Source of the DNA: Spirochaetia bacterium
GTDB lineage: Bacteria; Spirochaetota; Spirochaetia; UBA9216
Assembly (NCBI GenBank): GCA_965140585.1
Contig: OZ223269.1
Coordinates: forward strand, 544,001-608,000
Length of the DNA stretch: 64,000 nucleotides
Reading direction: 5' to 3'
Part shown: positions 1 through 64,000 of the stretch, in pieces
How the letters are laid out: each line of letters opens with the position of its first letter
Position numbering within the stretch: the first letter of the stretch is position 1
The notes under the pieces: generated by a model
The model's input: the letters and a program-made list of their open reading frames with translations, nothing else
Databases searched by the model: none
Told to the model about the DNA's origin: nothing
Program-made: the position numbers and the translations under genes

Positions 1-1
1 T

Positions 2-127
2 ATCCGCGAATGGAAAAAGCGCGAATACTTCGAAAAGCCTTCCACTATCAAGAATAGAAAGACAAAAGCTATGCAGCGCAAGCAGATGAAAAAGCAGAGA
101 AAGCTGCAGAACATGAAGAACTATTAG
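2..127 (+). CDS. rpsU: 30S ribosomal protein S21, 3' part (truncated by window edge; not in ORF track)
   Basis: Frame from nt 2 reads [41 protein letters not shown], containing the S21 'REY(F/Y)EKPS' motif; TAG at 125-127. Confidence 0.93.
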
Positions 128-156
128 CAATCCGCCGCTATATGCGGTTTTGTTCA

Positions 157-189
157 GAGAGGCAGCCCGATAGCTGCCTCTTTTTTTTA
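157..189 (+). terminator. Rho-independent terminator after rpsU
   Basis: AGAGGCAGC-loop-GCTGCCTCT stem followed by a T run. Confidence 0.88.
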
Positions 190-263
190 TTCCGCAGTGT
201 AATAGTATTGATAAGCGGTTATAAAAATGCGATAAAATAGAGATATAAATTCCGGAGGATATA

Positions 264-1340
264 ATGAGTCGTAAATTAAATTTCAATGCGGGCCCTTCGA
301 CCCTTCCTGTTGAAGTACTTGAAGAGATAAAGGAGAATATCGTCGATTATCACGGCAACGGCCTTTCTCTTATTGAAGACAGCCATAGAAGCGGTGCATA
401 TGATGAAGTACATAATGATGCTGTAAGCCTTGTTAAAGAGCTGCTCGGTCTTCCGGATAACTATAAGGTAATGTTTCTCGGCGGAGGTGCTACTCTGCAG
501 TTTGCTATGGTTGCTATGAATCTGCTTACCGGCGCGAAGAACTGTGATTATGTAGTAACCGGGGCCTGGGCTAAAAAAGCATTTGATGATGCCAAAAAAC
601 TTGGAAACGCAAGGGCTGTTTGGGATGGTAAGGCTGACAGCTATACAACTTTGCCAAAATCAGTTGCTCCCGGTGAAAATTCATCTTACCTTCATATCAC
701 CGCCAATGAAACCATAGGCGGTCTTGAATGGAAAACTTATCCTGAAACAGGAGATGTTCCGCTGGTTGCGGATATGTCCAGTGACATTATGTCAAAGCCT
801 GTTCCTGTTGAAAAGTTCGGTCTCATATACGCAGGAGCTCAGAAGAATCTGGGGCCCGCAGGAACCACACTGGTAATAGCCAGGGATGATCTTCTTGAAA
901 GATCCGCAGAAAGTCTTCCGGCATATCTTAACTATTCCATACACGCAAAAAACAATTCACTTTATAACACCCCTCCGGTATTCAGCATCTATGCTACTAT
1001 GCTTGTACTCAAAAAGCTCAAAGCCGACGGCGGACTTGCAGTAAGAGCCGCTGCCAATGAAAAGAAGGCAGGAGTTATCTATGACGCAATCGATAATAGC
1101 GGCGGATTTTACAACTGCCCTGTTGAGAAAGAATCAAGATCTCTCATGAACATAGTATTCACCCTTGCTGATGAAAAACTTGAAAAAGAGTTCATCGATA
1201 CAGCTAAAACTAAGGGTATGCTCGGACTTAAGGGGCACAGAAGCGTAGGCGGCTGCAGAGCCTCTGTCTATAATTCAATGCCTTATGAAGGGGCTGCCGC
1301 TCTTGCTGATTTCATGAAGGAATTTGCATCAGGCCGATGA
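264..1340 (+). CDS. serC: Phosphoserine aminotransferase
   Basis: NFNAGPS, GGATLQF, ADMSSD, YAGAQKN (PLP Lys), NTPP and GHRSVGG motifs; GGAGGA RBS. Confidence 0.96.
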   Translation: MSRKLNFNAGPSTLPVEVLEEIKENIVDYHGNGLSLIEDSHRSGAYDEVHNDAVSLVKELLGLPDNYKVMFLGGGATLQFAMVAMNLLTGAKNCDYVVTGAWAKKAFDDAKKLGNARAVWDGKADSYTTLPKSVAPGENSSYLHITANETIGGLEWKTYPETGDVPLVADMSSDIMSKPVPVEKFGLIYAGAQKNLGPAGTTLVIARDDLLERSAESLPAYLNYSIHAKNNSLYNTPPVFSIYATMLVLKKLKADGGLAVRAAANEKKAGVIYDAIDNSGGFYNCPVEKESRSLMNIVFTLADEKLEKEFIDTAKTKGMLGLKGHRSVGGCRASVYNSMPYEGAAALADFMKEFASGR

Positions 1341-1780
1341 AGTTTGATGATATAAACCTGCAGATTATCCGTCACCTCATAGACGGTCGTAAATCTTTCA
1401 AGGTTATTGCAGATGAGCTCTCTATAACCGAAAATACTGTAAGAGCAAGGGTTAACAAGCTCAGTGAAGAGGGAATCCTGAATATTCACGGACTAGTTGA
1501 TCCTGAAAAAATACCTGGCCATCAGGTCGCTATTATCGGTGTCAAGGTGAACAATATGCGCCTGGTGGAGAAGGGGAAGGAATTCAGTTCTCTTAAAGGT
1601 GTAATAAGTGTTGCCGTTGTTACCGGAAGATATGATATAATCGTGCAGGTACTGCTTAACGAAGAATTCAGCCTTCTTGAATTTTATACCCATGAGGTTA
1701 CGAAGGTTGAAGATGTAGCTGATGTTGAAACCTTTATTGTGTATAAGGGTTATAATTTAAGCGTACCATATATTTTATAA
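1337..1780 (+). CDS. Lrp/AsnC family transcriptional regulator
   Basis: N-terminal HTH (DGRKSFKVIADELSITENTVRARV) and VTGRYD RAM-domain motif; ATGA overlap with serC. Confidence 0.92.
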   Translation: MKFDDINLQIIRHLIDGRKSFKVIADELSITENTVRARVNKLSEEGILNIHGLVDPEKIPGHQVAIIGVKVNNMRLVEKGKEFSSLKGVISVAVVTGRYDIIVQVLLNEEFSLLEFYTHEVTKVEDVADVETFIVYKGYNLSVPYIL

Positions 1781-1794
1781 AACGGAGTGTAATA

Positions 1795-2778
1795 ATGGCA
1801 GAACTTAAAACAAAATACATGGGACTTGAACTCAACTCACCGGTTATTGCCGCAAGTTCAGGATTGACATCATCCGTTGAAAAGGTTAAGCAGATTGAGG
1901 CTGCCGGTGCCGGTGCGGTTGTACTTAAATCTCTGTTTGAAGAGCAGATTCTTTTCGACAGTAACAGAATGACTGAAGGAATGAATGCTGAAATTCATGC
2001 CGATGCCTATGATTTCTTAAACGGAATGAGCAATAACTATTTTCTTGATGAGTACCTTGGCCTTGTTGAAGACTGCAAGAAAGCTGTAAATATACCGGTT
2101 ATTGCAAGTATAAACTGTGCTTCCGACGGTGCCTGGATAAAGTACGCTGAAAGATTTCAGAATGTCGGGGCTGATGCTCTTGAAATAAATGTTTTCACTC
2201 TCCCAGTCAATAAGACAATGACCAGTGCTGATTATGAAAACATGTACTACGGAATAGCCGCAAAAATTAAGAAGGCTGTCAGTATTCCTGTTGCATTCAA
2301 AATAAGCCCGCATTTTACAAGCCTAGCCGGAGTTATTGAACGATTTAATGAGCTTGGACTTGATGGTCTTGTTCTTTTCAACAGATTTTACAGACCCGAT
2401 ATCGATATAAACAATTTAAAGCTCTCACATTCACCTGTTCACAGTGCAAAAGAAGAAATCTCTCTCGCTCTTCAGTGGATAGCCCTGCTGTCCGGGGAAA
2501 TTGATATTGATTTTTCAGCTACAACTGGTGTTCATGATTCTGAAGGTGTCATCAAACAGCTTCTAGCAGGAGCAAAATCTGTTCAGATTTGTACAGCCTT
2601 ATATAAGAACGGAATTGATTTTATCAGCAATGTTAATAGTGAAATATCTTCATGGATGGAGTCAAAGAACTTCAAGGCTGTTTCAGATTTTAACGGCATG
2701 CTATGTCAGGAAGAAAGCGAACAGCCCGAAAAATACGAAAGAACCCAGTATATGAAGGCTTCTGTCGGAATAAGTTAG
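1795..2778 (+). CDS. Dihydroorotate dehydrogenase-like flavoprotein
   Basis: GAGAVVLKSLFEEQI, PVIASIN, LFNRFY, TGVH and YER motifs of the DHOD-like subfamily. Confidence 0.88.
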   Translation: MAELKTKYMGLELNSPVIAASSGLTSSVEKVKQIEAAGAGAVVLKSLFEEQILFDSNRMTEGMNAEIHADAYDFLNGMSNNYFLDEYLGLVEDCKKAVNIPVIASINCASDGAWIKYAERFQNVGADALEINVFTLPVNKTMTSADYENMYYGIAAKIKKAVSIPVAFKISPHFTSLAGVIERFNELGLDGLVLFNRFYRPDIDINNLKLSHSPVHSAKEEISLALQWIALLSGEIDIDFSATTGVHDSEGVIKQLLAGAKSVQICTALYKNGIDFISNVNSEISSWMESKNFKAVSDFNGMLCQEESEQPEKYERTQYMKASVGIS

Positions 2779-2797
2779 TTAATAAGGAAATAAATAT

Positions 2798-3070
2798 ATG
2801 AATCTCAGTATTTTTGAAGCGGTAATGCTGATTTGCTTTGGCGCAGCCTGGCCGCTGAACATCTACAAATCAGTTAAATCAAGAAAGACCGGCGGTAAAA
2901 GCCTTCCTTTTCTCTTTGTAATAAATCTCGGATACATATCAGGGATTATTCACAAAGTATTTTTCAGCTTTGATCTGGTCATCTACCTGTACATTCTGAA
3001 CTTCGTTATGGTCAGTATAGACATTGCATTATATTTCAGGAACAAAAGGCTCGAGGCAATAGAGGGCTGA
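2798..3070 (+). CDS. Small 3-TM membrane protein (PQ-loop/SemiSWEET-like)
   Basis: 90 aa, three hydrophobic segments, 'CFGAAWP..IYKS..S...GKS..F' pattern. Confidence 0.65.
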   Translation: MNLSIFEAVMLICFGAAWPLNIYKSVKSRKTGGKSLPFLFVINLGYISGIIHKVFFSFDLVIYLYILNFVMVSIDIALYFRNKRLEAIEG

Positions 3071-3114
3071 TGATTGTGGAAGCATTAATTATCCTGTAGT
3101 CCCATTCTGATTAG

Positions 3115-3142
3115 GCCGGTATTAAATACCGGCTTTTATTTT
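3115..3142 (+). terminator. Putative intrinsic terminator
   Basis: GCCGGTAT-taa-ATACCGGC stem followed by a T-rich tail. Confidence 0.7.
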
Positions 3143-3167
3143 CTATCTGTGAATCTGTGTTATTATT

Positions 3168-3677
3168 GTGTCACAGATGATCACTCTTGAAAAATTCAGA
3201 AAAGAAAGCATCCCTGAACTTCTATTATGGCTTGAGCATACAAATGCTGAATTCCTGATTCAGTTTGCCGGCCGAAAATATACATATCCTCTGACCGATA
3301 ATCAGCTTATTCAAACCCTCGCCAAAAAAAGCAATATTATGTTTAAAGTCGTAGAGTCGAATAGTCAAATCACGATTGGGCACTGTCAGTTACTCAGGAT
3401 TGATAAAGTAAAAAAGAGTGCTTCTGTAGGCAGAGTTTTTATCAGAGAGGAATACCGTGGTAAGAAATACAGTTCCGGATTGATTGAATGTGTTAAATCA
3501 TACGGGATTGAAATACTCGGACTGAAAAAATTATCACTAAGAGTCTTTGATTTTAATATTCCTGCAGTAAAATGCTACAGCAAGGCCGGTTTTAAGGAAG
3601 TAAAAAAAGAACTGCAGTTTTATCAATCAATTCAGAAAGAATGGTGCTGTATTACAATGGAGTACTGTAATCATTAA
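3168..3677 (+). CDS. GNAT family N-acetyltransferase
   Basis: Motif A 'EEYRGKKYS' and 'VFDFNIPAVKCYSKAGF'. Confidence 0.88.
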   Translation: MSQMITLEKFRKESIPELLLWLEHTNAEFLIQFAGRKYTYPLTDNQLIQTLAKKSNIMFKVVESNSQITIGHCQLLRIDKVKKSASVGRVFIREEYRGKKYSSGLIECVKSYGIEILGLKKLSLRVFDFNIPAVKCYSKAGFKEVKKELQFYQSIQKEWCCITMEYCNH

Positions 3678-3720
3678 TTTTAAGATTGTTTTCAGATTTC
3701 TAAATTCATATATTTAAAAT

Positions 3721-4343
3721 ATGATTAAGAGTATTAATGAGTTTTTTGAAGTTGAAAAAAGTGGAAGAATGAGATTCTGAAATTAAGAGAAATCATTCTT
3801 GATTGCGGGCTGACTGAAGAACCGAAATGGGGAAAACCCTGTTACTCTGCAGACGGAAAAAACATTGTACTTATTCACGGTTTTAAAGAATATTGCGCTG
3901 TCCTCTTTATCAAGGGATCTCTTTTAAAGGATAATAAAAGCATCCTCATCCAGCAAACAGAAAAAGTTCAGGCAGGCAGGCCGCTTCGTTTTACAGATAA
4001 AAGCCAAATAGAACAAATTGAATCAGATATCAGGGAATATGTTAAAGAAGCTGTAGAAGTCGAGAAGGCTGGATTGAAAGTCGAATTCAAGAAAACTGAG
4101 GACTTTAAGATTCCCGAAGAGCTGGAATCCTCCTTTAGCAGCAACAATTCCCTGCGTGATGCTTTCTTCAGCCTTACCCCCGGGAGACAGCGGGCTTATA
4201 TTCTTTATTTCTCAGAACCCAAGCAGTCTAAAACCAGGATTTCAAGGATAGAAAAATATGCCGAGGCTGATGATAGGCGCTGTGGCAGCTTCTTTTATTC
4301 TTTCATACGGTTTACAGGTAATTATTCATTCAATAGGCGGTAG
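3721..4343 (+). pseudogene. YdeI/OmpD-associated (DUF1801 + OmdA) protein, frameshifted and with aberrant C-terminus
   Basis: ATG at 3721; frameshift in the A6 run at ~3755-3760; then KWKNEILKLREIILDCGLTEEPKWGKPCY...IHGFKEYCA...LTPGRQRAY...SEPKQSKTRISRIEK in the 4074 frame. Confidence 0.8.
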
Positions 4344-4469
4344 TTTCTTTACATGAGTTCTTACAGGTGCTGTTGCCTGATTCACTTTTGCGCTGCCTCA
4401 CAGCCTGAATACTCAGTTTGAAGGCCGTAAACCGATAGTTCTTATCTTAATAATGTTCTTTATCTATTT

Positions 4470-4715
4470 ATATACTGGTTAACCGGCTATGATGCTGACG
4501 GATTAAAGGCTCAGATTGAAAGTAAAGCAGATTTTGAAACATTTTTTGCCAGGGTACCGAAGCTGAATCCTGATGTTGTAAAGATAAAAGGTGTTATCTG
4601 CGGTTATAGAGTTGAAAAGATTGAAGATGAGCTGATGAAGAAAATCCGTTATCTTGATAAACTTATTGATGAACTTGCAAAGGGCAAAGCCATGGAGAAG
4701 ATACTAAACAGATAA
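4470..4715 (+). pseudogene. DUF2200 family protein, 5'-truncated remnant
   Basis: IYWLTGYD...DFETFF...[43 protein letters not shown]; N-terminus and start codon absent. Confidence 0.8.
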
Positions 4716-4725
4716 AGGATTAAAA

Positions 4726-5577
4726 ATGAATAAAGTACTTGTAGCCGGGGGGACAGGATATCTCGGCAGTAACATAGTCAACGAACTGTTATCTCGAAAC
4801 ATAAATACCGTAATGATAGCGCGTGATAAAAATCGTGTAAATCTTGACAGCAGCTTCCTTAACATTGTCGAAGCAAGGGTAACAGAGCCGGATTCACTTG
4901 AAGGAATTTTTGACGGGATTGATACTGTATTCAGTACGGTTGGTATAACCAGGCAGAAAGACGGTCTTACATATATGGATGTAGATTACCAGGCTAACGC
5001 CAATCTTATCGACGCGGCAAAAAAAGCTGATGTTAAAAAAATTGTCTATGTTTCTGTCCTAAACGGTGAACAGCTTAGACACATTAAAATCTGTGAAGCC
5101 AAGGAAAGGCTTGTTGATTATCTGAAGGCTTCAGGGCTTGGTTACTGCATAATCAGGCCTAACGGCTTTTTTTCTGACATGAAAGATTTTCTATCAATGG
5201 CGGCTAACGGCCGGATATATCTTTTCGGAGACGGAAAACTAAAATTGAATCCGATAGACGGAGCAGATCTTGCTGAAGCGATCGTTAACGCTGCTGAAGA
5301 TGATATTAAAGAAATGGATATAGGAGGGCCTGATATGCTCTCGCAGAATGAGATAGCTGAGCTTGCATTCGAAGCCTGTTCCAGACCTGTGAAAATTACA
5401 CATCTTCCTGACTGGATAAGAAAAGCAGCACTGTTTCTGCTTAAAACTTTTACCAGTTCAAAAGTCTATGGTCCTATGGAGTTTTTTATGACTACGATGG
5501 TTATGAGTATGGAAGCTCCTCTTTACGGTAAACGACACCTTTCAGATTTCTTTAAAGAAAATTCCGGGACCAGTTAA
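4726..5577 (+). CDS. NAD(P)-binding atypical SDR/NmrA-like oxidoreductase
   Basis: VAGGTGYLG Rossmann motif; IIRPNGFF. Confidence 0.88.
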   Translation: MNKVLVAGGTGYLGSNIVNELLSRNINTVMIARDKNRVNLDSSFLNIVEARVTEPDSLEGIFDGIDTVFSTVGITRQKDGLTYMDVDYQANANLIDAAKKADVKKIVYVSVLNGEQLRHIKICEAKERLVDYLKASGLGYCIIRPNGFFSDMKDFLSMAANGRIYLFGDGKLKLNPIDGADLAEAIVNAAEDDIKEMDIGGPDMLSQNEIAELAFEACSRPVKITHLPDWIRKAALFLLKTFTSSKVYGPMEFFMTTMVMSMEAPLYGKRHLSDFFKENSGTS

Positions 5578-5900
5578 ATTAATCATGTTTTTCTGTAATA
5601 GGTTACCCCATTGAAATACAACTTGTTGAATATGTATATTCGATGTCTTCATCATCCTCATCGTCCGTGGCATTCAGGCTTTGGGTTTTAATATAGCTGA
5701 TATCTATTCTGTTGAAAGAACAATATTTGCTGTTATTGATGGTGACGGACTGCAGCTTGAAAAAACTGCTGAAACTAAAATAGATATTAAAAATAAATAC
5801 TGTTTGCAATTTTACATTATTTACTCTTTAAATATGTAGTTTAGATAATTTTAACATGAAAATTAAAAAAGCTCAGTTAGATTTTAATCAATTTTCTTTG

Positions 5901-5929
5901 TTGACAAGCAGCTGAAACCGGTTTATCGT
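5901..5929 (+). promoter_or_regulatory. sigma70-type promoter upstream of trpB2
   Basis: TTGACA-17 nt-TATCGT. Confidence 0.55.
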
Positions 5930-5984
5930 TGCTGCTAGTAGAAACGATTCTATCTAAAGTAACGTACAATGTAAGGAGGCGAAA

Positions 5985-7358
5985 ATGCCGATTAAAATGT
6001 ATCTAGCCGAGGATGAAATTCCCCGCAAGTGGTACAACATAGCAGCGGATCTGCCCACACCGATGCTTCCATACCTGGGGCCTGATGGAAATCCGGTAAC
6101 ACCGGATATGATGGCTCCCATATTTCCTATGAACCTTATTGAACAGGAAATGTCACAGGAAAGAGAGATTGCGATTCCTCAGGAAGTGCTTGAAATACTT
6201 TATAAATGGAGGCCGTCACCGCTTCACAGGGCTGTAGCTCTGGAAAAGGCTTTAGGTACACCTGCGAAGATTTATTATAAAAACGAGAGTGTCTCTCCGG
6301 CAGGAAGTCACAAACCAAACACCGCTGTAGCTCAGGCTTACTATAACAAAGTTGCCGGTATTAAAAAGCTAACAACAGAAACCGGCGCCGGGCAGTGGGG
6401 AAGTGCACTTTCATTTGCATGTGCCCAGCTGGATCTTAAATGTAAAATCTACATGGTTCGAATCAGCTTTGATCAGAAACCTTTCCGCAAAGTTATGATG
6501 CAGGTCTGGGGCGGTCACTGTGTTGCAAGTCCCAGTAATGAAACTAAAACCGGTCGCGAGATGCTTGAGATGGATCCGGATACTCCAGGCAGTCTTGGAA
6601 TTGCCATCAGTGAGGCAGTTGAAGAGGCTGTATCTGATCCAACCGGTGAAACAAAATATGCGCTTGGCTCAGTGCTTAATCACGTAATGCTTCATCAGAC
6701 TATAATCGGTCAGGAAACAAAGGCACAGCTGAAAAAGTTTGGAATTGATAAGCCTGATGTTGTAATCGGCTGTGCAGGCGGCGGCTCCAATTTTGCCGGG
6801 CTGGCATTTCCATTTGTAAGAGATAAGATTAATGGGGATGATATAGAAATTATTCCTGTTGAGCCTGCATCCTGTCCGACAATGACGGGAGGAAGTTTTA
6901 CTTATGATATTGGTGATATGTCAGGCATGACTCCTCTGATGGCAATGCATACTCTGGGACATAATTTTATTCCGCCTCCAATTCATGCTGGCGGACTCCG
7001 TTACCACGGGATGTCTCCGCTTGTATCTCAGGCTGCTATTTCTGGACTTCTTTCGCCTCAGGCTATTCATCAGCTGGAATGTTACGAAGCTGCAATGACA
7101 TTTGCCAGGACAGAAGGTATAATAATTGCACCTGAAACCAGTCATGCAGTTGCCGCGACTATCAGAGAAGCAAACAAGGCTAAAGAAGAGGGAAAGGAAA
7201 AGGTAATTGTGATGGGTCTTTCAGGTCACGGACTCATGGATCTTAAGGGCTATCATGCTTATATGGCCGGTGATCTTTTTGACTATGCACTTCCTCCGGA
7301 GCAGATTGCAGAGAATCTTTCAAAGATTAAGGATTTCCCCAAAATACCTGCCAGATAG
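5985..7358 (+). CDS. trpB2: TrpB-like PLP enzyme (tryptophan synthase beta type 2)
   Basis: GSHKPNTA (PLP Lys), [23 protein letters not shown] and LSGHG motifs; stand-alone, no trpA nearby. Confidence 0.93.
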
Positions 7359-7385
7359 GCTTGTATATCAATTTAAGGAATTATG

Positions 7386-7410
7386 CCCCCTTCTATAAGG
7401 GGGCTTAATT
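7386..7410 (+). terminator. Hairpin after trpB2
   Basis: GCCCCCTT-cta-AAGGGGGC-type stem followed by TTAATT. Confidence 0.6.
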
Positions 7411-7415
7411 AGAAA

Positions 7416-7649
7416 ATGGATAAAGAAATTTACTGTAGAAAACTTGGACATCACATTCCAGTATCATATTGCCTGTCCCCGGGCCAGAAACTATATTGTT
7501 CATCCTTCAGGAATTGCTGGTTTGCAAGGATGGATGTTGATACTTTTCTAAAAGAACGTTTTTCCGATGAGGTTATAGCTGAAGCAGAGAGCAGAACGAC
7601 TCCCAGGATAACAGGCATAATCACAGTAATTGAGAAATTCACTTCATGA
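7416..7649 (+). CDS. Small Cys-containing hypothetical protein
   Basis: 77 aa with C..LGH....C......C....CW pattern; ATGA overlap with yaaA. Confidence 0.6.
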   Translation: MDKEIYCRKLGHHIPVSYCLSPGQKLYCSSFRNCWFARMDVDTFLKERFSDEVIAEAESRTTPRITGIITVIEKFTS

Positions 7650-8407
7650 AAATTATATTATCTCCGGCTAAAACCTTTAAACCACAGTCTGAAGTTAACT
7701 TTACTCATGATACTATTCCCTTATTTCAGAAAGATGCGGATAGAATCATAGAGGTTTTAAAAAGTGTTGATGATCTTAAAGCTTTTTACAAGTGCAGTTC
7801 AAAGGTTGCACAAGAGGCAGAATCCTACCTGAAGCGATTTAACTCCAACCGGAGTACAGCAGCTATTTTCACCTATGGAGGACTGGTATTTCAGAATCTC
7901 AACAGCCGAACTTTAGATGAAAAGCAAATAATCTTTCTGCAGGAAAACCTTTTTATTCTGTCAGGCTTGTATGGTATTCTTAGACCTCTTGATCTGATAT
8001 CACCTTACCGCCTCGACATTTCTCAAAATTTACCAGCTTTCAAAAAATTGCTACCGTCAGGAAATCTCTACTCATTCTGGGAAGATAAAATAACCGCAAC
8101 ACTCAATAACCATCTGCAGGAAGGAGAACCGCTTCTGAATCTTGCTTCTGCAGAATACAGCAAAGCCGTGGACAGTCAAAAGCTTAAAGGCCCGTTTGTC
8201 ACTGTTGACTTCATGCAATATCAGGGGGACAAGATGAAATCTCTGGCAACTTACTCGAAACAGGCTAGAGGTCTTATATTACGCTATATTGCCGATGGGC
8301 AAATTGAATCTATTGAGAAGTTAAAAAGTTTTAGCCAATCCGGTTACCGGTTCTGTGCAGAAGCCTCCATTGACTACAGGATAGTTTTTGTGAGAGATAT
8401 GCCGTAA
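7646..8407 (+). CDS. yaaA: YaaA/UPF0246 peroxide-stress protein
   Basis: ILSPAK, ILSGLYGILRPLDLI.PYRL, NLAS.EY and KQARG motifs. Confidence 0.92.
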   Translation: MKIILSPAKTFKPQSEVNFTHDTIPLFQKDADRIIEVLKSVDDLKAFYKCSSKVAQEAESYLKRFNSNRSTAAIFTYGGLVFQNLNSRTLDEKQIIFLQENLFILSGLYGILRPLDLISPYRLDISQNLPAFKKLLPSGNLYSFWEDKITATLNNHLQEGEPLLNLASAEYSKAVDSQKLKGPFVTVDFMQYQGDKMKSLATYSKQARGLILRYIADGQIESIEKLKSFSQSGYRFCAEASIDYRIVFVRDMP

Positions 8408-8499
8408 AAAAATATCACATCGAAGATTTAATATTATTTATTCTTATTCTGGAAGAATTGATAAAACAGGCTTTAAGCAAATTATAGTTTTGTTCTCAA

Positions 8500-8655
8500 A
8501 TTAAAAATTTATAATATAGAAAGCAGTGTTATACTGTATAACACGAAAAAAGTGATTTACAGCCTCTTTGCTATTTTTATGCTTTCAAGCGGTGTCTCAA
8601 CTCAGTCTCTTCTAAAGACCCCTCGGGGTGATAATGACAATCTGACTGATTTATA
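8500..8655 (+). repeat. Degenerate copy of the promoter and 5' end of the serine hydrolase gene at 9473
   Basis: CAGTGTTATACTGT(A/T)TAACA(C/T)GAAAAAAGT occurs at ~8524 and ~9454 (930 bp apart); the upstream copy has ACG in place of ATG and a decayed signal peptide. Confidence 0.7.
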
Positions 8656-8682
8656 AGTATATTAAAGAAAAGGATTAATCGA

Positions 8683-9114
8683 ATGGTTAAACAATATGAT
8701 GATAAAACACACCGAACACAGGTGATTGAACTCTGGAATTCTGTATTTGGATATTCTGATCGAAGAAATTCTCCGGAATTAGTTATTGATAAAAAGCTGG
8801 AGATCGATCAGCAGCTCTATATTGCGGAAATTGAGTCTAAAGTCATAGGTACAGTGATGACCGGATACGACGGACACCGGGGCTGGATATATTCATTGGC
8901 TGTTTTGCCTGAGCACAGAAATAAAGGTATTGGAACGCTTTTACTGCAGTATGCAGAAGCTGCTTTGTCGCAAATGGGCTGCATGAAAATAAATCTTCAA
9001 ATACTGGCCGAAAATAAAGATGTTAAGCAATTTTACAGTAAAAACAGCTATATGGTTGAAGAACGTGTAAGTATGGGTAAGCAGCTGCCTCAGAATATAC
9101 CTGATGAGGATTGA
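8683..9114 (+). CDS. GNAT family acetyltransferase (YpeA-like)
   Basis: GYDGHRGWIYSLAV.PEHRNKGIG...GCMKINLQI. Confidence 0.92.
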   Translation: MVKQYDDKTHRTQVIELWNSVFGYSDRRNSPELVIDKKLEIDQQLYIAEIESKVIGTVMTGYDGHRGWIYSLAVLPEHRNKGIGTLLLQYAEAALSQMGCMKINLQILAENKDVKQFYSKNSYMVEERVSMGKQLPQNIPDED

Positions 9115-9117
9115 TTT

Positions 9118-9412
9118 ATGTCATTAGTAATGGTTGATATTGAATCTGACGGGCCGGTTCCCGGTGATTATTCAATGATTTGTTTTGCTGCTATGATAGT
9201 AGAACCTTCAATGTCTTTTAGTTTTGTGGGGCGGCTTAAGCCGATCTCTGAGAACTATAATAGCAATGCACTGGCTGTTTCCGGATTTACCAGGGAAGAA
9301 ACCCTGAGCTTTGATGATTGAATTCCATAACTGGTTGAAAAAAAATATTGACGGCAGGGCTGAGTTTATAAGTGATAATAACGGATATGACTGGATGTTT
9401 ATCTGCCGATGA
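9118..9412 (+). pseudogene. DEDDh 3'-5' exonuclease, broken and truncated
   Basis: MVDIESDGPVPGDYSM (ExoI) stops at 9321; continuation EFHNWLKKNIDGRAEFISDNNGYDWMFIC in another frame stops by 9412; ExoIII part absent. Confidence 0.75.
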
Positions 9413-9472
9413 GCTTCTGAGCCTTAAAAAAATTAAATTTATATAAATAAAATCAGTGTTATACTGTTTAAC

Positions 9473-10513
9473 ATGAAAAAAGTAATAGTTACTCTAATCG
9501 TTATTTTTATGTTTACAGCTTGTGCTTCAAATAAGTATGTTTTAATGACTCCGACGTATGACGATTCAAATTCAGATTCTTTCTGGGAAACCGCTGATAT
9601 CGAAGAAACCGGACTGTCAAAAAAAGCAGTTATCGCTCATCTGGAACTCTGCAGAAAGACCGGAGCCGATTCTCAATTGATTATTTATAATAACAAGATA
9701 GTTTCTGAATGGTATTCCGACAGATATACTGAACCCCTTGGTGCAATGTCTTCAACAAAAGTAGTTGCCAGTCTTTTAATTGGCATTCTTGCTGATATGG
9801 GTAAGTTGGATTATCAGGATAAAGTTACAGAAATCATACCGGAATGGAATGGTCAGTACCGGGATGAAGTCAGGATTGTAGATTTGCTGACTCATTCAGC
9901 AGGATTTGAGCAGCGTATAGATAACACCAGCATAGGTTTTTCACCTGGTAATAAATCAGAATTTGTTCTGAATTTAAGCCCAGAATATGAACCAGGTAAG
10001 AAGTTCAGCTACAGCAATGAAGGTGTGCAGCTTCTGGAGCCAATTATCAGTTCTGTTGCAGGTATGAGTACTCAGGATTTTGCCGATGAATATCTTTTTG
10101 ATAAGTTAGGGATGAAGAATACTCATTTCTACAGTTACGGAGGAAGTCCCTGGCTGTATTCTGAATTGCAAACAACCCCCAGGGATATGGCAAGGCTTGG
10201 AATACTGATGAAAAAATCCGGAGTGTGGAATAGTAAGAGAATAGTGAGTGAGGACTACGTAGAAAAAGCTACGGTTTCAAGTCCGCTTAATAAGGAAATG
10301 GGATATTTGTGGTGGATTTTAGATGAAAATATTACAGTCAAAGGTTATTATGCTTCAGGATACCTTGATACCGATATTTTCGTTTTCTCTGATTATGATG
10401 TAGTAATTGTGAGAACACAGATGCCGAAAAAAGGTTTTACCGGAAAACAGGAATCTGGAGATTACTTTGTCAAAGCAATGCCTATCTTCAGGGACCTCGT
10501 AAAAGACTTGTAA
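9473..10513 (+). CDS. Serine hydrolase lipoprotein (beta-lactamase class C/AmpC-like)
   Basis: Lipobox FTAC; SxxK (SSTK), LLTHSAG, YSN motifs. Confidence 0.88.
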   Translation: MKKVIVTLIVIFMFTACASNKYVLMTPTYDDSNSDSFWETADIEETGLSKKAVIAHLELCRKTGADSQLIIYNNKIVSEWYSDRYTEPLGAMSSTKVVASLLIGILADMGKLDYQDKVTEIIPEWNGQYRDEVRIVDLLTHSAGFEQRIDNTSIGFSPGNKSEFVLNLSPEYEPGKKFSYSNEGVQLLEPIISSVAGMSTQDFADEYLFDKLGMKNTHFYSYGGSPWLYSELQTTPRDMARLGILMKKSGVWNSKRIVSEDYVEKATVSSPLNKEMGYLWWILDENITVKGYYASGYLDTDIFVFSDYDVVIVRTQMPKKGFTGKQESGDYFVKAMPIFRDLVKDL

Positions 10514-10545
10514 TTTCTATCGTATTGCTTATTTGAAGGAGAACA

Positions 10546-11229
10546 ATGACAGACTCTTACTACCTTGAAGCAAATGCCTTGATAGCAATTTCATCTGAAG
10601 AGCTTCTGCGTCTCAAAAATAAAAATATCTACACTTCTTCAGTTGCTGTCTTAGAATTTATAAAGGGCTTATCCTGTGATAATTATGCAAAAAGAAAATT
10701 AAAACTTGATGTAGTTTACAATCATTTATATATAGACTGGGCCGCGGCTAGTCAGAAGATGGAGAAGATATTCGGTGATGATATAGTCCGGGCTGCTAAA
10801 CAAAATAAATGCAGCCTGGAGCATTACGTAAAATTACTTTTGAAAAGTAATCATTATGCTGAGTTTCTATCAACCATAGAGAATTCAGACTTATTATATA
10901 AAAAATTAGATGAATGTCTTTTAAAGCATGCTGTTCCTATGAGCGAAATCTTATCTACAGAGTATATGAATAAGCTTCTAAAAAGTTCAGATATGACTGA
11001 TTCCAAGAGTAATATTTTTATCAACGCCTGCAAATTTTACAGGCATAACTATTTCAATAAAACAGCTGATAAAAATGACATGGTCGATTTGATACATACT
11101 TTATATATAAAAGACTTGAAAACTGGTATTGTTACAAATGATAAAAAACTAAGCAAAATATGCAGGCGCGGAGCAAAGATAAATACTTTAAATGTCTCAG
11201 AGTTCAGACTGCTAATAAAATCAATCTGA
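10546..11229 (+). CDS. PIN-domain-like protein
   Basis: YYLEANALI, VLEF, NDMVDLIH and IVTNDKKL match the spacing of PIN acidic residues. Confidence 0.6.
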   Translation: MTDSYYLEANALIAISSEELLRLKNKNIYTSSVAVLEFIKGLSCDNYAKRKLKLDVVYNHLYIDWAAASQKMEKIFGDDIVRAAKQNKCSLEHYVKLLLKSNHYAEFLSTIENSDLLYKKLDECLLKHAVPMSEILSTEYMNKLLKSSDMTDSKSNIFINACKFYRHNYFNKTADKNDMVDLIHTLYIKDLKTGIVTNDKKLSKICRRGAKINTLNVSEFRLLIKSI

Positions 11230-11334
11230 AAATTATTTAAAAAAAATATCCCAGATTATAAATCAGGAAGACTCTCATGATTGTAGGTACTAAACTTTAT
11301 TTATAAAGAAAATTATTCAATTCAGGAGTCAATT

Positions 11335-12399
11335 ATGAAGAAAATGATATATTTATTGTTTACTGTTTTCTCAACGGTTGTCTTTTTCGGCTGCACAGTT
11401 AATTCACCCGGGATAGAAAAAGCTATTACCGATTATGGTTTTGAAGGACTTGAAGATGAAGTTTTTGTAGATATTGATGGAACTGAAATAACAGTAACTC
11501 TGCCATATGGTACTGATGTAAATACTTTAATTCCTTTTTTTGAAACTACCGGCGTCTCCGTACTTATAGATGGAGTAGAACAGATAAGCGGAACCACTGT
11601 GAATGACTTTTCAAATCCTGTCACATATACTGTAATCGCAGAAGATGGCACAAGTATAGAATATACAATAACCGTCATCATAGCCCTTAATCCGGCTAAG
11701 GATATTACTGCCTTCATATTTCCAGAAGACCTTAACAGTAGTGAACTGAGCGCTGATGTGACAGCGGATATTGATGATTCAGTAATTACTGTGAAAGTGC
11801 CCTATATATCTGATGTTGCTGATTTGCTTGATTCTCTTGTTGCTGAATTTACAACTACCGGAAGCAGGGTAGCTGTTGACGGAACTGTCCAGAACTCAGG
11901 CATCACGTCAAATGATTACGCTTCAACTGTTGAGTATAAAGTAACTGCGGAGGACGGCAGTGAGAAGGTATATGATGTGAATGTACTTATTACAGTTACC
12001 AGAGCACAGCTTACCGGCATGGTAAATGAGATGGTAGATGATGTTGGTAATATCAAAAATATATCACATTATATAACAAGAACTGATACATCGAATATTA
12101 CAGATATGAGTTTCCTGTTTGTCGAAACGGACTTTGATGAAGACATCTCAGAATGGGATGTCAGTAATGTGACAGATATGAGCAATATGTTTAGTACAAA
12201 TAGTTTCGATCAGGATATAGGTTCATGGGATGTAAGCAGTGTTTTAGACATGGATGAAATGTTTTATAACGCTGCATCATTTGATCAGGATCTTTCAGAC
12301 TGGGGTGTAAACAGTCTTGTAAGTCATGATGCTTTTGAAACAGGAAGTGCATTGACCTCCGAGTATATGCCGCCTTTTCCGATGGTTCCTCTACCATAA
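11335..12399 (+). CDS. Surface lipoprotein with two Ig-like (DUF5018-type) repeats and DUF285/BspA-type repeats
   Basis: Lipobox FFGC; repeated 'QxSGxTxNDF/Y..V.YxVxAEDG'; WDVSNVTDMS.MF repeats. Confidence 0.82.
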   Translation: MKKMIYLLFTVFSTVVFFGCTVNSPGIEKAITDYGFEGLEDEVFVDIDGTEITVTLPYGTDVNTLIPFFETTGVSVLIDGVEQISGTTVNDFSNPVTYTVIAEDGTSIEYTITVIIALNPAKDITAFIFPEDLNSSELSADVTADIDDSVITVKVPYISDVADLLDSLVAEFTTTGSRVAVDGTVQNSGITSNDYASTVEYKVTAEDGSEKVYDVNVLITVTRAQLTGMVNEMVDDVGNIKNISHYITRTDTSNITDMSFLFVETDFDEDISEWDVSNVTDMSNMFSTNSFDQDIGSWDVSSVLDMDEMFYNAASFDQDLSDWGVNSLVSHDAFETGSALTSEYMPPFPMVPLP

Positions 12400-12506
12400 T
12401 TTATGGATAGCCATACCTTATGTCCGCTGCTGTACATATGATTGAACCATCAAATTACAGCGGCGGGCTTTTAATTTTTAGAAAGAATCAAGAAAAAACT
12501 GCTGCT

Positions 12507-13604
12507 TCAAGATACAAATCCGCCGGCTTTTTGGAAATTTTTTGGAGAAAGTCCCGTGTCTTTCTGAAAATAGCGGTAAAAAGCCGATGTGGAATTAAAC
12601 CCGACATCAAAAGCTATCTTTGTAATTCCAATGTCATCATGCTCAAGAAGTAAGGATTTAGCCTCTTCAATACGATGGAAATTTATATAGGAGTTGAAGT
12701 TCATATTTATTTCACTGTTGAGGATATATAACAGTTCATGTGAACTGACTGAAAGTTTATCACCAAGAGTTTTAAGCGTAATATCAGGCTGTCTGTATAA
12801 TTTTTCATCGTTCATAAGACGAACTATTTCACTTTTTACCCGCTCGATATTCTGATTAAGCTCTTTCGCCCTGGATGTTTTTCCCTGTTTTGTTTCTCTA
12901 ATTACCTTAATTGCATAATCAGGATTTCGAAATGAGAAAAAAATAAAACTTAATGGGATGATTGATAAAAGCACTATACTGAATTGTACAAGTGTCGGGT
13001 TATTGATAAATCCCGCTGTCATAAGAAGCGCTGCAGAAATACTGAAAGATATCAGAAATAAAATTACTGCTCTGGTTTCTTTGGTAATTTTCCGGTTCTT
13101 GAGATTAGTGATAGTTTTATATAAAGAGATTATGAAATAAATAGACATTGACATATCACATAATGAATTTAGAATAAAGATTAGAGTATTCTGAGTATAA
13201 TCAGGTATAAAATTCATTGTATTCTGGAAATGGATTACGATAGTTTTATCTGAAAAATTTAAAATTGTGATGATTGTCAGAGCAATTATTGAAGGTATCA
13301 AATGCAGAATGACTACTTTAGCTGGTATTGCAACTCTTCCCATAAGAGCTGTGAAGTACAGATACAGACAGGGGCCGATTAAAAACGCTGCTGATATTTC
13401 TGTATTAATAAGTATCGGTATCCGGTTTAGAAGGCCCATACTGAACACCCAGAAATAGAGCATATTATATCCGCCGGCAAGAAACAGAAAAGCCAGAAAG
13501 TAGTTGAGCTGAAGTTTTCTTCTGAAAACCAGCTGCTGTACTCCGATGAAGGTGAACATTATGAATACTGTAAAAAATAGGTATTGATGTATCGTTCTTG
13601 TCAT
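12507..13604 (-). CDS. Membrane-anchored AraC family regulator
   Basis: About seven hydrophobic segments followed by AraC HTH (IAFDVGFNSTSAFYRYFQKDTGLSP). Confidence 0.9.
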   Translation of the reverse strand: MTRTIHQYLFFTVFIMFTFIGVQQLVFRRKLQLNYFLAFLFLAGGYNMLYFWVFSMGLLNRIPILINTEISAAFLIGPCLYLYFTALMGRVAIPAKVVILHLIPSIIALTIITILNFSDKTIVIHFQNTMNFIPDYTQNTLIFILNSLCDMSMSIYFIISLYKTITNLKNRKITKETRAVILFLISFSISAALLMTAGFINNPTLVQFSIVLLSIIPLSFIFFSFRNPDYAIKVIRETKQGKTSRAKELNQNIERVKSEIVRLMNDEKLYRQPDITLKTLGDKLSVSSHELLYILNSEINMNFNSYINFHRIEEAKSLLLEHDDIGITKIAFDVGFNSTSAFYRYFQKDTGLSPKNFQKAGGFVS

Positions 13605-13629
13605 TATAACGCTGAAATTAAATAGTAAC

Positions 13630-14235
13630 TTGAAATTTACTCAAATACAATACAAAAATTGTCGGGCAAATAGTGATATAATCACATTGAATATGAATAA
13701 GGATCAGGAATACAGTATAGACCTCGAATCTGAGCGATTAATAATTCGTAATATCATACCGGCTGATATTGATTTCATAATCAACCTTTGGACAAATCCT
13801 ACAGTTACAGAATATATGGGCGGCCCTCGGAATATTGAGCAATTAAAAAATTCTGTGCTTGAAAATATTGAAGAACCTTTTAAAGATGAGTTTGATTTGT
13901 GGATTCTGTTGAATAAATCAACCGGTAAACTGGTTGGACACTGTGGTTTGCTTGAAAAAGAAGTGGATGGAGCTGAAGAGATTGAAGTCATCTATGTAAT
14001 TGATGACAGGTTCTGGGGGAATGGTTTTGCAAGTGAGGCTGCAAAAATGCTTATCAGCTTTGCTTTTAATGAGAAACATCTGGATAGTGTGATTGCGCTG
14101 ATTAAACCGCAGAATTCAAATTCTCAAAAGGTTGCTGTAAAGTCCGGGATGGCAATGGATAAAGAAGTAATCAGGCCCGGTAATATCCGGATGATGATGT
14201 ACAGAATAAGGAAGCAGCACTACAATCGGATTTAA
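13630..14235 (+). CDS. GNAT RimJ/RimL family acetyltransferase (true start probably ATG 13693)
   Basis: LESERLIIR, FWGNGFASEAA and N.NSQKVA motifs. Confidence 0.88.
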   Translation: MKFTQIQYKNCRANSDIITLNMNKDQEYSIDLESERLIIRNIIPADIDFIINLWTNPTVTEYMGGPRNIEQLKNSVLENIEEPFKDEFDLWILLNKSTGKLVGHCGLLEKEVDGAEEIEVIYVIDDRFWGNGFASEAAKMLISFAFNEKHLDSVIALIKPQNSNSQKVAVKSGMAMDKEVIRPGNIRMMMYRIRKQHYNRI

Positions 14236-14351
14236 TGAATTCTGTAGGCTTTGAAATACTTGAAAATGGTTAACTTAACTGATCTATAAACCAGTCACTC
14301 AGCCGGCTTGAAACTGCAGACCGTTCTTTAAGAGATTAAATGTCGGGTCGG

Positions 14352-15245
14352 TCATCTTCTGTAACTCTGTCGAAAACGCTGTTTAATTCCTTCCAGGATT
14401 AAGTAGAGTGCTACAAGATAGAGGAGGTAGGCGGTAAGCGGACCAAAAAGGATCCACTGTTCGCTATAGATGTAAAATCTTGCCTGTCCGACAAGTCCGG
14501 CCCAGTCGAATAATCTTGAATTCAGCATTGCAGGACTGAAAGTTTTAACAGTTGCTCCAAGAAAAACGCCGAAGATTCCCAGCTGGCCGATAGTGTTGAG
14601 AACTGCAATTATTTCACTTATGAGAAGAGTGAGAAGTCTTTCCTTCATGAACGGGAAGATGTGATTTATTATCAGATACCATTTCCCCGCCCCGGAAGCT
14701 TCTGCTGCTATATAGTACTCTCTTTTTTTCTGTTCTCTGCAGACTGCTTCTATCGCAGCCGAATTTGCGGGTGTTCCGAAAATAAGGACCATTACACTGA
14801 AAATTGAAATAAGTATCATTTTGTTGAACGGAAAGTTCATTGAAATGATTGAAAGAACAAAATAGAGAAATACTATCTGGGGCAGGGCATTAAGAGGTAT
14901 TGATTTTAAAGTTTTATCTTTACGTAGTTTTCCAAAAGCGGCGGATACGCCGCAAATTCCGCCAAGCAGGACTCTTAGTACTGCAAGTACGAAGGTTGTG
15001 CCGACAGTCCACCGTGCACCGTACAGAATAAGACTTAATATATCTTTCCCTGCCGTAGTTGTTCCTAGAAGGTATTCAGAAGAGGGTGCACTTGGCGGAA
15101 CGACAAGCACAAGTCCCTGTTCTGTATCCTCATAGCGGACTGATTCAGTATAATACTTTTCGTATGGAGCGAGTGCAGGACCGAAAAATACTGCGGCAAG
15201 AACAGGTATGAGAAGAATCATTCCTGTAATAAGACGGGTATTCAC
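14352..15245 (-). CDS. OppC/DppC-like ABC permease
   Basis: YLLGTT..GKDILS..LYGAR and EAA loop YYIAAEASGA. Confidence 0.85.
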   Translation of the reverse strand: MNTRLITGMILLIPVLAAVFFGPALAPYEKYYTESVRYEDTEQGLVLVVPPSAPSSEYLLGTTTAGKDILSLILYGARWTVGTTFVLAVLRVLLGGICGVSAAFGKLRKDKTLKSIPLNALPQIVFLYFVLSIISMNFPFNKMILISIFSVMVLIFGTPANSAAIEAVCREQKKREYYIAAEASGAGKWYLIINHIFPFMKERLLTLLISEIIAVLNTIGQLGIFGVFLGATVKTFSPAMLNSRLFDWAGLVGQARFYIYSEQWILFGPLTAYLLYLVALYLILEGIKQRFRQSYRR

Positions 15246-16192
15246 GGCAGGCTCCTCCTGAAGACAATTCCTATAATAAAGAGAAGTGCCTGAAGCACTA
15301 AGTGAATTATGAGATAAAGAATAAGTATGAGAATGATTGTATTTACTGTTGCATCATATTCCTGAATGTTGTTGAACAGAAAAGATGTAAGACCTTTATT
15401 ATTGAACATAAGCTCGGTGATAAATAGATTTGAAAATATAATTGCAAGCAGCTTATGAATGTCCCCTTTGATAAAAGATACTGCAGCAGGTCCCAGATGA
15501 AAGTATCTGACTGCTCTTTGGGAAAGCCCCTTGGCATGTGCCATATTTATAAAAGTCTCAGTATTCAAGTCCTTCAGCTGAGTGCCTATAGTTCTAATGA
15601 TATAGAGGCAGGGATATATCGAAAGGACAAGTAAGGGGAGAAATACGGCTCTGTCTGAAGCGGATGGTGTGTAAAGCCGCAGGACCGTGAGTCCTGTTAT
15701 TCTATTTATATTGAAAAAAATGAATTGAATGATGAGAATCAGGATAAAATCTGGAAAAACTGTCATGAATGAAAGGAACTCATAATAGATTGGGTTATTC
15801 CTTTTATCGGACATCCTCAGGCTGAGCAGGATACCTGCTGTCAAACTGATCATCCCTGCAAGGCTGGCGTAAAAAAAAGAGACACTGAAATAACGCGGTG
15901 CTTCTTCAAGAAAACTGCGGACAGTTTTTCCCTCCTCGTAGGTAAAGACCCCGCCGGATTTTAACTGTTTGAAATAAAAAAGAGGTTTTCTCCATATATT
16001 CTCAGCATGAAAATGCAGCTTATAATGTTTCTTTTCTATAAAATCAGGATCATCAATATTTGAGTAATACTGTTCATTTGATGCTCTTCCATATGAAAAA
16101 AGAGAGGGAAGGACTGCAATCAGCAGAATTAGAATTATAAAAAGAATTATTGTACCGGTCATGCTTTTTACCCGGTTCAGAAACGTTTTCAC
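15242..16192 (-). CDS. OppB/DppB-like ABC permease
   Basis: PDF motif, FINMAHAKGLS EAA loop, ITE.MFN..GL. Confidence 0.85.
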   Translation of the reverse strand: MKTFLNRVKSMTGTIILFIILILLIAVLPSLFSYGRASNEQYYSNIDDPDFIEKKHYKLHFHAENIWRKPLFYFKQLKSGGVFTYEEGKTVRSFLEEAPRYFSVSFFYASLAGMISLTAGILLSLRMSDKRNNPIYYEFLSFMTVFPDFILILIIQFIFFNINRITGLTVLRLYTPSASDRAVFLPLLVLSIYPCLYIIRTIGTQLKDLNTETFINMAHAKGLSQRAVRYFHLGPAAVSFIKGDIHKLLAIIFSNLFITELMFNNKGLTSFLFNNIQEYDATVNTIILILILYLIIHLVLQALLFIIGIVFRRSLP

Positions 16193-16998
16193 TCAGTTGC
16201 CTCGATAAAAACTTTTTCTGCAAGTCCGTTCCAGATTACAGGATTAGGATATTTTGAAAATTCTTCTCTGTTTACCTCGCTTCTGTTATAAAAAACGGTT
16301 TCTTCAACCTCGGTTAGAACCCCCCGGTCAAGGGCTGTCTGAGTGAGATATATAGATTTCTCTAAAGAGTTTAGAATTTCAATTCTTCGTAATTCATCAC
16401 TACAGAGCTGATTCATAAAGTACCATGAGAATAGGGCAGTTTTCGTTTTTCCATCTATACCCCGACTTATGAGGTTACTTTCATCAAATCTGCAAGCTGC
16501 AGCCAGTAGCGAGCCTGGCAGTTTGCGTCTAAGCTGTCCTATTTTACCGTCAATAGCCCAGATGGAGTCCGGGTTGAGTGTTTTTAAAGAGTTGAGAAAC
16601 TCATCTCCCCAGGCTCCATCAGCAATAAGAATTTTTCCTTTACAGTCAAGGTTTCTCCACATTTGAGGAAACCAGAGATTCCACTCGCTTGATATATGAA
16701 ACTGCGGTCGCATGCTTATTATAATGAATATACATAAAGCCTCTTCAGGTATTTGCGAAAATGCTGTCTTAAAGAAAACTGCATTTGTACTGGGTATGTA
16801 TTCAGACATGATTATTGTCTGCGGATATCTCCGGCTCAGGCTGTCGGTAAGTGTTTTATGGTTAGTGAGATTTTTCTCCGGGTCCCATATTATAATATAA
16901 GTATCGTTTGCTGTGAAATTCATTTCAGATGGAAGGCATGAGACATATAAAGTCGATATACTTAATATAAATATTAGACGCAGAACTTTTTTGGCCAT
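16189..16998 (-). CDS. Lipoprotein with probable degenerate caspase-like (clan CD) fold
   Basis: Signal peptide ending LYVSC; segments LCIFIIIS, KILIADGA, LLAAACRFDES, ALFSWYFMNQL and PNPVIW follow metacaspase segment order. CDS is confident, fold is tentative. Confidence 0.5.
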   Translation of the reverse strand: MAKKVLRLIFILSISTLYVSCLPSEMNFTANDTYIIIWDPEKNLTNHKTLTDSLSRRYPQTIIMSEYIPSTNAVFFKTAFSQIPEEALCIFIIISMRPQFHISSEWNLWFPQMWRNLDCKGKILIADGAWGDEFLNSLKTLNPDSIWAIDGKIGQLRRKLPGSLLAAACRFDESNLISRGIDGKTKTALFSWYFMNQLCSDELRRIEILNSLEKSIYLTQTALDRGVLTEVEETVFYNRSEVNREEFSKYPNPVIWNGLAEKVFIEATE

Positions 16999-17126
16999 AT
17001 TTTATGATATCTCCGGCATGTAAGACGGTCAATCAAAAAAAATCAAATACTTTAATTATATATAAAGTAAAAACATAGTTAATATATTTATATTGGGATA
17101 TAGTAAACTTGTAAATATTTTAGGAA

Positions 17127-17825
17127 GTGATAGTAAAATTGCATAAAATAAGAACAGAATCTAAACGAATAATTTTTGTTACATTCGGAATTATTATATT
17201 TGTATCAGTTTTTTTATCCTGCAATACGATAGCATCGGAGACCGGCAATAATATAAAGGTTGCGTGTATTGGTGACAGTATTACAGAAGGAACATTAATA
17301 CCAAACAAAAATAAAAACAGCTATCCTTCCCAATTGGGTTTTCTACTTAATTCCGGATACACTGTCAGGAATTTCGGAGTGAGCGGAGCCTGTGTACAGA
17401 GGCACTCAAACAAGCCATATTCAGAATTACCCGAGTATAAGCGATCAATGGAGTTTCAGCCTGATATTGTCCTGTTTATGCTTGGTTCGAATGACTCAAA
17501 AACTTTTAACTGGCACAGGTCCGAGTTTACTTCGGATTTTGAAAAAATCATTTCTTCATATCGGAACCTTTCTTCCAGACCCAGAATTATTGTAATGACA
17601 TCTATTCCTGCTTATTCAGATTTGTACAGTATTCAGGGAGAAGTGATTGATAATGAAATTGTACCTTATATAAAAGATTTTTGTATAAAATCAAACATTG
17701 AAATGATAGATCTGAACTGTGTATTTCTGGAAAGACTTGAGCTGTACTCCTTTGATAAAATTCACCTTAATAAGAACGGCGGCAGATATATGGCGAAAAT
17801 TATTTTTGAGTCTATAGATTGGTAA
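17127..17825 (+). CDS. SGNH/GDSL hydrolase, probable lipoprotein
   Basis: IGDSIT, FGVSG, LGSND and DKIH blocks; FLSC lipobox. Confidence 0.92.
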   Translation: MIVKLHKIRTESKRIIFVTFGIIIFVSVFLSCNTIASETGNNIKVACIGDSITEGTLIPNKNKNSYPSQLGFLLNSGYTVRNFGVSGACVQRHSNKPYSELPEYKRSMEFQPDIVLFMLGSNDSKTFNWHRSEFTSDFEKIISSYRNLSSRPRIIVMTSIPAYSDLYSIQGEVIDNEIVPYIKDFCIKSNIEMIDLNCVFLERLELYSFDKIHLNKNGGRYMAKIIFESIDW

Positions 17826-17909
17826 AAGTTTCTGAAAGTTTAAAATAAATTCAATCATATTAAATCTACTTTCTCCACGGCAGGAAAGTCGCAGGCTTCC
17901 CGTTCCTTA

Positions 17910-18230
17910 TTACAGGAGGTACTGAGCAAGTGTCGGAATTATTCCCTAACGTAGTTCTCCCGATACTGAACTCCGGTGTTCATCAGCTATTATGGGAATT
18001 GAGTTTAGTGATCTGACGGCAGTTCTTGCCCTGCTGATTATTTCTTCGGCTACGGGGGCCGGTCCGACAGGACGACTCAGACGGTCGAGAAAAAATACTC
18101 CCAGTTCATTTACAAGCATGGAAATCTGTACACTTAGAGTCGGCTGTGTTACAAAACAGGCCTAGGCAGCCCTCGAAAAACTTCCGTATTCTATTACCGC
18201 CAGTACGAATTCGATTTGCTGAATTGTCAT
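17910..18230 (-). pseudogene. oxyR: OxyR-like LysR regulator pseudogene (in-frame stops, truncated)
   Basis: MTIQQIEFVLAVIEYGSFSRAA*ACFVTQPTLSVQI...GELR*GIIPTLAQYLL*; TAG at 18162-18164 and 17946-17948. Confidence 0.82.
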
Positions 18231-18266
18231 ATAGATACTATCTATCATAACTTAGAAAATATCAAT
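18231..18266. promoter_or_regulatory. OxyR-type binding site
   Basis: ATAG-N7-CTAT-N6-TTAG-N7-CAAT directly upstream of the oxyR start, close to the ATAG-N7-CTAT-N7-ATAG-N7-CTAT consensus. Confidence 0.65.
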
Positions 18267-18319
18267 TTTGTCTATAATAAAACTGCAAAGCTCAGGATAA
18301 CACATCCTGTACAAACAGC

Positions 18320-18720
18320 CATGGTATTCTATTTTAATTTGTAGGAATTATCAGGATTATCAACCCTGTACTGCCGACAACTGTCTTTTTTATTTTGGCC
18401 AGCGGATTTCTGCTCAAGTCAAATCCTGTGCTGTACAGATGGCTGCACAGAAATCGTCTAACCGGGGCATTCCTCAGATTTATACAAGAGATGAGGGGGT
18501 AAGCAGAAAAAAAAACAAAGGCTGGAGTATAGCCACTCTATGGATAACCATTCTGATTTCAGCCTGGTATGTCAGGAGTTTGTGACCTGTACTTATTTTA
18601 CTTGCGGTTGTCGGTATCGGGGTCACTTGGCATATCGCAGCTATAAAGCCAAGGGAGATTAATATAGAAAAAATAGAAAAACATCTGAAAATGATGGGAG
18701 AATTTAAAGATGCTGTTTAA
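18320..18720 (+). pseudogene. YbaN/DUF454 membrane protein pseudogene
   Basis: VGIIRIINPVLPTTVFFILASGFLLKSNPVLYRWLHRNR...LWITILISAW...IGVTWHI, interrupted by stops and frameshifts. Confidence 0.7.
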
Positions 18721-18742
18721 AAAGCGATGGAGATTGAAAATT

Positions 18743-18885
18743 ATGAGTAGTAACGGAAAATATTCGGTAACGGACGCAAGGGGAGAATCTGCAGTAAAAA
18801 GAACATCAAACAGGGACTGGTGGCCTAATCAGCTGAACTCAAAATACTTCACCAGAATCCTAAATCACTGAATCCCATGGAATGC
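18743..18885 (+). pseudogene. katG: Catalase-peroxidase N-terminal remnant
   Basis: MSSNGKYSVT...TSNRDWWPNQLN/KILHQNPKSLNPM, the diagnostic KatG N-terminal motif, with a frameshift; rest of gene absent. Confidence 0.8.
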
Positions 18886-18900
18886 TTATTAGGGATCATC

Positions 18901-19302
18901 TCAGAGTGGGGTTTTTTTGTCACAGTCGTCAAGCAGAATCTCAAGAGCCCCTATGGACATAGTCAGCTCTTTAATCGACATACCCAGGGATATTAAAAGA
19001 AACAGAAGACTTACTGCGAACAGAATCTCTCCGACGGTACTTTGGCCGTAAAAAAGCAGCAACATTGTCGCCACACACAAAAAAAAGGAAATAACTCCGA
19101 AGATCTGCATATTCCTGATAATATAAATTCGTGAACGGAGGTTTTTTATCTGTAGCTCAAGATGATCTTCATGTGTTCTTGCTGATTCCTTATGCAGATC
19201 ACGTATCAATCCGGCAATAGTAAGATAACGGTTGGTGTAAGCCAGAAGCAGCAGTGAAATTGCAGGAAACAGCAGTGCCGGGGTTGTAAGTGTAAACTCC
19301 AT
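18901..19302 (-). CDS. DUF2721 membrane protein
   Basis: MEFTLTTPALLFPAISLLLLAYTNRY...IRDLH; start moved to ATG 19302 (GAGG RBS). Confidence 0.82.
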   Translation of the reverse strand: MEFTLTTPALLFPAISLLLLAYTNRYLTIAGLIRDLHKESARTHEDHLELQIKNLRSRIYIIRNMQIFGVISFFLCVATMLLLFYGQSTVGEILFAVSLLFLLISLGMSIKELTMSIGALEILLDDCDKKTPL

Positions 19303-19422
19303 ACAGGCCTCCTTTCGTTTCTTATGCAAAGATAATAAAAATATACAGGAGAGTCAAAGTCGGAAATCTGATATAATTTAAACATATATTCTGAATTTAC
19401 CCAAAAGGCGGAAAGTATTGTT

Positions 19423-19929
19423 TTGAAAATTGTTCGTGCTGAAATAACAGATATAGATTATATAATGGAGATTATTATTGCCTGTGTAAAAGATATGGAA
19501 AGCAAGGGTATCTTTCAATGGAACGAACATTACCCTGATAGTTCCGTCATAATTGAAGATATCGGGAGTCAGTCTGCCTATCTGCTGGTTGAAGAGGATG
19601 CCTGTTTTGCATATGTCTCCATAAATGAGGTTCAGCCTGAAGAGTATAAGACTATCAAGTGGAATGAAAACACCGGAAAAATTCTTGTAGTACACAGGTT
19701 ATCTGTACATCCTGATCGGCAGGGGCGTGGTGCTGCCCGCGGACTTATGGAATTTATTCAAAAATATGCAGTTGAGAATGACTATTCATTTATCAGGCTT
19801 GATGCATACAGTAAAAATCCGGCAGCATTAAATCTATATGAAAAAAGCGGATTCCGAAAAATGGGCGAGGGTTATTTTCCTTTTAGAGAACATCCTTTTT
19901 ATTTCTTTGAAAAATCGCTAATAATTTAA
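19423..19929 (+). CDS. GNAT family acetyltransferase
   Basis: QWNEHYP, VHRLSVHPDRQGRGAA and N.AALNLYEKSGF motifs. Confidence 0.9.
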   Translation: MKIVRAEITDIDYIMEIIIACVKDMESKGIFQWNEHYPDSSVIIEDIGSQSAYLLVEEDACFAYVSINEVQPEEYKTIKWNENTGKILVVHRLSVHPDRQGRGAARGLMEFIQKYAVENDYSFIRLDAYSKNPAALNLYEKSGFRKMGEGYFPFREHPFYFFEKSLII

Positions 19930-20050
19930 TTGTTGCCAAAATAAGTAATGTCAATTGATACCATTTAAAAATTACAATTTCTTTTTAGATTTAAAAATCT
20001 GCTCAATGCAGCCGATTCTTACAGATATAATCACAGTTCTTCAGGTCTGA

Positions 20051-20078
20051 ATAGGCTTCCCGAACCCGGAAAGCCTAT
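20051..20078 (-). terminator. Hairpin downstream of the Re-citrate synthase-like gene
   Basis: ATAGGCTT(C)CCG...CGGAAAGCCTAT inverted repeat. Confidence 0.55.
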
Positions 20079-20087
20079 GCTTAATAC

Positions 20088-21935
20088 TTATAATATTTTT
20101 CTTCTTTCGAGTATCTCATCAGGAATATTGCTCAGCAGTTTAACAAGTTCATCAAATATGAAATCAACATCTACAACTGCTGCAACATTTCCTTCAGAGT
20201 TAAGTATCGGTTCGGCTATTGTAATAATCATACGGCCAGTATATTTTGAAAAAAACAAATCCGAAACAAAACGTTCCTTTTTATCAAGAACACTTTGAAA
20301 CCAGTCTTTCTCGGTGAAGTTTTTATTCATCAGATTTCGAAAACTGCCTTTATCACCTCTTTGTGTATAAACCTGGGAGAGCCGCTGGCCGTCAGTATTG
20401 ATTATGGAAAGCAGCTGGATTGAACCTTCTTCCTTTGCTATATTGTTAAGATATTTCTCCATTGTATCCGCATTCACCGAAAGCACTTCAGGAGAACCTG
20501 AAATCTTTTCGGCTATTCTTGTAGCCTTCAGAACTGCAGCCTTCTTAACCTTCTGAAAGTCTGATTCAAAAAGGGATGGAATATGATGTTTGGCCTGAGC
20601 AATCATTTCATCGGTTGATATACTCGTTGTCCGTCCCTGAGCATACTGCTCCATAACCCATTCATATATTCGTTTGACGCCGGGATGCCGTTTGCTAACT
20701 TCTACTGTATCCAGAGTGTTTTCAAATTTAACATAGTCGGTAAGCCAGGCGGCAATTCCGGCAGCACCTGCTTTATCAGTAATCATCAGTTTAAGCGGAC
20801 GATTAAGTAGTCTGCCCGTATCAAAAATGTTATAAATTTCTTCATTCTTTAATATTCCATCTGCATGTACACCGGCTCTCGTTGTATTGAATTCTTCTCC
20901 AATGAAGGGGTAATTAGTGGGAATTACAGCCTTGATAACATTACGATAGTACTCGGCAATCTCAGTAATTACTCTGGTATCAAGTTCTCTGTTGCTTCCT
21001 TTAAGTCCGATATATTCAATAACAGCGGCTTCAAGAGGCGGGTTTCCGGTTCTTTCGCCGTAACCAAGCAGAGAGGCGTTTAATGATGATGCTCCGTATA
21101 GCCAGGCTGTTGCAGCATTAGTATGTACCTTGTGAAAATCATTGTGCCCATGCCATTCCAGCCATTCGGATGGATAATCCGCTTCCTGCCGAAATGCATA
21201 CAAAAGCTTCGGAATACTTCTGGGAAGTACAGTCCCCTGGTATGATAGACCATATCCCATTGTGTCGCATAATCTTATCTTTACAGGTGTACCGCTTTCA
21301 TCAGCAAGCTTTTTAAGTTCCTGAGCAAAGGGTATACAGAATCCGTATATATCCGAGCGCGTAACATCTTCAAAATGACAGCGGGGAATTATTCCCTCAG
21401 AAAGGGCGGCTTTAACTATACCAAGATATTCATCCATTATCCGGACCCGGTTTTTTTTAAGCTTCAGGAAAATATGGTAGTCAGATACTGATGTCAGTAT
21501 ACCGGTTTCTTTAAGTCCGATTGATTTTACTAATTTGAAATCTTCAGCGTTAGCTCTGATCCAACCGGTAATTTCGGGAAATTTATAGCCGAGTGAAAGA
21601 CATGCCTCTACAGCTTCTCGGTCACGATGGCTATAGAGGAAGAACTCACTCTGTCTGATTATTCCGGAATCTCCTGCCAGCTTGTGCAGCATGGAAAAGA
21701 TTTCTTTTATCTGTAACGGTGTATAGGGAGAACGTGCCTGTTGCCCGTCGCGAAAAGTAGTGTCGGTTATCCAGATATTTTCCGGGAAATCCATAGGTAC
21801 TGTTTTACCGTCAAAAAGTATTTTTGGTACTTCAGAGTACGGAAACTGTTCACGATAAAGCTGCGGTTCCTTAACATCGATTAATTGATATCTGATGTCT
21901 GGTACAGTCATGAGGTTTGAGTATGAGTTTATCAT
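20088..21935 (-). CDS. Re-citrate synthase-like DRE-TIM metallolyase (LeuA/HMGL-like) with C-terminal Cache/PDC-like domain
   Basis: DTTFRDGQQ, IRQSEFF, TGWIRA, HGHNDF and GERTGN motifs; C-terminus 'KDWFQ...FVSDLFFSKYTGRMIITIAEPI...VAAVVDVD'. Confidence 0.8.
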   Translation of the reverse strand: MINSYSNLMTVPDIRYQLIDVKEPQLYREQFPYSEVPKILFDGKTVPMDFPENIWITDTTFRDGQQARSPYTPLQIKEIFSMLHKLAGDSGIIRQSEFFLYSHRDREAVEACLSLGYKFPEITGWIRANAEDFKLVKSIGLKETGILTSVSDYHIFLKLKKNRVRIMDEYLGIVKAALSEGIIPRCHFEDVTRSDIYGFCIPFAQELKKLADESGTPVKIRLCDTMGYGLSYQGTVLPRSIPKLLYAFRQEADYPSEWLEWHGHNDFHKVHTNAATAWLYGASSLNASLLGYGERTGNPPLEAAVIEYIGLKGSNRELDTRVITEIAEYYRNVIKAVIPTNYPFIGEEFNTTRAGVHADGILKNEEIYNIFDTGRLLNRPLKLMITDKAGAAGIAAWLTDYVKFENTLDTVEVSKRHPGVKRIYEWVMEQYAQGRTTSISTDEMIAQAKHHIPSLFESDFQKVKKAAVLKATRIAEKISGSPEVLSVNADTMEKYLNNIAKEEGSIQLLSIINTDGQRLSQVYTQRGDKGSFRNLMNKNFTEKDWFQSVLDKKERFVSDLFFSKYTGRMIITIAEPILNSEGNVAAVVDVDFIFDELVKLLSNIPDEILERRKIL

Positions 21936-22047
21936 TTTTACTTCTCCCTTTGTGTGTGTTTATTTATGTTTGTACGATTAATGAAGGTTTGTGTAAACAT
22001 TAAACTTACAAATATGGGCAAAAAATGTAAGAATTATGTATGGATAT

Positions 22048-22953
22048 TTAGGTGGAGACGTTGTTTGTGGTTTGATTTGCCCAGTTGATGATTTCGACTA
22101 TATCATCTGAAACAAGATCTGCGGCTTTTAGGGCCTCTTCAGGCAAAGAAGATACAGCAGCACCCCCGGCTGAAATTCTAATCCCTGACCCGAATTCGCG
22201 CCTGACGGCTCTTATAATACCGGATGCAGTATTAATATTTTGATTCAGAGTCACAGAAATCAGCAGAATATCTGTTTGATTTTCTCTTAAATGATTAATT
22301 AACGCCCCTGCGGGGACCTGAGCTCCAAGAAATTGATTTTTCCACCCCGCATGCTCAAGCAGATAGCTGACTATTCGAAGTCCAAGTGTATGCTGCTCTC
22401 CGCTTGGAGTCATGCTGCATATAGTTCCCTTCAGAGGTAAGGAGTGGGTGGTGTGCGTGTGCACAGAAATTATGCATTCAAGGATTGTCTCACTTATTAA
22501 ATGCTCTTCTTCTACTCCGTATATTCCTTCATTCCATTCGTCACCCGTTTTTTGCAATGATGGTATAAGTAAATCAAGGAATATCTGCTCTTCACTGTAA
22601 AGTTCACTGTTCAGAAGATTGAGACAGAATTTTCCTGCTTCTGTTCTGGAGCTCAGACATATGCTAAGGAATTTTTCAGTTTCTTTTGTGAGTTCAGCAG
22701 ATTTACGGTAATTAAATGCCTGAGAGCTTGTCTGTGATTTATTGAAGTCTCTGCCTGTAAGTTTATCAAGGCTTGTATTAAAAAAGTCTGCAAGCTTTAT
22801 AAGTGTCTCAAGATCAGGGTTTCGTTTTCCGGTTTCATAGTTGGCTACTGCAGTCTGAACAATACCAATCTCTAATGCGAGTTTTTTTTGTGTGATTCCA
22901 TTTCTTTTTCTGTACATTCTGAGTTTATCAGACAATTCCTGATTCTGTTTCAT
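22048..22953 (-). CDS. XRE-HTH plus cobalamin-binding domain regulator (CarH/LitR-like sensor module)
   Basis: HTH_3 (TQKKLA...VANYETGKRNPD); W-x9-EH (WNEGIYGVEEEH); ExHxxG (EQHTLG); start moved to ATG 22953. Confidence 0.88.
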   Translation of the reverse strand: MKQNQELSDKLRMYRKRNGITQKKLALEIGIVQTAVANYETGKRNPDLETLIKLADFFNTSLDKLTGRDFNKSQTSSQAFNYRKSAELTKETEKFLSICLSSRTEAGKFCLNLLNSELYSEEQIFLDLLIPSLQKTGDEWNEGIYGVEEEHLISETILECIISVHTHTTHSLPLKGTICSMTPSGEQHTLGLRIVSYLLEHAGWKNQFLGAQVPAGALINHLRENQTDILLISVTLNQNINTASGIIRAVRREFGSGIRISAGGAAVSSLPEEALKAADLVSDDIVEIINWANQTTNNVST

Positions 22954-22964
22954 AATTACAAAAT

Positions 22965-23031
22965 AACACAATATGTGGTTTTAGAAAAGATAAATTATTC
23001 GAGAAAGTTCTTTACAAACACAATATGTGGT
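22965..23031. promoter_or_regulatory. Two identical 15-bp operator-like sites in the divergent promoter region
   Basis: AACACAATATGTGGT at 22965-22979 and 23017-23031; core CACA-N3-TGTG is an inverted repeat. Confidence 0.75.
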
Positions 23032-23059
23032 ATTACTTTTGTTATATAAGGAGAATTAT

Positions 23060-24124
23060 ATGAAAAGTTCCAGAAATTACATAGCTTATACAATAATCAT
23101 CATATCCTCATTTATAGCTATTTCCTGCTCCTCAAGTGAAGCGGAAGATGTCAGTGCTGCAAGTCCAATCCCTGCAGAACCCGACCCTGTTTCAGTTGAA
23201 GCTTTTAAAGCTGATTACGGAAAGCTGGTATCATCAGTTGATGCCTCTGGACTTTTAAGGGGTGCGAAGGAAGCCTCGATTGTTGCAGAAACCTCCGGAA
23301 AGATTACCGCCATGAAAGCTGGAATCGGTGATTATCTTGAAGCCGGTGCATCTGTTTTAACTGTTGATGATTCAATTGCAGTTCTTAATCTAAAGCAGGC
23401 TGAACAGGATTTAGAAAGTATAAAGATTGACTATGATGCTGTTGAACGTGCTTATCGTAACGGCAATGCAAGTAATGCAGAATATATAAAGGCAAAAAGC
23501 GCTTATACAGGCGCAGAAGCCAGGCTGGAGCAGGCTCGGAAAAATTACGAAAATACTTCAATTGCTGCTCCTGTAGAAGGATATCTTGCAGATCTGAATA
23601 GCAGCCTTGAAGAAGGCAGCTATCTTTCTGCAGGAAGTCCAGTAGGCGTTATAGTAGATCTATCCGGTGTCAAAGTGGATGTTTTTGTCAGTGATGACGA
23701 TGTGGGAAATATATCAGAAGGAGCCCCTGCTGTAATAAAGGTAGACGGACTTGAAATTGTTTCAGAAGTAGAGGCCGTTGCACTCAGCAGTGACAGAGCA
23801 ACCGGCAGCTTTAAAGTGATTGTTTCTGCTGCTAATCCATACGGAACAAGAATCCGTTCCGGAATGCCTGCGGTGGTAAGTATTAATCCAGAGGTTGAAG
23901 ACAGCCTGGTTATACCTTCTGCTGCTGTGGTTAATTTCGGCGGCAGCAGTTTTGTATATGTTGAGCAATCCGGAAAAGCCAGGCTTACAGAGGTTGAACC
24001 CGGGAAGCTTGCCGGAGACCGGATAGAAATCAGATCAGGGCTTATGCAGGGAGAAATAGTTCTTGTTACCGGAATAAAGAGTCTTGCTGACGGATATCCT
24101 GTTATTTTCAGACTAAGGGACTAA
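23060..24124 (+). CDS. RND efflux periplasmic adaptor (MFP) lipoprotein
   Basis: Lipobox AISC, I.APVEG hairpin and RSGM motifs; start moved to ATG 23060 (AAGGAG RBS). Confidence 0.92.
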   Translation: MKSSRNYIAYTIIIISSFIAISCSSSEAEDVSAASPIPAEPDPVSVEAFKADYGKLVSSVDASGLLRGAKEASIVAETSGKITAMKAGIGDYLEAGASVLTVDDSIAVLNLKQAEQDLESIKIDYDAVERAYRNGNASNAEYIKAKSAYTGAEARLEQARKNYENTSIAAPVEGYLADLNSSLEEGSYLSAGSPVGVIVDLSGVKVDVFVSDDDVGNISEGAPAVIKVDGLEIVSEVEAVALSSDRATGSFKVIVSAANPYGTRIRSGMPAVVSINPEVEDSLVIPSAAVVNFGGSSFVYVEQSGKARLTEVEPGKLAGDRIEIRSGLMQGEIVLVTGIKSLADGYPVIFRLRD

Positions 24125-27100
24125 TGGAGAAGAATATGAATATTGGAAAGTTTTCAGTTAAAAACCCTGTTCTTCTGACTATACTTATGATAACTCTCAT
24201 AATATTAGGAACTTTCAGTATGCTGCAGCTTCCTCAGGAACAGTTTGCAGAGGTTCCTTTTTACTGGGTGAATATCATAGTTCCGTATCCCGGTGTTTCA
24301 GCTGAAGATATCGAATCTTCAGTTACCATAAAAATAGAAAACGAAATGGACGGCTTAAAGGATTTAAAGCGTATTCAGTCAGTAAGCAGTGAAGGTTTGA
24401 GTACCGTAAGAGTAGAATTTGATGACGGTATTACAAACGATGAGTTCGGGCGGTATATACAGGATGTTCAGACAAGATTTGCAAGAATTTCTCTACCGGA
24501 CGGGACTCTGCCGGCAATTATTGATGAGTTCTCTTCTGCTGACTTTCTGCCTGTAATTGAAGTAGCTGTCTATGGAAAAATTCCCTACCCGGTGATAGTA
24601 GAAGCCTCGGAGACTCTTGCTTCAGAAATGGAGAAAATTTCACAGGTGTCATCTGTAAGTACTGTAGGAGAACGTGAAAGAAAAATATTTGTTGATGCTG
24701 ACAAATCAAGACTCGAGTCTTTAGGAATAACAATCAGCCAGATTGTAAGAACTATTCAGTCCAATACCGGAAATTACCCCGGTGGTGATTTTAAAACAAG
24801 CGGAAGAGAATACCTTGTGCGCACTGTTGCAGAAGCAGATACATCGGATAGTTTTGATAAACTTATAGTAAGGACAAGCGACTCAAGTGGTGTCGTGCGG
24901 ATAGGTGATATTGCAGAAGTTAAATCTGTTTTTTCTGATTCAGGTGAATATGTCAGGTTTAATGGTGAAGATGCAGTTCTTTTAAAAGTTGCAAAAGTTG
25001 CCGGCGGTGATGCGTCTTCGATAGTTGCAGGAGTGAAAGCTGCCGTTTCAGAATTTCCCTACCAGGAATATCCGGGAATTAAAATACAGCTGCAGAATGA
25101 TTCCACAATTCAGATCAAAGACAGTATAGGCGTTCTGCTGAATAATGCTATGCTAGGACTTATTCTTCTGGTAATAATACTTATTGTTTTTATCGGTTTG
25201 AGAAATGCTATTATGACAGCGTTAGGAATTCCTGTCACATTTGCTATTACGTTTCTGATACTCGATTATCTTGGTGAAACTTTTAACACTAATACGCTTT
25301 TTGGTCTTGTTCTTGTCCTCGGTCTGATTGTTGATCACGCTATAGTCATTATAGAGAACAGCTACCGGCTTCAGCAGGATGGATTAAGCAGGCGGGAAGC
25401 TGCGGTCAAAGGTGTCAATCAGGTTGTAATTCCTGTAATTGCGGCAACAGGTACTACTGTGGCGGCTTTTCTTCCTTTGATGATACTTCCGGGAACCATA
25501 GGTCGATTTCTTCGGATTATTCCTTTAACCGTTTCCATAGCCCTTATCGCCTCCACATTCGAAGCAATTGTATTTATCCCCAGTCACTATGCAGACTGGC
25601 CCTCTGCAAAAACTAAAAAACGTAAAGACTGGTTTATTCCGGTGCGCAATCGTTATAAGAAAATTATTTCATCTGTATACCGGCACAGGGGATTAACTGT
25701 AATCATCTTTATTGTAATGATGCTTGCATCATTTGCTCTGGTGCCCGGGCTTAACCAGGATCTTTTCAGTGCCGAAGATTACAGCTTGTTTTATGTGAAT
25801 ATTGAAATGGCGCCTGGAACTCGGCTCGAGAAAACCCTTGATGTTGTTTCGGAAATGGAAGCCGAATTATTTCCGTTTATCGGCAATGGTGAAATTACTT
25901 CTATTACTTCATCTGCTGGATATTCAGGTGGGAGTTCCGGAAACCTGAGCGGTAACAATGTTGCCCAGATTACTGTCGACCTTGAAGAGGTTAAAGACGG
26001 ACGCACGCGTTCAATACCCGAAATAATCGAGGATGTTAAAAATATTCTGAAAAAGGTCCCCGGGCCTGAAAAAGTTATTTACCGTAAAGCCGCTAACGGT
26101 CCGCCAGTTGAACAGGCTTTCACCATCAGATTCGAAGGTGATGATTATGAAGATCTTAAAACCGTTTCCGCCCTTATTCAGGATAAATTGAGAACATATA
26201 ATGCCCTTGTAAATATCGAAGATAATCTTCAGAACGGTAAACCTGAAATCAGGCTTAAAGTTGACAGTGAACGTGCAAGTGCTTTGGGTGTTTCGGTTGC
26301 AGATGTGGGAAACTTTGTCAGAGCTTCGTTTGACGGAGTCACGGCAACAACAATATTCAGAAAAAATAAAGAGACTGATGTAGTTGTAAGATACAGTCTT
26401 GAAAGACCTGTCGAATTCAGACTGGTTAATCAGATGAAAATTCCTTCCTCCTCAGGAGTCCTTGTGCCTTTTACATCGATCGGTTATGTCGAGCAGGAAG
26501 AGGGCTTTTCATCGATAAAGCGTGTTGACGGAAGAAGAGAGATTACCATTTCTGCAGACGCGTACAATGATGATGCTGTTCCTGAAATAAACACATCAAT
26601 CGAAGAATTTTTTAATACTGAAATATCGCCTGTTTATCCTGAAATTGAGCTGAAGGTAGGAGGGGAGTTCGCAGAGCTTTCAAATCTTATAATCAATATT
26701 CTGAGGCTCTTTCTTATAGGAGCCTTCCTGATTTATTTAATTCTCGGTGCACAGTTTAATTCATATACTCAGCCTGTTTTAATACTGCTGACAGTTCCAT
26801 TTGCTTTTGCCGGCGTTGTCCTTTACCTGTTTTTCTCAGGAACTCCTTTTTCAACTACCGTTCTTTATGCCGGTGTAGCGCTTGCTGGTATCGCAGTAAA
26901 TGATTCTATTGTACTGATCAGCTTTATTAATGAGTTAAAGGAATCAGGTCTGAAAACCGGCGATGCGGTAGTAGAGGCGGCTGCTACGAGGCTGCGTCCA
27001 ATTATGCTTACATCTTTAACAACAATAGCCGGGCTTCTTCCGACAGCGCTCGGTCTTGGAGGAAAGTCTGTAGTCTGGGGTCCTATGGCAACTACCATTG

Positions 27101-27201
27101 TTTTCGGTCTGATATTTTCTACAGCCACAGCACTCCTGTTTATACCGTCATTCTACGGTTTTCTGTACGACCGGAAAAGGAGAATAAAAAATGAGAAATA
27201 A
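24124..27201 (+). CDS. RND efflux permease (AcrB/AcrD/AcrF family)
   Basis: 1025 aa; YPGVSAEDIES, GLIVDHAIVIIEN and RLRPIMLTSLTT motifs. Confidence 0.95.
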   Translation: MEKNMNIGKFSVKNPVLLTILMITLIILGTFSMLQLPQEQFAEVPFYWVNIIVPYPGVSAEDIESSVTIKIENEMDGLKDLKRIQSVSSEGLSTVRVEFDDGITNDEFGRYIQDVQTRFARISLPDGTLPAIIDEFSSADFLPVIEVAVYGKIPYPVIVEASETLASEMEKISQVSSVSTVGERERKIFVDADKSRLESLGITISQIVRTIQSNTGNYPGGDFKTSGREYLVRTVAEADTSDSFDKLIVRTSDSSGVVRIGDIAEVKSVFSDSGEYVRFNGEDAVLLKVAKVAGGDASSIVAGVKAAVSEFPYQEYPGIKIQLQNDSTIQIKDSIGVLLNNAMLGLILLVIILIVFIGLRNAIMTALGIPVTFAITFLILDYLGETFNTNTLFGLVLVLGLIVDHAIVIIENSYRLQQDGLSRREAAVKGVNQVVIPVIAATGTTVAAFLPLMILPGTIGRFLRIIPLTVSIALIASTFEAIVFIPSHYADWPSAKTKKRKDWFIPVRNRYKKIISSVYRHRGLTVIIFIVMMLASFALVPGLNQDLFSAEDYSLFYVNIEMAPGTRLEKTLDVVSEMEAELFPFIGNGEITSITSSAGYSGGSSGNLSGNNVAQITVDLEEVKDGRTRSIPEIIEDVKNILKKVPGPEKVIYRKAANGPPVEQAFTIRFEGDDYEDLKTVSALIQDKLRTYNALVNIEDNLQNGKPEIRLKVDSERASALGVSVADVGNFVRASFDGVTATTIFRKNKETDVVVRYSLERPVEFRLVNQMKIPSSSGVLVPFTSIGYVEQEEGFSSIKRVDGRREITISADAYNDDAVPEINTSIEEFFNTEISPVYPEIELKVGGEFAELSNLIINILRLFLIGAFLIYLILGAQFNSYTQPVLILLTVPFAFAGVVLYLFFSGTPFSTTVLYAGVALAGIAVNDSIVLISFINELKESGLKTGDAVVEAAATRLRPIMLTSLTTIAGLLPTALGLGGKSVVWGPMATTIVFGLIFSTATALLFIPSFYGFLYDRKRRIKNEK

Positions 27202-28651
27202 ATTAATAATTCTGTTTATGATATTAGGCGCAGGGTCTTCTGTTTACGGAAGTGATTTTAATGATCTTATAGATGCTGCACTTACTTCTGATAATAAGCT
27301 TAAAGCAGCGCAGTCATCATACAGTTCGGCAATAGCCGGGGCAGCGGCTGAAAATCTGTCTACACTTCCAGGCCTGTCATTTACAACCGACAGTAATAGC
27401 CCCCTCTACAAATACAGTCTGGGTGAAGACTACTATTCATATCCGGTGGAGAGAAAACGAAAGCATACCGCCGGAGCAGGTCTTGCTCTGGATACACTCC
27501 TTCCCGGGGGAGGTCTGCTGAATCTCAGCGGAAGCGGCAGCCTTTTAATTTCTTCTCCAGCTGATGAAGAAACGCTGAGTTATTTCATAACTCCCTCAGC
27601 AGGATTGTATTTTAGGCAGCCGCTGTTTACCGACCGAAGTTCAGAATCTATGATACGATTTGACTCAATAAAGCTTGCCAGAGAATTAACAGTTTTAAGC
27701 GTCAATTCCGAAAGCCGGTCGGTACTAAATACTGAAAATGCTCTTGTTATATCGGTCTATTCTGCTGTTGTAAAAGCCCTGTCAATTAAAATGTCACTCG
27801 AAGTAATTGAACAGAGGATCGCAATTTCTGCTGATTCTCTAAAGCTTGCAGCTGAGGATGAAGCCTCAGGCAAAATAAGCAGGCTGGATTTTATTGCCGA
27901 AGAACTGTCGCTTAGAAGACTGGAAGATATCAGCAGAGAGCTGTCTTACCAGTATGAGGCGGCTTTACGTGATATAAAAAATATTACTGGAAATGAACTG
28001 GTAAAAATGCCTGAGCTTCCACTGATTAAACCTGATAAGACCATGCTGGCAGAACTTGAAGCGGAATTGTTCAGCGGAGCTGTACAGGTACAGGCAGCTT
28101 CTGAACTGAAAAGAATACTGGAAATTCAATCTGCGATTCTTCCTGACGGCACTGAGCCTGTTTTAGAAGTTACTGCAGTGATAAATCCAGGAAATACAGA
28201 TTCTGCCGATGATTTTTTTGAGGCATATGATAATCTTGGTGAAGCCGAATTAAACGCCCAGCTGACTGTAGCTCTTTCATTCGGCCTGATAGACTGGGGT
28301 GAGAATAAAAAAAGAAGAGAATCTGATAAAGCAGAAATTGAAGCTGCTCACTACCTTTTTGAAGATGCTCTAAGGCAGGTAAGTCTTTCATTTGAGAGTG
28401 GCCTGGATTCAATAAAGAATATAGACAGACAGCTTGAATTAATTGAAACGGAACTTGTCTATGATCTTGATCTGCTGGAAAGAGAAAAAAGCCGGGAGCA
28501 GGCTGGTCTTTCAACTTCGCTTGCAGTGAAGGCTGTAGAGCTTGATTACAATGAACAGCTGAATCAGAAGCAATTGCTCATGAATCAGAGGACTCTGGCG
28601 GTATTGAATCTCTACAATATTTCGGGCAGAAGGCTGGCTGAAATATTTTAG
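27191..28651 (+). CDS. TolC family outer-membrane efflux protein
   Basis: Signal peptide, repeated helical OEP pattern, position after MFP and RND genes. Confidence 0.82.
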   Translation: MRNKLIILFMILGAGSSVYGSDFNDLIDAALTSDNKLKAAQSSYSSAIAGAAAENLSTLPGLSFTTDSNSPLYKYSLGEDYYSYPVERKRKHTAGAGLALDTLLPGGGLLNLSGSGSLLISSPADEETLSYFITPSAGLYFRQPLFTDRSSESMIRFDSIKLARELTVLSVNSESRSVLNTENALVISVYSAVVKALSIKMSLEVIEQRIAISADSLKLAAEDEASGKISRLDFIAEELSLRRLEDISRELSYQYEAALRDIKNITGNELVKMPELPLIKPDKTMLAELEAELFSGAVQVQAASELKRILEIQSAILPDGTEPVLEVTAVINPGNTDSADDFFEAYDNLGEAELNAQLTVALSFGLIDWGENKKRRESDKAEIEAAHYLFEDALRQVSLSFESGLDSIKNIDRQLELIETELVYDLDLLEREKSREQAGLSTSLAVKAVELDYNEQLNQKQLLMNQRTLAVLNLYNISGRRLAEIF

Positions 28652-30318
28652 CCTTCTGTCTCTTTTATATATTTATTGATTTTGTTGGAAGCGGAAGGCT
28701 GGCTGATATTCAATTCTGCGGCTACACCTGTTGATGTACCGTGTTTTTTGTACGCATCAATTATCAGTCTTCGCTCTACTGATTCAAGAATATCTTTCAG
28801 GGAACTGCTGCTGCTTGCTGTATGAAAGATGCTGGCCTTGATTTTTGTAGGCAGCTGTTCTTCGCTTATCATGTAGTCATCGGAAGTGAGAATCATTCTT
28901 TCTATTAGATTCTCAAGTTCCCTGATATTACCCGGCCAGTCGTATTCGACAAGGTAGTCTATCACAGTTCCGGAAAGGGTTCTCTTGAGCCCGTACTTCT
29001 TTCCGATTACATTAACAAAATGATTGGCCAGAGTAAAAATATCTTCCTTCCTGTCTCTCAAACCGGGGATTTTAATGGTTATTACATTAAGCCGGTAATA
29101 AAGATCTTCCCTGAATGAACCCTCATGAACGAGTTTCTCCAGGTTCTTATTTGTAGCTGCGATAAGCCTGAAATCTACTTCCTTCAGGTTTGCTCCGCCG
29201 AGCCGTATAATTTTCTTTTCCTGGATTGCCTTCAAAAGCTTAACCTGCATGTGAAGCGGAAGATCTCCGATTTCATCAAGAAAGAGGGTTCCTTCGTTCG
29301 CAAGTTCAATCAGTCCGGGTTTGCCTTCTTTGCTGGCTCCACTGAATGCTCCCTTTTCATAACCGAATAGTTCCGATTCAAGTAGACTTTCGGGAATTGC
29401 CCCACAGTTTATTTCAATAAACGGGCCTTCACTTCTACCGCTTTGGGAATGCATAATCTTGGCGAACATTGTTTTACCGACACCTGATTCTCCAAGAAAA
29501 AGTACGTTGGCATCAAATCTGGAGATCTTGAGAAGAGTTGCTGATATATTTTTAATTACCTGTGAGCGGCCGATTATTGAAGGAACAGGATCACGATCAT
29601 TTCGCAGGCGGTCAATTTCGGCACTGTATAGTTTTAATGTATCTTCGAGGTTTTCGTATTCATCTTTAAGTGTCTGATATTTGGTTATGTCACGGGTATA
29701 GCTTACAACTTTTTCAATGTTTCCATCCTTGTCTTTTATCGGGATTGCGGTACACATAAGATATTTTCCTGCTCCGGTAAGCTGCAGGAGGGTTTCTGTA
29801 TTTCCGGATTTAAATACTCTGATGGCAACGGAAGGATTAAAAATCTTTTTCTCTTCCATTTCAAAAATTGTTTTTCCGATAGCTTCCTGTCTTGAGATTC
29901 CGTACATAGTCTCGAAATTGGGCATAGCGCTGACAATTACTCCATAGCGATCAATTATTACAAAGTCGTCATGAAGTACACTCAGCATATTAAGAAACTC
30001 ATCTTTCATTGACTGAATTGAGGATAGAGAAAAGGCGGCATCTTCAATATGTGTTGAATCAGAAATAAGACATAGCAGCAGCTCCTGCCCTGCAAGACTG
30101 TAGATATGTATTATAAACTCTTTATCTTTATAAATGAAAAGCAAAAACTCCTGATTCTTTTTTTCATCTCTTGTGCGGATAAGTTCTATAGTCTGTTCAA
30201 GAGAGTTGCCGTTGCTGAAAAAACTGGTAAAAGCCTGATTAGTTTTTATGAGCTGATATTCAGAATCCAGCAGAATTACCGGCTCGGTAAACAGGTTTAT
30301 ATCTATTCTTTCAGTCAA
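28648..30318 (-). CDS. PAS-domain sigma-54 enhancer-binding protein
   Basis: PAS region; Walker A GESGVGKT; ESELFGYEKGAFSGA; FLDEIG; FREDLYYRL; WPGNIREL; C-terminal HTH. Confidence 0.95.
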   Translation of the reverse strand: MTERIDINLFTEPVILLDSEYQLIKTNQAFTSFFSNGNSLEQTIELIRTRDEKKNQEFLLFIYKDKEFIIHIYSLAGQELLLCLISDSTHIEDAAFSLSSIQSMKDEFLNMLSVLHDDFVIIDRYGVIVSAMPNFETMYGISRQEAIGKTIFEMEEKKIFNPSVAIRVFKSGNTETLLQLTGAGKYLMCTAIPIKDKDGNIEKVVSYTRDITKYQTLKDEYENLEDTLKLYSAEIDRLRNDRDPVPSIIGRSQVIKNISATLLKISRFDANVLFLGESGVGKTMFAKIMHSQSGRSEGPFIEINCGAIPESLLESELFGYEKGAFSGASKEGKPGLIELANEGTLFLDEIGDLPLHMQVKLLKAIQEKKIIRLGGANLKEVDFRLIAATNKNLEKLVHEGSFREDLYYRLNVITIKIPGLRDRKEDIFTLANHFVNVIGKKYGLKRTLSGTVIDYLVEYDWPGNIRELENLIERMILTSDDYMISEEQLPTKIKASIFHTASSSSSLKDILESVERRLIIDAYKKHGTSTGVAAELNISQPSASNKINKYIKETEG

Positions 30319-30415
30319 AAAAATCCCTCCGTTGGTATATTAAGAATACCATAAAATAATAATTATTTTAATAGAGTATTACAAACTTAATACATTTAAA
30401 CTTAATAAATTATTT

Positions 30416-30431
30416 CCTACATAAACGTAGG
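30416..30431. promoter_or_regulatory. Candidate upstream activator sequence for the sigma-54 regulator
   Basis: Palindrome CCTAC-N6-GTAGG in an otherwise very AT-rich spacer, ~110-125 bp upstream of the -24 element. Confidence 0.5.
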
Positions 30432-30540
30432 TTTATATATACTTCAAAAAATTAATATATTTTACCCAAAATGCAAAAATCAAAGGAAATATCAGCAATA
30501 TTTAGCAAATTCAAATAAAATAGACTATAAAGGTGGTTTT

Positions 30541-30558
30541 TTGGCATAAGAAATGCAT
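30541..30558 (+). promoter_or_regulatory. sigma-54 (-24/-12) promoter
   Basis: TTGGCATAAGAAATGCAT: GG (30543-44), 10 nt, GC (30555-56); divergent from an enhancer-binding protein gene. Confidence 0.85.
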
Positions 30559-30591
30559 TTAAATTGCAGAATAATAATTTGGAGAAATTAA

Positions 30592-31941
30592 TTGCTTAGA
30601 GAATCTTTACCAAAAATAATTACTGAACTGCCTGGACCTAAATCGAAGGCAGTAATTGAAAGAAGAAATAAAGCTATTCCGTCATCAATTGGATGTGCGG
30701 CGCCGTTTGTAATTGACAGGGGCGAAGGTGCTATGATAGTTGACCTTGACGGTAATATCATAATGGACTGGGTCGGAGGAATCGGCGCCCTGAATATCGG
30801 ATACAGCAATGAAGAGGTGGTTAAGGCTGTACAGGATCAGGCTGCAAGATACTTTCATCCGCAGATAAATACACTGCATTATTCAGAGTATATTGAACTT
30901 GCAGAATTGATAAACGATATTACTCCGGGTGATTACAAGAAAAGAACTGCATTTTTCAACAGCGGTTCTGAAGCAGTTGATAATGCAATAAAGATTGCCA
31001 GAAAGTTCAGCGGCAGGACTGATATAATTGCATATTCTGGATGCTTTCACGGCAGAACCTTTATGGCTATGACTCTAACAAGCGGTCAAGTGTATAAGGC
31101 CGGTTTTATGCCGCTTGCACCGGGTGTCCATCGTGCTGAATTTCCCAATACCTACAGGGCTGAACCCGGAATTCCGGAAGAGCAGCTTGCTGATTTTTAC
31201 CTAGAAAAGCTGCGGTATATGTTTGTTGACTATATTCTTCCTCAGAAAGTTGCTGCTGTAATTATTGAACCTATTCAGGGAGAGGGCGGTTTTATAGTTC
31301 CTCCCATTGAATACATAAAGGGGCTTAGAAAGCTTTGTGATGAATTCAAAATCCTCCTGATTGCAGATGAAGTTCAGACCGGCTACTGCAGAACTGGAAA
31401 AATGTTCGCTACAGAGTACTGGGAAGAAGCGGGTGTTTATCCTGATATTCTAATTACAGCCAAGGCTATGGGAGGAGGACTCCCGATAAGTGCTGTTACT
31501 GCAAGAGAAGAGATAATGGAATCTCTGACTGCAGGTGAAATAGGAGGTACTTACGGCGGAAACCCTGTTGCCTGTGCCTCCTCCTTAAAGGTCATCGAAA
31601 TACTAAAGAGAGACGACTATGCTTCCAAGGCCATGGCCATCGGCGAAAGATGTGAAGCTGCGTTCAAAGACTGGTTTGATAAATATAAGGCAATCGGAAC
31701 ATACCGTGTATCCGGTGCAATGGTTTCTCTTGAATTTGTAAAAGACCGGATTTCTAAAGAACCTGATCCTGAAACTGCAAATAAAATACTTGCAGAGTGC
31801 AGGATAGCCGGATTGGTTCTTAAGACAGCAGGTTCATATAATCAGATAGTAAGAGCTCTTATGCCGCTTGTTGTTACCGATGAGCAGCTTAAAGTTGGTC
31901 TTGAAATCCTTGAGAACGCGATAAAAGCAGTCACAGAATAA
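30592..31941 (+). CDS. Class III omega-aminotransferase (GabT/DavT-like)
   Basis: NSGSEAV, FHGRT, EPIQGEGG, DEVQTG, AKAMGGG and GTYGGNP motifs. Confidence 0.92.
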   Translation: MLRESLPKIITELPGPKSKAVIERRNKAIPSSIGCAAPFVIDRGEGAMIVDLDGNIIMDWVGGIGALNIGYSNEEVVKAVQDQAARYFHPQINTLHYSEYIELAELINDITPGDYKKRTAFFNSGSEAVDNAIKIARKFSGRTDIIAYSGCFHGRTFMAMTLTSGQVYKAGFMPLAPGVHRAEFPNTYRAEPGIPEEQLADFYLEKLRYMFVDYILPQKVAAVIIEPIQGEGGFIVPPIEYIKGLRKLCDEFKILLIADEVQTGYCRTGKMFATEYWEEAGVYPDILITAKAMGGGLPISAVTAREEIMESLTAGEIGGTYGGNPVACASSLKVIEILKRDDYASKAMAIGERCEAAFKDWFDKYKAIGTYRVSGAMVSLEFVKDRISKEPDPETANKILAECRIAGLVLKTAGSYNQIVRALMPLVVTDEQLKVGLEILENAIKAVTE

Positions 31942-31960
31942 GGAAAAGGAATAGCTTTAG

Positions 31961-33331
31961 ATGGAATTTGATGTAATTTCAGATATGGTGCAGAAGGCTT
32001 CTGCCGCACAGAAAAAACTGGAAACATGCTCACAGAAATACATAGATGAAATCGTGAAAGCTATTGCAAAAACTGTTTTTGACAATGCGGAAGTTCTGGC
32101 AAGCATGGCGGTTGATGAAACCTCCATGGGTATTTACGGCGATAAAGTCGAAAAGAACCGCCGAACTGCAAGTATGCTCTGGCACAGTCTCAAGGGGAAA
32201 AAGTCTGTAGGGGCTGTGGAAGAAGATGCGGTAAACGGAATCATAAAAATAGCAAAACCAATGGGTGTTGTGGGAGCGGTAACCCCCTGTACCAATCCAA
32301 TAACAACACCTATGTGTATTGCAATGTTTGCCGTGAAGGCGCGTAATTCTATAATCATCGCTCCTCATCCGCGTGCACGAAAATGCGCCGCATATACTGC
32401 TGAACTTATCAATATGAACCTTAAGACTCTTGGGGCACCCGAAAATCTTATACAGACAATAGAAGATCCTAATGTGCTTAAAAGCAGAGAGCTTATGAGC
32501 TCAGTTGATGTTGTTGTAGCCATCGGAGGCTCGGCCACAGTTAAAGCTGCATATTCCTGCGGTAAACCTGCATTCGGTGTCGGCGCAGGAAATGCGCAGT
32601 GCATTATTGACAGGGGAGTCTGTATAAGCGAATCGGTTGAGAAAATAATAAATGGAAGAATCTTTGACAACGGAATTATCAGTTCTGCTGAGCAAATGAT
32701 TCTCGTTCATAACGATGACTTTGCTGAAACAGTAAAAGAGCTTGAGTCTCAGGGTGCATACTTCGTCAGAAATTCTGATGAAGCTTTAAAACTCAGGAAT
32801 CTGATTTTTGATGAAGAAGGAAATGTTTCAAAAGAAGTAGTCGGCCAGCCTGTATCAAAGCTTGCTTATGATGCAGGTATTGAGCTTGAAGATAATGTTC
32901 GGCTTATAGTTATTGAAGTTTACGGCGCTGGAGAAGAGGAACTTTTCTGCAGAGAAAAGCTGTTTCCGGTAATTGGCCTTAAAAGATACGAAACCTTTGA
33001 AGAGGCAGTTGCAATCGCGGCTGAGAATATAGAAGCTGAAGGTATGGGGCATTCAGTAGTTATACATTCCGGAAATGATGAACATATCAGATATGCCGGT
33101 GAGAACCTGAACGTAAGCCGGCTTCTTGTGAATCAGGTCGGGGCTACCATGAGTGGCGGAAGCTATCTGAACGGCCTTGTTCCCACAACTATCTTCGGAT
33201 GCGGTACATGGGGGAACAATATTATCTCTGATAATTTTAATTACACACACTTGATGAATATTACACGAATTTCAACAGTGATAGATGGAGTTGTAATGCC
33301 CTCGGAAGAGGAGATCTGGGCTGATGTTTGA
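31961..33331 (+). CDS. CoA-acylating aldehyde dehydrogenase (SucD/EutE-like); catalytic Cys replaced by Ser
   Basis: PCTNP, APHP, GVGAGN, EKLFP, GH and GCGTWG motifs; FDNGIISSAEQ where the family has FDNGxxCxxEQ. Confidence 0.88.
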   Translation: MEFDVISDMVQKASAAQKKLETCSQKYIDEIVKAIAKTVFDNAEVLASMAVDETSMGIYGDKVEKNRRTASMLWHSLKGKKSVGAVEEDAVNGIIKIAKPMGVVGAVTPCTNPITTPMCIAMFAVKARNSIIIAPHPRARKCAAYTAELINMNLKTLGAPENLIQTIEDPNVLKSRELMSSVDVVVAIGGSATVKAAYSCGKPAFGVGAGNAQCIIDRGVCISESVEKIINGRIFDNGIISSAEQMILVHNDDFAETVKELESQGAYFVRNSDEALKLRNLIFDEEGNVSKEVVGQPVSKLAYDAGIELEDNVRLIVIEVYGAGEEELFCREKLFPVIGLKRYETFEEAVAIAAENIEAEGMGHSVVIHSGNDEHIRYAGENLNVSRLLVNQVGATMSGGSYLNGLVPTTIFGCGTWGNNIISDNFNYTHLMNITRISTVIDGVVMPSEEEIWADV

Positions 33332-34589
33332 GCTTAAATACGGCAGAAAAACTATCTCTGTTGATATACCTGAAAAAAATTATGTGGGAACGCTGATTCC
33401 CAATGAAATTGTACATAACAGAAGCGGCTTTGATGAAATAAATAATGCCCTTGATAATCCGGCAGGAACAGAAAGACTTGAGGAAATAGTTAAGCCTGGT
33501 GAGTCTGTAGTGATTGTTACAAGTGATATTACAAGGCCCTTTCCCGGGAGACTGGTTATACCGGAACTTGTTAAACGGCTTCACAGTGCAGGAGTCCGTG
33601 ACAGTGATATAACCATTGTTTTTGCACTCGGCAGTCACCGCAGTCATACTGAAGATGAAAAGAAATATCTGGCCGGTGAAGAAGTTTATTCAAGCGGAAT
33701 AAATCTGCTTGATTCCGAAATGAACTGCTGCATCAATCTCGGGGTGTGCAGGAACGGAACGCCTGTAGATATATTCAGGCCGGTAGCGGAAGCAGACAGA
33801 CTGATATGCGTGGGGAATATTGAATTTCACTATTTCGCAGGTTATTCCGGCGGGGCCAAAGCTTTGATGCCCGGAGTGTCAAGTCACGCAGCTATACAGG
33901 TCAACCATTCGAATATGACGAATAAAAATGCTGCAGCGGGCAGGCTTGATGATAATCCTGTCAGACAGGATATAGATCAGGTTGGTGAGTTTATCAAAAT
34001 TGATTTTATTCTGAACGTGATTCTTGATAATAAGAAAGAGATCGTTAAAGCAGTTGCAGGTCATTATCTTGAAGCTCACAGAAACGGCTGCAGGTATCTC
34101 GACCGGATGAACGGTGTTGAGCTTGCTTCAAAGGCTGATATTGTAATTGCATCTCCGGGGGGATATCCGAAAGATATAAATCTTTATCAGGCTCAAAAGG
34201 GACTTGACAATGCCAAATATGCTGTGGAAGACGGCGGCATAATTATTCTTGCAGCTTCAGCTGCAGAGGGTTTTGGCGAGAAAACCTTTGAATCATGGAT
34301 GAAGAATAAAAAACCATCAGAAATGCTGGTTGAAATTGAATCCAATTTTGTACTCGGAGGTCACAAGGCTGCCGCTATCTCCATGATATTGCAGAAGGCG
34401 GAAATATTCATGGTCAGTGATCTGGATGATGAAATTGTGAAGTCTATTAACTTCGTCCCTTTTAGTTCGCTGCAGGCTGCACTCGATGAGGCTGTCGGTA
34501 GAATTAGTGAGAAAGCTTCAGTGCTTTTGATGCCCGATGCAGGAGCTACAATACCATTACTGAAGGATGTCAGTGAAGATAAAGGTTAA
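33324..34589 (+). CDS. larA: Nickel-pincer-dependent lactate/2-hydroxyacid racemase family protein
   Basis: SDITRP, GSHR, HYFAGYSGGAK, NH and NLYQAQKG motifs. Confidence 0.92.
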   Translation: MFELKYGRKTISVDIPEKNYVGTLIPNEIVHNRSGFDEINNALDNPAGTERLEEIVKPGESVVIVTSDITRPFPGRLVIPELVKRLHSAGVRDSDITIVFALGSHRSHTEDEKKYLAGEEVYSSGINLLDSEMNCCINLGVCRNGTPVDIFRPVAEADRLICVGNIEFHYFAGYSGGAKALMPGVSSHAAIQVNHSNMTNKNAAAGRLDDNPVRQDIDQVGEFIKIDFILNVILDNKKEIVKAVAGHYLEAHRNGCRYLDRMNGVELASKADIVIASPGGYPKDINLYQAQKGLDNAKYAVEDGGIIILAASAAEGFGEKTFESWMKNKKPSEMLVEIESNFVLGGHKAAAISMILQKAEIFMVSDLDDEIVKSINFVPFSSLQAALDEAVGRISEKASVLLMPDAGATIPLLKDVSEDKG

Positions 34590-34812
34590 GCTTTATTCAT
34601 TTTTTGTATTCCTTTCCGGAAACAGGGAGGGAACTATGGAAATAGAAACAGATGATACTTTTTCTGTTCAGGAACTGCTTATGAAATGTGGTGTAAAAAA
34701 AGATTATACCGCTTTAATCAGAGTAAACGGTTTAAACAGAAATATTAACGATACAGATATTTTATCTGATGGAGACTTCGTGGAAGTTTTTCCGGTTTTT
34801 GGCGGTGGATGA
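34567..34812 (+). CDS. MoaD/ThiS family sulfur carrier
   Basis: 81 aa, VNG...L.DGD.VEVFP..GG C-terminus; adjacent to AOR. Confidence 0.88.
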   Translation: MSVKIKVKLYSFFVFLSGNREGTMEIETDDTFSVQELLMKCGVKKDYTALIRVNGLNRNINDTDILSDGDFVEVFPVFGGG

Positions 34813-36734
34813 TTTTTATGATGGAAGAAAATATGATTTACGGATATACGGGAAAGATACTCAGAGTTAATCTGAGTACTTCAGATATAACTATAGAAAC
34901 CCCAGATCAGACATTTTACAGGATGTATATGGGTGGAAAGGGGATTATTGCTCATTATCTATTAAATGAAGTATCTCCTGAAGCTGATGCCCTGGGTGTT
35001 GAAAATAAATTGATTTTTGCCACAGGTGTTCTAACAGGCATACCGATAGCAGGTACACCGAGGTATACCGTAGGTGCAAAATCTCCACTTACCGGCGGTT
35101 TCGGCCAGTCGGAAGCGGGCGGTTTCTGGGGACCTGAACTTAAAAAGGCCGGATGGGATGCTGTTATTATAGAAGGAAAAGCAGAGAAACCGGTTTATCT
35201 AAGTATTACTGACTCTGATATTCAAATTAATGATGCAGCGGAGCTCTGGGGAAAAGAAACCGGAACTGTTCAGCAGCTGATCCGGAATGAGCTGGGAGAG
35301 CAGAAAACCTCAGTTCTCCAGATTGGTCCTGCAGGTGAAAATCTGGTTAAGTACGCCTGTATTACAAATAATCTTAAACATTATAACGGCCGTAATGGAA
35401 TGGGTGCCGTTATGGGTTCGAAGAATCTCAGGGCAATTGCAGTGAAGGGAAGCGGTGAAATAAAAACCGCAAATCCTGAAAAGATATCTGAATTAAGAAA
35501 AGAATATCTTGCTGTTTACAAGAATGAACCCTTAAGCCGTGGACTGTTTGACTATGGCACATCAGGCGGAATATCCACGCTTAACGCGGCAGGAATGTTT
35601 CCGTCAAGAAATTTTAAATACGGTGAGAATCAACACGCTGAAGAGATAACAGGGCAGAAACTTGCCGAGACTATCATGAGCAAGCGGGAGGGCTGTTTTG
35701 CATGTCCGGTTAGATGTAAGCGTGTGGTAGATGTCAACGAAGAATCACTATCAATTGATCCAGCTTTCGGCGGTCCTGAATATGAAACAATCGCAGGATT
35801 CGGCGCCAACTGCATGATGGCCGAACTCAAACTTATATCGAAGGCCAATGAGCTTTGTAACCGCTTCGGTATGGATACTATCTCAGTTAGTGGAACTATT
35901 GCTTTTGCAATGGAATGTTTTGAAAACGGATTGATTGATACAGAATTTACCAACGGACTTAGGCTCGAATTCGGAAACTCCTATGCAGTATTAACTCTTC
36001 TTGAAAGAATAGCTCTGCGGGCCGATAACTTTTCTTCCCTGCTTGCTGAAGGATCGTTTAGAGCTGCTGAGAAGATAGGTAAGGGAAGTGAAGTGTATCT
36101 GAATACAAGCAGAAAACAGGAGTATGCACTTCACGATGCCCGGACTAAAACCGGCCTTGCATTTGCATATTCAACAGCCGCCAATGCTACAGACCATATG
36201 TATATAGTACATGACACTATGATATCCAATCCTGGAATAGTTCTTGATAAACTCAGCGGGATCGGGATTTACGAACCCATAAGTCCTTCCGAAGTGTCCT
36301 GGAAAAAAGCACGTAATGTAAAAACCGTATCGGAATGGACCAGCTTTCAGAACTGTGCAGGGATGTGCATCCTTGTATTTGCTCCCCGCGGGGTAATAAG
36401 CCTTAACACAGTTGTTGAGCTTTTAAGAGCTGCAACAGGGTGGGAATACACAAGCCTTTACGAAATTATGAAAGCCGGAGAACGTGCTGAGAATATGGGA
36501 CGGGCATTTAACATATTGCACGGTTCTGCTTCAAGTGAAGATAATCTTTCACAGCGGAGTCATGAAGATCTGGCGAATGAACATTCAAATTATTATGCGG
36601 TAGATAAAAAAAATCTGGCCGACGGCATAAAAGATCTTTTTGAGATGAGAGGTTGGGATGAAAAAGGAATTCCATCCAGGGGCAAACTGTATGATTTAAA
36701 CCTCGGCTGGCTGGCAGAAAAGCTTCATGCATGA
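34809..36734 (+). CDS. aor: Aldehyde:ferredoxin oxidoreductase (tungstopterin WOR family)
   Basis: GYTGKILRVNLS, KSPLTG, GRNGMGAVMGSKNL, CFACPVRC, PEYET, CN..GMDTIS and RGWD motifs. Confidence 0.93.
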   Translation: MIFMMEENMIYGYTGKILRVNLSTSDITIETPDQTFYRMYMGGKGIIAHYLLNEVSPEADALGVENKLIFATGVLTGIPIAGTPRYTVGAKSPLTGGFGQSEAGGFWGPELKKAGWDAVIIEGKAEKPVYLSITDSDIQINDAAELWGKETGTVQQLIRNELGEQKTSVLQIGPAGENLVKYACITNNLKHYNGRNGMGAVMGSKNLRAIAVKGSGEIKTANPEKISELRKEYLAVYKNEPLSRGLFDYGTSGGISTLNAAGMFPSRNFKYGENQHAEEITGQKLAETIMSKREGCFACPVRCKRVVDVNEESLSIDPAFGGPEYETIAGFGANCMMAELKLISKANELCNRFGMDTISVSGTIAFAMECFENGLIDTEFTNGLRLEFGNSYAVLTLLERIALRADNFSSLLAEGSFRAAEKIGKGSEVYLNTSRKQEYALHDARTKTGLAFAYSTAANATDHMYIVHDTMISNPGIVLDKLSGIGIYEPISPSEVSWKKARNVKTVSEWTSFQNCAGMCILVFAPRGVISLNTVVELLRAATGWEYTSLYEIMKAGERAENMGRAFNILHGSASSEDNLSQRSHEDLANEHSNYYAVDKKNLADGIKDLFEMRGWDEKGIPSRGKLYDLNLGWLAEKLHA

Positions 36735-36839
36735 GCAGATGATATAACGACCCTATAAAAGGAGGAGAAAAACGGAACTTAAAAATTAGGAAACAGAAGT
36801 ATTAACTTTTTTTAATAAATTTACTTGGAGGAATACAAG

Positions 36840-37940
36840 ATGAAGAAAAAAAATATTTTATTTGCAGCATTGGTTGCAACAGCATTGATTTTCAGCGGTT
36901 GTGTGAAGGCAAAAGTTGAAACAGCAACAACTGAAGGTGCTGAAACCAAAGCAGCTGGTGAAACTCTGTCAATAACCAACTTTATTACAGCAGAATCAGA
37001 TAATCCGGACAAAATTGTCCTTAGATACGCTTCAACAAGCCGAAATCTTGATGATCACCCTTATATGAGAGGTTTCAAGAAATTCTTTGAGGTTCTTAAA
37101 ACAGAACTCGGAGATAAAGTAGAAATTCAGTACTACCTTGGCGGAACACTTGGTACAAGTACCGATGCTATCCTCGGTGGTCTTCAGAATGAATCTTTTG
37201 AAATGACCGACTGGCCTCTTGGAAGTTTTGCCGAGCTTACAAACGCTTTTCAGCCCTTTGATGTTCCTTACCTTTTCACTTCTATGGATAATGCCATGGA
37301 CCTTCTTGGCGGTGAAGTAGGTGACATAATGACTGAGAAATGTCTTGAAGATACAAACCTCAGACCTCTTTACTATGCTCCTATCGGCATGAGGCAGCTT
37401 ACAAACAGTAAGAATGCCGTTAAGACTCCCGATGACATGAAGGGTCTGAAGATTAGAGTTCAGAACAATCCTCTTCATATTGCCGGAATGAAGGCTCTCG
37501 GCTGTTCACCGACCCCGATTTCTTTTGGCGAGCTGTTTACTTCACTTCAGCAGAAGGTTGTTGATGGTCAGGAAAATCCGCTTTCAACTATCTATGACTA
37601 CAAGTTTGCAGAAGTTCAGAAGTACCTTACTATCACTAACCACCTCTCGGCAGTTGGAACAATGGCTGTAAACGAAGATTACTACCAGAGCCTTCCTTCT
37701 GATGTAAAGGCTGCATTTGACAAGGCTTCAGCTGCAGCAGCTGCTTTTACTCTAAACGAAGTAAAGAACGCAGAGGCAGAATACCTTCTCAAGCTTAAGG
37801 GAATTCTTGAAGTTTATGAACCTTCAGAAGCTGAACTGAAAGTATTTCAGGAAAAGGCAATGACTGCTTGGCCCGAAATGGAAGAGTCAATCGGTGTTGA
37901 ATATTTCGGCAGCATTATTACTGCAGCCGGACTTAAATAG
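36840..37940 (+). CDS. dctP: TRAP transporter substrate-binding lipoprotein (DctP family)
   Basis: Lipobox FSGC; GLKIRVQ (carboxylate-binding Arg); ELFTSLQQKVVDGQEN. Confidence 0.92.
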   Translation: MKKKNILFAALVATALIFSGCVKAKVETATTEGAETKAAGETLSITNFITAESDNPDKIVLRYASTSRNLDDHPYMRGFKKFFEVLKTELGDKVEIQYYLGGTLGTSTDAILGGLQNESFEMTDWPLGSFAELTNAFQPFDVPYLFTSMDNAMDLLGGEVGDIMTEKCLEDTNLRPLYYAPIGMRQLTNSKNAVKTPDDMKGLKIRVQNNPLHIAGMKALGCSPTPISFGELFTSLQQKVVDGQENPLSTIYDYKFAEVQKYLTITNHLSAVGTMAVNEDYYQSLPSDVKAAFDKASAAAAAFTLNEVKNAEAEYLLKLKGILEVYEPSEAELKVFQEKAMTAWPEMEESIGVEYFGSIITAAGLK

Positions 37941-37949
37941 ATTATTGAA

Positions 37950-37972
37950 GCCGGCAGGATATTCCTGCCGGC
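37950..37972 (+). other. Intergenic stem-loop after dctP (mRNA stabiliser or partial terminator)
   Basis: GCCGGCAGGA-tat-TCCTGCCGGC perfect stem with no U tract. Confidence 0.6.
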
Positions 37973-38004
37973 ATATGTTTGAGAATTAAGAACAGGAGAA
38001 TCTT

Positions 38005-38496
38005 GTGAAAAGATTAAAATGGTTTTTAGGGAATATTGAGTATATAGTAGCCGCATCTTTTTCTGCTGTAATGGTAGTTCTGCTGTTCCTTCAGGTTGTT
38101 TCACGATATGTATTCAGAAACTCAATTTCTTTTACTGAAGAAATTGCAATAGTACTTTTTATTTTATCAGTTTACCTGGGTGCCGTAGGGGCAACCAGAA
38201 GAAGACAGCATTTAAAGATAGAAGTAGTTACAAATTTATTAAAACCGAAAGCACAGACTGTTTTGGCTGTAATTGCCAATATAGTTTTTATGATAACAAA
38301 TGTTTTTATTATTTACGGACTGATAGGCGTTGTGGCAAATCTTAAAAGATTCGGAATGACTACTGCAATAACAGAAATCCCGAAGTGGGCGATTTATTCG
38401 GTTCTGCCGATTTCGTTCGCTGCAATTACTATTCGTCTGATTGAGGATACAGTGAAGATTATCCGTGAATCTAAAACAGGGCTGCAGGAGAGTTAA
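38005..38496 (+). CDS. dctQ: TRAP small permease
   Basis: Four TM segments; QVVSRY...EEI...HLKI. Confidence 0.92.
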   Translation: MKRLKWFLGNIEYIVAASFSAVMVVLLFLQVVSRYVFRNSISFTEEIAIVLFILSVYLGAVGATRRRQHLKIEVVTNLLKPKAQTVLAVIANIVFMITNVFIIYGLIGVVANLKRFGMTTAITEIPKWAIYSVLPISFAAITIRLIEDTVKIIRESKTGLQES

Positions 38497-39777
38497 ATGG
38501 AAACTATGGTACTTGCCGGCCTGGCAGTTCTTTTTCTGGTAATAGGGGTTCCGATAGGAATCTGTTTCGCAATAGGAATGATATCAGTCGCATTTCTTTT
38601 TGATGTGACAAGTTTGAAGTTTATAGCCCAGTCGATGTACTCAGGACTGGATTCGCTTCCGCTGCTTGCCGTTCCCTGCTTTATTCTTGCAGGCGCTATT
38701 ATGGAAAAGGGCGGACTCTCAAGGAGGCTTATTAATGCTGCAAATAAATTCAGCGGCGGAACAACAGGCGGACTGGGGACAGTAGTAATTCTTGCCTGTC
38801 TGTTCTTCGGGGCGATATCAGGGTCAGCACCCGCCACTGTAGCTGCAATTGGAACCATAATGATTCCGCATATGCAGAAAGCCGGATACGATCGGACCTG
38901 GTCCACGGGCCTTGTAGCTGTATCAGGGAGCCTTGGGGTAATCGTTCCGCCAAGTATACCGCTGGTTGTCTACGGCTGCGCGACGAACACATCAATCGGA
39001 GATCTTTTTCTGGCAGGCGTTGTTCCAGCAATTGTGGAAGCCGGTGTATTGATTGTAATAGCTAAAATAGTTTCCTGGAAAAAGGGGTACAAGGGCAGCG
39101 GTGAAAAATCATCGGTGAAAGAAATTCTTTCCGCCTTATGGGAAGCCAAGTGGGCTCTGATAATGCCGGTAATTATTCTTGGAGGAATTTACGGAGGAAT
39201 ATTCACTCCGACTGAAGCGGCGGTAGTTGCCATCGTCTATGGAATTATTATAGGAATGTTTGTTCATAAGGAACTTAAGTGGAAGGATCTGCTTAAAATC
39301 TTTAATGAAAACGCTTCATTTATCGGCGGTATCATGCTGACTTTTGCCCCGGCTGCGGCTTTGGGCGGAGTGCTTGCAATGCTTGGAATACCGGGAATGA
39401 TAAGTGATCTGCTGCTTTCAGTAACGGACAATCTGATTGTAATTCTATTGATAATTAACGTCTTTCTGCTTCTCGCAGGAATGGTTCTTGATACCATGTC
39501 TGCAATAATTGTATTCGCTCCTATTCTACTTGCGGTTCTTCAGCCTCTGGGGATAGATCCTATACATCTTGGAATAATGATGACTGTTAATCTTGAAGTC
39601 GGGTTTGTTACACCTCCTGTTGCGCTGAATCTATTTGTAGCCTCGGGAATGACAGGAATCCCAATGGATAAAATAGTTTCGAAGGCGCTGCCTTTTATTA
39701 TTGGACTTTTAATAACACTTCTTGTTATTACATTTGTGCCCGGGCTTAGCTCCGGCGTTGTAGAACTTTTAAAATAA
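38497..39777 (+). CDS. dctM: TRAP large permease
   Basis: SGSAPAT, IVPPSIP, FTPTEAA and TPPV motifs. Confidence 0.95.
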   Translation: METMVLAGLAVLFLVIGVPIGICFAIGMISVAFLFDVTSLKFIAQSMYSGLDSLPLLAVPCFILAGAIMEKGGLSRRLINAANKFSGGTTGGLGTVVILACLFFGAISGSAPATVAAIGTIMIPHMQKAGYDRTWSTGLVAVSGSLGVIVPPSIPLVVYGCATNTSIGDLFLAGVVPAIVEAGVLIVIAKIVSWKKGYKGSGEKSSVKEILSALWEAKWALIMPVIILGGIYGGIFTPTEAAVVAIVYGIIIGMFVHKELKWKDLLKIFNENASFIGGIMLTFAPAAALGGVLAMLGIPGMISDLLLSVTDNLIVILLIINVFLLLAGMVLDTMSAIIVFAPILLAVLQPLGIDPIHLGIMMTVNLEVGFVTPPVALNLFVASGMTGIPMDKIVSKALPFIIGLLITLLVITFVPGLSSGVVELLK

Positions 39778-39787
39778 GGATTATTTA

Positions 39788-40441
39788 ATGAGTGAGAAAC
39801 TTATATTAGGAATTTCAGGAAGCCCCCGGAAGGGCGCAAACCTGGATATTATGCTTAAAACAGCACTTGATGAAGCTGAACTTGAAGACGGTATAAGAAC
39901 TGAAACAATTTACCTGCGTGATTATGAAATTAAACCATGCATTTCATGTTTTGCATGCTGTAATGAAAAAGCGGCAGAGAAGGATAAGCCCTGCCTTCCT
40001 ATCACAGACGGAATGGAAGATATCTATCCAAAACTTAAGGAATGTGACGCACTGATTATTGGAAGTCCGGTTTACTTCGGTTCAATGACTGCACAGGTAA
40101 AAGCTTTTATGGATAGAACTGAAGGTCTGCTTAGATATGGGAAAAGTTCATATCAGAATGCATTAAGCAACACGATTGGAGGAGCTATTGCTGTCGGTGG
40201 AAACAGAAACGGCGGTGAGGAATTTACCATTCAGGCTATCCATTACTACTATTTCATACAGAATATGATTGTTGTTGGAACAGGCCCGGAACCCACACCC
40301 GGCTGCTATCTTGGTGCTGCAGGAACTACATACCCGCAGCGGGGCAAGTCAAGGGATGCTGTACTTGAAGATGAGCTTGGAATGAAAAGCGCAAAGATGC
40401 TTGGCCGCAGGGTTGCAAGTGTTTTAAAAATGATGAAATAA
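39788..40441 (+). CDS. Iron-sulfur flavoprotein (NADPH-dependent FMN reductase/WrbA-like)
   Basis: GSPRK, CISCFAC...C, GSPVYFG and RNGG.E motifs. Confidence 0.88.
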   Translation: MSEKLILGISGSPRKGANLDIMLKTALDEAELEDGIRTETIYLRDYEIKPCISCFACCNEKAAEKDKPCLPITDGMEDIYPKLKECDALIIGSPVYFGSMTAQVKAFMDRTEGLLRYGKSSYQNALSNTIGGAIAVGGNRNGGEEFTIQAIHYYYFIQNMIVVGTGPEPTPGCYLGAAGTTYPQRGKSRDAVLEDELGMKSAKMLGRRVASVLKMMK

Positions 40442-40455
40442 AACAGGAAACTAAA

Positions 40456-41613
40456 ATGATCGAACTTAAAATAGATGGAGAAGAAGTAAGGGAACTTACA
40501 AAACAGCTTATCAGAATTAAAAGCGTAAATCCCCCTGGCCATGTAGATGAATGTGCAGAGTTTATCCTCACCTGGTTTTTATCGAACGATATCGAAGCCG
40601 AAATAGTGAAAAGTGAAGGTGTCGCCAATGTAGTTGCCAGATTCGGTAAAAAAGGCGGAAAGAAAATCCTATGGAACGGACACTTTGACGTAGTCCCTGC
40701 AGGATTAAACTGGACTGTGGATCCTTTTGAGGCTGTAGAAAAAGACGGTTTCATTATCGGACGCGGTGCTTCAGATATGAAGAGCGGAGTTGCATCAATG
40801 ATGGCAGCAATGAAGGCTATAAAGGATAACGGTATTGAACTGGATGGTGAGATTGAGTTCTGGGGAATCGGAGACGAAGAAACAGGAAGCAAAAATGGAA
40901 CGAGAATGCTTCTTGAAAAACTTGGTAACCGGTATGACGGTGCTGTTTCTTCTGAGCCGACAGATTTCTATATCGAAAATGCTCAGCGGGGTTTAAGATG
41001 GTTTGAAATCAAGATATCAGGTTCTGCCTGTCATGCCGGCCGGCCTCATGTCGGGAAGAATGCAGTTGAGCATTCCGCAAAAGTAATTGAAGCTGTAAAG
41101 AAAATCAAATTTGATTACTATAATGAAATCTTCGAAGACCAGGTTAAGCAGCCGAGCCTTTCTTTTACCATAATCAGCGGCGGCCGGCAGACTAATATTA
41201 TCCCTGAAGAATGTATTCTTACAATCGACCGCAGAATGCTTCCTGGTGAAACAGAGGAATCAATCACATCCGAGATACAGGCTGCTCTTGATGAGGTTGA
41301 AACTGAAGGCTTTACAACTGAACTGAGTCTTATCAATAAGGGCTGGGATCCGTTTATTACAGAGGCTTCAGATGCAGTGGTTACCACAATAGAAGAGGCA
41401 TTTAAAAATGTAACCGGAACTGACCCTAAATACAGAGGAAAGGGCGGTTGTACAGATGCGTCACATATCTTTCATGCCGGTATACCTGTAGTTATTCTCG
41501 GACCCGGTCCGGCAAATGAATCTCATACTGCAGATGAAAAAGTAGAGATTAAACGTCTTGTCCAGTCTGTTGAGATTTATGCCCGCTCTGCAATAGAGTT
41601 TTTAAAAAAATAA
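40456..41613 (+). CDS. M20 metallo-amidohydrolase (ArgE/DapE-like)
   Basis: NGHFDVV, GRGASDMK, DEE, E and H..DE zinc ligands. Confidence 0.92.
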   Translation: MIELKIDGEEVRELTKQLIRIKSVNPPGHVDECAEFILTWFLSNDIEAEIVKSEGVANVVARFGKKGGKKILWNGHFDVVPAGLNWTVDPFEAVEKDGFIIGRGASDMKSGVASMMAAMKAIKDNGIELDGEIEFWGIGDEETGSKNGTRMLLEKLGNRYDGAVSSEPTDFYIENAQRGLRWFEIKISGSACHAGRPHVGKNAVEHSAKVIEAVKKIKFDYYNEIFEDQVKQPSLSFTIISGGRQTNIIPEECILTIDRRMLPGETEESITSEIQAALDEVETEGFTTELSLINKGWDPFITEASDAVVTTIEEAFKNVTGTDPKYRGKGGCTDASHIFHAGIPVVILGPGPANESHTADEKVEIKRLVQSVEIYARSAIEFLKK

Positions 41614-41634
41614 GATTTTACGGAGAATAATATT

Positions 41635-42459
41635 ATGAAGAAAAAAATGCCCGTAATGCTTACCTTTGATGTCGACGGAGAATCACTCTGGGCTTCCCGT
41701 GAGCTTGATCACCTTCCGGTTACACGCTCTCTGGGAACGTACGGTATTGTTGAGGGGCTTCCGAGAATAATGAAAGTTCTTGAAAGAAACGAAGTCCCGG
41801 CAACATTCTTTGTTCCCGGAATTATTGCTGAAAGGTATCCTGAGCAGATAAAGAAAATAGATACAGCCGGACATGAGATATGCAACCACAGCTACAGCCA
41901 TACATATCCGGACAAACTTCCTTCTGCTGATGCAGAAAAGGAAGAGCTTACAAAGACGAACGCGATACTTGAAAAGCTTACCGGAAAGACGCCTAAAGGA
42001 TATCGCTCTCCTGCGTGGGAGTTCAGTGAGAATACTCTGGATATCCTTCTTGATATAGGATTTGAGTATTCAAGCAACATGATGCATACAGATCGAATAG
42101 GATATCTGCAGGTGTTTGAGCGTAAGACTGATATCGTTGAACTTCCAATTCACTGGGTACTTGATGATGCTGCCTTCTGGCTGTACACAGTAAGGATTCC
42201 CGGAAAAGCGATACAGCCGGTTTCCGCTGTGCAGGAATTCTGGATTGCTGAATTTGATGCGCTTTATGAAGAGTTTATGGAAGAGGAAAATTCAGACATC
42301 TGTTTCATACTTACCTGCCATCCACAGGTGATCGGACGGCCTGCAAGAATGAAAGTTCTGGACAATCTTATTAAACATATAAAAACATTTGAGAATGTTG
42401 AATTTACTACATGCTGGCAGACAGCAGAGAAGTATAAAAAAGAGGGGACTGATGAGTAA
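41635..42459 (+). CDS. CE4 polysaccharide deacetylase-fold amidohydrolase (PuuE/HpPgdA-like)
   Basis: TFDVD, HSYSH, RSPAW and HPQVIGRP motifs; no signal peptide. Confidence 0.88.
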   Translation: MKKKMPVMLTFDVDGESLWASRELDHLPVTRSLGTYGIVEGLPRIMKVLERNEVPATFFVPGIIAERYPEQIKKIDTAGHEICNHSYSHTYPDKLPSADAEKEELTKTNAILEKLTGKTPKGYRSPAWEFSENTLDILLDIGFEYSSNMMHTDRIGYLQVFERKTDIVELPIHWVLDDAAFWLYTVRIPGKAIQPVSAVQEFWIAEFDALYEEFMEEENSDICFILTCHPQVIGRPARMKVLDNLIKHIKTFENVEFTTCWQTAEKYKKEGTDE

Positions 42460-43207
42460 AAATAATGCTGTTCTGCAGCTTTATCCGACAACCAAGCTGT
42501 ATCTCGCCCTGCTGATAGCTGTGTCTTCAGTAATTATTCCGAGCTACATTTATGCCTATTCCTGCTTTCTGATTGCAGCGGTAATTGCTGCAATGGCAGG
42601 CTGTCTGAGGGATTACCTTAAATTCTCCAGGAAATCTATTCTGATTCTGGTAATCCTGATTCTGGTAATGCAGATGTTCTTTTATCCGGGTGTGGATGAG
42701 GTATGGAGAAAGGGAATTTTCCGAATCACAAATGAAGGAATCCAGTTCGGGTTCAAGATGTCTTCGAGGGTTCTTGCGATAGCATGTTCTTTCGTTCTCT
42801 TTTTTAGAATTACTGAAGTAAAAGACTTTGTGCTTGCACTTGAGCAGAATGGATTTTCACCCACTGCAACCTATGTCATCCTGGCTACTCTGCAGATGAT
42901 TCCTGAAATGAAAAAACAGTCAACGGTTATCATGGATGCCCAGAGGGCAAGAGGTGTTGAAACCGAAGGCAGTCTGATGGTCAGAGTAAAGGCTTTTATT
43001 CCGATGCTTGGACCGCTTGTTCTTTCATCGATAGCCAATACCGAAGAAAGAGCTATCACTCTTGAATCACGGGCTTTTACCGCACCGGTTAAGAAAACTA
43101 GAATTCATAAAATCGAACTTACCAGGGCTGACAAGCCTCTCAAAGTTATCATGCTTATTATTCTTATAGGACTTATCGCAGGGAGGATTGCATTATGGCT
43201 CTTATAG
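42452..43207 (+). CDS. ECF transporter T component
   Basis: AQRARG and LESRAF conserved Arg motifs; start moved to ATG 42452. Confidence 0.9.
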   Translation: MSKNNAVLQLYPTTKLYLALLIAVSSVIIPSYIYAYSCFLIAAVIAAMAGCLRDYLKFSRKSILILVILILVMQMFFYPGVDEVWRKGIFRITNEGIQFGFKMSSRVLAIACSFVLFFRITEVKDFVLALEQNGFSPTATYVILATLQMIPEMKKQSTVIMDAQRARGVETEGSLMVRVKAFIPMLGPLVLSSIANTEERAITLESRAFTAPVKKTRIHKIELTRADKPLKVIMLIILIGLIAGRIALWLL

Positions 43208-44055
43208 AAGTTAAAAACCTGTCTTATAAATATCCGACCAGTAAAGGCGATGTTCTCAAGAACCTCAATTTTTCAATTGAAAAAGGCGAGTTCTGCTCAA
43301 TAATTGGATGCAACGGAAGCGGTAAAACAACACTGTGCAGTGCGTTAAGGGGATTTGTACCCAATTTTTACAAGGGTGAGCTGAACGGTCACATCATCCT
43401 GGACGGGCAGGATATGAGTGAGCTGAGCATGGGTGAGCTTGCTATGAAAATCGGCTATGTATTTCAGAATCCATTTATTCAGATCAGCGGTATTAAAAGT
43501 ACAGTTTTTGAAGAAGTAGCATACGGACTTGAGAATCTTGGTGTTGATCCGGAGGAGATTAATACACGTGTAGAAAAGATGTTCGAGTTCCTGCAGATTG
43601 AATATTTAAAAGACAAAGATCCCTTTGCTCTTTCCGGCGGACAAAAGCAGCGTGTAGCGCTTGCTTCCATCCTTGTAATGGAACCTGATGTTCTTGTAAT
43701 TGACGAACCCACCTCACAGCTTGATCCAATCGGAACCGAAGAGGTATTTCAGACTATCAAGCTTATGAAAGAAATGGGTAAAACAATCATACTTGTTGAA
43801 CACAAGATTGAGCTGGTTGCTGAGTACTCTGATCATATTATTCTTCTTGATGATGGCGAGATTGTAATGGACGGACCTGCTAAGGCTGTTCTTTCAAATG
43901 AGAAAGTTCTTGAGCATAATACTGCCATCCCACAGTTTGCACAGCTTTGTCTTGCGCTCAAAAACAGCGGTCTGCCTGTAGATGATATAGCGATCACGGA
44001 AGATGAATGCATAAACGTGATGGAAAAAATACTGACAAAAGAGGCTGTACTGTGA
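43195..44055 (+). CDS. ECF transporter ATPase A1
   Basis: GCNGSGKT, FQNP, LSGGQKQR and DEPT motifs. Confidence 0.93.
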   Translation: MALIEVKNLSYKYPTSKGDVLKNLNFSIEKGEFCSIIGCNGSGKTTLCSALRGFVPNFYKGELNGHIILDGQDMSELSMGELAMKIGYVFQNPFIQISGIKSTVFEEVAYGLENLGVDPEEINTRVEKMFEFLQIEYLKDKDPFALSGGQKQRVALASILVMEPDVLVIDEPTSQLDPIGTEEVFQTIKLMKEMGKTIILVEHKIELVAEYSDHIILLDDGEIVMDGPAKAVLSNEKVLEHNTAIPQFAQLCLALKNSGLPVDDIAITEDECINVMEKILTKEAVL

Positions 44056-44873
44056 GTTTTATTGAACTGAAGAATGTAACTTTTACATATCCAAATGATT
44101 TTACTGCGATTGAGAATATAAATCTTGAAATAGCCAAAGGTGAATTCCTGGCAATAGTCGGTCAGAACGGAGCAGGGAAGACAACTACTGTTAAGCTGAT
44201 GAATGGACTTTTAAAACCGCAGGAAGGAGAAGTCATTATTGACGGATGGAACACTAACGATCATACAGTTGCTAAGCTTTCCTCAAAAGTAGGGTATATC
44301 TTTCAGAATCCGGATGAGCAGATTTTTAACGATTCAATTTACAGTGAAGTTGCATTTGGTCCAAAGTATATGAAACTTCCGATTGAAGAGATTAAGAATC
44401 GAGTACGGACAGCTGTTGATGTTACAAAAATACGCCCGTATTTAAATGAAAATCCATATAACCTGCCTTATTCTACAAGAAAGTTTGTAACAATTGCCGC
44501 AATTATGGCGAATGACCCGGATGTACTCATCCTTGATGAACCGACTGCCGGCCAGGACCTCTATGGTATGGAAGTTCTGGCAGATGTCTTAAAGTTTCTC
44601 AAGGAGCAGGGGAAGACTGTCATAACCATTACACATGATATGGAGTTCGTTGTAAAGAATTTTGAAAGGGTGGTCGTAATGGCCAACAAGAAAATCATTT
44701 CAGATTCCGATCGTAGAACAACCTTCTGGAACCATGATGTTTTAAAGCAGAGTATGCTAAAGCAGCCCTATGTCAGCAGAGTCGCCTATCGAATGGGTCT
44801 GTCCGGTAATGTTCTTGATGTTAATGAAATGATCAGTGCTGTTAAAACTGAAACAGGATTAAAGGAAGCATAA
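44052..44873 (+). CDS. ECF transporter ATPase A2
   Basis: GQNGAGKT, FQNPDEQ, degenerate signature LPYSTRK, DEPTAGQD; start moved to GTG 44052. Confidence 0.92.
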   Translation: MSFIELKNVTFTYPNDFTAIENINLEIAKGEFLAIVGQNGAGKTTTVKLMNGLLKPQEGEVIIDGWNTNDHTVAKLSSKVGYIFQNPDEQIFNDSIYSEVAFGPKYMKLPIEEIKNRVRTAVDVTKIRPYLNENPYNLPYSTRKFVTIAAIMANDPDVLILDEPTAGQDLYGMEVLADVLKFLKEQGKTVITITHDMEFVVKNFERVVVMANKKIISDSDRRTTFWNHDVLKQSMLKQPYVSRVAYRMGLSGNVLDVNEMISAVKTETGLKEA

Positions 44874-45820
44874 TGGCAACACCGATAATTTTTGACTGTG
44901 ATCCGGGACATGATGATGCTGTAGCATTATTCATAGCTCTGGCAAATGATGCTATAGAAGTTAAAGGTATAACTACCTGTGCAGGTAATCAGCTTCCTGA
45001 AAAAACTTTTAACAACGCAAGAAAACTTCTGGCGCTTGCTGAAAGGGAAGATATTACCGTATGCCCCGGTGCTGAAAAACCGCTGACAAGGAACCTCCGG
45101 ATAGCTGCTGATATTCACGGTGATTCAGGGCTTGACGGAGCCGAACTTCCTGAACCGACCGTGGCAGAGTTTAAGGGAAAATCCTGGGACTTTACTGCAG
45201 ATATTATACGGAATCATCCGGAACCAATTACTCTGGTTGCAACCGGTCCGCTTACTAATGTCGCTATTTTTCTTCTTGCTTATCCGGAATTAAAAGAAAA
45301 ACTTGAACGGATAATCATTATGGGCGGTGCCTGCTTTGGAGGGAATATCACTCCGGCTGCAGAGTTTAATATTCTTGTAGATCCTGAAGCGGCTGATATT
45401 GTTTTCAAAAGCGGTGTAAAAGTTTCAATGTTCGGACTTGATGTTACAAACCGGGCCAGTATGATGCCTGATGAAATTAAGTCACTCCGGAACCTTGGTA
45501 CAAAATCCGGAGAAATATTCGCCGGTCTACTTGATTTCTTTATCACCAAGGCTACCAGATATTTTCTGGCGGATAAGGACTGGGTAGAAGGTGTACACCT
45601 TCATGATGCCTGCTGCATGGCTTATATTGTCGATCCTTCAATCTTTAGAATGGTTGACTGCCATGTTGAAATAGATACAAACGACGGACCGACTCTGGGC
45701 AGTACAGTTGTTGATTTCAACGGTGTAACAAAAAAGCCTGCAAATGCAGAAGTAGCTTTTAAAATTGACAGAGATAAGTTTATAGGTCTGGTTATAAAAT
45801 CGATAGCCAAATTCAATTAG
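44873..45820 (+). CDS. Nucleoside hydrolase (RihA/RihC-like)
   Basis: DCDPGHDD, HGDSG, TGPLTN, AEFN..DP and LHD motifs. Confidence 0.93.
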   Translation: MATPIIFDCDPGHDDAVALFIALANDAIEVKGITTCAGNQLPEKTFNNARKLLALAEREDITVCPGAEKPLTRNLRIAADIHGDSGLDGAELPEPTVAEFKGKSWDFTADIIRNHPEPITLVATGPLTNVAIFLLAYPELKEKLERIIIMGGACFGGNITPAAEFNILVDPEAADIVFKSGVKVSMFGLDVTNRASMMPDEIKSLRNLGTKSGEIFAGLLDFFITKATRYFLADKDWVEGVHLHDACCMAYIVDPSIFRMVDCHVEIDTNDGPTLGSTVVDFNGVTKKPANAEVAFKIDRDKFIGLVIKSIAKFN

Positions 45821-45874
45821 TCATGGTTATAAATGTCCATACGGGGCATTAAATATATAACAAGGAGAAATTAA

Positions 45875-46498
45875 ATGGAAAAGAAAAGAAGTTTCAAGGA
45901 TGACTTCACCCTGGTTTCACTGCTGCTTATTCCAGTATGTGTTGCTATCAACATTGTAGGATTTCAGCTTGCCCAGCTGCTGAGACTCCCTGTGTTTCTT
46001 GATGTAATCGGAACAATACTAGTAGGTATTGTTGCCGGTCCCTGGATTGCTATCATTACCGGTTTTCTGACCAATGCTATCAATGCAATTTTTAATCCTG
46101 TATACCTGCCTTACTCAGTTGTAAACATGGCAATCGGTATCTTCGCTGCTCTGCTTTCTGCCAAAGGCATGATGGGCAAATGGTGGAAGATTGGTATTTC
46201 AGGTGTAATTATCGCTCTTGTAGCTACATGTACTGCCGCTCCCATCACTGTAATACTTTTTGGTGGAATGACAGGACATGCAACTTCAATGATTACTGCT
46301 GGATTCCTCGCTACAGGAACCAAGATCTGGACTGCTGTATTTTCTACCCACTTTATTACTGAAAGCGCAGACAAGATTCTCAGTCTCATTGTTGCTGTTC
46401 TTATTGTTAAAAGAATATCCAGCAGATACCTGTCAAAACTTAAATACGGTGAACAGTATATTAAGGAAGATAAAGTCGCTGAAGCTGCAGATATTTAA
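45875..46498 (+). CDS. ECF transporter S (substrate-binding) component
   Basis: About six TM segments; LRLPVFLDVIGT...GP and ADK motifs. Confidence 0.85.
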   Translation: MEKKRSFKDDFTLVSLLLIPVCVAINIVGFQLAQLLRLPVFLDVIGTILVGIVAGPWIAIITGFLTNAINAIFNPVYLPYSVVNMAIGIFAALLSAKGMMGKWWKIGISGVIIALVATCTAAPITVILFGGMTGHATSMITAGFLATGTKIWTAVFSTHFITESADKILSLIVAVLIVKRISSRYLSKLKYGEQYIKEDKVAEAADI

Positions 46499-46517
46499 TC
46501 TGCCGGATATTATTAGA

Positions 46518-46546
46518 CTGGTATTCAGCTGTAACTGAATACCGGC
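46518..46546 (+). terminator. Stem-loop after the ECF S-component gene
   Basis: GGTATTCAG-loop-CTGAATACC stem. Confidence 0.55.
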
Positions 46547-46604
46547 TAATAATTTATAACCATTCAAGTCTCTAATCAAGATTTAAATTGTAAATTGGAC
46601 AAAT

Positions 46605-47786
46605 ATGAAACAATTTTCTACACTTCTTAAAACATGGCCGGCTTCAGGTATACGTGAAATGCTTGATATGTACCGGCAATATCCGGATGCCGTTAATATG
46701 TGTAACGGGGATCCGGATCTGCCTACTCCTGAACATATAGTGGAGGCAGCTGTAAAATCACTTCGGGACGGAAATACCCAATATTCCACGGAATCCGGAA
46801 TTGTTGAGCTGCGGGAAGCTGTAGCTGCAAAGTATGTTAATCAGTTCGGTTTCGATTTTACTCCCGAGAATGTCATGGCTACTGCAGGCAGCATCGAAGC
46901 AATGTTTATTATTCTTGCAGGGATTCTTGACAGCGGAGATGAGGTAATAGTTTCAGATCCCAGCTACACCAGCTATGAAGGGCAGGTAAGAATGTTCGGC
47001 GGCCGTGTTGTTCGTGTCAAAGCTCCTGCTGAAAACGGGTTTTTGATGAATCCTGAGGAAATTGCCGAAAAAATAACCGGGAAAACTCGGGCGGTAATAC
47101 TTAATTATCCAAATAATCCATCAGGTACGCTTATCGATAACGAATATTGTGATAGGCTGGCAAACGCACTTGAAGGCCGCGATGTTCTGATTATTTCGGA
47201 TGAAGTATATGAAAAGATAGTCTTCGACGGAAAAACTCATTACAGTCCTATGCAGCATCCGCAATTAAAAGAAAAGGTTTTGATAGCAAACAGTCTTTCT
47301 AAAACCTATGCAATGACCGGTTGGCGGCTTGGATATATTCTTGGAAGCGGTAATTTAGTTTCAGGATTTTATAAAATGCAGCAGGCTCTTATCTCATGTC
47401 TGCCGATATTTGTACAGCATGCCGGTGTTGCCGCACTTAATGGTTCCCAGGATTGTGTTGAGCAGATGCGCAGGGAATACGAGCGCCGGCGAAATATTAT
47501 CTGTAATAAATTCGACTCCATCGAAAATCTTGATTATATTAAGTCCGGAGGCTCACTCGGAATAATGGCTGATATTAGAAAAACAGGAATCAGTTCGAGA
47601 GACTTTTCATTGAAACTGCTTTCGGAAGGCGGTGTCCTGACAGTTCCGGGTACTGCATTCGGTAAGGGAGCAGAAGGCTGGATAAGACTTGCTTTTGCAA
47701 ATTCAGCAGAAACCATGACTGCAGGGGCTGAAAGGTTTTCAGAATATTTTAACAACAATTTGAACTTCAGGGGTAATGATGCATAA
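46605..47786 (+). CDS. Class I/II PLP aminotransferase
   Basis: NYPNNPSG, SDEVY and SLSKTYAMTGWRLG motifs. Confidence 0.93.
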   Translation: MKQFSTLLKTWPASGIREMLDMYRQYPDAVNMCNGDPDLPTPEHIVEAAVKSLRDGNTQYSTESGIVELREAVAAKYVNQFGFDFTPENVMATAGSIEAMFIILAGILDSGDEVIVSDPSYTSYEGQVRMFGGRVVRVKAPAENGFLMNPEEIAEKITGKTRAVILNYPNNPSGTLIDNEYCDRLANALEGRDVLIISDEVYEKIVFDGKTHYSPMQHPQLKEKVLIANSLSKTYAMTGWRLGYILGSGNLVSGFYKMQQALISCLPIFVQHAGVAALNGSQDCVEQMRREYERRRNIICNKFDSIENLDYIKSGGSLGIMADIRKTGISSRDFSLKLLSEGGVLTVPGTAFGKGAEGWIRLAFANSAETMTAGAERFSEYFNNNLNFRGNDA

Positions 47787-48732
47787 CAAACCGGTAGTGG
47801 TATTTACATTTCCCTATGGAAAGGAAAACTTCCTTAAAATAGAGCAGGAAGGTTATGAAGTCGTATATATTAATGAAGAAAAGATGACAGGAGATGAAAT
47901 GCCTGAAAATACTGAAGTTCTTGTATGCTATGATCCATTTGCTAAAGTAGATATAAGTAAACTTGATAAGTTGAAGTTTATTCAATTGGTCAGTAAAGGA
48001 ATCAACCAGGCTCCCCGTGAAAAAATAAAGAATGCAGGTATTATTGTTGCGAATAACGGCAACGCAACATCTATTCCAATTGCTGAATGGATTATCACAA
48101 TGATACTTATGCTGCTTAAGAATTCTTCATTCATATATAAAAATATGAATGATAAAATATGGAATGAAGACCGGAATATATCCGAGCTTGCAGGTAAGAG
48201 AGTAATCATCCTTGGGACAGGCGGAATTGCAATTGAAGCTGCCTCAAGACTGAAAGCTTTCGGAGTTGAAATTACAGGGATTAATAGGAGCGGAAGAGCT
48301 GTTGCCGGTTTTAATCGATGCTGCAGTCTGGATCAGTTTAATAATCTTCTTCCTGAATGTGATATTCTTGTTTCTGCTATTCCTGCGACTTCCGAGACTA
48401 AAAATCTTATTAACAAGAAAACACTGTCGCTATTGAAGAAAGATGCCTGCTTTATAAATATTTCCAGAGGTTCAGTAGTAAATGAGGATGATCTGATTGA
48501 GAAGCTCAACGACGGCTCGCTTAGAGGTGCCTCTCTAGATGTATTTAAACAGGAACCGCTGTCTTCAGACAGTCCATTATGGGATGCTGCTAATATTATA
48601 ATCACACCTCACAATTCTTACCTGTCAGATGCCTATCGAAATAGGGTATTTGAAGTAATATTTAAAAATCTAAAAAAATACAAGTCCGGAAAAACGCTTG
48701 ATTTTGTAGTTGACTTTGAAAAAGGCTACTAG
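47776..48732 (+). CDS. D-2-hydroxyacid dehydrogenase
   Basis: LGTGGIA, INISRG, DVFKQEPL and ITPH motifs. Confidence 0.92.
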   Translation: MMHNKPVVVFTFPYGKENFLKIEQEGYEVVYINEEKMTGDEMPENTEVLVCYDPFAKVDISKLDKLKFIQLVSKGINQAPREKIKNAGIIVANNGNATSIPIAEWIITMILMLLKNSSFIYKNMNDKIWNEDRNISELAGKRVIILGTGGIAIEAASRLKAFGVEITGINRSGRAVAGFNRCCSLDQFNNLLPECDILVSAIPATSETKNLINKKTLSLLKKDACFINISRGSVVNEDDLIEKLNDGSLRGASLDVFKQEPLSSDSPLWDAANIIITPHNSYLSDAYRNRVFEVIFKNLKKYKSGKTLDFVVDFEKGY

Positions 48733-48819
48733 GGTCTGATGATCTATTACAAATTTACTCCGATTATTTGATTTTGACCTCCACGTTCTTTAGTCTTTAT
48801 TGAACCAATGGAGGTGTAA

Positions 48820-49224
48820 ATGTCTTTAATTAATTGGAATGATTCATTTAGTGTAGGAATTGCTGAAATTGATGAACAGCATATTAATCTGGTAAAGATG
48901 CTGAACGAACTCACTGATGCAATGAAAGCCGGTAAGGGTAACGATGTTATGAGTCCCATCATTCAGCGATTAATCAAATATACCCAGACACACTTTAAAA
49001 CTGAAGAAAGCCTTTTCAAGTCTTATAATTATCCTGATGCATCTGAACATATCTCGGAACACCGTGATTTTGTAGAGAAAATCAGTGTGTTTAATGAAGA
49101 TTTTAAGAGCGGCAAAAAAACATTATCAATAGATATTCTGAACTTTCTTGCGGGATGGCTTCAGAGTCATATAAAGGGAACCGACAAAAAATATTCAGAG
49201 TTTTTGATATCTCATGGTGCCTGA
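48820..49224 (+). CDS. Bacteriohemerythrin
   Basis: DEQH, HFKTEE, HISEH and HIKGTD di-iron ligands. Confidence 0.93.
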   Translation: MSLINWNDSFSVGIAEIDEQHINLVKMLNELTDAMKAGKGNDVMSPIIQRLIKYTQTHFKTEESLFKSYNYPDASEHISEHRDFVEKISVFNEDFKSGKKTLSIDILNFLAGWLQSHIKGTDKKYSEFLISHGA

Positions 49225-49412
49225 TATATATTATTTAAAATAAAATCAACTAATATTTAGAATTCTAAATAAAAGTAAGCATATTCGCTAATATAACACT
49301 TGTGTAAATCGATGTATATTATTAACTTATATATAATGATATTGAAAATGATATCTGCAATTGTTTATAGATATAAATAAATAATTATATTTTATTAAGT
49401 TTAGGAGATAAT

Positions 49413-50768
49413 ATGAATAACGATTTTACAAGCGGTACGCTCTTTGAGTCACCGGAAAGCGAGGACCCCGAAAAACAGACATCAGACAGAATAATGATGA
49501 TCTCATCACATGGATATGTCGCTGCAGAGCCACCTCTAGGTGCGCCTGATACCGGGGGGCAGGTTGTTTATGTCCTTGAGCTGTCAAAAGTTCTCGGCAG
49601 ACTGGGGTATCATGTTGATATTTTTACCAGGCGCTTTGAAGATCAGCCGGAAATTGATCTAGTTGAAGAACGCGTCCGTGTTGTGCGTATACCATGCGGA
49701 GGGAATAATTTTATCCCTAAAGAATATTTATATGAACATATACCGGAGTTTTCAGATAATCTGCAGAACTGGATAATTAGAAATAAACACCAATACAAAT
49801 TTATTAATAGTCATTACTGGGATGCCGGTCTTGCAGGGGAGATTCTTAGAAAGGAACTTTCTATTCCGCACATTCACACACCGCATTCAGTTGGAATCTG
49901 GAAGAAAAATAATATGGAAAAAGATTTCGATAAAAGTGAAGCTGAATTTGAAAAAATCTATAATTTTGAAGACCGAACCAAATATGAAGAGACAATTTTT
50001 AATGATTGCAGCGGTCTGGTTGCGACTACTCCGATACAGCAGGAAATGCTTATAACTGAATATGAACTTCCGGAGCAGAAAGTCACTATGATACCTCCCG
50101 GATATGATGATAACAAATTTTTCCCTATGGGAGATGCCTCAAAAGCTATAATTAAAGAAAAGATGGGTTTTACCGGAAACAGCATTCTTGCAATTTCAAG
50201 ACTGGCTCATAACAAAGGTCTGGACTTGCTTGTGGACGGTTTCTCAATATTTGCCAAACGTGATCCTGATGCTCACCTTTATCTTGCTGTCGGACATGAA
50301 GAGCGTTCCGACACCGAAGAAGCGATTTACAGCGATTTGATTGAAAGAGCGGAAAAGTACGGAATATCTGACAGAGTCCATTTTACCGGTTTTATTCCGG
50401 ATGATATGATGGCTGACTGTTACCGGGCTGCAGATGTTTTTGTTCTTTCCAGCCGCTATGAACCTTTCGGTATGACAGCTGTTGAGGCGATGGCCTGCGG
50501 TACTCCTACTATAGTCACAGCACATGGAGGATTGTGCAAGGTTATAAAAGACGGAATACATGGTCTGAAGTCTGATCCTTTTGAGCCTGAAGATCTTGCC
50601 ATGGATATGCATACCATACTCAAACATGATGCACTTGCTTACCTGCTTTCTTCGGAAGGCAGCAGGGTAGCGCGAAGTAAATTCAGCTGGACAGAGATAG
50701 TAAATCAGCTGATAGAATTTGTAGAATCAAATGATTTTAAAGAGAGCAGAAGCACTGTACTGAACTGA
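49413..50768 (+). CDS. mfpsA: GT4 mannosylfructose-phosphate/sucrose-phosphate synthase-like glycosyltransferase
   Basis: ISSHGYVAAEPPLGAPDTGGQVVYVLEL, FIPKEYL, SHYWDAG, TPHS and YEPFGMTAVEAMA; closely resembles Agrobacterium MfpsA as recalled. Confidence 0.8.
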   Translation: MNNDFTSGTLFESPESEDPEKQTSDRIMMISSHGYVAAEPPLGAPDTGGQVVYVLELSKVLGRLGYHVDIFTRRFEDQPEIDLVEERVRVVRIPCGGNNFIPKEYLYEHIPEFSDNLQNWIIRNKHQYKFINSHYWDAGLAGEILRKELSIPHIHTPHSVGIWKKNNMEKDFDKSEAEFEKIYNFEDRTKYEETIFNDCSGLVATTPIQQEMLITEYELPEQKVTMIPPGYDDNKFFPMGDASKAIIKEKMGFTGNSILAISRLAHNKGLDLLVDGFSIFAKRDPDAHLYLAVGHEERSDTEEAIYSDLIERAEKYGISDRVHFTGFIPDDMMADCYRAADVFVLSSRYEPFGMTAVEAMACGTPTIVTAHGGLCKVIKDGIHGLKSDPFEPEDLAMDMHTILKHDALAYLLSSEGSRVARSKFSWTEIVNQLIEFVESNDFKESRSTVLN

Positions 50769-50782
50769 TAAACTGGGGAAAG

Positions 50783-52855
50783 ATGAAAGCTTTTAATGAT
50801 ACTGATACAAATATTAAACTTATGTCCTTTGATCTGGATGGAACTCTTATCGGAAAACCTGATGCAACGCTTAGATTCAAACTGACTTATGAAAAAATAC
50901 CCGAAGAGAAGCGTCCTCTGCTTTGTTATAATTCCGGAAGGCTTCTAAAAAGTACTCTTGACCTCATCGCGTCGAGTGATCTTCCGACGCCCGATTATTG
51001 TATATGCGGTGTTGGAACTCTTATTTATGATGCGGGTATCGAGACCGTCCTTAAGGAATTTAATAATACTCTCACAAGCGGCTGGGACAGCAAACTTGTT
51101 AAAGAAATCCTATCAACAGAAAGTGATCTCGGCTGTCAACCCGAAAAGTTCCAGGATGCTTTTAAATCATCCTGGTATATTCATGACGCTGGCAGGGAGC
51201 GGATAAATGAAATTAAGCAGATGCTTGAAAAAGCCGGTTTACGGGTAAATCTTGTTTATTCAAGTTCCAGAGACCTTGATGTACTTCCTGAATACGCTAA
51301 TAAGGGGAACGCTCTTAAGTGGCTTATGGAAAGCCTGAATATAAAAGGCGAAGAAGTAATAGTGGGGGGCGACACCGGTAATGACTCCTCGATGTTTTTT
51401 ATCCCTGATGTGAAGGGGATAGTTGTTGAAAACTCACAGCCGGAACTTTTCGCTGCTACGGTTGAACTTGATACTTATATTTCAATAGAAACAATTGCAG
51501 ACGGAATCCTTGATGGCCTGATGCATTACGGTGTGATTGAAGGAATAGAAGATGAAAGCGGATTTGATATAGAGCACAGGAAATATGCACCATCCATTCG
51601 CGGAGTTGTCCGTTCTGAAACATTTAATCAGCTTGATGATAACCAGGTTGATTACATTGAAACTGCTTATTCCAGAGCCGTTGATGCACTAAAAAAAAAT
51701 ATTACTCCGCACGGTTTTTCCGCATGTAGCCTCGAATATAATTCCTTTGAGGCTACTGATGCCAACTATAAAAGTATATGGGCCCGTGACGGAGCTATTA
51801 CAGTCATGAACTCATTGAGCCTTGAAGACGAAGAAATTGAACATGCGCAGCGCCGAACTCTGGATACCCTGCTTGAAAATGTTAAAAATTCCGGTCAGGT
51901 TCCAAGCAATGTACGTATTGATGATTTAACCCCGGACTATTCAGGAGTCGGCGGAATTGCCTCAATTGACAGCGGACTCTGGCTGGTAATTGCTTTTTAC
52001 CATTATATAAGGAAAGCCAGGGATTATACTTATCTTAGAGCATGGAAGGATGTGATATTTAAAATTCTGGACTGGCTCTGGGCTCATGATAGTAATGCCG
52101 ATGACCTTATTGAAGTTCCTGAAGCAGGCGACTGGATGGATCTCTTCGGTCGAAGCTACAATGTTCTGTATGATGAAGTGCTGTGGTTTTATTGTAATCT
52201 CTGTGCAGGCCGAATAGCAGAATTAACCGGCGATTATGAAAAAGCCGGTTACTATCTCAGAAAATCCCAGTCAATAAAACAGACCATCAACAGAAAATTC
52301 TGGCCGAGTATTCACAGCGATACTATAAAAACATTTGCTGACCAGCAGTATTCACTAGGTGATACCCAGTATCTTCTTGCAGAAATCACTCCTTTCGGTT
52401 TCGACTGGAGGTGTGACGTATATGCGAATATACTTGCCGCCCTATTCAATGTAATCTCGATGGAAAAGGCGAGAACAGCCTTCAGTTTTATGTGGGGTGT
52501 CGGAGTAAATGAACCCGCCCCTGTTGCAAACCTGTATCCACCTGTTAACGCAGGAGATCCCGGCTGGCGGCAGTATTATACAGTAAATCTGCTGAACCTT
52601 CCGCATCACTATCATAACGGCGGCGTATGGCCGTTTATCGGTTCATACTGGGTCCAATTCATCAGCAGCCTCGGTATGCGTAATCTCGCTCAAAATGAGC
52701 TTTACAGACTTGCTCAGGTAAACGAAAAGGGTGCCCGCTATGAATGGGAGTTCAATGAATGGGTGCATGGTCAGACCGGTCGGCCTATGGGAAAAGCCTT
52801 TCAGGCATGGTCAGCAGCCGGCTTTATCAGTGCCTATGACAGTCTTCATCATTAA
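50783..52855 (+). CDS. HAD-IIB sucrose/mannosylfructose-phosphate phosphatase fused to a GH100 alkaline/neutral invertase-like domain
   Basis: N-terminal DLDGT, NSGR, NKG and GDTGND; C-terminal WARD, IDSGLW, DWMD, YHNGG.WP and QAWS. Confidence 0.85.
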   Translation: MKAFNDTDTNIKLMSFDLDGTLIGKPDATLRFKLTYEKIPEEKRPLLCYNSGRLLKSTLDLIASSDLPTPDYCICGVGTLIYDAGIETVLKEFNNTLTSGWDSKLVKEILSTESDLGCQPEKFQDAFKSSWYIHDAGRERINEIKQMLEKAGLRVNLVYSSSRDLDVLPEYANKGNALKWLMESLNIKGEEVIVGGDTGNDSSMFFIPDVKGIVVENSQPELFAATVELDTYISIETIADGILDGLMHYGVIEGIEDESGFDIEHRKYAPSIRGVVRSETFNQLDDNQVDYIETAYSRAVDALKKNITPHGFSACSLEYNSFEATDANYKSIWARDGAITVMNSLSLEDEEIEHAQRRTLDTLLENVKNSGQVPSNVRIDDLTPDYSGVGGIASIDSGLWLVIAFYHYIRKARDYTYLRAWKDVIFKILDWLWAHDSNADDLIEVPEAGDWMDLFGRSYNVLYDEVLWFYCNLCAGRIAELTGDYEKAGYYLRKSQSIKQTINRKFWPSIHSDTIKTFADQQYSLGDTQYLLAEITPFGFDWRCDVYANILAALFNVISMEKARTAFSFMWGVGVNEPAPVANLYPPVNAGDPGWRQYYTVNLLNLPHHYHNGGVWPFIGSYWVQFISSLGMRNLAQNELYRLAQVNEKGARYEWEFNEWVHGQTGRPMGKAFQAWSAAGFISAYDSLHH

Positions 52856-52961
52856 ACTGCATAAAAATGGCGTAAAAAAAGTCCCTCTGTATCCAGCGGG
52901 ACGATCTGCTTTTCATTTTGATCTATATTGCTTACTGAAATAAAAATTTCAGAGGTGATAT

Positions 52962-54404
52962 ATGAAAAAGTATAATGTTCAAATTATTATGATTGTACTG
53001 TCTTTATCGTTCATGCTTTTTCCTGCATGCGATGACAGTATCGATACAGCAGGATTGACTGATGAAACCGCAGATGCAACTGCGCCTGAAATGTTTTCGC
53101 TGGTAAGTCTTTCCACAACTGATAGTTCAATATCTTTTACATGGACAGATCCGGAGGCAGATGATTTTAATTACATTATGTATAATGTTTCCAGTGACAC
53201 TGATACATTCAGCGGAACAATAAGTGCCGGAGAAGAAAGTCTTGTTATCAGTGATCTTGCCGGCTATTACTACATTTACACCATCACTTTCAATACGGTA
53301 GATACTGAAGGCTATAAATCTGCTGATTATACTCTTTATATTTCACCATCACTTGACGGGGAAACAGATGAATACAGCATTATAACTACTGCAGATGAAC
53401 TGCTGAATATAAGCATCAATCCCGATGGTGCATATCTGCTTGCAAAAGATATTAATCTTGATAATGTAGAATGGACCCCCATTTGCTACAGCTCTGACCC
53501 TACTGCACTTGTTTTTTCAGGTTCTTTCAGCGGAAACGGGCATACTATATCAAATTTAAAAATTGATAAGGACATAGATGAACATTATAAGGGTCTTTTC
53601 TCCTATTCAACTGGTCATATATACAGATTAAATCTAACTGATGTAAATTTGAATGTGGGTTGCGGAAGCGGTTGTCTGACAGGCTGGAATATGGGCGTTA
53701 TTACAGATTGCAAAGTCTCAGGAAGTGTCGAAGGTCATATTGATATAGGTGGCTTAACAGGATATAACGAAGGTCTAATCATTCGCTGCAGTTCTGATAC
53801 AGCTGTAATCTCAAAAGCGCAGTGTGGAGGAGGTCTCGTCGGTAATAACCCCGGCAAGATTTATCGCAGCTTTTCAACCGGAAATGTCGAAGGATTGACA
53901 CAGATCGGAGGACTTGTAGGGCTATGTGATTCAGATATAAGTGAGATAACAGCCTGTTACGCAACCGGAAATGTTTCAGGAGACACTGATACCGGCGGAC
54001 TTGCTGGACTTGTATCAGCTGGAACAGTGACCGACAGCTATGCAATGGGAGCGGTTGAAGGAATTACCAATACAGGAGGTCTCATCGGTACTAATGTTTC
54101 AATAGTTCTATCCAACTGTTATTCAACAGGCTTTGTTTCAGGTTCTGCTTTTATTGGTGGGCTGGTAGGGCAAAACACCGGCATTGTGACAGCCTGTTTT
54201 TATGACGCTCAAACCTCTGGTTATATTGACGCAGGGGGTTCGGGTAACAGTTGGACTGATATCGGAATGTCAATGATTACTATTTTAATGCAAGATGAAA
54301 CTAACTTTATTGCCGAGGGCTGGGATTTTACTGAAAAATGGGCTAGCAATTCAGATATCAATAGTGGATATCCATACCTTATCCAGCTTTTAGATTCTTA
54401 TTAA
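52962..54404 (+). CDS. Surface lipoprotein with FN3-like domain and GLUG-type beta-helix repeats
   Basis: Lipobox FPAC; WTPI...F.G.F.GNGHTISNL; repeated GGL(V/T/A/I)G.N..Y.TG.V. Confidence 0.8.
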   Translation: MKKYNVQIIMIVLSLSFMLFPACDDSIDTAGLTDETADATAPEMFSLVSLSTTDSSISFTWTDPEADDFNYIMYNVSSDTDTFSGTISAGEESLVISDLAGYYYIYTITFNTVDTEGYKSADYTLYISPSLDGETDEYSIITTADELLNISINPDGAYLLAKDINLDNVEWTPICYSSDPTALVFSGSFSGNGHTISNLKIDKDIDEHYKGLFSYSTGHIYRLNLTDVNLNVGCGSGCLTGWNMGVITDCKVSGSVEGHIDIGGLTGYNEGLIIRCSSDTAVISKAQCGGGLVGNNPGKIYRSFSTGNVEGLTQIGGLVGLCDSDISEITACYATGNVSGDTDTGGLAGLVSAGTVTDSYAMGAVEGITNTGGLIGTNVSIVLSNCYSTGFVSGSAFIGGLVGQNTGIVTACFYDAQTSGYIDAGGSGNSWTDIGMSMITILMQDETNFIAEGWDFTEKWASNSDINSGYPYLIQLLDSY

Positions 54405-54411
54405 GAAAAGA

Positions 54412-54440
54412 AGCCCTGTGAGCTGTTATATCACAGGGCT
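54412..54440. terminator. Bidirectional terminator between convergent genes
   Basis: AGCCCTGTGA-loop-TCACAGGGCT. Confidence 0.75.
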
Positions 54441-54497
54441 GAATTATTTGAAAAATATGAATTAAGAAACAACCTGCAATTGGACATTATGCAAATA

Positions 54498-55598
54498 CTA
54501 TCTATCTACCCGTGCGTTTCCACCGCCTGCAAGTTTTTCTACTTCTTTAAGCGATGCCATAGAGGTATCTCCGGGGGTTGTCATTGCAAGTGCACCATGT
54601 GCGGCTCCGTAGTTCACGCACTTCTCAGGATCAAATCCCTGGAGGAAACCGTAGACAAGTCCGGATGCAAATGAGTCTCCGCCGCCGACCCTGTCATATA
54701 TTTCAAGTGCCGGTCTCTCAATTGAATAGTAAAACTCATCATCAGTATATAGAACCGCACTCCAGTCGTTCACCGTGGCGGATTTTACATCCCTGAGAGT
54801 TGTGGCTATAGCACAGAAATTGGGATATTCGGATGCGACTGTTCTCATCATGTCCTTGTAGTTCTCAATATCAAGGCCCTTAAATCCTTTCTCTGCGCTT
54901 TTAAGTTCAAAGCCGAGTGCTGCTGAAAAGTCTTCTTCATTTCCTATCATTACATCAACATATTTTGCAATTTCACGGTTAATTTCCTGAGCCTTCTGCT
55001 GCCCTCCGTTTGCTTTCCACAGGGACGGACGGTAGTTGAGGTCATAACTTACTACAGTCCCGGCAGCCTTTGCGGCCTTCATTGCTTCTATTGTGAGCTC
55101 AGCAGCATCCTCGGAAAGGGCGGCATAGATTCCTCCGGTATGAAACCATCTTACGCCTTCTTTATTAAAAAGCGCACTCCAGTCTATGTCGCCGGCCTTA
55201 ATCGAAGAGGCCGCGGTATGAGCTCTGTCTGACACTCCCAACGCACCACGAACACCGAAACCCTTTTCCACAAAGTTAAGTCCCTGACGGTAGTTTATTC
55301 CCATACCGTCGTAGGGGAAGGTCTTCGAATATGAATAATCAACGCCGCCCTGACAGATAAGGTCTTCAAGCAGAAGTCCCAGATCGTTATCAGGTATACC
55401 TGTTACCACTGTAGTTCTAAGTTTGAAGCATTTATGAAGTCCACGGATTACATTGTATTCGCCTCCGCCTTCCCATACTCTGAATTCCCGGGTGTTTCGA
55501 ATTCTTCCATCACCGGGATCAAATCTAAGCATTATTTCACCGAGAGCTGCTGCGTCCCAGCGGCATTCAGAGGCTGGTTTTATATTCAGTTTGTTCAT
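54498..55598 (-). CDS. PfkB sugar kinase (2-keto-3-deoxygluconate kinase-like)
   Basis: GGGEYNV, DLNYRPSLW, GNEED and DRVGGGDSF motifs; start moved to ATG 55598. Confidence 0.9.
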   Translation of the reverse strand: MNKLNIKPASECRWDAAALGEIMLRFDPGDGRIRNTREFRVWEGGGEYNVIRGLHKCFKLRTTVVTGIPDNDLGLLLEDLICQGGVDYSYSKTFPYDGMGINYRQGLNFVEKGFGVRGALGVSDRAHTAASSIKAGDIDWSALFNKEGVRWFHTGGIYAALSEDAAELTIEAMKAAKAAGTVVSYDLNYRPSLWKANGGQQKAQEINREIAKYVDVMIGNEEDFSAALGFELKSAEKGFKGLDIENYKDMMRTVASEYPNFCAIATTLRDVKSATVNDWSAVLYTDDEFYYSIERPALEIYDRVGGGDSFASGLVYGFLQGFDPEKCVNYGAAHGALAMTTPGDTSMASLKEVEKLAGGGNARVDR

Positions 55599-55715
55599 AA
55601 AAACTCCTGTGTAATTATTTTTCTTCTGGTTTATTAAAATCAGTATAAAATCGGAGGCTTTAGCTGTCAATTAGACTTGTTTTTAAAAGGTTCATAATGT
55701 AAACTAAAGTTTCAT

Positions 55716-56480
55716 ATGGCGGAACAAAGAAATGAATCATCAGTACAGTCAATTTCACGCGCCTTCGATATTCTGGAGGCTCTTTCTCTTGAAAGAAAAG
55801 GTCTTCGGCTTACTGAGCTATCTGAGCAACTCGAACTTCATAAATCAACCGTATACCGGATACTGAAATCACTTATCGATCGCGGGTATGTCGAGAAGTC
55901 CGATAAATATTACAGGCTTGGACTGGGCTTTATAATGCTTTCAAGTCATCTGCTAAACAGCATCGAACTCAAGACCGAGGCTGAACCATATTTACGGCAG
56001 CTGTCAGATCTAACCGGCCAGACAGTTTTTCTGGCTGTACGTGAAGAAACCGAAGTGGTTTACATAGATAAGGTTGAGCAGTTTAACAGTCTCAGGCGTT
56101 ATTCGATAATAGGAAAGCGTATTCCAATTTACTGTACATCACTTGGCAGATCACTTCTTTTTGATGAAGATGAAGAAAGCCTTGATAACCTGCTTAACAT
56201 TATAGAAATAAAAAAAGTTACACGAAAAACAGAAACCGATCCGATTCGTCTGCAGCATAAAATCAGACGCATGAAAAAACGCGGATGGTCCGAGGATATT
56301 GAGGAGCATCAGAGCGGCGTTCGCTGTGTGGGGGCACCTGTCTATGACTACCGTAATAAAATAATAGCCGCAATCAGTACGGCCTGGAATGTCAGTAAAA
56401 CAGAGGCTGACCCCGATTTCATCGGCAGGGCGGTAAAGCAGACTGCCGAAGAAATATCAAGGCGCCTTGGGAAGATCTGA
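55716..56480 (+). CDS. IclR family regulator (KdgR-like)
   Basis: VQSISRAFDILE...HKSTVYRIL; TSLGR; VRCVGAPV; divergent from the kinase. Confidence 0.93.
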   Translation: MAEQRNESSVQSISRAFDILEALSLERKGLRLTELSEQLELHKSTVYRILKSLIDRGYVEKSDKYYRLGLGFIMLSSHLLNSIELKTEAEPYLRQLSDLTGQTVFLAVREETEVVYIDKVEQFNSLRRYSIIGKRIPIYCTSLGRSLLFDEDEESLDNLLNIIEIKKVTRKTETDPIRLQHKIRRMKKRGWSEDIEEHQSGVRCVGAPVYDYRNKIIAAISTAWNVSKTEADPDFIGRAVKQTAEEISRRLGKI

Positions 56481-56503
56481 TACAAGGAACACAAGAAAAT
56501 TTT

Positions 56504-57511
56504 ATGATAATTTATAATGAAAAAGCAAAAATAAGCTATATTAAATATGGAATTGAAATTCCCTCTCTCGACAGCAGAATGAGCCGTACCATAGAGAGTC
56601 TTCAGGCTGAACCTCGTTTTGAATCAATGCGTGAACAATGGCTGATTGAAGAAATTCCGGAAGGAATTGGAAAAGAAGACCTTCTCCGCGTACATAGTGC
56701 AGACTATGTGGAAGGACTGTATGACATCAGGCTCGAACAGCGTCTTATGGAAGCTTATGAGCTTCTTGATTCTGAAGGAAATTACAACCGGTATAATCCT
56801 GCCAATGCTCAAAAACCGCTAAGCGTAATGCGTGACGATATTCTAAAGGTGATCTCAGGTTCATACTTAGCGGTAAATACCGCAGTTTCAAAAGGTTTCT
56901 GTTATTTTTTAGGCGGAGGCATGCATCATGGTCACCCCGATTTCGGACATGGTTTCTGCCCTGTAAATGATGTAGCTGCGGCGGCTGCAAAGGCCCGCTT
57001 TGAAGGCCTGGCTGATGTAATATGGATTATTGATACAGATGCTCACAGGGGTGACGGCACTGCAGATATTTTTTCGAGCACTCCTGAAGTAAAGACTATG
57101 AGTATTCATATGGCAAATGGATGGCCCCTGGACGGAAAAAAATACCTGGGTAACGGGCAATTAAACCCTGCCTGGATTCCCGGCGATGTTGATATTCCAA
57201 TAGAGAAGCGTAAGGAGGACCATTATATTCCACGGCTTCTGGAAGGTCTTGAATCGCTTGAGAAATCCGGCCTTCCGGATCTTGCAATTGTTGTGGCAGG
57301 TGTGGATCCCTTCGAAAAGGATGAGCTGCCTTCATCAGCACTGCTGGCGCTTACAAAAGAGCAGCTCTTATACCGTGACCGGGCTGTGTATCAGTTTCTT
57401 GAGAAACGTAATATCAAATCAGCCTGGCTTGCTGCCGGAGGTTATGGTAGCTCCTCATGGGAGATTCACTCCGGATTTCTTAAATGGGTTTTAGAGCAAA
57501 GACTTTCTTAA
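56504..57511 (+). CDS. Histone deacetylase family Zn-dependent deacylase
   Basis: GGGMHH, GFC, DTDAHRGDG, GVDP and GGY motifs. Confidence 0.92.
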   Translation: MIIYNEKAKISYIKYGIEIPSLDSRMSRTIESLQAEPRFESMREQWLIEEIPEGIGKEDLLRVHSADYVEGLYDIRLEQRLMEAYELLDSEGNYNRYNPANAQKPLSVMRDDILKVISGSYLAVNTAVSKGFCYFLGGGMHHGHPDFGHGFCPVNDVAAAAAKARFEGLADVIWIIDTDAHRGDGTADIFSSTPEVKTMSIHMANGWPLDGKKYLGNGQLNPAWIPGDVDIPIEKRKEDHYIPRLLEGLESLEKSGLPDLAIVVAGVDPFEKDELPSSALLALTKEQLLYRDRAVYQFLEKRNIKSAWLAAGGYGSSSWEIHSGFLKWVLEQRLS

Positions 57512-57524
57512 ATAATCAGTGCAA

Positions 57525-57932
57525 TTAATCCTGCTTTGACGTGTCTTTCTCAAGTTCGGCTATTCTGCTGTTCACATTTTCAATGTACTGCTTCATGTCT
57601 TCTGCCTGACGTTTTAACATTTTAAGCTCATCAGCTTCGCCGATGGTGTAGGGCTGCGGCAGTACAGCTCCGTATGCCCGATAGTCGTTCTGTTCGAATC
57701 TAAAGCCGCGTGCTCCACGCCCGCCTCTGCCTCTTCCGCAGTTCCATCCTTTTGCCGTTCTTCCATAACCGCGACCTATTCCTTCGCCGCGGCCATTTCC
57801 GAATCCTGCACCTCTTCTGCCGCCAAATGAATCGCTCATATATCCGGGTGCTTCATTTCCTGCACAGAAACCCATTCCTCTTCCTGTCATTGGACCACTT
57901 CCTTCAGGTCCTCTACGATCGCCTCTTGGCAT
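57525..57932 (-). CDS. DUF5320 family Gly/Arg-rich protein
   Basis: MPRGDRRGPEGSGPMTGRGMGFCAG and C-terminal coiled coil; start moved to ATG 57932 (GGAGG RBS). Confidence 0.85.
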   Translation of the reverse strand: MPRGDRRGPEGSGPMTGRGMGFCAGNEAPGYMSDSFGGRRGAGFGNGRGEGIGRGYGRTAKGWNCGRGRGGRGARGFRFEQNDYRAYGAVLPQPYTIGEADELKMLKRQAEDMKQYIENVNSRIAELEKDTSKQD

Positions 57933-57999
57933 ATTATACCTCCGTATAAATTTTGATATTTTGAAATTGATAACCATTATCATTAAGAATATAAAAAAA

Positions 58000-58470
58000 C
58001 TATTTTTTACATTCAGGACAGGTTCCATAAAACCTGATAATATGGCTGTCAATATCGAATCCGTATCTGGACTGAAGTCCATCTTCAGCCTTGCCTACAT
58101 ACAGTTTTTCATCCTCATTAAAGTCGGTGTAATCGACTATTTTTCCGCATTTTCTGCATATGAGGTGATGGTGATGAGGTTTACTGCTGAACTCTTCTGT
58201 CAATTCAAATTTTGCCCTTCCATCGCCGAAGTCAAATTTGTTCACGATACCGTTCTGCTGAAGAAGCTCAAGACTGCGGTAAACTGTTGTCAGTCCGACA
58301 GAAGGATTTTCTTCACGTGCCGTAAAATAGATTTCTTCCGCGCTCAAATGCGAATCAGTATCTGAAAGTATTTCAAGAATCAATTCTCTTGCTGCAGTAA
58401 CTCTGAATCCCCTGCATTCAAGCTGCTGGCCCCATCTGCGGCCTCTGCCGTGTCCATGTCTCATCATCAT
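58000..58470 (-). CDS. Fur family transcriptional regulator
   Basis: HLSAEEIY, GLTTVYRSL, HHHHLICRKC and CPEC motifs. Confidence 0.95.
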   Translation of the reverse strand: MMMRHGHGRGRRWGQQLECRGFRVTAARELILEILSDTDSHLSAEEIYFTAREENPSVGLTTVYRSLELLQQNGIVNKFDFGDGRAKFELTEEFSSKPHHHHLICRKCGKIVDYTDFNEDEKLYVGKAEDGLQSRYGFDIDSHIIRFYGTCPECKK

Positions 58471-58475
58471 TTCCT

Positions 58476-58504
58476 TTAATGAAAATGAAAATCATTTTCA
58501 TTAA
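58476..58504. promoter_or_regulatory. Fur box/perfect palindrome immediately upstream of the Fur-family gene
   Basis: TTAATGAAAATGA-AAA-TCATTTTCATTAA (13-bp arms); core 58481-58499 matches GATAATGATAATCATTATC at 16 of 19 positions. Confidence 0.82.
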
Positions 58505-58538
58505 TAAGTTAACATTATTATTCAATATGGTCAAGATA

Positions 58539-58578
58539 AAAAAGGGCTGCAGAAAAATATTTACTGCAGCCCAAAAAA
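58539..58578 (-). terminator. Terminator downstream of hydA
   Basis: GGGCTGCAG-loop-CTGCAGCCC flanked by A runs on the + strand. Confidence 0.75.
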
Positions 58579-58625
58579 GGAGCCTTTAGCAATACAGCGG
58601 TTATGCTGTCAATTCCCTATGTAAT

Positions 58626-60005
58626 TTATCTGGTTTCTCGTCTGAGTAATTTGCCCCATCCTTTTTCTCCGGTAAAAGAACCTTCTTTTACCTGAACCTT
58701 ACCCCTGACTGTAACAAGTTCGGGAGCTCCGTCACGTTCCATTCCTTCAAAACCGTTGTAATCAACATTCATGCTCTGAGTTTTAACACTGAAAACTCCC
58801 TTTGCATCAGGATTATAAACAACAATATCTGCATCAGAGCCCGGTCTAAGAGTTCCTTTCCTTGGATATAAACCGAAAAACTTTGCTGCATTTGTAGAAC
58901 CAACTTCGACAAAACGTTCAAGAGACATATTTCCTCTTGAAACACCGTAGGTATAGAGAAGGTTGATTCGATCTTCAATTGCAGGTATTCCGTTTGGAAT
59001 TTTTGTAAAATCCTTTTCACCCATAATCTTCTGAGTTGTATAATCAAAGGGGGCGTGGTCGGTGGCTACAGTATCCACGAGCCCGGTATTAAGTCCGTTC
59101 CAAAGTGCGGCCTGATCCGATTTTCCTCGAAGCGGAGGACTCATAATATATTTTGAACCTTCAAAGCCGGGACGTTCAGGATAGCTTCGGTCCAAAATCA
59201 GGTGAGGAATTACTGCTTCAACTCCAAGTTTTACTCCGCGATGCCGTGCTTTCATTGCTTCTTTAAGCGCTTTTTCATTGGATAGGTGAACAACATATCC
59301 TTCAGCTCCTGTCAGCTCAAGGAAGGTTGCAAAATGATTTACTCCTGAGGCTTCAACATAGTCGGGGCGGCTGGGTTCATGATATTCAGGTCCTGTTTTA
59401 CCTTCTGCAAGCAGTCTTGCCTGCATCTGCGCTACAACCTCTGCATTCTCTGTATGTGCAGTGGTAATAATTCCATGCTTTGCTGCATATGTGAGCAGTT
59501 TGAAAAGTTCATCATCATAAACGCCAAAGAAATCCTTGTAGGCAAGAAATATTTTGAATGATGTAGTTCCGTCTGCAATGATCTTGTCAAGCTGAGCATC
59601 CGTTTTACCATCTTCCCATTTGGGAACAGCCATGTGAAATGTGTAATCACAGTAGGCATTATCTGCTGCCTTCTGTTTCCATTCCTCATAACCATCTACA
59701 AGATCCATAGTTCTGTTTGGACAGCACATTTCTATGAAGGAGGTTGTTCCTCCCATCAGAGCTGCTTTTGAACCTGTTGTATGAGTATCCTTGGCAAATG
59801 TGCCCATGAAGGGGAGGTGTATGTGTACATGCGGATCTATAAAACCCGGGAACACGTATTTCCCTTCTGCATCGAATACTTCAGTCCCGGGTGCAGTTTC
59901 CAAATCTTTACCTATTCTGGTTACGGTATCATTTTCGCAGTATATGTCAGCCTTTCTTCTTCCATCGTGTTCTATTATTGTTCCATTCTTTATTAAAAGT
60001 CCCAT
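58626..60005 (-). CDS. hydA: Dihydropyrimidinase/D-hydantoinase
   Basis: PGFIDPHVH, TSFK, HTEN, VVHLS, MSPPLR, TDHAPF and IPNG motifs. Confidence 0.94.
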   Translation of the reverse strand: MGLLIKNGTIIEHDGRRKADIYCENDTVTRIGKDLETAPGTEVFDAEGKYVFPGFIDPHVHIHLPFMGTFAKDTHTTGSKAALMGGTTSFIEMCCPNRTMDLVDGYEEWKQKAADNAYCDYTFHMAVPKWEDGKTDAQLDKIIADGTTSFKIFLAYKDFFGVYDDELFKLLTYAAKHGIITTAHTENAEVVAQMQARLLAEGKTGPEYHEPSRPDYVEASGVNHFATFLELTGAEGYVVHLSNEKALKEAMKARHRGVKLGVEAVIPHLILDRSYPERPGFEGSKYIMSPPLRGKSDQAALWNGLNTGLVDTVATDHAPFDYTTQKIMGEKDFTKIPNGIPAIEDRINLLYTYGVSRGNMSLERFVEVGSTNAAKFFGLYPRKGTLRPGSDADIVVYNPDAKGVFSVKTQSMNVDYNGFEGMERDGAPELVTVRGKVQVKEGSFTGEKGWGKLLRRETR

Positions 60006-60136
60006 AATCTCTCCTTACATTCAATCAATAGTTATACACTACTAAAAAAGTAAGCTATAACTAATATTATAATAATACTAAGGTATATATCAGTCAAATG
60101 AAATGTGGCTGATTGTGAAATATTCTGTTATGATTA

Positions 60137-60850
60137 GTGATTATGAATGTATTACGTGCAATATGGATGGCGTTTGCTGCTTTTAATTTATTTATACAGC
60201 TGATGTATTTCTTTCGGGATTCGAGTCTTATTCTTTTTAATGTAAAGAAGATCTCGACGCCTGTATTATTATTCGGTGGATTTCTAATCGTTATTGCTGA
60301 ATACGGCAGTTTTCAGGTAATCCCCTGCATAATATTTCTTGCTATGGGCCTTGGTGAGATAGGTATAGAAGGTTCGAGCGTGGTTGAGACGCATGAGGGT
60401 GAAAGTGCAGGCGCAGGTGGTTCGGTAATTGTTATGATTGCAGCAATTCTGTTCCTGCTTGTTAATATTTTTATCGGCATGGTATTACTGGTGCAGAACG
60501 GCTGGTCAAGGTTTGCTGTATCAATTGGATTTTCTATACTTTTAATCGGAATGATGCTTGTTATAAGTATCAGGATTTTTAAACCGGGCGGTGAACTGAG
60601 AAATCAAATGCTAATATATTCTGCAGGTCTTGTGATTCTTTTATCGGGGGTTCTTTCTGATGCAGTCGGAGGCTTATCAAATCTGGGCCGGGCAGGGCTT
60701 ATTCTGAGTATTTCCGATTCACTTGTTCTTATCCGGATGGGTGCAGAATTTGATAAGAAAAGCAGGGCAGGTTTCAGCATACTGCTTTCATTTCTGATTA
60801 TCATACTGTTTTTATACTATTTATACATGTGGACTTTGATTAATTATTAG
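60137..60850 (+). CDS. Multi-TM membrane protein (possibly YhhN/lysoplasmalogenase-like)
   Basis: About eight hydrophobic segments; K..STP, LGE and ISDSL weakly resemble YhhN. Confidence 0.5.
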   Translation: MIMNVLRAIWMAFAAFNLFIQLMYFFRDSSLILFNVKKISTPVLLFGGFLIVIAEYGSFQVIPCIIFLAMGLGEIGIEGSSVVETHEGESAGAGGSVIVMIAAILFLLVNIFIGMVLLVQNGWSRFAVSIGFSILLIGMMLVISIRIFKPGGELRNQMLIYSAGLVILLSGVLSDAVGGLSNLGRAGLILSISDSLVLIRMGAEFDKKSRAGFSILLSFLIIILFLYYLYMWTLINY

Positions 60851-60870
60851 ATGTATAAATTTAAAAGAAC

Positions 60871-60904
60871 CGGCTGTACAGGTTTAACAAAGTACAGCCG
60901 TTTT
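60871..60904. terminator. Terminator between convergent genes
   Basis: CGGCTGTAC-loop-GTACAGCCG followed by TTTT. Confidence 0.7.
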
Positions 60905-60907
60905 CCA

Positions 60908-61057
60908 TTATTTTTTTTCAGCACAGGATTCAGAAAATGAGCATCCGCCGCATCCAGGACATGAAGCACCTTTCTTTTTGTCTTTTATTATCTTGAATAC
61001 TGCTGAAAAAATAACTGCCGCAAGTATAAGAGCCACGATAATATTAGTTACATTCAA
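60908..61057 (-). CDS. FeoB-associated Cys-rich membrane peptide (49 aa; not in ORF track)
   Basis: TTG start just after the feoB stop: MNVTNIIVALILAAVIFSAVFKIIKDKKKGASCPGCGGCSFSESCAEKK*. Confidence 0.85.
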   Translation of the reverse strand: MNVTNIIVALILAAVIFSAVFKIIKDKKKGASCPGCGGCSFSESCAEKK

Positions 61058-61058
61058 T

Positions 61059-63062
61059 TTATGCCGTCCTTCCTGCAAAGTTATATGTGTCTCCAGGTTT
61101 TTTGAACATCATGTACAACACTGTTCCAACTATCACAGCTACAGCAAGCAGTCCTCCTAAAAAGCCGGCTCCTAAAGCCCCTGTCGTAATCAAGGTACCA
61201 ATCTGGTACACAAGGAATGCGAGTACATAGCCTGTACCGAGCTGAAATCCTATAGCTCCGAACAGCCATTTTTTTGATTCCAGCTCAGAGTTCATTGATC
61301 CTATGGCCGCAAAACATGGGGGAGTAAACAGGTTGAAGATCAGGTAGGATAGGGCTCCGACAGCACCTATGCCGAAAATCCCGATTACATCAGGGCCGCC
61401 TGCTACGAGAGCGAGCTCTTCAACGTCAATAAAGTTGGTAATGGCAAAAGTCACCGCAAGAGTACCAACAACATTTTCCTTGGCAATGAATCCGGTTATT
61501 GCAGCAGCTGCAAACTGCCATATGCCGAAACCCAGAGGAATAAACAGAATGGCAAGGGGAGATGCAATGTAAGCGAGAATACTCGTATCGGCTGCATTCT
61601 CTCCGACAACCTGAAACTGCCAGTTGAATGTCTGAAGCAGTTGAACTATAGCATTACAGACAAGAATTACGGTTCCTGCTTTTATGATGAAAGATTTTGC
61701 TCGATTGAGCATTGAGAGCGCCGCACGCTTAATATTGGGCAGTCTGTATTCAGGAAGTTCCATTATAAAGTAGGATCTTGAATTATCCCCGGTTATTTTC
61801 CTGATAACCAGACCGCTTAGTATAATAACCCCGATTGCAAGGAAATACATTGAAGCGCCTACCCAGGCGTTATCACCGAAAAAGACACCCGCAAATAATG
61901 CAATTATAGGGAGTTTTGCTCCGCATGGCATGAAAGGAGCGAGCATTGCTGTTGTACGCCTTTGTCTTTCATTTTTAATCGTCCTTGTGGCCATTATTCC
62001 AGGAATAGCACATCCGGTGCTGACAATCATCGGAATAATGGATTTTCCGGAGAGCCCGATTTTCTTGAAAAACCGATCCATGATAACTGCAACTCTTGCC
62101 ATGTACCCGCAGTCTTCAAGCAGGGCAAGCATGAAAAACAGTACCATTATGAGCGGAAGAAATCCGACAACTGCACCTACACCGCCTATTATCCCGTCAA
62201 GCAGCAGTGAAGAGAGCACCGGATTTACGTTTTCTCCGATTGCACCTTCTGCGAGTTCGTAAAAAGCATCTATCCAGCCTACAAACAAATCAGCGAGCCA
62301 TGGTCCTACCCAGGATTGAGAAACAGAGAATACAAACCAGATAACTGCTGCGAAAATAGGAATGCCAAGCCATTTGTGGGCAATTATTCTGTCTGCCTTA
62401 TCCTGGACAGTCTGTTTGCTCGAATTGATTTTTCTTCGTTCGACTTGTGCAGTTATTTCATTTACAGCAATGTAACGGTTTTTATCAACCTTTTCAAAAT
62501 CCGCTGCTGTAGCTGCACTTTTAGAACCTTTTATCGCCAAAGATGCTTGCTTATAATTGTTACTGAAAATAAGTTCAATAGAATTAATAAGTTCAGGCAG
62601 TCCATTTCCGGAATTTTTTGTCGCTACAGTTTCTACTACAGGACATTTTATTAGTTCACTCAGCATTTGAGTGTCAATAATTATTCCTTTCTGACGGTTT
62701 AAGTCACTTTTGTTAAGGGCTATAACAACAGGAATACCCAATTCAATAAGCTGTGTTGTAAAAAATAAACTTCGGTTTAGATTTGTTGCATCCACAATAT
62801 TTATGATTGCATCAGGACTCTCATTATTAATAAAGTCCTTTGTTATGCTTTCTTCATTCGTGTAGGGAGACATTGAATAAGCTCCGGGTAAATCTACGAC
62901 AGTAAGTGCTTTGTCACGCGAAGCTAATGACGATTTAATAATACCTTCTTTCTTCTCTACTGTTACTCCGGGCCAGTTACCTACATGTTCAATTTTTCCG
63001 GTTATGGCATTGAACAGTGTAGTTTTACCACTGTTAGGATTACCGGTAAGGGCGATCTTCAT
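61059..63062 (-). CDS. feoB: Ferrous iron transporter B
   Basis: GNPNSGKT, NWPGVT, DLPG and NKSD G-domain motifs; GC.IP, MPCGAK and TPPC gates. Confidence 0.96.
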   Translation of the reverse strand: MKIALTGNPNSGKTTLFNAITGKIEHVGNWPGVTVEKKEGIIKSSLASRDKALTVVDLPGAYSMSPYTNEESITKDFINNESPDAIINIVDATNLNRSLFFTTQLIELGIPVVIALNKSDLNRQKGIIIDTQMLSELIKCPVVETVATKNSGNGLPELINSIELIFSNNYKQASLAIKGSKSAATAADFEKVDKNRYIAVNEITAQVERRKINSSKQTVQDKADRIIAHKWLGIPIFAAVIWFVFSVSQSWVGPWLADLFVGWIDAFYELAEGAIGENVNPVLSSLLLDGIIGGVGAVVGFLPLIMVLFFMLALLEDCGYMARVAVIMDRFFKKIGLSGKSIIPMIVSTGCAIPGIMATRTIKNERQRRTTAMLAPFMPCGAKLPIIALFAGVFFGDNAWVGASMYFLAIGVIILSGLVIRKITGDNSRSYFIMELPEYRLPNIKRAALSMLNRAKSFIIKAGTVILVCNAIVQLLQTFNWQFQVVGENAADTSILAYIASPLAILFIPLGFGIWQFAAAAITGFIAKENVVGTLAVTFAITNFIDVEELALVAGGPDVIGIFGIGAVGALSYLIFNLFTPPCFAAIGSMNSELESKKWLFGAIGFQLGTGYVLAFLVYQIGTLITTGALGAGFLGGLLAVAVIVGTVLYMMFKKPGDTYNFAGRTA

Positions 63063-63086
63063 TTTTTTTCCTCCAGGAATATATTT

Positions 63087-63344
63087 TTATGCCGGAAACT
63101 CAATAAGTTCCGGCTTTGATGTGCTGAGTTCTTCAATAGAGATGACCTTGGCAAGTTCATCATCGATGCTGTATCTGGCATTTTTAACATTTATTACGAG
63201 GTTGGATGCCAGTTTTGAAATTATTGTTATTTTCTCATCTGGATAACATCCCAGACTGAATAGAAATTCAGATAATTCATCCTGCTGAGTTTCAACAGAT
63301 ATGATTTTGTAAACAACACCTGTATTCCCTTTTGATAAAGTCAC
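63087..63344 (-). CDS. feoA: FeoA
   Basis: FLFSLGCYP...VINVKNARYSID; start moved to GTG 63344 (GGAGG RBS). Confidence 0.88.
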   Translation of the reverse strand: MTLSKGNTGVVYKIISVETQQDELSEFLFSLGCYPDEKITIISKLASNLVINVKNARYSIDDELAKVISIEELSTSKPELIEFPA

Positions 63345-63414
63345 GATATAAACCTCCGGAATTATTAATGCTCTATATATCTTTAACAAACCAAATGAAA
63401 GTTGTCAATAAATA

Positions 63415-63438
63415 AAAAGTTAGGAAAGCCTAATTTTA
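63415..63438. promoter_or_regulatory. DtxR/IdeR-type operator upstream of feoA
   Basis: AAAAGTTAGG-AAAG-CCTAATTTTA; TTAGG/CCTAA inverted repeat. Confidence 0.65.
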
Positions 63439-63524
63439 ATATAAATTTTCATAAATATTTAGAATCTTTATATATATTAAGATAAGTCTATATATGTAAA
63501 GAATATATTTATGAATCTCTATAC

Positions 63525-63562
63525 AAAAAAAACCGGATTCGGTATTAAAAACAGAATCCGGT
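63525..63562 (-). terminator. Terminator after the metal-binding protein gene
   Basis: ACCGGATTC-loop-GAATCCGGT with an A run on the + strand. Confidence 0.7.
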
Positions 63563-63585
63563 ACTGGAGCATTATTTTTTATTAC

Positions 63586-64000
63586 TTAGAAGGCTTTCTT
63601 TACTTCATCAGCAATAGAATAAAGATTGCTGATATAATCTTCGCTAAGCGGATTAAGAGTGATAACTACGCCGCCAATTGCGTCAGCGATAGTCTTTGCG
63701 CTCTTCATCGCAAACTCCGGTTGCACAAAAAGAATTTTGACTCCATCAGCTTTTGCTTCCTCAATAATTTCAGTTAATTGTGCTGCTGAAGGTTCCTTCC
63801 CCCCGGTTTCAATAGCTTCCTGATGCAATCCGAATTCATCACAAAAATATCCAAAAGCGGGATGATAAACAAAAATTGTTTCTCCACTAAAGGGTTTTAA
63901 CACTTCTGATAGATCATCACTAACTTTCTGCAGCTCTTCTGTAAAGCTGTTGTAATTATCATCATAGAATGAAGAATTTTCAGGATCTATATCCTTAAGT
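63586..64000 (-). CDS. Zn/Mn ABC transporter substrate-binding protein (ZnuA-like), 3' part
   Basis: VYHPAFGYF, GKEPS, VQPEF and LNPLSEDY motifs; reading frame extends to the window edge. Confidence 0.9.
   Translation of the reverse strand, partial: LKDIDPENSSFYDDNYNSFTEELQKVSDDLSEVLKPFSGETIFVYHPAFGYFCDEFGLHQEAIETGGKEPSAAQLTEIIEEAKADGVKILFVQPEFAMKSAKTIADAIGGVVITLNPLSEDYISNLYSIADEVKKAF

Follow-up and report, generated by a model that had tools for sequence, protein, structure and literature searches.

The reductive pyrimidine pathway comprises PydA-E, with a beta-alanine extension. A precedent in anaerobes (PMC12507026) runs from a flavin reductase through cyclic amidohydrolases and a ureido-cleaving M20 enzyme to a PLP enzyme. 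The window analysed here, a 64,000-nt stretch of a Spirochaetia genome, contains an 18-gene cluster that resembles the reductive uric-acid degradation cluster (XdhD, YgfK/UacX, SsnA, HyuA, YgeW/UacY, YgeY, YgeX) in its anaerobic N-compound catabolism and in its logic, that is, a flavin-type reductase, amide/ring hydrolases, an M20 enzyme of the ArgE/DapE/YgeY group and PLP enzymes (PMC12507026). However, Xdh, SsnA, HyuA, YgeW and YgeX are all missing from it, and a uric-acid-type cluster is present separately in the host genome (C6:745-757 kb). With the Pyd pathway (compare PMC7332683) it has in common a pyrimidine-type nucleoside hydrolase upstream and a GabT-family transaminase followed by an aldehyde-oxidising enzyme, but it lacks the DHO_dh-type dihydropyrimidine dehydrogenase, the amidohydrolase-family dihydropyrimidinase and the nitrilase-type/AmaB-type ureidopropionase, and has an Isf-like flavoprotein, a CE4 protein and an ArgE/DapE-type M20 enzyme in those places. 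A canonical dihydropyrimidinase is encoded 10 kb from the cluster on the opposite strand. Further likenesses concern the GABA shunt (GabT plus CoA-dependent SucD), the QueK-QrtT-QueL system of C. difficile (PMC11477304) and the racemase Mar2/LarAH6 (PMC7583248; PDB 6d6z). No matching pathway was found in the literature searched, in agreement with the first-pass annotation, which had not recognised the scheme as one already described.

Our best explanation, to which we give an even chance, is a mosaic catabolic operon under sigma-54 and a PAS activator, whose separable modules would cooperate on one imported riboside. At the centre of these modules is an uncharacterised amide-hydrolase core, and our best guess for the substrate class is a pyrimidine-like or a ureide/N-acyl-bearing riboside.

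Gene order and predicted sigma-54 promoter

The ORF listing places 18 plus-strand genes (30592-48732) facing the minus-strand gene of an enhancer-binding protein (EBP; Table 1). Neighbouring genes overlap or abut at ten junctions and lie 10-54 nt apart at another five, and the largest spacers measure 90, 64 and 106 nt at 36.8, 38.0 and 46.5 kb, respectively, which confirms the co-directional and mostly tight arrangement described earlier, including these three gaps; Pfam likewise returned all the gene families that had been named. The flanks, an RND efflux system upstream and hemerythrin and sugar genes downstream, are unrelated.

Pfam identified Sigma54_activat (226 bits), PAS_9 and HTH_50 domains in the EBP, whose top NCBIfam model was PrdR (426 bits, below the cut-off of 795). 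Its orthologues occupy an equally divergent position in loci of another family (L084, 75%) and of the same family (L085, 72%). The -24/-12 element TGGCATaagaaATGCA shows two departures from consensus and retains the GG/GC register. A stricter pattern search (at most one mismatch) missed it; the one hit was an unrelated site, where chance alone would give 2.96, and thus the motif by itself would not be significant. Sites in the same register and position precede the first gene in L084 (no departure) and L085 (one departure), and another with one departure lies before CE4, beside an EBP gene, in the Oscillospiraceae locus L007. The genome carries one rpoN copy, and internal junctions of the 18-gene run have no -24/-12 site. 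On this cross-locus conservation the predicted promoter is real and, judging from sequence, so is the operon that the 18 same-strand genes are predicted to form under it. The divergent PAS EBP and -24/-12 promoter that had been proposed are therefore borne out by Pfam, by site conservation in related loci and by rpoN.

Table 1. Features of the cluster, with window coordinates
Feature	Position	Strand	Support
Sigma-54 enhancer-binding protein, EBP (PAS sensor, AAA+ sigma-54 interaction domain, HTH)	28648..30318	-	556 aa
-24/-12 (sigma-54) promoter element TGGCATaagaaATGCA	30542..30557	+	positional conservation
AT3, class III aminotransferase, GabT-like (4-aminobutyrate-type omega-transaminase)	30592..31941	+	Aminotran_3 385 bits
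aALDH, CoA-acylating aldehyde dehydrogenase, SucD-like (succinate-semialdehyde dehydrogenase type)	31961..33331	+	Pfam Aldedh
LarA-family Ni-pincer 2-hydroxyacid racemase, malate racemase type (accessory block)	33324..34589	+	Lar_N/LarA_C
MoaD/ThiS-like small protein (accessory block)	34567..34812	+	Pfam ThiS 26 bits
AOR, aldehyde:ferredoxin oxidoreductase family (tungsto/molybdopterin; accessory block)	34809..36734	+	AFOR_N 258 bits, AFOR_C 348 bits
TRAP transporter (accessory block): DctP 36825-37940, DctQ 38005-38496, DctM 38497-39777	36825..39777	+	Pfam
Hairpin 3' of dctP	37950-37972		fold -22.6 kcal/mol, z -4.7
Flav, Isf-like iron-sulfur flavoprotein (FMN_red fold, N-terminal Cys cluster)	39788..40441	+	FMN_red 103 bits
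M20 metallohydrolase, ArgE/DapE-family deacylase	40456..41613	+	Peptidase_M20; TIGR01910 289 bits, above cut-off 218
CE4-fold amidohydrolase, HP0310/PuuE-like branch, conserved-core marker	41635..42459	+	Polysacc_deac_1 89 bits
ECF T and ATPases: T 42389-43207, A 43195-44055, A' 44007-44873	42389..44873	+	Pfam CbiQ, two ABC_tran
NH, IU-type nucleoside hydrolase, RihA-like (pyrimidine-type)	44873..45820	+	IU_nuc_hydro 330 bits
ECF S (substrate-capture) component, nearest to the uncharacterised CD3073 family	45875..46498	+	ECF_trnsprt; NF045596 113 bits, below cut-off 180
Long hairpin, EcfS-AT1 spacer	46509..46553	+	spacer fold -26.9 kcal/mol, z -4.45
AT1, class I aminotransferase (Asp/aromatic-AT-like)	46605..47786	+	Aminotran_1_2 215 bits
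HADH, D-isomer-specific 2-hydroxyacid dehydrogenase	47776..48732	+	2-Hacid_dh_C 176 bits

The amide-hydrolase core and related loci

CE4, present in single copy in the genome, displays five CE4-like motifs, and its solved relatives are 3qbu (E 3.5e-40), 3rxz (E 9e-39) and the allantoinase PuuE (E 9e-19). The M20 protein has DapE (7uoi, E 2e-38) as its best solved relative, scores below cut-off with the YgeY model (204 bits) and shares just 27% identity with its counterpart at the genome's true YgeY locus. The compact Cys cluster of Flav, presumably the Fe-S flavoprotein motif, fits that designation; its solved relatives are weak and exclusively of WrbA type, and orthologues adjoin CE4 in L006 (59%) and L007 (67%). 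In our best explanation, the aglycone of the riboside would be degraded by CE4, as a member of the small-molecule/cyclic-amide branch, together with the M20 deacylase, and in most versions of the core Flav may assist as reductase or electron carrier. The cluster encodes no established reductase of any heterocycle, which counts against this explanation.

The comparative sample was small (eight informative loci, among the matches listed). A locus of the same genus (L004, 85-100% identity) has every gene downstream of AT3, 17 of the 18 (aALDH to HADH), the fetched stretch beginning past AT3, and L085 extends from AT3 to CE4, where the contig ends. L084 reads EBP-AT3-aALDH-Flav-M20-CE4-EcfT-A-A'-NH-EcfS-AT1-HADH. 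In a rearranged Treponema locus (L005), EcfS-T-A-A'-NH and a PfkB kinase directly follow a set of M20 (56%), AT3 (52%), AT1-like (32%) and CE4 (57%) genes; the locus lacks Flav, HADH and a SucD-like gene. Two Oscillospiraceae loci combine CE4 with Flav, AT1 and/or M20, have symporters in place of ECF-NH and lack AT3 and NH; L007 additionally carries a sigma-54 EBP. The genes missing from the Treponema and Oscillospiraceae loci weigh against the mosaic operon, as does the small sample. Outside spirochaetes, only CE4, M20 and the class I aminotransferase recur among the matches listed, the two Oscillospiraceae loci also having Flav. The importers encoded at other loci resemble amino-acid transporters (polar amino-acid ABC, Na:alanine symporter, SSF). 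In other bacteria, the CE4/M20 core would be fed with a free compound taken up by symporters. Three broad samples of other genomes yielded no CE4 orthologue (0/400, 0/400 and 0/300).

The Treponema ECF module groups with that of the Clostridial locus L175 (EcfA 59%, EcfS 66%; SH-aLRT 97-99), whereas the window's module groups with L170-174 and L171 (SH-aLRT 83-88). ECF modules of different sublineages thus lie beside CE4, which means that the association was kept, or made twice, across different descent. That CE4/M20/AT3/AT1 are joined to ECF-NH in both of two diverged spirochaete clusters speaks for a genuine functional link, and the proposed connection between riboside importer/hydrolase and amide hydrolases recurs in a second cluster beyond the window.

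It is also possible, if rather unlikely, that one activator co-regulates chemically independent modules with unrelated scavenging functions and no common substrate through all: a GabT/SucD GABA-type shunt, ECF/NH uptake and hydrolysis of ribosides for ribose, deacylation of small peptides or N-acyl amino acids by CE4/M20 followed by AT1/HADH, and an AOR alongside the import and racemisation of malate. Such independence is consistent with the Clostridia, where EcfS homologues (41-46%) head stand-alone EcfS-T-A-A'-NH modules flanked by capsule genes or PfkB kinases. CE4, M20, AT3, AT1, Flav and HADH were undetected beside ECF+NH in the fetched stretches of all six loci, two of which lie near a contig end with one flank short. 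The adjacency to ECF-NH of different sublineages argues against it, as do the overlaps spanning module borders (8 nt at aALDH/LarA; CE4/EcfT; EcfA'/NH) and the single conserved sigma-54 promoter. The first-pass annotation had drawn all 18 genes into one coherent pathway, which is unsupported given the absence of LarA-MoaD-AOR-TRAP from L084, the stand-alone ECF+NH of Clostridia and the diverged AT1-HADH pair behind its hairpin. Conservation as a unit is partial: the seven-gene block and ECF+NH are separable, while the link from CE4/M20/AT3/AT1 to ECF-NH is retained.

Predicted riboside import and cleavage

The closest solved relatives of NH are RihA enzymes (E 1.6e-90); it scored 382 bits with the RihA model (cut-off 433) and has a 4-residue insertion near the aglycone pocket. 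The top NCBIfam models of EcfA and EcfA' were ECF_ATPase_1/2, below cut-offs. Returning to the mosaic operon, the dedicated ECF transporter, with its CD3073-type S component, would import the riboside, and NH, by its RihA-like family, would cleave it into ribose and aglycone.

The pairing of an ECF S component with a dedicated IU-family nucleoside hydrolase has a precedent in QueK-QrtT-QueL (PMC11477304), and ECF-NH could accordingly serve cofactor or queuosine-type salvage and merely be located within a catabolic operon. We deem this highly improbable. The cluster has no QueL-type radical-SAM gene, and neither the window nor 11 related loci contain a preQ1 or other Rfam riboswitch; the S component belongs to a different family, matching the CD3073 model only, and NH is closest to pyrimidine-specific RihA. 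Moreover, the module comes with dedicated T, A and A' genes and lies in a catabolic context, and the PfkB kinases of other loci point to ribose use.

The LarA-MoaD-AOR-TRAP insertion

LarA exceeds the equivalog cut-off of the malate racemase (LarAH6 family) model NF052593 (544 versus 500 bits), has Mar2 as its closest solved relative (E 8.6e-118) and retains the catalytic and cofactor-binding residues (equivalents of H108, H174, K184 and H200). In contrast to Mar2/LarAH6, it is part of an insertion in a larger operon, beside MoaD-AOR and TRAP. LarB, LarC and LarE were not detected in the genome, nor was LarC in four sister genomes. The D-to-L conversion that had been assigned to LarA would most probably act on malate, and it is in doubt because the NPN-cofactor genes were not found. 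Across the host's taxonomic family there are several LarA homologues, yet LarB, LarC and LarE are undetected. The MoaD-like protein, below the cut-offs of the NCBIfam MoaD and ThiS models, has no paralogue that we could find in the genome, which encodes eight AOR-family proteins including that of the cluster.

L084, otherwise colinear, lacks LarA, MoaD, AOR and TRAP PQM at the corresponding position, which makes LarA and AOR lineage-specific additions rather than integral steps of an alpha- or omega-arm. These seven genes, inserted between the SucD-like and flavoprotein genes, would allow a 2-hydroxy-dicarboxylate, with malate as the likeliest candidate, to be taken up and racemised, and would supply a ferredoxin-linked oxidation of aldehydes. 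Their dispensability in L084 also suits independent modules.

Proposed amino acid arms

The best solved relatives of AT3 are bona fide GabT enzymes (E 2.5e-103), and that of aALDH is of SucD type, namely 8cei, a 'succinate-semialdehyde dehydrogenase (acetylating)' (E 2.5e-140). Both score below NCBIfam equivalog cut-offs, AT3 with GABA transaminases as top models (474 bits, cut-off 676) and aALDH with acylating ALDH models; candidate substrates are GABA, beta-alanine or 5-aminovalerate. The omega-amine arm proposed earlier is supported in narrower form, from amine to aldehyde to acyl-CoA, and AOR, absent from L084, is no integral step. By family, the GabT-like enzyme would transaminate a GABA- or beta-alanine-type omega-amino acid, and the SucD-like enzyme would convert the aldehyde to acyl-CoA. 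GabT and SucD alone make up the ordinary GABA-to-succinyl-CoA route, which counts against our best explanation. Their nearness to enzymes of known stand-alone roles, and a second class III aminotransferase adjoining an acylating ALDH elsewhere in the genome (C6:684-687 kb), speak for independent modules. Unlike in the GABA shunt, AT3 and aALDH belong to a larger operon that also encodes amide hydrolases and a riboside importer.

Matches of AT3 to acetylornithine and diaminobutyrate transaminase models (NCBIfam), the M20 hit above the ArgE/DapE deacylase cut-off, an Asp-AT-like AT1, a LarA of malate racemase type and the amino-acid-type importers of other loci would also suit the breakdown of a diamino acid that is cyclic or N-acylated (ectoine-like or N-acetyl-diaminobutyrate/ornithine-like), the riboside module being unrelated. 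CE4 would open or deacylate the TRAP-imported compound, M20 take the N-acyl group, AT3 the omega-amine, and the SucD-like enzyme or AOR oxidise the aldehyde; AT1, HADH and malate racemase would convert aspartate to malate. The aerobic ectoine route is an analogue of this scheme, which we consider improbable. TRAP and LarA are missing from L084 and every more distant locus, Flav, the best-conserved CE4 partner outside spirochaetes (59-67%), has no role in it, the recurrent ECF-NH adjacency is left unexplained, and a search of the literature for anaerobic ectoine degradation gave nothing relevant.

Within the mosaic operon, AT1 would transaminate an alpha-amino acid to a 2-oxoacid, whose reduction by HADH may provide a redox sink. 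The closest solved relatives of AT1 are aromatic and aspartate aminotransferases of P. horikoshii (E 5e-76), and the top NCBIfam model of HADH is D-2-hydroxyacid dehydrogenase (below cut-off). Between window and L084, aALDH, AT1 and HADH share 54-57% identity (55-57% for the AT1-HADH pair) and the remaining genes 75-88%. An analogous EcfS-AT1 hairpin in L084 (z -3.47) is followed by a U-rich tract, and the hairpin is a possible terminator, attenuator or processing site. Because of the higher divergence and the strong hairpin before AT1 in both loci, AT1-HADH may be a separate unit, as independent modules would have it. An AT1 orthologue (49%) adjoins CE4 in L006.

Layout and sigma-54 control of the cluster

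The cluster resides in a 4.85-Mb source genome (G000; 10 contigs, 98.5% complete; the window covers C6:544001-608000) whose closest public relative, among the matches listed in an alignment scan with CE4, is a Spirochaetia MAG (locus L004) with a 97% identical CE4. ORF listing and Pfam searches bore out the coordinates, the gene count and every enzyme and transporter family of the first-pass annotation. A PAS-domain sigma-54 activator (EBP) faces 18 co-directional genes encoding, in this order, a class III aminotransferase (AT3), an acylating ALDH (aALDH), LarA, MoaD, AOR, DctP, DctQ, DctM, an Isf-like Fe-S flavoprotein (Flav), M20, CE4, EcfT, EcfA, EcfA′, a nucleoside hydrolase (NH), EcfS, a class I aminotransferase (AT1) and a D-2-hydroxyacid dehydrogenase (HADH). 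Most junctions overlap or leave fewer than 25 nt, the larger spacers being those of NH-EcfS (54 nt), DctP-DctQ (64 nt), AOR-DctP (90 nt) and EcfS-AT1 (106 nt). Every cluster gene is single-copy in the source genome at the tblastn thresholds used, with the closest paralogues at no more than 54% identity. The flanks are unrelated: an RND efflux system (HlyD, AcrB, OEP) upstream and, downstream, hemerythrin, GT4/sucrose-phosphate-synthase-like and phosphatase-like genes, a KDG-type kinase and an IclR regulator. For the GT4 glycosyltransferase, the best-matching models are those of sucrose-phosphate synthase and MshA, and the 690-aa protein encoded after it resembles sucrose-phosphate phosphatase at its N-terminus, both under the equivalog cut-offs. 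Elsewhere in the window, a 615-aa protein unusually pairs an HMGL-like (aldolase/carboxylase-type) domain with a C-terminal dCache/PDC sensor domain.

Features of the cluster and its surroundings, in window coordinates
Feature	Position	Strand	Remarks
HMGL-like/dCache protein	20088-21935	-	
EBP	28648-30318	-	556 aa; ORF listing
Inverted repeat TGGTAT-N7-10-ATACCA	30330-30355		near EBP start; seen by eye
-24/-12 element TGGCATaagaaATGCA	30542-30557	+	in EBP-AT3 spacer; GG/GC in canonical register
18 co-directional genes	30592-48732	+	ORF listing; 273-nt spacer from EBP
LarA	33324-34589	+	
DctP-DctQ hairpin	37950-37972		10 bp, GC-rich; -22.6 kcal/mol, z -4.7
CTGCCGGCATAT	37950-37975		
CTGCCGGATAT	46499-46515		
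EcfS-AT1 hairpin	46509-46553		19 bp; z -4.45
GT4 glycosyltransferase	49413-52855 (with the 690-aa protein after it)	+	
Canonical dihydropyrimidinase/D-hydantoinase	58626-60005	-	TIGR02033, 516 bits, over cut-off

The sigma-54 consensus is TGGCAC-N5-TTGCW, from which the element upstream of AT3 differs at two positions. A strict pattern (no more than one mismatch) missed it and returned a single unrelated site, against 2.96 expected by chance; by itself, such a motif would prove nothing. GG/GC-register sites are found, at an equal distance from the first gene, in L084, from another family of the class (TGGCACggtgtTTGCA, no departures), and in L085, from the same family (TGGCACacaaaGTGCA, one departure), and the rest of the EBP-AT3 spacer diverged among the three loci while the site was kept. 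In the Oscillospiraceae locus L007, TGGCATaaaatTTGCT (one departure) lies between a sigma-54 activator and CE4. The adjacent EBP contains the AAA+ sigma-54 interaction domain (Sigma54_activat, 226 bits), and the source genome has rpoN, as one Sigma54_DBD gene on contig C7. Because the site is conserved in L084 and L085, recurs beside an activator in L007 and is accompanied by rpoN, the predicted sigma-54 control of the cluster is well supported, and the -24/-12 promoter originally annotated divergent from the PAS activator stands, conserved in register. A relaxed search (up to two departures, GG/GC fixed) yielded four candidate sites in the whole window, none in an internal cluster spacer and one (40402) inside the Flav gene. 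The inverted repeat near the EBP start, also visible in L084 (8110-8140), is a candidate upstream activator-binding site.

Both internal hairpins could attenuate transcription; in a check of public sequencing runs, none of RNA was listed as containing the stretch. The hairpin preceding AT1 has an analogous counterpart in L084, followed by a U-rich tract (z -3.47), so that expression of AT1-HADH may be attenuated or independent. No significant fold was found in the AOR-DctP spacer (z -0.1), and scans for sigma-70 promoters and terminators gave counts close to those of shuffles, except for the dctP hairpin. In the window as in L084 (17874-17890), CTGCCGGATAT lies directly 3′ of the EcfS stop codon, and the dctP hairpin includes the related CTGCCGGCATAT; they may represent a shared small repeat or recognition element.

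A conserved core within a mosaic cluster

To follow conservation of the cluster, CE4 was used as the marker and 20 window proteins were compared by tblastn with the fetched loci. At E ≤1e-30, CE4 was found in 6 of 61 close relatives, the source genome included, and no orthologue was detected in 400 other genomes of the phylum, in 400 genomes of the order around the Oscillibacter match or in 300 genomes of the family around the Treponema match. Alignment scans, in which the generic CE4 motif dominates the matches, recovered at least four close loci in the genome collection and at least two in the metagenome collection; two metagenome contigs with a close CE4 were left out as too short. A CE4 group at ~35% identity (L008-L018 and L091-L107) shares almost no window genes, as checked for L008-L018.

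Loci compared with the cluster, with protein identities to the window in brackets
Locus	Source	Gene content
L004	same genus	colinear from aALDH to hemerythrin (85-100%); 17 of 18 genes; fetched stretch starts after AT3
L085	G010, same family	colinear from EBP to CE4 (60-93%); contig ends at CE4
L084	G044, another family of the class	EBP, AT3, aALDH, Flav, M20, CE4, EcfT, EcfA, EcfA′, NH, EcfS, AT1, HADH
L005	Treponema MAG	PucR regulator, M20 (43%), polar amino-acid ABC system, M20 (56%), AT3 (52%), AT1-like (32%), CE4 (57%); then EcfS, EcfT, EcfA, EcfA′, NH (37%), PfkB kinase, PP-loop protein, TRAP/TAXI system
L006	Oscillibacter	LysR, CE4 (55%), AT1 (49%), Flav (59%), Na:alanine symporter; then CbiA-like protein, 2-oxoacid:ferredoxin oxidoreductase, acetate-kinase-family protein, PduL, M20 (26%)
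L007	Oscillospiraceae	two sigma-54 activators, CE4 (53%), M20 (28%), Flav (67%), SSF symporter
L087		M20 (37%) adjoining CE4 (45%)

Judged by gene content, the invariant core comprises CE4, an M20 and a class I aminotransferase, with Flav in most versions; the vicinity of L007 also holds an AT1-like gene, an Fe-ADH and a saccharopine-dehydrogenase-like gene. In L084, a 71-nt spacer takes the place of LarA-MoaD-AOR-DctPQM, and a different TRAP system lies beyond EBP. By this comparison, only the window's family has the stretch between aALDH and Flav, an insertion referred to here as the seven-gene block. Between the window and L084, aALDH, AT1 and HADH are 54-57% identical and the other ten proteins 75-88%, which argues for a different history of the cluster edges or looser constraint on them.

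The first-pass annotation had proposed, as a candidate, one coherent pathway with tungsten and nickel enzymes among its steps. This interpretation is supported in part: the cluster is a mosaic, and the W and Ni enzymes are add-ons, their block being missing in L084. What recurs in the CE4-marked loci is the conserved CE4/M20/AT1 core, LarA and AOR accompanying it, among the loci compared, in the window's family alone. The cluster also illustrates how operons of this kind come about, a core having been extended by an importer/hydrolase module and a racemase/AOR/TRAP block.

Enzymes of the core and of the putative omega-amine arm

The nearest solved relatives of CE4 are HP0310 'PgdA' (3qbu) and an M. 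smegmatis deacetylase (3rxz), then PuuE allantoinase, and versions of the five CE4 motifs are visible. On sequence likeness, the protein is a member of the CE4 branch predicted to act on small or cyclic amides; in public protein data it is represented by more than 120 clusters at ≥50% identity, none informatively named. M20 passes the ArgE/DapE deacylase subfamily model (289 versus 218) and scores 204 bits with the YgeY model. Flav combines an FMN_red fold with a C-x2-C-x2-CC...C cluster, its solved relatives being weak and of WrbA type.

The top NCBIfam models of AT3 are 4-aminobutyrate transaminases (474 bits, under the cut-off of 676) and its best solved relatives GabT enzymes (E 2.5e-103). 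For aALDH, the closest solved relative is 8cei, a 'succinate-semialdehyde dehydrogenase (acetylating)' (E 2.5e-140), and no SucD-specific NCBIfam model was among its matches. AT3 and aALDH do not reach the equivalog level of GabT and SucD, the enzyme types of their closest solved structures. AT1 is nearest to archaeal and Thermus-type aspartate/aromatic aminotransferases.

The ECF-NH module

T, A, A′ and S components (CbiQ, two ABC_tran, ECF_trnsprt) are all encoded in the cluster and constitute a dedicated, group I-like ECF transporter, each of its four components being single-copy in the source genome at the tblastn thresholds used. EcfS matches the CD3073 model alone (NF045596; 113 bits, under the cut-off of 180); by this score, CD3073 is the nearest named family, membership not being reached. 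NH scores 382 bits with the model of RihA, a pyrimidine-specific ribonucleoside hydrolase, under the equivalog cut-off of 433, and aligns over its full length with RihA structures (E 1.6e-90), with a 4-residue insertion in a helix that presumably lines the base pocket. At the gathering score, no Rfam model matched in the window, and no riboswitch names a ligand.

In Clostridia, EcfS was matched (E ≤1e-15) in 25 of 400 genomes, six at 41-46% identity and one genome being unscorable, and the neighbourhoods of 13 loci were compared. All six close loci (L170-L175) carry EcfS-EcfT-EcfA-EcfA′, with NH adjacent in five and 4.6 kb off in L175, while among the seven weaker ones T/A/A′ genes were found in L179 alone and NH in none. 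The fetched stretches of the 13 loci, one flank being short in L170 and L171 near their contig ends, contain no homologue of CE4, M20, AT3, Flav or HADH; weak AT1-like matches occur in L181 and an EBP-like match in L176. Since it stands without these genes in Clostridia, the ECF-NH module is, by gene content, a self-contained unit for the predicted uptake and hydrolysis of a riboside. It has capsule genes and a GNAT as neighbours in L172; in L175 it includes a PRAI-family protein, a PfkB kinase, an Fe-ADH and an MFS protein, and faces a LacI-PfkB fusion. The presence of a phosphoribosylanthranilate-isomerase-like protein and a PfkB kinase within this latter module (L175, 5421-7071 on the minus strand and 10408-12420 on the plus strand) is a hint of a possible N-ribosylamine substrate, phosphorylated and then rearranged after import. 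A single glycine riboswitch was detected in L179, far from the ECF genes of that locus.

Quick maximum-likelihood trees of a small sample (unrooted, SH-aLRT support; 11 rows for EcfA1 and EcfS, 10 for NH) grouped the Treponema ECF proteins of L005 with L175 (support 97-99; 59% identity for EcfA, 66% for EcfS and 59% for EcfT), and those of the window, L004 and L084 with L170-L174 and L171 (support 83-88; EcfA ~53%). The window NH grouped with that of L175 (support 95, 55% identity). Between the two spirochaete cluster types, the ECF modules thus differ in sublineage and in gene order, and each stands directly after CE4. As read from these trees, the module was either recruited beside CE4 twice or kept there from an old association, and both histories argue that the adjacency is functional. 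This bears on the main rival to a joint function, namely that the modules are merely co-regulated, which we consider rather unlikely: the free-standing clostridial modules would be consistent with it, and the adjacency to CE4 in both spirochaete cluster types speaks for function.

A proposed riboside route and its relation to known pathways

We give an even chance to a reading in which the modules work together on one imported riboside. Families, synteny, promoter and modular history are demonstrated, and it is every substrate and the order of the steps that we infer. The riboside would be imported by the ECF system and split by NH, and the aglycone would be hydrolysed to amino compounds by CE4 and M20, with Flav. 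An omega-amino acid would then be converted to an acyl-CoA by the GabT-like and SucD-like enzymes, and an alpha-amino acid to a 2-oxoacid by AT1, for subsequent reduction by HADH. In the urate route, as the relevant passages of PMC12507026 describe it, reductive dearomatisation and ring hydrolysis come first, and an M20 of this broad group then cleaves a ureido group; on that precedent, a pyrimidine-like or ureide-bearing aglycone is the candidate class that we rank first. Considering the amino-acid-type importers of the non-spirochaete loci, an N-acyl or cyclic amino-acid-like compound would fit equally well, and the sequence does not discriminate among orotate, hydantoin, a lactam, a polyamine, pantothenate and modified nucleosides (acp3U, t6A).

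A more specific version of the joint route, which strikes us as quite improbable, would make Flav, CE4 and M20, fed by the CD3073-type ECF and the RihA-like NH, an undescribed anaerobic route for pyrimidine-type (possibly modified) ribosides. They would be non-homologous stand-ins for dihydropyrimidine dehydrogenase, dihydropyrimidinase and ureidopropionase, the omega-amino acid would again yield an acyl-CoA, and LarA would work in a lineage without LarB, LarC and LarE. Should the modules indeed act on one substrate, they would constitute a new anaerobic catabolic route and provide a first function for the CE4 branch typified by HP0310, for the Isf-like flavoprotein that travels with CE4 and for the CD3073-type ECF-plus-hydrolase module of Clostridia.

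Comparison with described pathways led us to reject the reductive uric-acid pathway (gene cluster described in passages of PMC12507026), as SsnA, HyuA, YgeY, YgeX and Xdh are absent from the cluster. The canonical Pyd pathway was rejected as well: it relies on a DHO_dh-type dehydrogenase, an amidohydrolase-family dihydropyrimidinase and a ureidopropionase, whereas the cluster is devoid of all three, with no PydA, PydB or PydC family among its 19 genes. Queuosine salvage (QueK-QrtT-QueL) was discarded given that there is no radical-SAM family in the cluster and no preQ1 riboswitch in the window. Literature searches on nucleoside hydrolase/ECF clusters with aminotransferase and deacetylase genes, sigma-54 regulons, CD3073, reductive pyrimidine and anaerobic ectoine metabolism, and queuosine hydrolase/ECF systems yielded no matching pathway, and the main-text passages of a sigma-54 regulon survey of Clostridiales (PMC6615313) mention none of the cluster's families. 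On gene content, the cluster joins known enzyme families in a combination that is new, and its core is conserved and uncharacterised.

The source genome carries a separate urate-type cluster (C6:745-757 kb). This locus (L184, G000:C6:744000-763900) encodes a PALP enzyme, YgeY (476 bits, over the cut-off), a DHO_dh-type reductase, an SsnA-like hydrolase, XdhA/XdhC and a HyuA-type hydantoinase, and resembles the C. difficile-type reductive uric-acid cluster; from these genes, the spirochaete looks like an anaerobic purine degrader. The canonical dihydropyrimidinase of the window stands alone, 10 kb downstream of the cluster, between frames without a family match.

LarA homologues in a family lacking detectable cofactor genes

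LarA scores 544 bits with NF052593, the LarAH6 malate racemase family, above the equivalog cut-off of 500, and its closest solved relative is Mar2 (6d6z, E 8.6e-118). In the printed alignment, the residues matching His108, His174, Lys184 and His200 of L. plantarum LarA are conserved. In that enzyme, they comprise the catalytic pair of His residues, the Lys that tethers NPN and the His that binds Ni. According to passages of the respective papers, Mar2 has been characterised by experiment as a malate racemase (PMC7583248), and malate racemases, the largest LarA group, also epimerise tartrate (PMC11770544). The NPN cofactor is made by LarB, LarE and LarC, and the passages on cofactor synthesis in the latter source do not discuss a LarA without larB/larC/larE (PMC11770544).

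The source genome has seven Lar_N matches, four of them full-length, and no match to LarC (PF01969). LarC was likewise undetected in all four other genomes of the family searched (G001, G010, the one-contig G007 and the 100% complete G004), so that the family has LarC in none of five genomes and strong LarA matches in all five; G044, from another family, does have LarC. The best LarE (TIGR00268) score in the source genome was 32 bits against a cut-off of 150, its single AIRC-domain gene is a PurE-sized, 149-aa frame, and neither the G044 LarC nor the unannotated 249-aa frame that follows it gave a tblastn match there. In these searches, the larB, larC and larE genes required by an NPN-dependent racemase were thus not found in this genome. 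The LarA proteins of the family either receive the cofactor by another supply route or are inactive as racemases here. If LarA does work without LarB, LarC and LarE, it would entail an unknown nickel-pincer cofactor route or cofactor salvage. Genomes of this spirochaete family contain up to five strong LarA homologues each, and LarB, LarC and LarE went undetected, which poses a direct question for the current view of how this cofactor is supplied.

The source genome further encodes eight AOR-family genes and many TRAP systems, with 13 DctM-like matches at the thresholds used, a repertoire suggesting that the organism relies heavily on tungsto/molybdopterin aldehyde oxidoreductases and on organic-acid uptake.
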